A stretch of 32,000 nucleotides of DNA from Thermosulfurimonas dismutans (GCF_001652585.1 NZ_LWLG01000001.1:30001-62000); one strand, 5' to 3'; counted from the stretch's first letter, positions 1-32,000 are shown. Notes: generated from the sequence alone by a model not told the origin. Translations and numbers: made by a program.

Positions 1-907
1 AAACCTCTACAAGTTCCAGACCAAAACGTAGATCCGGACGATCAGTCCCATAACGGGAAAGGGCCTCCTCATAGGTGATTCTCGGAAAGGGTCTTTTCAG
101 TTCTACTCCCAAGGTTTCCCGAAAGATATAAACCATGAGCTCTTCCATTAGGCCCATCACGTCTTCCTCATCCACAAAGGACATCTCGAGATCAAGCTGG
201 GTGAACTCCGGTTGGCGATCGGCCCGCAGATCCTCGTCCCGGAAACAGCGCACGATCTGATAATATCTTTCCACTCCGGCTACCATGAGGATCTGTTTAA
301 ATAGCTGAGGTGACTGAGGAAGGGCATAGAACTTACCGGGATAGAGTCGGGAGGGCACTAGATAGTCCCTAGCCCCCTCCGGAGTGCTCTTGGTAAGGAA
401 AGGGGTCTCGATCTCGAGAAAACCCTGTTCGTTCAAGAACTGCCGAGCCAACTGGGCTACTCGATGACGAAAGATCAGGGGCTCGAGCCCTCCAGGGCGT
501 CGAAGGTCAAGATAGCGGTACTTGAGTCTCAAGGCCTCTGAGACCGGAACCTCCTCATCCAGAGGAAAAGGTGGGGTCTTAGAGGTATTGAGGACTTCAA
601 GTTCATGGGCCTCGACTTCGATCTCCCCGGTGGGGAGCTTAGGATTTTCCATGCCCTCCGGACGCCTTCTCACCCGACCTCTCACGGAGAGAACATATTC
701 CGGCTTCAAACTATGAGCCAATTCATGGGCCTCTGGGGCGGTCTTGGGTTCAAAGACCACCTGGACCACTCCGGATCGATCTCTGAGATCGATAAAGATC
801 ACTCCTCCATGATCCCTGCGTCTCAAGACCCAACCAGAAAGTATCACTTCCTCGCCAAGGTGATCTGTACACAAAATACCGCAAGGATGCGTGCGTTTGA
901 GCCCCAT
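1..907 (-). CDS. aspS: Aspartyl-tRNA synthetase, N-terminal ~302 codons (gene continues past the left window edge)
   Basis: Absent from the ORF track because the frame is open to position 1. Reverse-strand ATG at 907-905 is preceded by GGAGGTGA (rc of 911-918). Own translation: [52 protein letters not shown]... and later [52 protein letters not shown]. This is the OB-fold anticodon-binding domain plus class II motif region typical of bacterial AspRS. Confidence 0.9.
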
Positions 908-1021
908 TTTTCACCTCCCGTAAGTTCTTGCCAAGTAAACTCCACCCCTTCCCCTTCGTCAATCATCTATCGCAGGCCTTTCCCCTTGTCAAAGTTTATT
1001 AAGAAGGGTTTATTATCTTTT

Positions 1022-1555
1022 ATGAAAGAAAGACTTCTGGCCGGGGCGGAGGAGATAGAACGTACCCTCACCCGCCTTACCCATGAAATCATCGAAAAGA
1101 ATCGAGGCTGTCAAAACCTCATTCTGGTAGGTATCCGCACCGGTGGAGTCCCCATAGCCCGGAGAATTCAAAAAAAGATTGCCGAGATCGAAGGGATAAA
1201 GCTTCCCGTAGGAACTCTTGACATCAGTCTCTACCGGGATGACTGGAGCCGGATCTCCTTCCATCCGGAAGTCAAGAGCACCGAGATTCCGGTACCCATT
1301 GATGACATGGTAGTCATTCTAGTGGACGACGTTATTTTTACCGGTAGAACGGCTCGCGCAGCCCTGGATGCCCTCATGGACTTCGGTCGACCGCGACGGG
1401 TGGAACTGGCCGTCCTGGTAGATCGAGGTCACCGAGAACTACCCATCGAACCTAACTACGTGGGCTTCCGCATTCCCACACATCCCGAAGAACATGTAAA
1501 CGTGAGGTTGAAAGAGCTTGAAGGCCAAGACCTCATCGTTCTCGAAACCCCCTAG
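1022..1555 (+). CDS. pyrR: PyrR, pyrimidine operon regulatory protein / uracil phosphoribosyltransferase
   Basis: Internal ATG (1022) of track ORF 605..1555. The upstream part of that ORF is antisense to aspS. The protein starts MKERLLAGAEEIERTLTRLTHEIIEKN and contains the type I PRTase PRPP loop VVILVDDVIFTGRTARAA. At 177 aa, length and sequence are typical of PyrR. Confidence 0.9.
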   Translation: MKERLLAGAEEIERTLTRLTHEIIEKNRGCQNLILVGIRTGGVPIARRIQKKIAEIEGIKLPVGTLDISLYRDDWSRISFHPEVKSTEIPVPIDDMVVILVDDVIFTGRTARAALDALMDFGRPRRVELAVLVDRGHRELPIEPNYVGFRIPTHPEEHVNVRLKELEGQDLIVLETP

Positions 1556-1652
1556 ATATTTGCTACTTTTTTCACAAATAAAAGTTTCACTTGTCGACTT
1601 CCGGAAAAATGGAGTAAAATTAAAGTCTAATTCGTGAAAAGGAGAACAAGGA

Positions 1653-2957
1653 ATGATGACCCTTAAAGAAAAGGCCGCGCATGGGGAAATTTCGGAAGAA
1701 GTGCGGTTTTGTGCCGAACGAGAGGGGGTGTCTGCCGAAAGACTTTCGGAGGGGGTGGCCTCGGGACGGGTAGTCATACCGTGGAATCGAAAAAACCGAC
1801 TGGAAAAACCCTGCGCCATTGGTGAGGGCTTGAAAACCAAGATCAACGCCAATCTAGGGACCTCCAAGGATGCTCCGGATCCCGAAAAGGAGCTCGAGAA
1901 GCTTCGGGTGGCCTTAGAGGCCGGAGCGGACACCATTATGGACCTTTCCACCGGGGGTCCCATAGACGAGGTAAGAAAACTCATCCGAGAACACTGTCCG
2001 GTGCCTCTAGGGACAGTGCCCATCTATCAAGCGGCCGTGGAGGCCGTAGAGGTCAAACACAAGGCCATTGTGGAGATGACGGTGGACGAGATCTTTTCAG
2101 CCATCCTGAAACACGCTGAAGACGGCGTGGATTTCATGACCGTTCACTGCGGCATTACCCGTGAGGTCCTTACCCGGCTGGAAAACAAGGAACGGGTCCT
2201 GGGAGTGGTCTCCCGGGGCGGTTCCTTCATCATTGAATGGATGATCTATAATAACAAGGAAAATCCTCTTTACGAAAACTTCGATCGTCTGCTTGAGATC
2301 GCTCGCGAATACGAAGTGACCCTTTCCCTAGGGGATGGTATTCGACCAGGGTGTCTCGCGGACGCCACCGACGGCCCTCAGATTCAGGAACTCATCATCT
2401 TGGGGGAACTTACCCAACGGGCCTGGGAGGCTGGCGTCCAGGTGATGATCGAAGGGCCGGGGCATGTACCTCTTAACCAAATCGAGGCCAACATTAAGCT
2501 TGAAAAGCGCCTTTGTCACGGAGCCCCTTTTTATGTCTTAGGGCCCCTTCCCACGGATATTGCCCCGGGATATGACCACATCGTGGGGGCCATCGGAGGG
2601 GCCATAGCCGCAGCCGCAGGAGCCGACTTCCTCTGCTATGTTACTCCAGCCGAACACTTGCGATTGCCATCGGTAGAAGACGTCAAGGAAGGGGTAATCG
2701 CCTCGAAGATTGCGGCTCATGTAGCCGACATCGCCAAGGGAATTCCTGGGGCCTTCGAAAAGGATCTGGCCATGGCTCGAGCCCGGGCGGCCCTCGACTG
2801 GGAGGCCCAGATAAAACTATCGCTCGATCCCGAGAAGGCTAGACGTTATCGCATAGAAGGCGGAGCTTCGAAAAGTAAGGCCTGTACCATGTGTGGTGAA
2901 TACTGTGCCATAAAAGTCTTTTCAAGAGCTCAAAAAATCTTAAAAGGACGCTCCTAA
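1653..2957 (+). CDS. thiC: Phosphomethylpyrimidine synthase ThiC (short ~434-aa form)
   Basis: Track ORF with SD AAAGGAGAA upstream. Typical ThiC blocks are present: GLKTKINANLGTS, DTIMDLSTGG, MTVHCG, GIVSRGGS-like VVSRGGS, and a C-terminal cysteine cluster CTMCGEYC for the Fe-S centre. Confidence 0.92.
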   Translation: MMTLKEKAAHGEISEEVRFCAEREGVSAERLSEGVASGRVVIPWNRKNRLEKPCAIGEGLKTKINANLGTSKDAPDPEKELEKLRVALEAGADTIMDLSTGGPIDEVRKLIREHCPVPLGTVPIYQAAVEAVEVKHKAIVEMTVDEIFSAILKHAEDGVDFMTVHCGITREVLTRLENKERVLGVVSRGGSFIIEWMIYNNKENPLYENFDRLLEIAREYEVTLSLGDGIRPGCLADATDGPQIQELIILGELTQRAWEAGVQVMIEGPGHVPLNQIEANIKLEKRLCHGAPFYVLGPLPTDIAPGYDHIVGAIGGAIAAAAGADFLCYVTPAEHLRLPSVEDVKEGVIASKIAAHVADIAKGIPGAFEKDLAMARARAALDWEAQIKLSLDPEKARRYRIEGGASKSKACTMCGEYCAIKVFSRAQKILKGRS

Positions 2958-3025
2958 AAGGCCTTTTCCTGGCAAGATCTTAACAACCTTGACTTATCAG
3001 GAAAGATTGTTTTTAATTAAAATAT

Positions 3026-3039
3026 ACCGAACGGTCGGT
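3026..3039. promoter_or_regulatory. 14-bp near-palindrome ACCGAACGGTCGGT, candidate TetR operator
   Basis: The inverted repeat ACCGA/TCGGT with a 4-nt centre lies 7 nt upstream of the TetR start codon, in the 89-bp gap after thiC. The operator role is inference only. Confidence 0.3.
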
Positions 3040-3046
3040 TTAGAAA

Positions 3047-3637
3047 ATGCGAGGCCAAGCCACCCGAAAAAAGATCCTTGAAAAAACTCTCAAGCTCTTT
3101 CAAGAAAAGGGTATTCTTGAGACTAGCATTTCGGACATCGAAAAACAGGTCGGGATAAGCAAAGGCAGCCTCTACTTCCACTTCCCTAGCAAAGAGGCCT
3201 TGGCTCTGGAAACCCTCAAAAAAGCCCGACAAGATTTCCGACTATTTCTTTCTACGGCCTTTTCTGAGGGCTTACCCCGAGAGGCCCTCAAACGGTTTCT
3301 TGAAATGGTCTACCAGAAGCTTAAGACCGAAGGCTTTCGCACAGGATGTCTTTTTGGAAACACGGCCCTTGAGATGGCCAATCGCGAGGGCCCCCTTCGG
3401 GACTTGATCGCGGAAACCTTTGAAGAATGGCAAGAGGAACTCGCCAAAGTGCTTTCAAAAGCCCAAAAGAAAGGCTGTTTGTGTGAGGAGATAAAAGCCG
3501 AAGATCTGGCCCTTTTCATCATAGCCGTCCTTGAAGGGGCCATCCTCCTTTCCAAACTCCAAAAAAGTGGCCAGCCTTTAATTCGGACCTTCGAAATTTT
3601 AGAAAAACTCATACCTTTCAAGGAGAACAAATCATGA
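3047..3637 (+). CDS. TetR/AcrR family transcriptional regulator
   Basis: The N-terminal HTH is typical of TetR: KKILEKTLKLFQEKGILETSISDIEKQVGISKGSLYFHFPSKEAL. The protein is 196 aa. Its stop overlaps the next start (ATGA at 3634-3637). Confidence 0.85.
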   Translation: MRGQATRKKILEKTLKLFQEKGILETSISDIEKQVGISKGSLYFHFPSKEALALETLKKARQDFRLFLSTAFSEGLPREALKRFLEMVYQKLKTEGFRTGCLFGNTALEMANREGPLRDLIAETFEEWQEELAKVLSKAQKKGCLCEEIKAEDLALFIIAVLEGAILLSKLQKSGQPLIRTFEILEKLIPFKENKS

Positions 3638-4008
3638 AAAAACTTCTAGTTTGGGGGCTTCTGATGTTTGGTCTTACGGCTTGTAGTGGCAAGGGAGTTT
3701 ATCTTTACGACAACAAAGACTGCCCTTACGGAGGTCCAGATCGTCCCTGGCTGATTATCGGAGCCAAGGGAGCAGGGTCTAAGGAACTAGAGAGGAAGTT
3801 ATGCACGGAAGGCGAACTCAGGATCATGCTCAGAGAAGCTCGTCTACCGGCCAAGGAAAGCGAAGGCCTTTTCTCGGCCGCCTGTGGAAAGGAGGCCTCG
3901 GCCGAAAAATTCCTTGAGATCTACTACCAGCTTTCGAATGATTCCCGCGAACGCCTGAAGAAAGCCTTTGAAAGACACGGCTACAGTCTAAATGACTACG
4001 GATGCTGA
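3634..4008 (+). CDS. Small lipoprotein, paralogue A (unknown function)
   Basis: Signal peptide plus lipobox MKKLLVWGLLMFGLTAC. Clear paralogue of the next ORF, sharing RPW-IG, KLC, AACGKE, YY-L, HGY-LN and a terminal Cys. Confidence 0.7.
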   Translation: MKKLLVWGLLMFGLTACSGKGVYLYDNKDCPYGGPDRPWLIIGAKGAGSKELERKLCTEGELRIMLREARLPAKESEGLFSAACGKEASAEKFLEIYYQLSNDSRERLKKAFERHGYSLNDYGC

Positions 4009-4020
4009 AGGAGGCTTACC

Positions 4021-4404
4021 ATGAAAAGACTTTTGGTGCTTTTAGGAGGGATCTTCATTCTGGCCCTAGCCTGTGCTCCCAAGGCCCTCTACCTTCTCGA
4101 TGTCACCGAGCCTATCATCCCACCGGATTCTCCCCAGCGCCCCTGGATCATGATCGGAAGCCGTAACTGGGGGTCTAGTAAGCTCTATCGCAAGCTCTGT
4201 ATTAAAGGCGAATTCAGACAAATTTTGGCCAAGACCCACCTCCCGAAAAAGGATCAAAAGACTCTTTGGGAGGCTGCCTGCGGTAAAGAGAGCTCTAGTG
4301 CAGACTTTGTGAAGGCCTATTATTCTCTGGACGAAGGACTTCGCATAAATCTCCGCGAAACCCTCGAAAACCACGGCTATATTTTGAACGAATTCCCTTG
4401 CTGA
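4021..4404 (+). CDS. Small lipoprotein, paralogue B (unknown function)
   Basis: Signal peptide plus lipobox MKRLLVLLGGIFILALAC, with SD GAAGGAGG upstream. Aligns along its full length with ORF 3634..4008. Confidence 0.7.
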   Translation: MKRLLVLLGGIFILALACAPKALYLLDVTEPIIPPDSPQRPWIMIGSRNWGSSKLYRKLCIKGEFRQILAKTHLPKKDQKTLWEAACGKESSSADFVKAYYSLDEGLRINLRETLENHGYILNEFPC

Positions 4405-4416
4405 GGATAGCCCTCT

Positions 4417-4435
4417 GGCCCGCCGTGAGCGGGTC
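4417..4435 (+). terminator. Possible intrinsic terminator hairpin after the lipoprotein pair
   Basis: GGCCCGC-cgtga-GCGGGTC forms a 7-bp stem including one G-T pair. It starts 13 nt after the stop at 4404. The tail TCTTGAAAAATT is only weakly T-rich. Confidence 0.3.
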
Positions 4436-4504
4436 TCTTGAAAAATTCCAAAGGTTATTTATATTGGCCGCCCAAAGACTTCCCAAAAAAAGGAAAAATT
4501 TGTT

Positions 4505-5293
4505 ATGGATTTGGAGTTTCTCAGGGGGGCGGCGGAAAAGGCAGCTCGAAGGGCCGGGGAATTCCTAAGAGAAAACCTTTTCCGACCCCATAGGATCTCT
4601 CACAAGGGAAAGATCGACCTAGTTACCGAAGCCGATCCCGAAGCTGAAAGGCTTATCCTTGGGGTCTTAAAGGAGGAAACCCCGGAAATTCCTGTACTCG
4701 GGGAAGAACTCTCCAAAATCGAACCTCAGGGGCTCTACTGGCTGGTAGATCCTCTGGATGGCACCACCAATTACGCCCACGGTTTCCCTTGGTTCGGGGT
4801 CTCGGTGGCCTTGATGAAAGATGATCTGCCCCTTGTCGGAGTCATTTACCATCCCATGCAGGAGGAAATGTTTTCCGCATCTAGGGGTAAAGGAGCTTTC
4901 CTAAACGGCACTCCTATTAGGGTCTCTGAAACCGAAGATCCGGAGAAAGCCCTCTTGGCTACGGGTTTCCCTTACAACATTCATGAAAAGCCGGAAAAAG
5001 TGACCTCCGCTTTCAAGGAATTCCTTACCAAAGTTCAAGGGATCCGACGGGCCGGAGCAGCTTCTCTCGATCTAGCCTATGTGGCCTGCGGTCGTTTTGA
5101 TGGCTTCTGGGAAGCCCTACTCAAACCTTGGGACACCGCCGCCGGTATACTTTTAGTAGAAGAAGCCGGAGGACAAGTGACCAATTATCTAGGAGAGGCT
5201 TATACCCCCTTTCAGAAACACCTCGTAGCCACTAATGGGAAAATTCACGAATTTATGCTTAAAATAACTTTCAAGTATCTACCAGAAGAATGA
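4505..5293 (+). CDS. suhB: Inositol monophosphatase family protein (SuhB-like)
   Basis: IMPase signature motifs are present: GEE(LS), [25 protein letters not shown] and [15 protein letters not shown]. Confidence 0.85.
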
Positions 5294-5784
5294 AAAGTCA
5301 TTTTATTTGTCCTTACTGTGGAAAAGAAATTGAAAAGTACCGTAATCCTTTCCTCACGGTAGACATTATTATTGAGACCCCAGGCGGGATTATACTCATA
5401 AAGCGCAAAAATCCTCCTTACGGCTGGGCCCTTCCCGGGGGCTTTGTGGACTACGGAGAAAGTTTGGAGGAAGCCGCCGTGAGAGAAGCCAAAGAAGAAA
5501 CCGGGCTTGAGGTGGAACTTCTCTGTCAGCTCTATACCTATTCTCGCCCCGGACGAGACCCCCGGTTTCATACCATCACCACGGTATATGTAGCTCGAGC
5601 CGAAGGCCATCCTAAGGGAGGAGACGACGCCGCAGAGGCCAAGGTTTTTTCTGAGAAAGAGATCCCCTGGGGAGAATTGGCCTTTGATCATGCGGAAATC
5701 CTAAAGGATTATTTTGAGGTGAAAAATGTTAAAGAATCTCATTCAGGAACTACCCACCAAACCAAACTTCCTCGTTGTAGATGA
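5290..5784 (+). CDS. NUDIX hydrolase with N-terminal CxxC element
   Basis: Nudix box [28 protein letters not shown]-terminal CPYCGKE. The start overlaps the upstream stop (ATGA). Confidence 0.85.
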
Positions 5785-6649
5785 TGAAGAAGAACTGCGA
5801 TATCTCTTAAAAGAGTTCCTTAAGACCTACAATCTCCAAGTAGAAGAGGCCGATTCTGGAAAGAAAGCCCTTGAGATCTTTGAAGAAAAAGGACCTTTTA
5901 CCATTCTTATTACGGACATAGTAATGCCAGGGGGAGACGGGTTAACTCTTATTCGCAAAATCAAGGAGATCTCTCCTGAGACCATGATTCTTGCCATGAC
6001 TGGTTATGCCCGCAATTATGGGTATGTGGACGTCGTAGCCGCCGGAGCCGATGACCTCATCCAAAAACCATTCTCACTTGAAGAATTTGAAGCCCGCCTA
6101 GCCAGAATTATAAAAGAATGGATCTTAAAGGAAAAGCTCAAGGCCCTTTCAATTCGAGACGCCTTAACAGAAATCTTCAATCGTCGACATTTCGAGGAAC
6201 GCCTCCAGGAAGAAACCCATCGGGCCCTTAGGCAAGGCTATCCCCTTTGTCTTTTCATGATAGACGTAGATCACTTTAAGCTCTATAACGATACTCGGGG
6301 ACACCGGGAAGGAGACATCCTTTTAAAGTCTCTCGCAGACATCCTTTGCCGCTGCACTCGAGAGAAGGTGGACCAACCATTCCGTTACGGAGGGGACGAA
6401 TTCGTTGTCCTCCTCCCTCATACGGATCTTGAAGGGGCCTTAAAGGTAGCTCAGCGGATCCTCAATACTTACAGGGAACGAGGCTTTAATCCGACAACCT
6501 TATCTATAGGCATCGCCAAGCTCATTCCTCGAGAATCTGCCCGTAAGAGCGCAGACGATCTGGTTAGGCGGGCGGATGAAGCCATGTATCGGGCCAAAAA
6601 TAGCGGCGGAAATCAGATTGAGATAGACCCCGAAAGCAAGAAAGTTTAA
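5726..6649 (+). CDS. Response regulator: receiver domain + GGDEF diguanylate cyclase
   Basis: The REC domain shows VVDDEEE...[12 protein letters not shown]...K. The GGDEF domain shows [22 protein letters not shown] and the active site [19 protein letters not shown] lies before the ATG at 5726. Confidence 0.88.
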
Positions 6650-8637
6650 GCTAGAGCCAGTTTAAGAACATCCAGACGAGGATTGACCCTCTGTACTAGG
6701 ACTTTTATCTCTTCTCCGGTCCGTATGGTTCTACCGGGTGGTAGTTGTAATTCCACGGGCAACATAAAATCCGGAAGGAGTACCCGGGCTCGTCTCTCGC
6801 CGGACTCGAGCACCAAGGCGGCAATCCTTCGTCCTTGGTAGTGATGTTTAATATACTTCAAGAGCCAGTACCGATGTGTACGAACTTTGACCTGATTGGT
6901 GGCCGCTTGTCTCTCTTCGATCTCGGGCAGGAGCTGTTCCAGCTCTTCGGTGGTGAAAGGAGTTTCTTGGCCTGAAAGATACGCTACCAGCTGGTGCTGC
7001 ACTAGGAGGTCCGTAAATCGCCTTATAGGAGAGGTCACGGTAGTATAGGCCGGAAGCCCGACGCCATGATGAAACTCAGGCGTTAACCCTTGTTCCCCTC
7101 GTACAAGATAACGGAGCTGGAGGAAGGCTTTGACCAAATCCTCCTCACCAGGTTCAATGATCCTTTCAAGGGGTTCCTTCTGAAAACGATAAATAGCGGG
7201 GATGCGGTGTTCTTTCAAAAATTCGGCTGCTACGAAATTGGCGGCTATCATGAATTCGGCCACCATCAACCTTGCCGGAGTAAACTCAAGCCTTTCAAGT
7301 TCGACCTCTCCTGAACTCTTCACCTTGAGGACTATCTCCGGAAGGGTCACTGCAAGGGCTCCTCTCTGCCACCGACCTTTTTGAAATTTCTGGGCCAGCC
7401 GGAAAAGGGCCGTAAAAAAGGGGTCTCCTTCCACTAGGAAACGATCCACTTCTTCATAGGTGAGACGTCTAGCCACTTTTATCCGCGAAAGCGTAATACG
7501 AGACTCAAGGATCTCTCCTTCAGGAGAAAAGGTTATAAGAAAAGAGACCGCAGGCCGCACTTCCCCGGCCCGAAGACTTAACCTCTCTTCCGAAAGAGCC
7601 GGAGGAAGCATAGGGATGATTCTCTCAGGGAGATATAGAGTAACTATTCTCCTCAAGGCTTCCCGAAAGGCTTCGGAATCATGAGGTACCACCGAGGAGA
7701 CATCCGTAATGTGTACCCCTACTAGATAACGATCACCGAGGTCTTCAAAATGCAGGGCGTCATCAAAGTCTCGAGTCTCGGCCGCATCAATCGTGAAGGT
7801 CTCAAGTGAAGTGAAATCTTCTCTTTCAACCGGTCTTTCTTCAAGTTGTTCAATCTCTTGGAGTACCTTCTCTGGAAATTCAATCGGAATCCGAAAACGT
7901 AGAAGTTCTAAATTCTCATCTTCGTGGAAGACTCCGGCCTTGACGAGCAACCGAAAGGGGGTCTCCGGTCCTGTGGCCCTAAGCCTGGAGAGCACCTCTT
8001 TGACCTCTTTAACCCGGGGGGTTTCGTTGCCGAAAAGACAAAGATCCTTCAGCGCAGAAAGAAAGTGTTCCCGGATCTCTTCCGGAATATCCTCGGTCTT
8101 TTCTCCTTGCATGAGTTTAGAAATAAAAATCTCGCCTTGAGAAAGGCGCCTTAACCTCTCCTCCTCCCGCTGCTTGGCCAGCCGAAGCTTTTCCACCTCC
8201 TCTCGGCTGTGGACGACAATCCGATCTTCTCGCAGACGAAAATAGAGACGGTCCTCAAGCACGGCCCTTATCAGGGCCGCAGCCTCATCATCCGCTGCCG
8301 AACTTCCGAAGTAGATCTCCGAGAGTTCGTAGGGGTCAAAACTCTCGGCCTCGTCCACCACCAGTTCCCATAGTTCGGGAAGATCGACCTCACCCTTTAA
8401 GGCCTCGCGCCGGGCCTCTTTTTCGGAAAGAAGCTCAAGCATTTCGTTTCGAGAAAGCCCACGGTAAACCTTACGTGAAATAAGTAAGGTCTGACCAGAG
8501 GATACGGTGGTCTCCTTACCGGTGGGTATAATAACTCTTAGACGCTTACCCTTAGTCCCCAGAACGTAAGCCGTATAAGGGCGCCGGTGCTCCACGATTT
8601 CGGCCAGACGCCCCGAAACCTCATTTTCCTTCTCCAT
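6646..8637 (-). CDS. RNB-domain 3'-5' exoribonuclease (RNase II/R family)
   Basis: RNB motifs are present: TIDAAETRDFDDALHFE, HITDVS and VTSPIRRFTDLLVQHQL. The C-terminal region is S1-like. 663 aa. Confidence 0.85.
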   Translation of the reverse strand: MEKENEVSGRLAEIVEHRRPYTAYVLGTKGKRLRVIIPTGKETTVSSGQTLLISRKVYRGLSRNEMLELLSEKEARREALKGEVDLPELWELVVDEAESFDPYELSEIYFGSSAADDEAAALIRAVLEDRLYFRLREDRIVVHSREEVEKLRLAKQREEERLRRLSQGEIFISKLMQGEKTEDIPEEIREHFLSALKDLCLFGNETPRVKEVKEVLSRLRATGPETPFRLLVKAGVFHEDENLELLRFRIPIEFPEKVLQEIEQLEERPVEREDFTSLETFTIDAAETRDFDDALHFEDLGDRYLVGVHITDVSSVVPHDSEAFREALRRIVTLYLPERIIPMLPPALSEERLSLRAGEVRPAVSFLITFSPEGEILESRITLSRIKVARRLTYEEVDRFLVEGDPFFTALFRLAQKFQKGRWQRGALAVTLPEIVLKVKSSGEVELERLEFTPARLMVAEFMIAANFVAAEFLKEHRIPAIYRFQKEPLERIIEPGEEDLVKAFLQLRYLVRGEQGLTPEFHHGVGLPAYTTVTSPIRRFTDLLVQHQLVAYLSGQETPFTTEELEQLLPEIEERQAATNQVKVRTHRYWLLKYIKHHYQGRRIAALVLESGERRARVLLPDFMLPVELQLPPGRTIRTGEEIKVLVQRVNPRLDVLKLALA

Positions 8638-8643
8638 GGTCTC

Positions 8644-9372
8644 TTATCCGCGGGCGATTCTCAGGGCTTCACGCAAATCAAGGGTCCCTTCGTACAGGGC
8701 TCGGCCCACGATGACCCCAAAAAGTCCCATTTCTTCAAGGGGCTTGAGCCTCCGGATGTCCTCGATAGTAGCGACCCCACCGGCCAATACCACCGGGAGA
8801 CTAACTACCGAAAGGAGTTTTTCGAGTCTTTCTGTGTACACTCCTTCCTGGGTGCCATCGCGTTCGATCTCGGTAAAGATCAAGCCTGCCACCCCACTGT
8901 CCTCGAGCTTTTGGGCCAGTTCGAGATAGTGTAGATCTTCGGCCTCGGTCCATCCGGAAACCGCCACCCTTTCTCCCCGCACGTCCAGGCTCACCAGGAT
9001 CCCCCCCGGAAAGCGGCTTGCGGCCTCACGGACGAGCTCCGGATTCCGGCAGGCGACGGTACCTAGGATCACCTGATGGACTCCGCAGGAAAGGTATCGC
9101 TCGATGGTCTCCAAATCCCGGATACCTCCTCCGACCTCCACCGGAATATTTACAGCCTTAGCTATCTCGACTACTAGATCGAAGTGGACGGCTCGTCCTT
9201 CCTTAGCTCCAGAAAGATCCACCACATGGAGTTTTTCCGCACCTTCAGCCACAAAACGGCGGGCCTGACTAACAGGGTCATCGCCATAGATCGTAACTCG
9301 GCCGTAATCTCCTTGATAGAGCCGCACGCATTTACCATCTTTGAGATCAATGGCCGGAATAACAAGCATCAT
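8644..9372 (-). CDS. hisA: HisA, ProFAR isomerase
   Basis: MMLVIPAIDLKDGKCVRLYQGDY...HVVDLSGAKEG...GGGIRD...ALYEG is the canonical HisA TIM-barrel sequence. Confidence 0.9.
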   Translation of the reverse strand: MMLVIPAIDLKDGKCVRLYQGDYGRVTIYGDDPVSQARRFVAEGAEKLHVVDLSGAKEGRAVHFDLVVEIAKAVNIPVEVGGGIRDLETIERYLSCGVHQVILGTVACRNPELVREAASRFPGGILVSLDVRGERVAVSGWTEAEDLHYLELAQKLEDSGVAGLIFTEIERDGTQEGVYTERLEKLLSVVSLPVVLAGGVATIEDIRRLKPLEEMGLFGVIVGRALYEGTLDLREALRIARG

Positions 9373-10016
9373 TCACCCTCCGGATAGGGAAAATCGGAAA
9401 GAACCCTCTCAAGTCCTTTTTCGGCCAGTTGCTGAGCCGTAAGCCACCTCACTCCACCGTAAAGCCTGATTTTAAAAAGATTCTCACTCAAAGGCTTCTG
9501 GGTCTCATCGAACCAGCCCTTCCAAAGGATACGCCCATCGCTACTTCTAAAAAGCACCAAGGCAAAAGCCACGGAAGCGGGCTCCTTGACTGCATAGCCT
9601 CGCCCTTCCCTCTCTCGGAAACGAAATACCTTCCCATATAGAATAGCCTCCGTCCCCAGGGCCTGGCCCAGGGCTTTCACGATCTCGGTTCGAGAAGGTG
9701 CGACAGCCTCGGCCAAGACTTCTCCCCAAAGGGCCTCGAATTCATCCCGAGAGACAAAGCGAAAACCGGGTTTTCCGGCGAGTTTTTCCCGCAGGAGGGT
9801 GTCCATCCATTCCGAGGCTCCGGGAACGATCTCTCCCTTGATAATCGATTGGACTGGACAGGTGAAATAACCGGTTTCACCTCCAGGACAGGCGGCCTCA
9901 AAGGGAAGAACCGCTATGGTCTTGGGACGAGGATAAACCTCGGAGTTACGAGGAGCATGAGTGCAGGCCAGCGGCAGCCATACTAGAAAAGTCAACAGCC
10001 AAAACTTTTTCCGCAT
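9369..10016 (-). CDS. Putative lipoprotein, function unknown
   Basis: Signal peptide plus lipobox MRKKFWLLTFLVWLPLAC. Overlaps the hisA start by 4 nt. No motif I can assign. Confidence 0.6.
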   Translation of the reverse strand: MRKKFWLLTFLVWLPLACTHAPRNSEVYPRPKTIAVLPFEAACPGGETGYFTCPVQSIIKGEIVPGASEWMDTLLREKLAGKPGFRFVSRDEFEALWGEVLAEAVAPSRTEIVKALGQALGTEAILYGKVFRFREREGRGYAVKEPASVAFALVLFRSSDGRILWKGWFDETQKPLSENLFKIRLYGGVRWLTAQQLAEKGLERVLSDFPYPEGE

Positions 10017-10027
10017 TTCTGTCCTCC

Positions 10028-10603
10028 CTAAAGGAGCCCCTTAGTAGAACGGGGGCCACCTTCTGCCGTCCTAAGGGCCCTTCTCAAGGCGTAAGCCAAG
10101 GCCTTGAACACGGCTTCGGCCATATGATGAGCATTTTCGCCATAAAGCAGCCTGACATGCAATGTAAATCGGCCGTTCATGGCCAAGGCTTTGAGGAACT
10201 CTGGGATCAACTCCAAATCAAAGTCCCCTACCCGTTCCCGCGGAAAGGTTCCCTCGAATCGGAAATAAGGCCGCACCGCAAGATCTAGTGCTACCTGAGC
10301 CAAGGCCTCTTCCATAGGAATGGTGGCCTCACCGTAACGGGCAAGGCCCTCGCGCTTCCCCAAGGCCTCGGAAAAGGCCTCCCCCAGTACAATACCCACA
10401 TCCTCCACCGTGTGGTGGGCATCCACGTGAAGGTCGCCACTGGCCTGAATCTCAAGACCAAAGCCGGCATGATAGGCCAAAAGTTCAAGCATATGATCCA
10501 GAAAGCCCACTCCGGTTCCGATCTCGATCGGCCCTCCCGAAAGATCCAGCTTGAGCTTGATCTCCGTCTCCCGAGTCTTTCTAAATTTTTCCACTTTCGA
10601 CAT
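10028..10603 (-). CDS. hisB: Imidazoleglycerol-phosphate dehydratase
   Basis: RKTRETEIKLKLDLSG...GVGFLDHMLELLAYHAGF...DAHHTVEDVGIVLGEAF are the HisB/IGPD signature motifs. Confidence 0.92.
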   Translation of the reverse strand: MSKVEKFRKTRETEIKLKLDLSGGPIEIGTGVGFLDHMLELLAYHAGFGLEIQASGDLHVDAHHTVEDVGIVLGEAFSEALGKREGLARYGEATIPMEEALAQVALDLAVRPYFRFEGTFPRERVGDFDLELIPEFLKALAMNGRFTLHVRLLYGENAHHMAEAVFKALAYALRRALRTAEGGPRSTKGLL

Positions 10604-10715
10604 AAGGGCCTCCAGCGAGCCGATTCTTCCTCAAGCTTAAAGGTTTATAAAAAATTTTGCAATCACACTCCCAAGGATTGACAGAAAAATCTTTCCGAAT
10701 TATCCCTTAATACAA

Positions 10716-10802
10716 GCCGAGGTGGCGGAATTGGTAGACGCGCTGGATTCAGGATCCAGTGGGGATACCCCCGTGCGGGTTCGAGTCCCGCCCTCGGCAC
10801 CA
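10716..10802 (+). tRNA. tRNA-Leu (anticodon CAG), type II with long variable arm, CCA encoded
   Basis: Hand-folded. Acceptor GCCGAGG/CCTCGGC. Anticodon arm CTGGA-TTCAGGA-TCCAG gives anticodon CAG. Variable arm GGGG-ATA-CCCC. T-arm GCGGG-TTCGAGT-CCCGC. Discriminator A plus CCA. Confidence 0.92.
10775..10802 (+). repeat. attL: 28-bp direct repeat (T-arm to CCA of tRNA-Leu)
   Basis: GCGGGTTCGAGTCCCGCCCTCGGCACCA is identical to 27853-27880. Confidence 0.85.
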
Positions 10803-10848
10803 TCTTTCCCTTGATTATCAAGGCTTTCAGAAACCACTCATCCCTCCG

Positions 10849-10866
10849 GGGGACAGTCTGGGGACA
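10849..10866 (+). repeat. GGGGACA x2 at 11-bp phasing (GGGGACAGTCTGGGGACA), left island end
   Basis: A near-identical block GGGGACACTCTGGGGACA occurs at 27774-27791 near the right end. This is a candidate recombinase arm-type binding site, and that function is inferred. Confidence 0.55.
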
Positions 10867-10960
10867 AATGGCGGGAAACCTTTGATACGCAAGGGATAGA
10901 GACCTGAGACTCTTTCTCAATAAGAGGGGTTTTAGGAATTTGACTTCCGATTTTGGCTGA

Positions 10961-12172
10961 TTATTCCCGATTAGAGGAAGCTTTCTTTTCCCGTTTCTCG
11001 AGCCAGTCCCCAAGAGAAACTAGCTTGCGGGACCGGTCTTCGACTTCGGCCAGGGTTATGAGTTTCGGATTAAGGCGGGCATACTTCCGGGTGGTTCTCA
11101 CGTCCGAATGCCCCATGTAAGCCCCGATCTCCTCATAGGAAAGTCCCTGTTTGAGCAGCTGATAGGCGAAAGAGTGCCTCACGCCCTCATAAAGACTAAC
11201 TCCTTCAAGACCTATCTCCGCGCAAGCCTTCCTCCAGAGCTTTGAAAGCAGGGTCTCCCCGTAGTGGTCCGCCCTCGAATGCGAGAACACAAAAAGGGAC
11301 CTTTTGCGCCGGGCAAGCTCTCTCAGGATCTCCTCTATCCCGGAGTGCATAGGCAAAACCTTCCATTTTCCCTCTTTGGGAAGCTCCACGAGCTTCCGGT
11401 AGCTAAAGGTCCGTTTGATGAGTATCTCTTTGGAGGAAAAGTTAACGCAATCCCACATCAAGGCCCTTGCCTCACCGGGACGACAACCGTAGGTCATCAT
11501 GAACTGAAAGATGGGGCGGTGTTCTACCGGAATGCGCTTCAAGATCTCAAGCTGAACCTCAAGATCCAAGCCCGCCGGTATGCGTTCGGGGAGCTTTATC
11601 TCCGGAAACTGCGGCACCTTTTCCAAATCTTCCCGCCGGTGGGCGTAGTTCAGAAGCGCCTTTAACTCGGCCACGATGTTGTAAATCGTCTTGGGAGCTT
11701 TCCCTCTTTTCCGCAGATGATCCACGAATTCCTCGATGTGTTTCTTCCGAATGTCTCGAATGTCGTTTATCCCCAAAGACATGAAAAACCCCAAAACATG
11801 GGTCCTCAGGATTCTCTTGCGATCTTTCAAGGCACTGGGTTTAAGACCTTTTCTTTCGGAGTGCTCTATAAACCTTTCAATGTAGGTCGGGAGCAAAAAT
11901 TCCTTCTGGTCCCGAAGGACATACCTTGAGGGATCAAAGGTGCGGTTTTCTATCTCAAAGGCGATGACCTGCTGGAGCTGTTTGGCCTGCTCGAAGCTAC
12001 TCAAAGGGTTTCCCTGTTTGTCGGAATAGAGCCGGATGCGTCTTCCCTGCCAGGAAAGGTCTATGAAGTAGCGTCTCGGTGTGGTGAAGCACTTGGGGCA
12101 GATGAGACCCACCGGGGTTTCCTGAAAGTTCCTTTTGCACCGGGGGCACTTCTCTTTGGTACGAATGTGCAC
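10961..12172 (-). CDS. int: Tyrosine recombinase / integrase with N-terminal zinc ribbon
   Basis: This is the C-terminal part of track ORF 10961..12943. Catalytic residues: R in GCRPGEARAL, H-x-x-R in GVRHSFAYQ, and H/Y in GHSDVRTTRKYARL. The N-terminus has CPRC-x12-CPKC. Start chosen at GTG 12172, with GGAGG 6 nt upstream. The alternative ATG at 12289 has a poor SD. Codons upstream of these are low-complexity and antisense to the methyltransferase gene. Confidence 0.85.
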   Translation of the reverse strand: MHIRTKEKCPRCKRNFQETPVGLICPKCFTTPRRYFIDLSWQGRRIRLYSDKQGNPLSSFEQAKQLQQVIAFEIENRTFDPSRYVLRDQKEFLLPTYIERFIEHSERKGLKPSALKDRKRILRTHVLGFFMSLGINDIRDIRKKHIEEFVDHLRKRGKAPKTIYNIVAELKALLNYAHRREDLEKVPQFPEIKLPERIPAGLDLEVQLEILKRIPVEHRPIFQFMMTYGCRPGEARALMWDCVNFSSKEILIKRTFSYRKLVELPKEGKWKVLPMHSGIEEILRELARRKRSLFVFSHSRADHYGETLLSKLWRKACAEIGLEGVSLYEGVRHSFAYQLLKQGLSYEEIGAYMGHSDVRTTRKYARLNPKLITLAEVEDRSRKLVSLGDWLEKREKKASSNRE

Positions 12173-12481
12173 TCGGCCCCTCCGCAGCTCCCCGGACTCG
12201 AGGAACTTTTCCAGGATGATCAACCACGCGGCCCTTCTTCTGTCAAGAAGTTCCCCGCCCCCGATCAATCTCCGCCCCCAAATTTCCATTTCTTTCTTTT
12301 TTTGTGGCCATACGGCGTATGCTGGCTCTTTTTCAATTTTTTTGATCTTTCCTTTTTTCGGAGAAAAAACTTTAGGGGGAGGGGGAGATCTTCCTGGTCT
12401 GGAGGAACAGCCTAACCAAATTTTTTCTCGCCTCTTCTTTTCTTTAAAAGGACCAAAAGCACCTAAGCAGAGGTTCTTATC

Positions 12482-13576
12482 GTGAGAGGAGGCTTGAAGC
12501 CTTTTCTTAGGTGGGTGGGAGGCAAGAGGTGGCTTACCGCAAGGTATGGGGACATATTTCCCAGGGAGTTCAACCGCTACATCGAGCCCTTTCTCGGCTC
12601 CGGAGCGGTCTTCTTCTATCTTCTTCCCGAAAAGGCCATTCTCGGAGACATAAACGAAGATCTGATCCTTACCTATGAGGCGCTGCGGGAAGACTGGCGC
12701 CGTGTCTACGACCTTCTCAAGGTCCACCACGGAAGGCACTCGAGGGATTATTACATTCGGATTAGGAGAGAGCGGCCTGAAGGGCTCTTCGAACGGGCCG
12801 CATGGTTTCTTTACTTGAACAGTGCCTGTTTCAACGGGCTTTGTCGGTACAACCTGCGGGGCGAGTTCAACGCCCCCATCGGAAAGGAGATCAAACCTCT
12901 TCCGCCCCCGGAATTCTGGGAGGAGGTTTCCCGGGCCCTTCAAGCTGCGGATCTCCGCGTGAGCGATTTCGAGGCCTTGGTAGATCTAGCAGGTGAGGGT
13001 GACTTTCTCTTTATAGATCCTCCGTATGCGCTTCCCGAAAAAGGAGGGTTCAAGGACTATGTGCTCAAGGCCTTCGGCTGGGAGGATCAGGAGAGGCTCC
13101 TCAAGGCTCTATCGCGGGCGCTTGAGCGGGGAGCCGTGATCCTGGGAACGAATGTTTTTCACGAGGGGCTTGTTGAGATGTACCGGGAGGTTTTCGGGGA
13201 AAACCTGGCCCTAGTGGAGAGGGTAAGCTCTCTGGCTGCTAAAAGGGAAGGGCGAGGGAGGTATCGGGAGTTCATCTTCTGGGGGAACCTTGAGATCCCG
13301 GCTGAGCTGAGGCCCGGGGTACCTCTTGAGGATCTTCCTCGGAATTGCGTTTCGCTTTCGATCTCGGAGGGCGATTTTTCGAAGGACGGTCTTCAAAACA
13401 CTTTTTCTGGGGCAGGGATAGGTTGGATGGCGACGGAGGTTGCTGTCTGGTGGCGGCCGTATGTCTCCGAAGTACGCCACCCTGCCGAAGGGTTGGTAGC
13501 CGTAATCGAACCCGTTTTTAAAAAATGGCTTCGAGTGAGGGACGGTCCTTTCGTAGAGGATCAAGGCTTTACCTGA
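12482..13576 (+). CDS. Dam-family (D12 class) N6-adenine DNA methyltransferase with ~90-aa unassigned C-terminal extension
   Basis: KPFLRWVGGKRWL (SAM-binding N-terminal motif), EPFLGSGAVFF and the catalytic DPPY (FIDPPYAL) are present. The start is GTG, with AGAGG 8 nt upstream. No cognate endonuclease is adjacent. Confidence 0.82.
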   Translation: MRGGLKPFLRWVGGKRWLTARYGDIFPREFNRYIEPFLGSGAVFFYLLPEKAILGDINEDLILTYEALREDWRRVYDLLKVHHGRHSRDYYIRIRRERPEGLFERAAWFLYLNSACFNGLCRYNLRGEFNAPIGKEIKPLPPPEFWEEVSRALQAADLRVSDFEALVDLAGEGDFLFIDPPYALPEKGGFKDYVLKAFGWEDQERLLKALSRALERGAVILGTNVFHEGLVEMYREVFGENLALVERVSSLAAKREGRGRYREFIFWGNLEIPAELRPGVPLEDLPRNCVSLSISEGDFSKDGLQNTFSGAGIGWMATEVAVWWRPYVSEVRHPAEGLVAVIEPVFKKWLRVRDGPFVEDQGFT

Positions 13577-14213
13577 GAAATGGCCCGACTCGGGAGCCTT
13601 CAAGTTGCAGTAATGTAGGCCTCTTTTTCTCAAAGGCCAGCCGAAAGAGGGATATTGCGAGAAAAATCGCCTGCCAGAGGCCTCTCTGGATCGGACCCTT
13701 TTCTTCTGCGGACTCCCTCAGCCCCTTCCCTACAGGGAAAGTGATCGAAAATGACGACCTCGGAAATAACGACCGTTCTACGAATTTTTGGCATGCTGAA
13801 TTTTTTCGAAAATCGTTTTGCAGCTTGAGAAGGCGGCATTTTTCGACAACCGTTGGGCAATTTGGGATTTAGCCCCGCCGAAAACCTGCTGGCCACATCA
13901 GCAAAGGGAGAGCTTAGATTCGAGGTGGCAAAAGATCTCCTCTTTGGTGGGAAGGACCGGCTCCGCAAGGAAGAAAGATACTAATCATTACTGGATCTAT
14001 ATATTCTTCCCCGAGACCCCCCCTTTGAGGCCCTTCTGAGAGCTTCCCGCGTTCCGCCGGAAAGATCTTTTCCTCGGATCTTTCTTTAGGTGAGGACGCC
14101 GAAGGGGAGGACGAAAGAAAATGGATCTGGATCTGGATCTCGTGGCGATCTTGGTTGCGCTGGTTTCCCTGGCTCTCCTCCTTGTGCGTGGTTTCCGGGG
14201 ATTCGGGCCCGCG

Positions 14214-14251
14214 GCATCCGCTCCCTCGGGGGTGCTCTTTTTCTTCTTTTT
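14214..14251 (+). terminator. Possible intrinsic terminator
   Basis: GCATCC-(10 nt)-GGGTGC forms a 6-bp stem with one G-T pair, followed by TCTTTTTCTTCTTTTT. It lies inside the 5' extension of track ORF 14121..15368, which argues for the ATG at 14289 as the real start. Confidence 0.3.
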
Positions 14252-14288
14252 AGACAGGGGTGAAAACTCAAAAAGGAGGAGGAGGACC

Positions 14289-15368
14289 ATGAGGAAGTGT
14301 CATTGCACGAAGCAAAAACTTATGAAGCTAAAGGAAGAGCTTCTTGCCAAACATCTCTACGGTCTCAAAGAGGAGCTTTTGGAGGAGCTAGAGAAAGGGT
14401 GCTTCAAAGGGGATGACGAAGTGGTGGAAAGAGCAAAATCCTTGGTGGCTAGTCTTGACGAATTTCGGCTTTTCTACCCCCAGCTTCAGCACCCGATCTT
14501 AGAAAACCTCTCCGATAAAAAGGTCTTTGAGCTTTTCGAGCACATGAAAAGGGAGCTTCCTTTAAGGGAAGAGGTGGTTAAGAGGATTTTGGTGCAGTTT
14601 CTTTTAAAGTTTTTGATGGGTTCTCGGTGTGCGCGGGCGCCTTTCCTGGTGGGACCTCCGGGGACGGGAAAGAGCCAGGCGGTCGAGGCGCTTCGGTATG
14701 CGCTTGATAGGATTGGAGTTTCGGCAAGCGTCATAAGGGTGGTCTGCACCTCGGGAAAGCTACCCGAGGAACAGATGGACATGAAACTTTTCGGGACCGA
14801 GGTTCACTATTCCAACGCCCATCCTTCGGAGATCTTGAAGCTTGTAGCGCAGAAGAAACACCGGGTGGTGATCGTCTTTCTGGATGAAGTGGACAAGGCC
14901 GGGGTAGAGATCGTGCCCATCCTGGTGAAACTGCTTGATCCAGCCCAACCTTTGGAGGACAACTTTGTTTCCGGGATGTTTCCTGGTCGCAGGCATGATA
15001 TGAGGTACAAGGTTTTTGTGATGCTTGCGGGGAATAGGACCGGGGAGTTCGAAGGGCTACCGGAGCTTTGCGATCGGGTGGAGTTCATCGAGTTTCCGCC
15101 TTACAGCTCGGAGGAGAAGGTGAAGGTTCTCCTGAACCTTTCTTACAGGCACCTTTCGAATGTCTTGAAGAGGTATTCTGCTGAGACTGTCCGCAAGGTG
15201 GCCCGAAAGGTTTTGGCGGCGCATAAAAGTCTCGAAGTGACTTTTCGGTATCTGGTAAACCGGGTGGAGGTGGAGCTTCTTGAGAGACGGTATCGATTCT
15301 TGAGGGTCGGTGGTAAGAAGGTCCAGAGGCCCGCAGATAGGACCAGGATCGGGTTTTGCGTCTTCTAG
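14289..15368 (+). CDS. Lon-like AAA+ ATPase module without a protease domain
   Basis: The ATG at 14289 follows AAAGGAGGAGGAGGACC. Walker A is VGPPGTGKSQ and Walker B is VIVFLDEVDKAG. Next come LLDPAQ...DNF...VFVMLAGN...LCDRVEFIEFPPYSSEEKVKVL, which is colinear with the Lon A-type ATPase module (LLDPEQN...ATAN...LLDRMEVI...GY..EEK). The ORF ends before any Ser-Lys protease domain. The alternative start at 14121 would add a hydrophobic helix (LVAILVALVSLALLLV). Confidence 0.7.
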   Translation: MRKCHCTKQKLMKLKEELLAKHLYGLKEELLEELEKGCFKGDDEVVERAKSLVASLDEFRLFYPQLQHPILENLSDKKVFELFEHMKRELPLREEVVKRILVQFLLKFLMGSRCARAPFLVGPPGTGKSQAVEALRYALDRIGVSASVIRVVCTSGKLPEEQMDMKLFGTEVHYSNAHPSEILKLVAQKKHRVVIVFLDEVDKAGVEIVPILVKLLDPAQPLEDNFVSGMFPGRRHDMRYKVFVMLAGNRTGEFEGLPELCDRVEFIEFPPYSSEEKVKVLLNLSYRHLSNVLKRYSAETVRKVARKVLAAHKSLEVTFRYLVNRVEVELLERRYRFLRVGGKKVQRPADRTRIGFCVF

Positions 15369-15646
15369 AAGCAGGGAGACCGCTAAATGGACGGCCCCGG
15401 GGAGGGCCCGGTTAATCCGCCTTCCTTGGGGTTCCAAAGGTAAAGTGTGCTCTTTGATTGTCTGTTTTACGTTCGGATTAACAAAACAGGAGGGGATGAG
15501 AAGGGAACATAATTTTTGCTGTAAGCCGGACTGAGAGTTTTAGCTCCCTCTACTTCAACCTTCCCGTTTATCTGGTTGATCCTGATCTCATAGACCGGAT
15601 CTATCCCCCGAAAGACGCAAATTTTTGGACCCAAGGTGTACCAGAC

Positions 15647-16234
15647 ATGTCCTCAGGGAAATTAGAACCGGATTTTAAAGGAAAAAATAGTGAAAAGAGA
15701 AGAAAAAAGCTAACCCAAAAAGAGCCGGATAAAAAAGAGTTAGACGACCTACTCTCCCGGAAAAGGGAGCTTGAGGAGAAGCTCCGGCGCATGCTAAATA
15801 TGGAAGGAGTCCTCAGGTATGGGCTTTGCGTGCTTACAGAGTTGAGGGGAGAGATCAATCGTCGGTATTTAGGAGAGTTCGAATCCAGCGTAAGCGACCT
15901 CTTCTCCCGCATTACCCACGGAAATTACACTGGCGTAAGATTCGAGACCGAAAGCCTCTTTTTCGACGGCGACACTTTTAAAACCAGATGGCAAGCCATC
16001 CGTAAGGATGGAAGATCTTTTCCCATTAACGAGCTTTCGGACGGGACTTCTTCTCAGCTCCTTCTCTCCGCCCGATTGGCCCTGATTCGCCTCTTTTTCG
16101 ACCGTAAGGCCTTTTTGCTGCTTGACGAACCCTTCGCCTATTTTGACCATGACCGCACCCAAAAGACCATGAACATATTGCATTCCCTTACCAAGGAGGG
16201 CTGGCAGGTAATCGTGATGAGTGCGAAGGGATAG
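15647..16234 (+). pseudogene. C-terminal fragment of an SMC/SbcC/YhaN-like ABC-type ATPase (no Walker A head half)
   Basis: It contains a coiled-coil remnant, the signature motif LSDGTSSQL, and Walker B/D-loop FLLLDEPFAYFD. No N-terminal P-loop domain is present. The frame is open only back to 15500 and shows no Walker A there. Full-length relatives are several-fold longer. Confidence 0.6.
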
Positions 16235-16253
16235 AAAAAGGAGCTCGGGCGTT

Positions 16254-16572
16254 ATGGGAACGAAAACTTTAGACGACATAAAACGCATTCTTCAAGAGCA
16301 CAAATCAATATTAGCTAAAGAATTTCGGGTTAAAGAATTTAATCTTTTTAGTTCTTATGTGTGGGGAGAGGAAATCGTGGATAAGTGATATTGATATTTT
16401 AGTGGAATTTGAAAGGCTAATCGGCTTAAAGATTGTTGGCCTCAAAGATTATTTAGAACGCATTTTAGGAGTAAAGGTTGATGTAGTTTCTAAAAAGGCT
16501 GTTATCAGGAAACCCAGGTTTTCCGCCTTCACATCTTATCTCACTTTGGCTTGTCAAGAAAATTTAAGTTAG
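16254..16572 (+). pseudogene. Frameshifted MNT-type nucleotidyltransferase (antitoxin of MNT-HEPN pair)
   Basis: Frame 1 from ATG 16254 reads MGTKTLDDIKRILQEHKSILAKEFRVKEFNLFSSYVWGEE and then stops at 16390-16392. The catalytic continuation SDIDILVEFERLIGL...LGVKVDVVSKKA is in another frame (track ORF 16357..16572). This implies a 1-nt indel at about 16375-16385. The 3' end also diverges from the usual family ending. Confidence 0.65.
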
Positions 16573-16707
16573 GTAGAAAAACCTTTTAAAGGAGGGAAAG
16601 AAATACTTGCAGGGTGGCTTAGGAAAAACCACGAATATCCCGAAATTGAGATGACCGAGGAGCGCGAAATCATTGGCGTCGTGAGTCAGAAGATCAAGAA
16701 GTATTGA
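16573..16707 (+). pseudogene. Remnant of DUF86/HEPN toxin gene
   Basis: The 45-codon open stretch reads ...LAGWLRKNHEYPEIEMTEEREIIGVVSQKIKKY*. The YPEI...EIIG spacing resembles the segment just before the RN-x3-H motif of DUF86 HEPN toxins. The catalytic motif and the N-terminal two-thirds are missing. Confidence 0.4.
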
Positions 16708-16714
16708 AATTTCT

Positions 16715-19393
16715 ATGGGACTAAACGAAGCCGATACCCGGGCTCGGCTAGTGGAACCGAAGCTAAAAGCTTCGGGTTGGACGGATCAAATTGTTACACG
16801 GGAATTCTATTATTCACGTGACCATCAATATACCCCTGGCAAAATCATTTTGGTAGGAGACCAGGTACGTCGCGGAAAGGGAAAACGGGTGGATTATCTC
16901 CTCCGTTACACTGACAGTTTCCCTATTGCGGTAGTGGAAGCCGAACCCGAGAATGAACCGCCGGAAAAGGGTCTCGAACAAGCAAAGGGATACGCGAAAG
17001 ATCTGGGTTTAGCCTTTGCATACGGCACAAACGGCCATCGCATTCTCGAGTACGACTTTTTCACTCATTCCACTCGCGAAATAGATCGTTTCCCTACTCC
17101 TCAAGAATTATGGGAAAGGTGGAAACAAAATACTGGCCTTGAAGTTCCTCAACCTGGGCGCGTTGCTGAGGCTCCGGCGGTTTACGGCTTTGGAGAGCAT
17201 ACCACCAATCCTCTACTTTTCCCTTACTGTCCCGAATCACTGTGCGGCAAGCGTCCCCATTACTTTCAAGAACGGGCTATACGAGAGGTTATTCTTCGTC
17301 TTATGCGTGGTCAAAAGCGCGTGCTTCTTACAATGGCAACTGGTACAGGAAAGACTTTTGTCGCCTTTCAAATCGCTTGGAAACTAATCAAATCCGGTTG
17401 GTTAAAACAGCGTCATCCTGACCGTCCAGCACGAATTCTTTTTTTGGCGGATCGGGTAGTCCTCCGGAATCAAGCTTATAACGCTTTCTCTCCTTTTGCC
17501 GATGGCACCAGCGATCCCCGATACTTAATCGAAGGGCATCCTCCCAACCTAAACCGCGACCTCTATTTCGGTATTTACCAGACCCTTTGGAGTCCAGACG
17601 AGGAAGGACGACGTCTTTTTGAAAAGTTCCCTCCAGACTTTTTTGATCTGGTTATCATTGACGAATGCCATCGCTCCGGTTGGGGTACCTGGCGCGAGAT
17701 CCTTGACCACTTTGGCCAGGCCATTCACTTGGGTATGACGGCCACGCCGAAACAGGACGATAATATAGACACCTATGCCTACTTCTGTGCCGAGGAGCAG
17801 GAGGTAGCCATAGATCCGGAACACCCGGAGAGAGGAAGGTGGCGCCCGCCGGCCTATCAATACAGTCTGGGACAAGGGATCGAGGACGGCTTCCTGGCCA
17901 CCTATAAAGTGCACCGAGTGCGTACCACGGTGGACAAAACCGGCCTTCGGTTAGAGGATGCTCTCGAACAAGGAGCCGAAGTTTTTATCCCCGAAGATGT
18001 GGAACCCCGCGAAATCTACACCACCCCGCAGTTTGAACGGGAAATCACTCTCCCGGATCGTACCCGGGCCATGGTACAACATCTGGCTAAACTTCTCCGG
18101 CGGTTCGGCATCTGGGACAAAACTATGGTCTTCTGCGTGGACATGGATCATGCTCGTCTTGTGGCCAGGCTTCTTCAGGAAGAATTTGGTCCGGAAACAG
18201 GACTAGATAACTATGCGGTTCCCATTATTTCGGAAGAAGGGGAAGAGGCCAGACGCTGGTTAGAGGACTTCGCTCAATCCGAGAAGAAAGCCCCGGTGGT
18301 AGCTACCACCGCCGAACTGCTTTCCACCGGTGTGGATGTGCCTTCATGCAAGAACATCGTTTTCATGAAAACTATCTCTTCGCCGGTGCTCTTTAAACAG
18401 ATCGTGGGCCGCGGCAGCCGCCTAGATCCTGCTACCGATAAATACTGGTTCCGTATCATTGACTTTACCGGCGCCACTCGGCTCTTCGACGAGTGGGATC
18501 GGCCGGCCGGGACGCCTCCGGAAGTTCCTCGAGGTCCCTTTACCGCAATCATCAGAGGAACAGTCTTTCATGCCCAAACTGGCGATCGCATCGTGGGTGC
18601 TTCGGTTAGTGTCCGTACCGGTCCCAATATGCAGCAGGGTCCCATCCGAACGGATGAAAATGGCGCCTTTGTCTTCGAAGGTCTTCCGGCAGGGACGGTT
18701 ACCTTGATCGTTAACGCTCCGGGATTTATACGACGGGAACTGCGCGTTGAGACCTTGGCCGATGAAATCCTTACCATTGAAGTACCCTTGAAACCCGAGC
18801 GGAAAGGAAGAGGAAAAATTCGGGTCGAGGGCCTGGAAGTAGACATCGCTGATGAGGCGATTTTTATCATCGAAGCCACGGGACAGCAGCTTTCTTTGCA
18901 GGAATATCGGAATTATACAGCTAGAAAGGTTTTGCAGGCGGCCCCCACACGCCAGACTTTGCGAGAAATTTGGATAAATCGCGAAAAGCGTCGAGCTTTC
19001 CTTGAAGATCTTCGTCGCTCAAGCATTTATCCTGAAGTCCTTGCAGAGGCGCTTGGGTTTTCTGAGGTTGATACTTATGATCTCTTAGCCCATATCGCTT
19101 TCGCTTCCCCTATTCGCACCCGGAGTGAACGTGCCACGGCCTTCTGCAATCGGGAACAGGCGTTCCTTAAGCGCTATGCCGAAAAGGCGCGGCAGGTCAT
19201 ACTGGAACTTTTGGAGAAATACCGCGTTGGAGGTATTGACCAGCTTGAGCCGGAAATCTTCAATGTTTCTCCCTTTCGGGAATGGGGCGGGGCCTTTCGA
19301 ATCAGCAAATGGTTTGGCGGCGTAGAAGGGCTGGGAGACACACTACAAGAGATGCGCGAACGTCTTTATCCTGAATCGGAGGTGAAGCCTTGA
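16715..19393 (+). CDS. hsdR: Type I restriction enzyme R subunit
   Basis: The N-terminal nuclease-type domain starts MGLNEADTRARLVEPKL. The SF2 helicase motifs are LLTMATGTGKT and IIDECHRS, followed by a helicase C domain. The C-terminus is EcoEI_R_C-like (SLQEYRNY...FNVSPF). An extra beta-sandwich-like segment lies at about 18547-18797. Confidence 0.93.
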   Translation: MGLNEADTRARLVEPKLKASGWTDQIVTREFYYSRDHQYTPGKIILVGDQVRRGKGKRVDYLLRYTDSFPIAVVEAEPENEPPEKGLEQAKGYAKDLGLAFAYGTNGHRILEYDFFTHSTREIDRFPTPQELWERWKQNTGLEVPQPGRVAEAPAVYGFGEHTTNPLLFPYCPESLCGKRPHYFQERAIREVILRLMRGQKRVLLTMATGTGKTFVAFQIAWKLIKSGWLKQRHPDRPARILFLADRVVLRNQAYNAFSPFADGTSDPRYLIEGHPPNLNRDLYFGIYQTLWSPDEEGRRLFEKFPPDFFDLVIIDECHRSGWGTWREILDHFGQAIHLGMTATPKQDDNIDTYAYFCAEEQEVAIDPEHPERGRWRPPAYQYSLGQGIEDGFLATYKVHRVRTTVDKTGLRLEDALEQGAEVFIPEDVEPREIYTTPQFEREITLPDRTRAMVQHLAKLLRRFGIWDKTMVFCVDMDHARLVARLLQEEFGPETGLDNYAVPIISEEGEEARRWLEDFAQSEKKAPVVATTAELLSTGVDVPSCKNIVFMKTISSPVLFKQIVGRGSRLDPATDKYWFRIIDFTGATRLFDEWDRPAGTPPEVPRGPFTAIIRGTVFHAQTGDRIVGASVSVRTGPNMQQGPIRTDENGAFVFEGLPAGTVTLIVNAPGFIRRELRVETLADEILTIEVPLKPERKGRGKIRVEGLEVDIADEAIFIIEATGQQLSLQEYRNYTARKVLQAAPTRQTLREIWINREKRRAFLEDLRRSSIYPEVLAEALGFSEVDTYDLLAHIAFASPIRTRSERATAFCNREQAFLKRYAEKARQVILELLEKYRVGGIDQLEPEIFNVSPFREWGGAFRISKWFGGVEGLGDTLQEMRERLYPESEVKP

Positions 19394-20877
19394 AGAGTCC
19401 GCAAACTCGCGAAACCCTGGCCAACGAGATCTGGCGAGCCTGCGATATTCTCCGCCGAGATGATAACTGCACCGGTATCATGGAATATGTGGAGCACCTG
19501 GCCTGGCTCCTCTTCCTCCGTTTTCTAGATGCTCAGGAAGAAGAATGGGAAACTCAGGCCCGCCTGTCCGGTCGTCCTTATAGGCCTATCATCGAGCCGC
19601 CTTACCGCTGGCGAGATTGGGCTACCAAAGACTGGCCTGCTGACGAGCTTCTCGCTTTTGTTCACGGGAAGTTGATTCCCTACCTACAAAATCTGGGTGG
19701 AGATACTCTGCGTGAGACCATCCGCGGTGTCTTTTCCGAGCGCAACGTTATCGTTTGCGCCTCGGGTTACAACCTTAAGGATGTGCTCGAGATTATCAAT
19801 GGTATAGACTTTCACAGCCAGGACGATATCTTTATCGTTTCTCAGGTCTATGAGGAACTGCTCCGGCGCCTCGGTAATGAAAACCGGATGGCCGGCGAGT
19901 TTTATACCCCTCGTCCGGTAGTGCGCTTCATCGTGGAAGTAGTAGATCCAAAAATCGGAGAAACCGTCTATGACCCTGCCTGCGGCACCTGCGGGTTTCT
20001 GATTCAGGCCTACCTTCACATGAAAAAACAGGAGCAAACCCTTGAAGATCACCGTCTCCTGCAAGAGCAGACTTTTTACGGTCAGGAGAAAAAGCCCATT
20101 CCGGCCCTTCTGGGCCTGATGAATATGGTGCTCCACGGTGTCTCTGCACCGCGTATCTACCGTCGTAACACTCTTGAGGAAAACATCCGGCAGGTGACCG
20201 AACGTTTCGACATTATTATGACTAATCCGCCCTTCGGCGGCATTGAAGGGCGGCATATTCGACAAAACTTTCCGGTATCCTCTAGCGCTACGGAACTCCT
20301 CTTTCTTCAGCACATCATGGCGAAACTCAAGCCCCGGGACGGTGCCCGTTGTGGTATGGTAGTGCCCGAAGGGACCCTCTTCCGCAGTGGGGCCTTCGCC
20401 GAGGTCAAGCGGGATCTTCTGGAACGGTTCAACCTGCATACCATCGTAAGTCTTCCGCCCGGTACTTTTGCGCCTTATTCCGATGTGAAAACCGCCCTCA
20501 TTTTCTTTGAACGCCCGGGCCCCACAAAAGAGATCTGGTATTACGAATTACCGTTACCTGAGGGACTTAAGAAGTTCAGCAAAGGAAGCCCTATACAGGA
20601 CGAACACTTTAACGAAGTGCGCGGGTTATGGAAGGCTTGGGATGCCTACCGTAAAGGGCAAGGGCCTCGCGAGGCCTGTCTTTCCGAGCATTCTTGGATT
20701 GTCCCGGCAGAAGAGATCAAAGCGCGGGGTTATGACCTTTCTCCTCGCAATCCCAACCAGCGGGAAGAAAGTCAGTTACCTTCTCCATCCGAGATAACCG
20801 CAAGCCTCCTTGAAAAAGAGAAAGCTATTCTGGGTATAATTGAAGAGATTAAAGATTTATTGAATAACTCCAAATAA
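19390..20877 (+). CDS. hsdM: Type I R-M N6-adenine DNA methyltransferase M subunit
   Basis: The HsdM N-terminal domain reads LANEIWRACDILRRD. Motif I is YDPACGTCGFL and motif IV is MTNPPFGG. The TTG start overlaps the hsdR stop (TTGA), with GGAGGTG upstream. Confidence 0.93.
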   Translation: MKSPQTRETLANEIWRACDILRRDDNCTGIMEYVEHLAWLLFLRFLDAQEEEWETQARLSGRPYRPIIEPPYRWRDWATKDWPADELLAFVHGKLIPYLQNLGGDTLRETIRGVFSERNVIVCASGYNLKDVLEIINGIDFHSQDDIFIVSQVYEELLRRLGNENRMAGEFYTPRPVVRFIVEVVDPKIGETVYDPACGTCGFLIQAYLHMKKQEQTLEDHRLLQEQTFYGQEKKPIPALLGLMNMVLHGVSAPRIYRRNTLEENIRQVTERFDIIMTNPPFGGIEGRHIRQNFPVSSSATELLFLQHIMAKLKPRDGARCGMVVPEGTLFRSGAFAEVKRDLLERFNLHTIVSLPPGTFAPYSDVKTALIFFERPGPTKEIWYYELPLPEGLKKFSKGSPIQDEHFNEVRGLWKAWDAYRKGQGPREACLSEHSWIVPAEEIKARGYDLSPRNPNQREESQLPSPSEITASLLEKEKAILGIIEEIKDLLNNSK

Positions 20878-20891
20878 CCAGGGGGAAAATT

Positions 20892-21131
20892 ATGAGACGT
20901 TTTAAATTTTTAGCCGTTATCTGGAAAGAGGAAGCGGGTTACGTCTCTTATTGTCCTGAATTAGAAGTTTCTTCCTGTGGCGATTCCCCGGAAGAAGCTC
21001 TGCATAATCTTAAGGAAGCAGTGGAGTTGTATTTAGAAAATGCTAAAGAGCTTGGGATGCTTGAAGATGTGGAAAGGGTAGCTCAAACATCAGAAAAATT
21101 TACTTCTTCTCTGGAAATTGAATTACAATGA
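20892..21131 (+). CDS. hicB: HicB-family antitoxin
   Basis: 79 aa. FLAVIWKEEAGYVSYCPELEVSSCGDSPEEALHNLKEAVELYLE is typical of the HicB/UPF0150 fold. SD GGGGGA. Its stop overlaps the hicA start (ATGA). Confidence 0.8.
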   Translation: MRRFKFLAVIWKEEAGYVSYCPELEVSSCGDSPEEALHNLKEAVELYLENAKELGMLEDVERVAQTSEKFTSSLEIELQ

Positions 21132-21364
21132 AGCTTCCTATTCTTTCTTCGTCCGAAGTCGAAAGAGTTCTGTGTCGGGCCGGCTTTGAACCTGCTCCCA
21201 AAAGAGGTAAGGGTAGTCACAAGGCTTTTATTAAACAGACAAAAGACAGAAAATTTTTAGTAATAGTTCCTCAAAAGAGAATTATTCCCAGGGGAACGCT
21301 TCTTGCAATTATTAAGCAAGCCGGTCTTACCAAAGAAGAATTTATGCGTCTTTTGAGAGAATAA
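21128..21364 (+). CDS. hicA: HicA mRNA interferase toxin
   Basis: 78 aa. SSSEVERVLCRAGFEPAPKRGKGSHKAFIKQ...VIVPQKRIIPRGTLLAIIKQAGLTKEEF is the YcfA/HicA double-stranded-RNA-binding-like fold with its conserved GSH. Confidence 0.85.
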   Translation: MKLPILSSSEVERVLCRAGFEPAPKRGKGSHKAFIKQTKDRKFLVIVPQKRIIPRGTLLAIIKQAGLTKEEFMRLLRE

Positions 21365-21378
21365 ATCGTGTTCGAATT

Positions 21379-22224
21379 ATGAGATCTTTAGATTATAAAA
21401 CACTCGAAGCACTCGCTGAACTCATTTGCGGAGATAACGGTCCTTGGTATAGAAAAGGTTGGGAAATACCTATCTTTTTCAGGAATGCAGGCTTATCTTG
21501 TCCTGAACATGACGGTTCTACTCGAAAATGGTGGACATTAGCAAGACTTCAAGAATACAATCAAGATCCATCTAATATAGCTAAGATTATAAAACGCCTT
21601 GCTGATCCTCGCGAATATCAAGGAAATGCTGAGGTAGTCAATGAAGTAATAAGACATTTGAATAAACTACTGGCCGTTGAGGGACTAAAAGTAAAGTTGA
21701 AGGGAATTCAACCAGTAATAGAAGAAATAACGCCTACTGTGGTGAACAAGGATATCGAAACTAGAGAAGCTTTTCCGAAGCCAGATTTTGCAAAAATCAT
21801 TGAAGAACCAATTTTAATGAAAATTATAGAACAACGATGGGAAGAAGTTATTAAGTGCATAGATGGTGAAGCTTATTTAGCCGCTATTATTATGATGGGA
21901 AGTATTTTAGAAGGTGTGCTTTTAGCAATTATCCATAGGTTTCCAGAAAAAGCTAACCGGTCTCCGGCTGCTCCCAAAAATAGAGACGGCAAAGTAAAAA
22001 GATTCTGGGAATGGAATTTAAGCGAAATGATTGATGTGGCTCATCAAGTTGGATGGCTTCAAGGAGATGTTAAGAAATTCGCGCATATTCTCAGAGACTA
22101 TAGAAATTTAGTTCATCCTTGGCACCAAATGAATACAAAGGAACAACCAGACGAAGACACTTGTAAAATAGCGTGGCAGGTTGTTCAAGCAGCTATTAAT
22201 GATTTGATCAGATTAGTAAAATGA
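21379..22224 (+). CDS. Unknown 281-aa protein with C-terminal HEPN-like motif (ORF281)
   Basis: A long clean ORF in AT-rich DNA. Its stop overlaps the hsdS start (ATGA at 22221-22224). The C-terminal helical part ends in FAHILRDYRNLVHPWHQ (R-x6-H / RN-x2-H). The HEPN assignment is tentative. Confidence 0.7.
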   Translation: MRSLDYKTLEALAELICGDNGPWYRKGWEIPIFFRNAGLSCPEHDGSTRKWWTLARLQEYNQDPSNIAKIIKRLADPREYQGNAEVVNEVIRHLNKLLAVEGLKVKLKGIQPVIEEITPTVVNKDIETREAFPKPDFAKIIEEPILMKIIEQRWEEVIKCIDGEAYLAAIIMMGSILEGVLLAIIHRFPEKANRSPAAPKNRDGKVKRFWEWNLSEMIDVAHQVGWLQGDVKKFAHILRDYRNLVHPWHQMNTKEQPDEDTCKIAWQVVQAAINDLIRLVK

Positions 22225-23390
22225 TTAAAGGACCCTACAAGCTCCCCAAAGGCTGGCGCTGGGTGAGGTTGGGAGAGGTGTGTGAAATTTGGGACAAATA
22301 TAGAATTCCGGTTAAAAAGAAAGAACGTAAGCCGGGCAACATACCATATTGTGGTGCAAACGGTATTATTGATTACGTGGAAGGATGGACTCATAAAGGA
22401 GAATTTGTGTTATTAGCCGAAGACGGAGGTTTTTATAAAGCTGGAGAAAAAAGTGCCTACATAATGAGAGGACGATTTTGGGCAAATAATCATGTGCATA
22501 TTTTGAAAGGGAAAACTAGTATCTTGGAAAACTTATTTCTGATGCATTATTTAAATGCAATTGATTTAACGCCGTGGTTGACAGGAGCGACCAGGCCTAA
22601 ACTAAACCAAAATTCAATGAAAAAAATTCCAATCCCCCTCCCGCCCCTTGAGGAGCAGCGGCGGATCGTGGCACGGATTGAGGAGTTGATGGCGCGGGTG
22701 CGGGAGGCCCGCCGCCTGCGGGAGGAAGCCCTAAAGGACACCGACCGCCTCTGGCAATCCACCCTCGCCGAGGTCTTCCCCCGCCCCGGCCAGGACCTCC
22801 CTTCCGGCTGGCGCTGGGTGCGGTTGGGGGAGGTGTGCGAGACTACAAGCGGGGGTACTCCTAGCAGGAAAAAACGAGAATACTTTGGAGGAAATATTCC
22901 TTGGGTAAAATCAGGAGAACTAAATGATTCCATAATTTTTGATACGGAAGAAAAAATCACAGAATTAGGTCTTCGAAATTCAAATGCCAAATTGTTTCCA
23001 AAAGGAACTTTACTCATTGCAATGTATGGAGCTACGGTTGGAAAATTAGGCATTTTAGGATGTACTGCAGCAACAAATCAAGCAATTTGTGCCTTATTTC
23101 CTGATAAATCTATCTTAGATAAAATGTTTTTATTTTATTTTTTTCTATTCAAACGCAAAGAACTTGTAGCTCAAAGTTTTGGAGGAGCTCAACCAAATAT
23201 AAGTCAAACAGTAATTCGCAAAATCGAAATCCCCCTCCCCACCCTTGAAGAACAACGGCGCATTGTGGCCTACTTGGAAGCCGTCCAAGAAAAGATCAGA
23301 GCCTTTAAGGAAGTCCAAACCAAAACCGAGGCCGAACTCAAACGCTTAGAGCAATCAATTTTAGACAAAGCGTTTAGGGGTAAATTATAG
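22221..23390 (+). CDS. hsdS: Type I R-M specificity subunit (two TRDs + two conserved coiled-coil regions)
   Basis: The structure is duplicated. LPKGWRWVRLGEVCE (TRD1 start) matches LPSGWRWVRLGEVCE (TRD2 start). IPLPPLEEQRRIVARIEEL matches IPLPTLEEQRRIVAYLEAV. The TRD2 motif GGTPSR...YGATVGK is present. Confidence 0.9.
   Translation: MIKGPYKLPKGWRWVRLGEVCEIWDKYRIPVKKKERKPGNIPYCGANGIIDYVEGWTHKGEFVLLAEDGGFYKAGEKSAYIMRGRFWANNHVHILKGKTSILENLFLMHYLNAIDLTPWLTGATRPKLNQNSMKKIPIPLPPLEEQRRIVARIEELMARVREARRLREEALKDTDRLWQSTLAEVFPRPGQDLPSGWRWVRLGEVCETTSGGTPSRKKREYFGGNIPWVKSGELNDSIIFDTEEKITELGLRNSNAKLFPKGTLLIAMYGATVGKLGILGCTAATNQAICALFPDKSILDKMFLFYFFLFKRKELVAQSFGGAQPNISQTVIRKIEIPLPTLEEQRRIVAYLEAVQEKIRAFKEVQTKTEAELKRLEQSILDKAFRGKL
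22251..22285 (+). repeat. Intragenic direct repeat copy 1 in hsdS
   Basis: GGCTGGCGCTGGGTGAGGTTGGGAGAGGTGTGTGA matches copy 2 at 32 of 35 positions. Confidence 0.9.
22806..22840 (+). repeat. Intragenic direct repeat copy 2 in hsdS
   Basis: GGCTGGCGCTGGGTGCGGTTGGGGGAGGTGTGCGA. A second, more diverged repeat pair starts at 22632 and 23229 (ATCCCCCTCC...). Confidence 0.9.
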
Positions 23391-24052
23391 TGGAAAATAT
23401 TTTACTAAAATTATCCGAGCATCAAAGAATTTTATACAAAGCGTTATATGAAAAAAATGAAAAGTTGGCTAGCATATATCTTGGAGCATTACTTGTACTT
23501 CGACAAAACAATCCTGATAGAATAGCCTTAGCTGCTCATGGTTTAAGAGAGCTTATGGAAAAAATCCCTCAGTATCTTGATCTGCCTGTAAGGGTTAAGC
23601 CAAAAAACCTTCGTAGTGAGGTGCAAAATTTAAGTGAAGAATGGAAAAAAACATGCGAGCGCTCCGAGTGCTTTGAAGAGGGGAGTTGGCATGGAGAAAT
23701 TGACGGTTCTCTTCGCAAGCTACTTCAAAAATTAGGAAAATTTTTTGATTGGTTTTCTGAGCATTATCCCACGAGAAGCAAACAAACTAAGAGTATGTTA
23801 TCTTATCTGGATCCTTTTGTTTCAAAATTGCCAGAGCCTATAATGGAATTACGAGCGAAAGAATGGAAGGAAATACATGATTATTTTAATGATGTAAGCC
23901 ATCACAGGTTTGACTCCGATTTTGATACTTTTTCTAAATGGTTGGAAGCTCTAGAATACTTTTTGTTAGATCGCTTTGTCCCGAAAACTTTTGATGACCA
24001 TAAGATAATTGATGACATAATTAGAGAAGGTGAAGAAAATGCCAAGGCGTGA
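23390..24052 (+). CDS. Unknown 220-aa helical protein (ORF220)
   Basis: The GTG start overlaps the hsdS stop by 1 nt (TAGTG), with AGGGG 9 nt upstream. This is a clean ORF in AT-rich DNA. I recognise no family. It contains AAHGLRELMEK and IHDYFNDVSHH. Confidence 0.65.
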   Translation: MENILLKLSEHQRILYKALYEKNEKLASIYLGALLVLRQNNPDRIALAAHGLRELMEKIPQYLDLPVRVKPKNLRSEVQNLSEEWKKTCERSECFEEGSWHGEIDGSLRKLLQKLGKFFDWFSEHYPTRSKQTKSMLSYLDPFVSKLPEPIMELRAKEWKEIHDYFNDVSHHRFDSDFDTFSKWLEALEYFLLDRFVPKTFDDHKIIDDIIREGEENAKA

Positions 24053-26855
24053 AACAGTGAAAAAAGCATTAAAGGCAATAAAAAGAGGAGCAGATTATAA
24101 GTATTTTTTCGATCATCTCAAATCACCTGAGTGGATAAAACCCCTTTGGAAGGAAGGTTTTTTCCGGGATCCACCAAAACCAATAAAAGAAGGAGAATAC
24201 ATTTCTTTTCCATCTTGGCCAGAGTCTATTTATCTTGCCCGAATGGCACCACTTAATCCAAAACTGGTACTAGAAGTTATATTACAAATTCCAGATGTGG
24301 GAAATGCTCGTATTTATCAAGATTTGATTGATGCAGCACTTAAAATGCCTCCAGAACTTGCTGCATGTCTTGTGGAAAAAACTAAAAAGTGGGCAAAGTC
24401 ACTATATTTATCGGTGCCAGAAAAATTAGGCCAACTTATCTCCCATCTTGCAGAAGGAGGAAAAACAGAAGAAGCTTTGGAGATTGCTGAAGTTTTGTTA
24501 GACATCATACCAGATTCCAGTTCTATAAAGGATATATTTCCGCCAGAGCCGCGGCCTCGTTTTGATATATGGTCTTATGAACAAATTTTAAAAGAAAATT
24601 ATCCCCAATTGATTAAAGAATCAGGGCTACCTGCTTTCAAATTGCTTTGTGATTTATTAGAAAAAGCTGTACACCTTTCGCAAAGAGAGAAATATGAAAA
24701 GCCTGTAGACCTTTCTTATATCTGGCGACCAGCTATTGAGGATCATCTGCAAAATACAAGGGAAGACGTCAAAAATGTTCTAGTTAACGCTGTTAGAGAT
24801 GCTGCAGATCTTTTGATAAAAGAAGGATTACTATCAATAGAAGAAACAATCCATCACCTCGAAAAATATTCCTACCCAATCTTTAAGCGCATTATTCTTT
24901 ACTTACTATGGCGTTTTCCAGAAAAAGCCGGCAGATTCATTCCTCAATATCTAATAAACAATACCCTCTTTAATGATCCTCATTTTAGACATGAATATAA
25001 TATTTTGTTGCGAAAGTACTTTAAGAACTTAGATAATAGAGAAAAAAAGCAAATTATTAGATGGCTAGAACAAGGACCTGATCCTGAACTTTTAAAAGAT
25101 AAAAGCCCTGGAGAAAAAGAACAACTAAGGAAGCTTTGGTTACGAAACCAACTTGCCCGATTTAACTTGGAAGATTTGCCCCGGGAATGGCAGAAAGTTT
25201 ACAAAGAACTGGTTGAAAAATTTGGTGAACCGGAGCACCCAGACTTTGTATTTACTACCAGTACATGGATCGGTCCAACGAGTCCCTTAACAAAAGAGGC
25301 TATTCTTCAAAAAAGCATAGATGAATTGATTGAATTTCTTAAATCCTGGTCTCCTCCAGAAATTCCTTTTGGAGAACCTTCTCCAGAAGGATTGGGTCGG
25401 GAATTGGCAAGTGCAGTGGCTGAACAACCAGAGAGATTTGCCATCGAGGCTAAAAAATTTAAGGGAACGGGTCCCACCTATGTTAGGCATTTAATCTCAG
25501 GGTTTACAGAAGCCTTAAAAGAGGGAAAGTCTTTTCCGTGGGAACAGATTTTAAACCTCTGTGAATGGGCAATTAGTCAACCAAGAGAGATTTCAAAAAA
25601 AAGAAAAATTCCTTTTGGCTTTGATCCTGACTGGGGTTGGACTCGAAAAGAAATAGCTTCTCTATTAGAAACAGGTCTTGAAAAGTATGCCTTCCCGTTC
25701 AAATTAAGGGAACGTATATGGAAAATTCTCGAACCTCTCACCGAAGATCCGGAGCCGACAAGGGAGGAAGAAGAAAAAAGATTTGATTTGCATGAGTTGG
25801 AATGGCCGACCCTGGCAATAAACAGTGTCCGAGGTCGAGCATTCCACGCGATAATAAAATATGCCATCTGGGTTCGTCAGAATTTAAAGAAACAAAAAGT
25901 GAAGTACCAAGGCTTTTCTTCTATTCCAGAGGTTAAAGAAGTTTTAGAAAAGCACCTGGACCCTTCTCATGATCCATCGCTTGCTATCCGCTCTATTTAC
26001 GGTCAATGGCTTCCCTGGCTTATACACTTAGACTCCGATTGGATTAAAGAAAACCTTTCAAAAATTTTTCCCGAAGATAATCCCAAGTTACGGAAGGTTG
26101 CCTGGGAAAGTTATCTCGTATTCAATAGAGCTTCCAAATATCTCGTATTCAATAAAGCTTCCAAAGAAGTTTATGAACTCTTAAAAGATCAATATGCTCA
26201 AGCCGTAAATACACTCTCTCTTGATCTCAAGGATAAAGATTTGAAAGAAACTCAAAAAAGCTTAGCTAATCACCTAATGATTTTTTATGCTTTGGGTTCT
26301 ATAGAGTGGGATGATCCTATTTTCCAAAGTTTTTGGGAAAATGCTGGCCCCCTCAGAAAGGAGGCTTTGGAGTTTATTGGAAGACTTCTTTATCAAAGTA
26401 AAATTTCTCAAGAATTTATAAAACGTTTTCAAAAGTTGTGGGAAAGCTATTGGTATAAGTTTCAAGATTCTTTCCATAAATCTCCTGATAAATACAAACC
26501 AGAACTTGCCACTTTTGGCTGGTGGTTCATATCAGAAAAGTTTGACGTTAGTTGGGCGATTAATCGGCTCCTTGAGGTTCTCCAGCTAACCCGCAAAATA
26601 GAGCCTGCACGCATGGTGCTACAACATCTTACAAAAATTTCCGAAAAATATCTCCGAGAAGCCATTAAGAGCTTAAAGCTAATTGCGGAGGGAGACCAGG
26701 AAGGATGGGTAATTTATACGGGGCGTAAATATATTCGCGAGATTCTTGAAAAGGCTATGCGCGATTCCAAAGCTAGAAGCGATGCTGAGCCGTTTGTACA
26801 TTATTTGGGAAGCCGTGGATTTTTTGAGTTCCGAGACTTATTAAGGAAGAACTAA
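24039..26855 (+). CDS. Unknown ~938-aa all-helical repeat protein (ORF941)
   Basis: The ATG at 24039 has GAAGGTGA 5 nt upstream. The frame is open from GTG 24030. It overlaps the ORF220 end. A 2.8-kb ORF in AT-rich DNA is strong coding evidence. I find no P-loop, nuclease, protease or other catalytic motif. Confidence 0.8.
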   Translation: MPRRETVKKALKAIKRGADYKYFFDHLKSPEWIKPLWKEGFFRDPPKPIKEGEYISFPSWPESIYLARMAPLNPKLVLEVILQIPDVGNARIYQDLIDAALKMPPELAACLVEKTKKWAKSLYLSVPEKLGQLISHLAEGGKTEEALEIAEVLLDIIPDSSSIKDIFPPEPRPRFDIWSYEQILKENYPQLIKESGLPAFKLLCDLLEKAVHLSQREKYEKPVDLSYIWRPAIEDHLQNTREDVKNVLVNAVRDAADLLIKEGLLSIEETIHHLEKYSYPIFKRIILYLLWRFPEKAGRFIPQYLINNTLFNDPHFRHEYNILLRKYFKNLDNREKKQIIRWLEQGPDPELLKDKSPGEKEQLRKLWLRNQLARFNLEDLPREWQKVYKELVEKFGEPEHPDFVFTTSTWIGPTSPLTKEAILQKSIDELIEFLKSWSPPEIPFGEPSPEGLGRELASAVAEQPERFAIEAKKFKGTGPTYVRHLISGFTEALKEGKSFPWEQILNLCEWAISQPREISKKRKIPFGFDPDWGWTRKEIASLLETGLEKYAFPFKLRERIWKILEPLTEDPEPTREEEEKRFDLHELEWPTLAINSVRGRAFHAIIKYAIWVRQNLKKQKVKYQGFSSIPEVKEVLEKHLDPSHDPSLAIRSIYGQWLPWLIHLDSDWIKENLSKIFPEDNPKLRKVAWESYLVFNRASKYLVFNKASKEVYELLKDQYAQAVNTLSLDLKDKDLKETQKSLANHLMIFYALGSIEWDDPIFQSFWENAGPLRKEALEFIGRLLYQSKISQEFIKRFQKLWESYWYKFQDSFHKSPDKYKPELATFGWWFISEKFDVSWAINRLLEVLQLTRKIEPARMVLQHLTKISEKYLREAIKSLKLIAEGDQEGWVIYTGRKYIREILEKAMRDSKARSDAEPFVHYLGSRGFFEFRDLLRKN
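26112..26165 (+). repeat. In-frame 27-bp tandem duplication inside ORF941
   Basis: TATCTCGTATTCAATAGAGCTTCCAAA (26112-26138) is followed directly by TATCTCGTATTCAATAAAGCTTCCAAA (26139-26165). One mismatch. The encoded peptide is YLVFNRASK-YLVFNKASK. Confidence 0.95.
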
Positions 26856-26873
26856 CTATTTTCTTAGTTCTTC
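26846..26873 (+). terminator. Hairpin at the end of the R-M/passenger operon
   Basis: GAAGAACTAA-ctattttc-TTAGTTCTTC is a perfect 10-bp stem whose left arm contains the ORF941 stop codon. It is followed by GAGCTTTTCG. The stem is AT-rich, so terminator strength is uncertain. Confidence 0.45.
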
Positions 26874-26986
26874 GAGCTTTTCGTTAGAATTTGCTTAATG
26901 AAACTCTAATAAGGGATGTGGTTGCTCTTTTTGCATGGTGCATTATCTTTAAATCAGTAAAGAAAATTCTTTACTGGAGTTTTTCT

Positions 26987-27235
26987 ATGGGGCGCGCCAC
27001 AAAAGTTGTAAATTTTTCTCTGCCACTGGATCTCTATAAAAAGACGGAAAATCTGGCTCGCCGCAGGAAAGTCCCTAAAAGTCAAATTTTGAAAGAGGCT
27101 CTTGAGGCTTATGTGGCTTCAGAGGAAAGGTGGGAAAAGCTTCGTGCCTGGGGAGTTGCAACGGCGGAGGCTCTGGGTTTAAAGAGTGAAGAGGATATAG
27201 AGAGACTCCTCCACGAATATCGCAAAGAGCTTTGA
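26987..27235 (+). CDS. Ribbon-helix-helix (CopG-like) antitoxin
   Basis: Internal ATG of track ORF 26891..27235, with GGAG 7 nt upstream. MGRATKVVNFSLPLDLYKKTENLARRRKVPKSQILKEALEAYV is an RHH beta-strand plus two helices. Its stop overlaps the PIN gene start. Confidence 0.75.
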   Translation: MGRATKVVNFSLPLDLYKKTENLARRRKVPKSQILKEALEAYVASEERWEKLRAWGVATAEALGLKSEEDIERLLHEYRKEL

Positions 27236-27648
27236 TTAGAGCGGTATTCGACACCAATGTGTATCTTTCAGCCATCCTTTTTGGTGGCGTATGCGCCGAG
27301 CTAAGAGATTTTGCTAGGAAAGGAAAAATTGAAGTATTCGTTTGCGAGGCTATTCTTGCCGAGGTGGCCGGGGTCCTCAGGAAGAAATTCGGATGGAGTC
27401 ATTATCAGATCAGCCTTCTTCTCGCGGAAATCAGAAGTTTCACCACGGTAATCTTTCCTCTTAAGAGAGTGGAAGTCATCAAAGAAGATCCCGCGGACAA
27501 TAGAGTGCTTGAGTGTGCGCTTGAGGCCGGAGCTGATTATCTGGTTTCAGGAGACAAAAAGCATCTTTTGCCTCTCAAGGAATTTCAGGGCGTACGGATT
27601 CTGAGCCCTAGAGAATTCCTAAAGTTATTGATCCAACAAGAACTATAG
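27232..27648 (+). CDS. PIN-domain toxin (VapC-like, PIN_3 type)
   Basis: The TTG start overlaps the antitoxin stop. MIRAVFDTNVYLSAILF (first acidic residue), then ...EDPADNRVLECALEAGADYLVSGDKKHLL are typical PIN acidic-residue blocks. Confidence 0.85.
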   Translation: MIRAVFDTNVYLSAILFGGVCAELRDFARKGKIEVFVCEAILAEVAGVLRKKFGWSHYQISLLLAEIRSFTTVIFPLKRVEVIKEDPADNRVLECALEAGADYLVSGDKKHLLPLKEFQGVRILSPREFLKLLIQQEL

Positions 27649-27773
27649 GATGGTCTTTGTCTGACCTACTCCCCGCTTTTCTAACCACTTGACAACTACT
27701 ACCGTCGCTTTCTCGGGCTTTCTGCCACCGCCTCCTTCCCACTACTTCACCATCTTCCGCTTCTGGACATCCT

Positions 27774-27791
27774 GGGGACACTCTGGGGACA
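27774..27791 (+). repeat. GGGGACA x2 at 11-bp phasing (GGGGACACTCTGGGGACA), right island end
   Basis: Counterpart of 10849-10866. It is followed by AGGAACTTGACAAAGCTCCCGATTTC (27795-27820), which resembles AGGAATTTGACTTCCGATTTT at 10934-10954. Confidence 0.55.
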
Positions 27792-27800
27792 GTCAGGAAC

Positions 27801-27829
27801 TTGACAAAGCTCCCGATTTCGCCTACTTT
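27801..27829 (+). promoter_or_regulatory. Candidate outward-facing sigma70-type promoter at the island's right end
   Basis: TTGACA (27801-27806), a 17-nt spacer, then TACTTT (27824-27829). It points toward the tRNA fragment and the downstream helicase-like gene. This is motif-level evidence only. Confidence 0.3.
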
Positions 27830-27852
27830 CTCATCAAAAGAGGGCGGTTAGC

Positions 27853-27880
27853 GCGGGTTCGAGTCCCGCCCTCGGCACCA
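27853..27880 (+). repeat. attR: 28-bp direct repeat, orphan copy of the tRNA-Leu 3' end
   Basis: Identical to 10775-10802. No acceptor 5' strand, D-arm or anticodon arm lies upstream, so this is not a second tRNA gene. Confidence 0.85.
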
Positions 27881-27903
27881 GGTCTTATCGGTCGGAGAGA
27901 TTC

Positions 27904-29199
27904 ATGGAGAGCGGGGCAGGAGAGGCACGAACTCTATCCGTTCCCCTCAATGGGCGAGCTTTTACTCAGCTCCCCCTACATCCCCGTCTGAAGGAAAACC
28001 TGGATCGCCACGGCTTCAAAAGAAGCACTATCCTTCAAGACCTAGCTCTATCCGAAGCCCTCAAAGGCAAAGATCTTATCCTTAAAGCCCGTCGAGGAAG
28101 CGGCAAAGGTATATTCTTGATCTTGGCGGCCCTGGATCGCCTGGCTCGCACCAATGGCCACAATGAGAACAAACCCCAAATATTGGTCCTTACCCCCAGC
28201 GGAGCGAGGGCCAAGCTTCTGTCTTCCTGGGCCAGGAACCTGGCCGAAGGCCTAGACCTTGAAATAGAGGCCTTTTCCGGGGAAGGTGAGATCACGGAGG
28301 AGGAACTCCGCAAACTTGAGAAGGGGGTGGATCTCCTTTTCACCACTCTGGACGGCCTCAACCGGGCCTTGAAGTGGGGCTTGCTAAAGACCTTCGGGCT
28401 CAAAATCCTGATCGTAGATGAGCTCGAAAAAATGGTCGCTCGAAGCGTGACCTTTATCCGAAATCTCCTGTCAAAACTCCCGCCTCCCGACAGGCGTCAA
28501 ACCCTGATTTTAATGGAGGAGCTCACCTATCCGGCCTTAGAACTAGCCTATGAGTTCACCAACGAACCCGAGGAAATCTATATAGAAGAAGGCCGTCGGG
28601 ATTTCACCGGTATCACCCTATCCCTAATCCATGTCTCGGAAACGGAAAAGTTCTCATTACTTCTAGGTATCTTAAAGAAAAAGAACTGGCCCCGAACCCT
28701 TATTTTCACCAACGAAAAACTTTCTGCTCAAAAACTGACGGATGACTTAAAGGCCCTGGGGCTCAAGGCCGTCTTCTTGAAGGCCGAATTACCACCCCCT
28801 TTGAGGCTTAATTTCCTCAAGATCTTTGCCAGGGGAGAAGCCCAGATCATGGTAGCCACGGATGCCGGCACCCGTTTTATTCAGGATGAGAACCTAGATT
28901 TCATCATCAATTACGATCTCCCAGAACTTCCGAGCGATTTCTGTCAGCGGGCCGGACGCATCAAAAAATCAGAAGGCGAAATCATCTCCTTATGTGATGA
29001 AACCGGAGCCTTTTTTTTGGAAGCCATCGAGGAGACTATCGGCCAAAAGATGAATGTCATCTTTCCGGAGCCCGAAGAAGAATGGTTTGTCTCTCCGGTA
29101 GAGGTTAGGGAAATATTAGGGAGGACTTCCCGAAAACCTCCCCGTGCTGCTAAACCCCGGAGATCCTCTCCTCGTTCTCAGACCAAAAGTAGGATTTGA
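27904..29199 (+). CDS. DEAD-box helicase-like protein with degenerate catalytic motifs
   Basis: The two-RecA-domain layout is recognisable. The Q-motif region is FTQLPLHPRLKENL...ILQ. Motif I reads RRGSGKG rather than TGSGKT. Motif II reads VDEL rather than DEAD. The motif III position reads LMEE rather than SAT. Motif V reads MVATDAGTR. Motif VI reads QRAGRIKK rather than HRIGRTGR. The C-terminal tail is basic. Confidence 0.8.
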   Translation: MESGAGEARTLSVPLNGRAFTQLPLHPRLKENLDRHGFKRSTILQDLALSEALKGKDLILKARRGSGKGIFLILAALDRLARTNGHNENKPQILVLTPSGARAKLLSSWARNLAEGLDLEIEAFSGEGEITEEELRKLEKGVDLLFTTLDGLNRALKWGLLKTFGLKILIVDELEKMVARSVTFIRNLLSKLPPPDRRQTLILMEELTYPALELAYEFTNEPEEIYIEEGRRDFTGITLSLIHVSETEKFSLLLGILKKKNWPRTLIFTNEKLSAQKLTDDLKALGLKAVFLKAELPPPLRLNFLKIFARGEAQIMVATDAGTRFIQDENLDFIINYDLPELPSDFCQRAGRIKKSEGEIISLCDETGAFFLEAIEETIGQKMNVIFPEPEEEWFVSPVEVREILGRTSRKPPRAAKPRRSSPRSQTKSRI

Positions 29200-29260
29200 C
29201 TAAGCTCCCCTTTTTGGGCTATCCTTGATCTTACAGAAATTTTAAGAAGGGGGTAGAGCC

Positions 29261-30556
29261 GTGGCGGAAGATCTCAAGAAGATGTATCGGACCGTTAAAG
29301 GAGACCATTTCCCCTCGGAAATACGGATCACTTTTGGAGACCAGACTTTGGTCTACCGAAAGAGGACCTGGAAAATAGAGGTTGAGCCTGGAATCATAGA
29401 AGAAAGAGGTCTTCGTTATGGTGAAAACCCGGATCAGGAAGCCGCCCTTTATGAACTGGCAAACGGCAACTTAATTCTTGGAGAGTGCGAATATATCGAG
29501 CCTGGGCTTGGACTGGTCTCAAGCTTAAGAGAAGAAGACCTGCTTCAGTTCGGGAAGCATCCCAGCAAGACCAATCTCACGGACATAGACAACGCCCTCA
29601 ATATTTTGCGTTATCTCTCTAAAAAGCCCTGCTGTGTGATCGTGAAACACAACAATCCCTGTGGGGTGGCTTATGGAGAAACTATAGCCGAGGCCTTCAT
29701 CAGGGCCTTTCGGGCGGATCGGATTGCGGCCTTTGGAGGAGCCATCGCCCTCAATCGGCCGGTAGACAAGGCTTGTGCAGAGGCCATCAGTGAGCAGTAT
29801 TTCGAGGTGGTAGCCGCTCCGGAATACGAGGAAGGCGCGGTCGAGATCCTCAAAAAGCGCAAAAATCTCCGAATAATTCGGATAAACCGCATCGACCAGC
29901 TTGAAAAGTACTGGGGGCTGCGAGTAGTGGAGTTCAAGAGCCTCATGGATGGTGGCCTTATCGTCCAGCAGTCACAGGTCAACAAGGTAAAGGGCCCCGA
30001 GGATCTCAAACCCGCGGTGGCCGTAAAGCCTGACGGCACAGAGGTCCGGTGCCGACGGGAGCCCACTGAACGGGAGATCGAGGATATGATCTTCGGCTGG
30101 GCGGTGGAAATAGGGGTAACCTCAAACTCGGTCCTCTTTGTGAAGGATCAGTGCACCGTGGCCATCGGAACCGGCGAACAGGATCGGGTAGGGGTCACAG
30201 AGATTGCCATCTTCAAGGCCTATACCAAGTATGCAGATCTCCTTTGTTACGACCGTTACGGTATTCCTTACAAACAGCTTGAACTTGAAATTCGGCAGGG
30301 GAAGCGGCCAGAATCTCAAAAAATCGAAATAGACGAGGAGACCAAGGCCGCCCGAGCCGGGCTTCCGGGCTCGGTCATGGTCTCAGACGCCTTCTTCCCC
30401 TTCCGGGACGCAGTAGATGTGGCCATTCGGGAAGGCATTTCAGCCATCATTCAGCCCGGAGGCTCCCTCCGGGACTGGGAATCCATTGAGGCCTGCAATG
30501 AGGCCGAGCCTCCGGTGGCGATGGTCTTTACTGGGCAGAGGGTCTTCAAACACTAA
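29261..30556 (+). CDS. purH: AICAR transformylase-type PurH homologue lacking the N-terminal IMP cyclohydrolase (MGS-like) domain
   Basis: The start is GTG. AICARFT motifs are present: GLRYGENPDQ, VKHNNPCGVAYG, AFGGAIALNRPV, SNSVLFVKD...IGTGEQDRV, SDAFFPFRD, IQPGGSLRD, and the C-terminus MVFTGQRVFKH. Confidence 0.85.
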   Translation: MAEDLKKMYRTVKGDHFPSEIRITFGDQTLVYRKRTWKIEVEPGIIEERGLRYGENPDQEAALYELANGNLILGECEYIEPGLGLVSSLREEDLLQFGKHPSKTNLTDIDNALNILRYLSKKPCCVIVKHNNPCGVAYGETIAEAFIRAFRADRIAAFGGAIALNRPVDKACAEAISEQYFEVVAAPEYEEGAVEILKKRKNLRIIRINRIDQLEKYWGLRVVEFKSLMDGGLIVQQSQVNKVKGPEDLKPAVAVKPDGTEVRCRREPTEREIEDMIFGWAVEIGVTSNSVLFVKDQCTVAIGTGEQDRVGVTEIAIFKAYTKYADLLCYDRYGIPYKQLELEIRQGKRPESQKIEIDEETKAARAGLPGSVMVSDAFFPFRDAVDVAIREGISAIIQPGGSLRDWESIEACNEAEPPVAMVFTGQRVFKH

Positions 30557-31041
30557 TGGCTTACGAGTGGCTACCTCCAACTAGAGATTATCAACCCCTT
30601 TGGCCTGGGAAGCTCGTGGAGGTGAGAAACCTCCCGAATGGCCTCACCCTCGAAATCTGGGATTATTCTCGGAAGTTAGCCGGTGATCGCTGGCTGATAG
30701 GAATGTTGGCGCAGATCGAGGTAAAAGTAGGGGCCGAACATTTTTCGGCCCCAGAAATGTTTGAAAGATTCCTCCAAGAGACCGGAGGGGTGATCTATTA
30801 TCGCTATCGAAAGGAAAGGCATTTCGTAGACGAAAAGGAAAGGAATCAGGTCTTTGAAACCATAAAGGACCATTTCTTAAAAGCGGCTTTGGAATATCTC
30901 TCCCATCCTTCCTTTCGCGACAGACTTATTCAGAGCGAAATCCCCCTTTTTGAAAGAAAAGTCCGATGGGAAGAAGAGATCAGACGCAAGGATGAGGAAG
31001 CCGAAAGATTAGAGGAACTATGGAAGGACCGACCCATATAG
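30556..31041 (+). CDS. Hypothetical protein (161 aa)
   Basis: Track ORF whose start overlaps the purH-like stop (TAATG). The protein composition is plausible. I recognise no motif. Confidence 0.55.
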   Translation: MAYEWLPPTRDYQPLWPGKLVEVRNLPNGLTLEIWDYSRKLAGDRWLIGMLAQIEVKVGAEHFSAPEMFERFLQETGGVIYYRYRKERHFVDEKERNQVFETIKDHFLKAALEYLSHPSFRDRLIQSEIPLFERKVRWEEEIRRKDEEAERLEELWKDRPI

Positions 31042-31652
31042 AAGAGCTAGCCCTTAATGGCCTTACCATAAGGATCTACCTTACCTTGGAGGTCGCGCCC
31101 CCCCTTTTACTCCTCCCTTCGGGAGAAAATGACTTTGCCCTTTATGAGTCCTTGGCCAAGAAATTTTGGCTCGAAAACTTTACGGTTTTTCTGTTTCCCC
31201 CTGAAGGGGAATGGGAAGATTTGAGAATCGGCTTTGAAAAATTAAAAAACTTTTTAAAAGATCGCGGAAGACTTTTGAGCTTCTGGGTATGGGGAGAAGG
31301 TAAAGGTACTCTTTGGGCCTTAAAACTGGCTCACAACTTTTCCACCGATATTGCGGGGCTCGTACTGGACAGCTTGCGGCCTGAGGACAAGACCGAGGCC
31401 GCGGAATATTTAAAAAGCCTTCGCAAACCCCACCTGATGCTCCATCCCCAATTGGACTCTACCTTTCCCTTCACGGAGGCCGAAAGAATGTTTATCTTAT
31501 CTCCAGCCCATGCGAAAAAGCTCCTTCTTATGCCGGGCATGCAGAGGGGGGAGACCATCGTGAAAGGGGGCGATCTCTACATCCAGACCATAACCGAGTT
31601 CATCAATCCTCGGGTGGGACGCTGGGCGAGGGAAAGAAAAACTCACCATTAA
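31020..31652 (+). CDS. Hypothetical protein, possibly alpha/beta-hydrolase-fold without the nucleophile serine
   Basis: The beta-strand/helix alternation, and WVWGEGKGTLWALKLA at the position of a nucleophile elbow (G-x-S-x-G replaced by G-E-G-K-G), suggest this fold. The fold assignment is weak. Confidence 0.5.
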   Translation: MEGPTHIEELALNGLTIRIYLTLEVAPPLLLLPSGENDFALYESLAKKFWLENFTVFLFPPEGEWEDLRIGFEKLKNFLKDRGRLLSFWVWGEGKGTLWALKLAHNFSTDIAGLVLDSLRPEDKTEAAEYLKSLRKPHLMLHPQLDSTFPFTEAERMFILSPAHAKKLLLMPGMQRGETIVKGGDLYIQTITEFINPRVGRWARERKTHH

Positions 31653-31666
31653 GGGGGTGAATCTTT

Positions 31667-32000
31667 ATGTCCAAAAAGGGTGAAAGATGGATACGGGAGA
31701 CTCAAGAATATCAGAATACGGATGATCCCTATCTTTCCGACAAGGCCCCTTCGGGGGAAGCCCTCTGTCCCAAGTGTCATGCCGTTTTCCGAGACAAACG
31801 TTGGCTAGTGGACGAGGCCTTTTATGAGGAGTTCAAGGATACCGATTTTGTCCCCAAGATCCTCTGTCCGGGATGTCGCAAGGTCAACGAACGTTATGCC
31901 ATGGGTTACGTTTATCTTTCGGGGCCGTTTTTTGAAAAACATCGGGATGAAATCATGCGTCTCATCCATAACGAATATGAACGGGCCCGGGAAAACAACC
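31667..32000 (+). CDS. Zinc-ribbon (2x CxxC) protein, N-terminal part, runs off the right edge
   Basis: Not in the track because the frame is open to the window edge. The ATG at 31667 follows AAGGGGGTGA. Own translation: MSKKGERWIRETQEYQNTDDPYLSDKAPSGEALCPKCHAVFRDKRWLVDEAFYEEF...ILCPGCRKVNERYAMGYVYLSGPFFEKH. This resembles NMD3-like bacterial zinc-ribbon proteins. The family call is tentative. Confidence 0.6.
   Translation, partial: MSKKGERWIRETQEYQNTDDPYLSDKAPSGEALCPKCHAVFRDKRWLVDEAFYEEFKDTDFVPKILCPGCRKVNERYAMGYVYLSGPFFEKHRDEIMRLIHNEYERARENN

What the first reader, a model, noticed from the sequence alone, without database searches (positions are those of the whole stretch)
10775..27880. 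17.1-kb genomic island integrated into tRNA-Leu(CAG), bounded by an exact 28-bp direct repeat
GCGGGTTCGAGTCCCGCCCTCGGCACCA occurs at 10775-10802, where it is the T-arm through CCA of an intact 87-nt tRNA-Leu. It occurs again, identical, at 27853-27880, where no 5' tRNA half precedes it. A tyrosine recombinase gene ends ~160 bp inside the left repeat. Everything between the repeats is accessory: an orphan MTase, type I R-M, three TA modules and pseudogenes. Everything outside is housekeeping: hisB/hisA on the left, helicase-like and purH-like genes on the right. This is the classic attL/attR signature of a tRNA-targeting integrative element.
Basis: partly seen in the sequence, partly recalled or inferred. 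Interest (0 to 1): 0.7.

Follow-up and report, generated by a model that had tools for sequence, protein, structure and literature searches.

The report
Defence island inserted in tRNA-Leu gene
A 17-kb block of foreign, mostly anti-phage defence genes was inserted by a site-specific integrase into the end of a leucine tRNA gene of the hydrothermal-vent bacterium Thermosulfurimonas dismutans; this is a well-documented example of an ordinary, well-known kind of mobile island.

Summary
The 28-mer occurs exactly twice. One copy is the 3' end of an intact tRNA-Leu(CAG) (10716-10802). The other is a stand-alone copy at 27853-27880. An intact tyrosine integrase gene ends 158 bp inside the left copy.

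The predicted empty site exists. In two related genomes (L026 and L027; flanking helicase 84% and 75% identical) the intact tRNA-Leu(CAG) is followed after 23-24 bp by the helicase start codon. L027 is collinear with the window on both flanks and jumps from 10802 to 27853.

Integrases 85-86% identical sit in 5.3-kb and 7.3-kb elements that carry Rep/relaxase or polB/relaxase genes. These are bounded by exact 30-bp and 35-bp repeats of tRNA-Leu(CAA) and tRNA-Leu(GAG) 3' ends. All share an 18-bp motif, GGGGACAnTCTGGGGACA, on both arms.

The window's element has no replication, relaxase or phage genes. Its cargo is a Dam-family methylase, an AAA ATPase, an EcoAI-type type I R-M system, HicAB, an RHH-PIN pair, two decayed genes, and a Dsr1-like sensor paired with a small helical protein in place of SIR2. 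Excision was not shown.

Verdict: a new member of a known kind, of modest interest.

The parts
10716..10802 (+). Intact tRNA-Leu(CAG), the integration target. Its 3' 28 nt are the attL core.
   Evidence: ARAGORN; Rfam RF00005, 61 bits
10775..10802 (+). Left copy of the exact 28-bp direct repeat (attL core; T-arm, acceptor 3' strand and CCA).
10803..10960 (+). P' arm, the element DNA between the core and the integrase stop codon. It contains the palindrome CCTTGATTATCAAGG (10809-10823). It is about 88-90% identical to the same arm in L010 and L011.
   Evidence: alignment A2; per-segment identity
10849..10866 (+). Putative arm-type integrase-binding motif GGGGACAGTCTGGGGACA, 46 bp inside attL.
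   Evidence: Only two matches in the window, 0.03 expected. The same motif occurs on both arms of the L011 and L013 elements.
10961..12289 (-). Tyrosine integrase, 435-442 aa. The start is ATG 12289 or TTG 12268; GTG 12172 is also possible. It has an N-terminal CxxC...CxxC zinc ribbon, a SAM-like domain and a catalytic domain with R270, K305, R371, H394 and Y403.
   Evidence: Pfam; start codons; homologues of 98%, 86% and 85% identity; alignment A4
12482..13576 (+). Dam-family (D12) N6-adenine DNA methyltransferase. It belongs to the Int-MTase-AAA module that is also seen in L009 and L010.
   Evidence: Pfam 7e-37; TIGR00571, 192 bits
14121..15368 (+). AAA+ ATPase of unknown role, with weak Lon-AAA, RFC and Orc1/Cdc6-like matches.
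15647..16234 (+). C-terminal fragment of a Rad50/SbcC/mad3-like ABC ATPase (pseudogene remnant; the N-terminal half is missing).
   Evidence: Matches only profile positions 680-851 of 878 for Rad50 and 177-321 of 374 for mad3
16221..16572 (+). Frameshifted nucleotidyltransferase (MNT-type antitoxin) pseudogene. It consists of two overlapping ORFs in different frames and has no HEPN partner.
   Evidence: Pfam NTP_transf_2 on 16357-16572; ORF 16221-16388 (its assignment as the N-terminal piece is my reading of the sequence; Pfam found nothing)
16715..19393 (+). hsdR, EcoAI-family type I restriction subunit with an inserted carboxypeptidase-regulatory-like domain.
   Evidence: NCBIfam NF046051, 687 bits against a cut-off of 550; Pfam
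19390..20877 (+). hsdM, type I methylase subunit.
   Evidence: Pfam N6_Mtase 1e-62 and HsdM_N; PADLOC MTase_I 5e-151
20892..21364 (+). hicB-hicA toxin-antitoxin pair. The low-GC block (39.8%) starts here.
   Evidence: Pfam HicA 7e-14; HicB-like 2.7e-4, below the curated cut-off; GC
21379..22224 (+). 281-aa protein of unknown function, lying between hicA and hsdS.
   Evidence: No family hit in Pfam, NCBIfam, PADLOC or PHROGs
22221..23390 (+). hsdS, type I specificity subunit with two target-recognition domains.
   Evidence: Pfam Methylase_S 1e-62, two stretches
23390..24052 (+). 220-aa all-alpha protein (TDIS_0057), a distant relative of the pP_pnuc_1 predicted nuclease. It is the conserved partner of the next gene.
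24030..26855 (+). 941-aa Dsr1-like sensor protein without a SIR2 domain.
   Evidence: PADLOC PDLC04166 1e-64, aligned to profile positions 306-1160 of 1227; NCBIfam Dsr1 only 45 bits
26891..27648 (+). Toxin-antitoxin pair: ribbon-helix-helix antitoxin and PIN_3 toxin.
   Evidence: Pfam RHH_1 1e-6 and PIN_3 2e-20; TIGR00305
27649..27852 (+). P arm, the right end of the element. It includes a TTGACA hexamer at 27802-27807 and GGGCGGTTAGC next to the core. It is conserved in L013, L011 and the L001 remnant.
   Evidence: alignment A3
27774..27791 (+). Second copy of the arm-type motif, GGGGACACTCTGGGGACA, 61 bp inside attR.
27853..27880 (+). Right copy of the exact 28-bp repeat (attR core). No 5' tRNA half precedes it.
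27904..29199 (+). Host DEAD-box helicase gene. In empty-site relatives it lies 23-24 bp after tRNA-Leu(CAG).

Best explanation
Window 10803-27880 is a 17.08-kb integrative genomic island of Thermosulfurimonas dismutans. It entered by site-specific recombination between an element-borne attP and the 3' end of the chromosomal tRNA-Leu(CAG) gene (attB).

The recombination was catalysed by the island's own tyrosine integrase (10961-12289, minus strand). Because attP carries a copy of the last 28 nt of the tRNA, integration leaves the tRNA intact at attL and leaves a stand-alone 28-bp copy at attR. Strand exchange therefore took place somewhere within those 28 bp, most likely around the symmetric T-stem/loop (inferred).

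The 18-bp motif GGGGACAnTCTGGGGACA lies 46 bp and 61 bp inside the two cores. It is probably the arm-type binding site for the integrase's N-terminal domain (inferred).

The integrase belongs to a family that also serves small plasmid-like, relaxase-bearing elements inserted in other tRNA-Leu isoacceptors. This copy has no replication, transfer or phage genes. Instead it carries a mosaic of defence and addiction genes: a Dam-like methylase, an AAA ATPase, an EcoAI-type type I R-M system, HicAB, RHH-PIN, and a Dsr1-like sensor with a small partner. It therefore acts as a defence island.

Shown here: the insertion, its exact borders, the empty site in relatives, the family relationship and the conserved att arms. 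Inferred: the crossover position, the arm-site function, and whether the island can still excise.
For: - Exact 28-bp repeat, found only twice in the window, with one copy being the tRNA 3' end.
- The integrase is intact. The catalytic residues R270, K305, R371, H394 and Y403 are invariant across 13 family members. A metagenomic copy is 98% identical.
- Empty sites. In L026 and L027, tRNA-Leu(CAG) is followed after 23-24 bp by the helicase ATG. L027 is collinear with window 190-10802 and then with 27853 onwards. More distant relatives (L002, L003, L016, L017) also have tRNA-Leu(CAG) directly upstream of the helicase.
- Sibling elements. The L011 element is 5.3 kb (Rep_1, MobC, relaxase, Int) between exact 30-bp repeats of the tRNA-Leu(CAA) 3' end. 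The L013 element is 7.3 kb (polB-like, relaxase, MobC, Int) between exact 35-bp repeats of the tRNA-Leu(GAG) 3' end.
- Both att arms and the 18-bp motif are conserved across these elements.
- The 98%-identical integrase in L010 lies next to a tRNA-Leu with a different variable arm but the same 3' 30 nt. This indicates movement between sites or hosts.
- The right 6.8 kb has 39.8% GC against about 51% in the flanks. The published genome GC is 50.12% (PMC9676032).
Against: - No excision product, circular form or attP junction was observed. The attP pattern is absent from viral contigs.
- No excisionase-like small ORF was seen by eye among the intergenic ORFs; they were not scanned against any family library.
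- There are no replication or relaxase genes or remnants, and there are two decayed genes. The island may therefore be stranded.
- The left 10 kb has host-like GC (51.1%).
- No empty site was found within T. dismutans itself. The nearest empty-site genome has a helicase only 84% identical.
- The rest of the genome could not be searched for further copies of the 28-mer.
Confidence: 0.88

Rival explanations
1. The island is a fixed, no longer mobile remnant. It integrated as described, then lost its replication and transfer module and any excision factor. It is now only a chromosomal defence locus with a vestigial integrase.
For: - No Rep, relaxase or polB remnants.
- No Xis-like ORF was evident by eye among the intergenic ORFs; they were not scanned against any family library.
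- Two pseudogenes.
- Host-like GC in the left half.
- A relative (L001) carries a decayed right-end remnant at the same site, which shows that such elements do become stranded.
Against: - The repeats are 28/28 identical, whereas the L001 remnant has 5 mismatches.
- The integrase ORF is full length with all catalytic residues, and is 98% identical to a copy at another site.
- Both arm motifs are intact.
Confidence: 0.4
2. The 17 kb is a composite made in two or more steps. A small Int-MTase-AAA element came first. Separately acquired defence cassettes were added later, in particular the low-GC block at 20.9-27.6 kb. Tandem integration followed by loss of an internal att site is one possible route.
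For: - GC drops from 51.1% to 39.8% exactly at the end of hsdM.
- L009 and L010 share only 10770-15268 with the window, and identity falls with distance from int: 98%, then 92%, then 87%.
- L013 shows a tandem arrangement: its attR core is followed by a second, truncated P' arm and an IS3 transposase.
Against: - There is no internal copy of the core, even allowing 3 mismatches.
- There is no second integrase or transposase inside the island.
- hsdR, hsdM and hsdS straddle the GC boundary as one operon.
- This reading is compatible with the main explanation rather than opposed to it.
Confidence: 0.5
3. The element is a degraded prophage or phage satellite rather than a plasmid-derived island.
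For: - Distant members of the integrase family (29-37% identity) lie on contigs classed as viral in IMG/VR.
- The integrase matches PHROG integrase families.
Against: - No capsid, tail, terminase, portal or lysis gene was found by Pfam or PHROGs.
- The closest integrases (85-86% identity) sit in elements with Rep/relaxase or polB/relaxase genes, not phage genes.
Confidence: 0.05
4. The repeat is a chance match, or an ordinary dispersed or partial tRNA duplication unrelated to integration.
For: None beyond the fact that tRNA 3' ends are similar between isoacceptors.
Against: - No matches in 100 shuffles.
- Empty sites in relatives coincide to the base with the repeat borders.
- An integrase lies next to the repeat and the arms are conserved.
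Confidence: 0.01

Closest known systems
tRNA-targeting integrative elements and genomic islands with tyrosine integrases (for example phage P4 and the pathogenicity islands at the E. coli leuX tRNA-Leu gene; recalled from general knowledge)
   Same: - Integration into the 3' end of a tRNA gene, here also a tRNA-Leu.
- attP carries the tRNA 3' end, so the gene is restored.
- Direct repeats at both ends.
- The integrase gene lies next to the tRNA-proximal end and points towards it.
- Accessory cargo, and an empty site in relatives.
   Different: - The integrase is not of the P4 type. It has an N-terminal CxxC...CxxC zinc ribbon and lacks the PF13356/PF22022 arm-binding domains. These domains appear only in the weakest, E>1e-8 hits.
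- It is at most 28% identical to any integrase in cultured phages or plasmids.
- The host is a thermophilic member of the Thermodesulfobacteriota.
Integrative mobilizable elements / integrated small plasmids (L011 and L013 type: Rep_1 or polB-like, MobC, relaxase and integrase)
   Same: - Integrase of the same family (85-86% identical).
- Same att architecture and arm motif.
- Same class of target (tRNA-Leu 3' end).
   Different: - The window's element has no relaxase, MobC, Rep or polB gene or remnant.
- It is 2-3 times larger and filled with defence genes.
Defence islands carried on integrative elements (the concept established for P4-like satellites, ICEs and IMEs; general knowledge)
   Same: - R-M, toxin-antitoxin and abortive-infection-type genes are clustered between an integrase and an att site.
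- Mosaic composition and decayed genes.
   Different: No hotspot organisation or helper phage is evident, and no anti-phage activity has been tested.
Dsr1 (defence-associated sirtuin 1) and the Avs7/Dsr1 sensor family (PMC12803255)
   Same: - The 941-aa protein aligns with the non-SIR2 part of the Dsr1 profile (positions 306-1160 of 1227, E 1e-64).
- The preprint reports that this sensor recognises phage major capsid protein and occurs with varied effectors.
   Different: - There is no SIR2 domain.
- The effector position is taken by a separate, overlapping 220-aa all-alpha gene. In some genomes this is fused to the N-terminus instead.
- It scores 45 bits against an NCBIfam Dsr1 cut-off of 1400.

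Membership tests
tRNA-integrated genomic island / integrative element (tyrosine-recombinase type) | Bounded by direct repeats, one of which is the 3' end of an intact tRNA gene | tested here: met
   Exact 28 bp at 10775-10802 (within the tRNA-Leu CAG) and 27853-27880
tRNA-integrated genomic island / integrative element (tyrosine-recombinase type) | Encodes a tyrosine integrase with the catalytic residues, next to one att site | tested here: met
   Pfam Phage_integrase 6e-20. R270, K305, R371, H394 and Y403 are invariant in A4. The stop codon is 158 bp from attL.
tRNA-integrated genomic island / integrative element (tyrosine-recombinase type) | Related genomes have an unoccupied site with a seamless tRNA-to-flank junction | tested here: met
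   L026 and L027; also L002, L003, L016 and L017
tRNA-integrated genomic island / integrative element (tyrosine-recombinase type) | Excision to a circular form with attP, restoring attB | not testable with these tools
   No read data are available. The attP pattern is absent from viral contigs.
tRNA-integrated genomic island / integrative element (tyrosine-recombinase type) | Composition or phylogeny differs from the host | tested here: inconclusive
   The right 6.8 kb has 39.8% GC against about 51% in the flanks, but the left 10 kb has 51.1%.
Integrative mobilizable element (IME) | Relaxase and/or oriT allowing mobilisation | tested here: not met
   tblastn with the sibling elements' relaxase, MobC, Rep and polB proteins gave no hit below E = 0.17. 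Pfam found no relaxase domain. oriT was not tested.
Integrative conjugative element (ICE) | Type IV secretion / conjugation module | tested here: not met
   No such domains in any island ORF
Prophage | Virion structural, packaging or lysis genes | tested here: not met
   PHROGs and Pfam found only the integrase, methylase, ATPase and repressor-like RHH
Type I restriction-modification system (EcoAI family) | HsdR, HsdM and HsdS all present as intact ORFs | tested here: met
   HsdR matches NF046051 at 687 bits (cut-off 550). HsdM N6_Mtase 1e-62. HsdS Methylase_S 1e-62 with two TRDs. Three other genes separate hsdM from hsdS.
Dsr1 (defence-associated sirtuin 1) | N-terminal SIR2 NADase domain | tested here: not met
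   The match starts at profile position 306. There is no SIR2 hit in Pfam, and the 220-aa upstream protein has no PADLOC hit.
Dsr1 (defence-associated sirtuin 1) | Large C-terminal repeat sensor region homologous to Dsr1 | tested here: met
   PDLC04166 1.1e-64 over residues 7-873. The same holds for partner genes in L030 and L033 and for the fused forms.

The most novel reading that the evidence does not exclude
Two readings go beyond 'one more tRNA island', and the evidence does not exclude either.

(1) This zinc-ribbon integrase, together with its conserved att arms, may be a portable integration module in thermophilic Thermodesulfobacteriota. It would be shuffled between plasmid-like Rep/relaxase backbones and pure defence cargo. 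It would be able to use several tRNA-Leu isoacceptors (CAG, GAG, CAA), because each element carries the matching tRNA 3' end.

(2) The overlapping 220-aa and 941-aa gene pair may be an uncharacterised anti-phage system. In it, a Dsr1/Avs7-type capsid sensor would work with a small all-alpha, pP_pnuc_1-like partner (a predicted nuclease) instead of a SIR2 NADase. This pair is conserved in unrelated genomes, sometimes as a fusion, and lies in defence-island surroundings.
Probability: 0.4. Interest if true: 0.45.

Novelty: new member of a known kind. Interest (0 to 1): 0.3.

Why it matters
This is a fully delimited example of horizontal gene transfer in Thermosulfurimonas dismutans, a little-studied deep-sea thermophile. 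The published genome analysis does not mention islands or integrases (PMC4911364). The result gives exact attL, attR and attB sequences and candidate arm sites for an integrase family with no characterised member. That could be useful as a site-specific integration tool for thermophilic Thermodesulfobacteriota. It shows one integrase family serving both plasmid-like elements and a defence island. It also points to a widespread two-gene relative of Dsr1 that lacks the sirtuin effector. None of this changes how tRNA-targeting islands are understood.

Tried and rejected
- Exact-protein look-ups of the window's helicase and hisB found nothing on record. A look-up of the second T. dismutans integrase paralogue (P0022) also failed, so a second element in the same genome could not be examined.
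- The metagenome scan with the helicase gave nothing closer than 55% identity. The closer relatives came from the protein search instead.
- Thermosulfurimonas sp. F29 (L029) has the helicase but no tRNA upstream and a different left flank, so it is uninformative.
- A search for an attP-type junction in viral contigs gave 0 hits.
- Integrase searches against cultured phages and plasmids gave only hits of 28% identity or less.
- The consensus promoter scan found no sigma-70-like site at either att region. My idea that the conserved TTGACA at 27802-27807 is an outward promoter that restores helicase expression therefore remains unsupported.
- No excisionase-like ORF stood out by eye among the intergenic ORFs of 35 aa or more; they were not scanned against any family library.
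- The 281-aa ORF at 21379-22224 has no significant hit in any library, even at E up to 10.
- The prophage, ICE and IME readings of the window's element were considered and rejected for lack of their defining genes.

Full report
**Observation**

The 28-mer GCGGGTTCGAGTCCCGCCCTCGGCACCA occurs exactly twice in the window, at 10775-10802 and 27853-27880. There are no further matches with up to three mismatches and none in 100 shuffles. The identity ends sharply on both sides.

The left copy is the 3' end of an 87-nt tRNA-Leu(CAG) at 10716-10802 (ARAGORN; Rfam tRNA 61 bits). No tRNA is found at the right copy.

A long minus-strand ORF ends at 10961, 158 bp inside the left repeat. It carries SAM-like and Phage_integrase domains. 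The flanks are housekeeping genes: hisA, a 215-aa ORF and hisB on the left; a DEAD-box helicase and an AICARFT/IMPCHase-like gene on the right.

**Source organism**

The helicase is 100% identical to a protein of Thermosulfurimonas dismutans on a 406,894-bp NCBI contig (P0079). The 220-aa ORF matches locus tag TDIS_0057. The published genome analysis does not mention islands, integrases or restriction systems (PMC4911364). The genome GC content is 50.12% (table in PMC9676032).

**Empty site**

- L026 is a metagenomic contig whose helicase is 84% identical. It has an intact tRNA-Leu(CAG) at 187-273, and the helicase ATG follows 23 bp later. The bases after CCA (ggccttaacggtcggagaaatccATGG) are collinear with window 27881 onwards (ggtcttatcggtcggagagattcATGG).
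- L027 comes from assembly GCA_054044485.1 and its helicase is 75% identical. It keeps gene order on both sides: GGDEF regulator, RNase II, hisA, a 213-aa gene, hisB, tRNA-Leu(CAG), helicase, purH-like, a 161-aa gene and a 210-aa gene.
- By blastn, L027 matches window 190-10802 and then continues at 27853-29098. The 17 kb is missing precisely between the repeat copies.
- More distant Thermodesulfobacteriota (L002, L003, L016, L017; helicase about 55% identical) also place tRNA-Leu(CAG) about 30 bp upstream of the helicase.

**The integrase and its family**

The likely start codon is ATG 12289 or TTG 12268, giving 442 or 435 aa. Homologues are 415-436 aa long.

In an alignment of 13 family members the catalytic residues are invariant: R270, K305, R371, H394 and Y403. 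Most of an N-terminal CxxC...CxxC motif is also conserved, followed by a conserved beta-rich segment (A4). The histidine that usually lies three residues before the second arginine is not conserved in this family.

The nearest integrases in cultured phages and plasmids are at most 28% identical. Distant members (29-37% identity) occur on contigs classed as viral.

**Sibling elements**

- P0002 (86% identical) lies in L011 and L012, inside a 5.3-kb element that encodes Rep_1, MobC, a relaxase and the integrase. The element is bounded by an exact 30-bp repeat of the 3' end of tRNA-Leu(CAA).
- P0003 (85% identical) lies in L013-L015, inside a 7.3-kb element that encodes a polB-like protein, a relaxase, MobC and the integrase. 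It is bounded by an exact 35-bp repeat of the 3' end of tRNA-Leu(GAG).
- In both elements the tRNA lies about 160-180 bp beyond the integrase stop codon, as in the window.
- P0001 (98% identical) lies in L009 and L010 with the same Int-methylase-AAA module. Nucleotide identity is about 90% over window 10770-15268 and falls with distance from int: 98%, then 92%, then 87%.
- L010 ends in a partial tRNA. Its 3' 30 nt equal the window's, but its variable arm differs (GGGCTTCGGCCC against GGGGATACCCCC). The remaining part of its anticodon loop reads TGAGGGG, which fits a GAG anticodon (the anticodon assignment is my inference).
- The family therefore targets tRNA-Leu 3' ends in general, and each element carries the matching core.

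**att architecture**

The P' arm (from the core to the integrase stop) is highly conserved between the window, L010 and L011. It begins with the palindrome CCTTGATTATCAAGG (A2).

The P arm is conserved between the window, L013, L011 and a remnant in L001 (A3).

The 18-bp motif GGGGACAnTCTGGGGACA occurs only twice in the window, at 10849-10866 and 27774-27791, against 0.03 matches expected by chance. It is found on both arms of the L011 and L013 elements.

I interpret it as the arm-type integrase site. I place the crossover within the 28-bp identity, probably around the symmetric T-stem/loop. Both points are inferences.

**Cargo**

- A Dam-family D12 methylase.
- An AAA+ ATPase.
- The C-terminal fragment of a Rad50/SbcC/mad3-like ATPase.
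- A frameshifted MNT nucleotidyltransferase without a HEPN partner.
- An EcoAI-family type I system (hsdR, hsdM, hsdS). HicB, HicA and an unknown 281-aa gene lie between hsdM and hsdS.
- A 220-aa plus 941-aa gene pair (described below).
- An RHH-PIN pair.

No replication, relaxase, conjugation or phage structural gene, or remnant of one, is present.

GC content is 51.1% in 10803-20877 and 39.8% in 20878-27648, against 51.1% and 50.8% in the flanks. The island is therefore a mosaic and was probably assembled in more than one step.

**Status of the element**

The identical repeats, the intact integrase and the intact arm motifs argue that it could still excise. Several points argue that it may be stranded: there is no recognisable excisionase, there are no transfer functions, some genes are decayed, and no attP junction was found. 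This cannot be settled with these tools.

That such elements do decay in place is shown by L001, a Thermosulfurimonas sp. MAG whose helicase is 73% identical. About 120 bp of the P arm and a degenerate core (gcgggggtgagtcacgccctcggcacca) sit directly upstream of its helicase, with a tmRNA gene further upstream instead of tRNA-Leu.

L013 shows tandem use of the site. Its attR core is followed by a second, truncated P' arm and an IS3 transposase.

**The Dsr1-like pair (side finding)**

- The 941-aa protein matches the PADLOC Dsr1 model PDLC04166 (E 1e-64), but only over profile positions 306-1160 of 1227. That is the part outside the SIR2 domain. It scores 45 bits against the NCBIfam Dsr1 cut-off of 1400.
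- The overlapping upstream 220-aa ORF belongs to a large family: 947 representatives at 50% clustering. Most members are free-standing proteins of 215-245 aa. A few are fused to the N-terminus of 1144-1184-aa proteins, and some follow a DUF4062 domain.
- PADLOC confirms that the fused proteins consist of this domain plus the Dsr1-like region.
- In three unrelated genomes the small gene overlaps a 957-958-aa gene by 8-14 bp; two of these large genes (L030, L033) were checked with PADLOC and are Dsr1-like. The neighbours are BrxC/PglY-like, SduA, methylase-helicase and toxin-antitoxin genes.
- The AF2 model is confident (pLDDT 86) and all-alpha, but has no significant match in the PDB.
- Invariant residues are R53, E54, P148, H171, H172, L192 and P198.
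- The window protein gives a sub-threshold Pfam hit to PF18165 (pP_pnuc_1, a predicted pPIWI-associated nuclease). Two homologues carry precomputed PF18165 hits.
- A 2026 preprint reports that the Dsr1 sensor is homologous to the Avs7 sensor, recognises phage major capsid protein, and occurs with diverse effectors (PMC12803255).
- The pair is therefore best seen as an uncharacterised effector variant of a known sensor family.

**Verdict**

It is a textbook type of element (a new member of a known kind) in an under-studied thermophile. It has good comparative support and some modestly interesting cargo. I score interest at 0.3.

Noticed in passing
window 23390-26855: An overlapping gene pair. 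A 220-aa all-alpha protein (TDIS_0057, annotated shorter in NCBI) is followed by a 941-aa Dsr1-like sensor that lacks SIR2. The pair is conserved in unrelated genomes in defence-island surroundings and is sometimes fused. It is not in PADLOC as a system. It is a candidate uncharacterised effector variant of the Dsr1/Avs7 sensor family.
   Followed up: partly
window 26112-26165: A perfect-register tandem duplication of 27 bp (96% identical) inside the Dsr1-like ORF. It encodes YLVFNRASK followed by YLVFNKASK, a recent in-frame 9-aa duplication.
   Followed up: no
window 18551-18790 (HsdR residues 613-692): The EcoAI-family HsdR carries an inserted carboxypeptidase-regulatory-like beta-sandwich domain (Pfam CarboxypepD_reg 2e-13) between the helicase core and the EcoEI_R_C domain. 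The NCBIfam match is split around it.
   Followed up: no
window 20892-22224: Three genes interrupt the type I R-M operon between hsdM and hsdS: hicB, hicA and a 281-aa ORF with no hit in any library. The GC drop from about 51% to about 40% starts exactly here.
   Followed up: partly
L001 1641-2455: In a Thermosulfurimonas sp. MAG the helicase is preceded by a decayed attR: a P-arm homologue plus a core with 5 mismatches. Upstream lies a tmRNA gene instead of tRNA-Leu, with a short P'-arm-like palindrome (cccttgatagacaaggctttccag) about 85 bp after the tmRNA. This could reflect rearrangement between elements at tmRNA and tRNA-Leu, or a chimeric contig. It is unexplained.
   Followed up: partly
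L013 3470-4194: The attR core of the 7.3-kb polB/relaxase element is followed by a second, truncated P' arm and then an IS3-family transposase. This indicates tandem integration at the same tRNA-Leu(GAG), followed by decay.
   Followed up: partly
L011 5483-5559 and 184-5411: Next to the 5.3-kb Rep/relaxase element lies a tRNA-Ile(TAT) gene and a block of toxin-antitoxin genes (RelB/ParE, HicB-like, RHH). This may be another accreted island.
   Followed up: no
window 27802-27807 (and the homologous positions in L001 and L013): A perfect TTGACA hexamer in the P arm points outward towards the helicase. In empty-site genomes the helicase sits 23 bp behind the tRNA. The element may therefore supply a replacement promoter, but the consensus scan found no acceptable -10 box.
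   Followed up: partly
L027 11504-12565: The empty-site relative has an extra multihaem-cytochrome-like gene (Paired_CXXCH_1, weak hit) between the helicase and the purH-like gene. The window lacks it.
   Followed up: no
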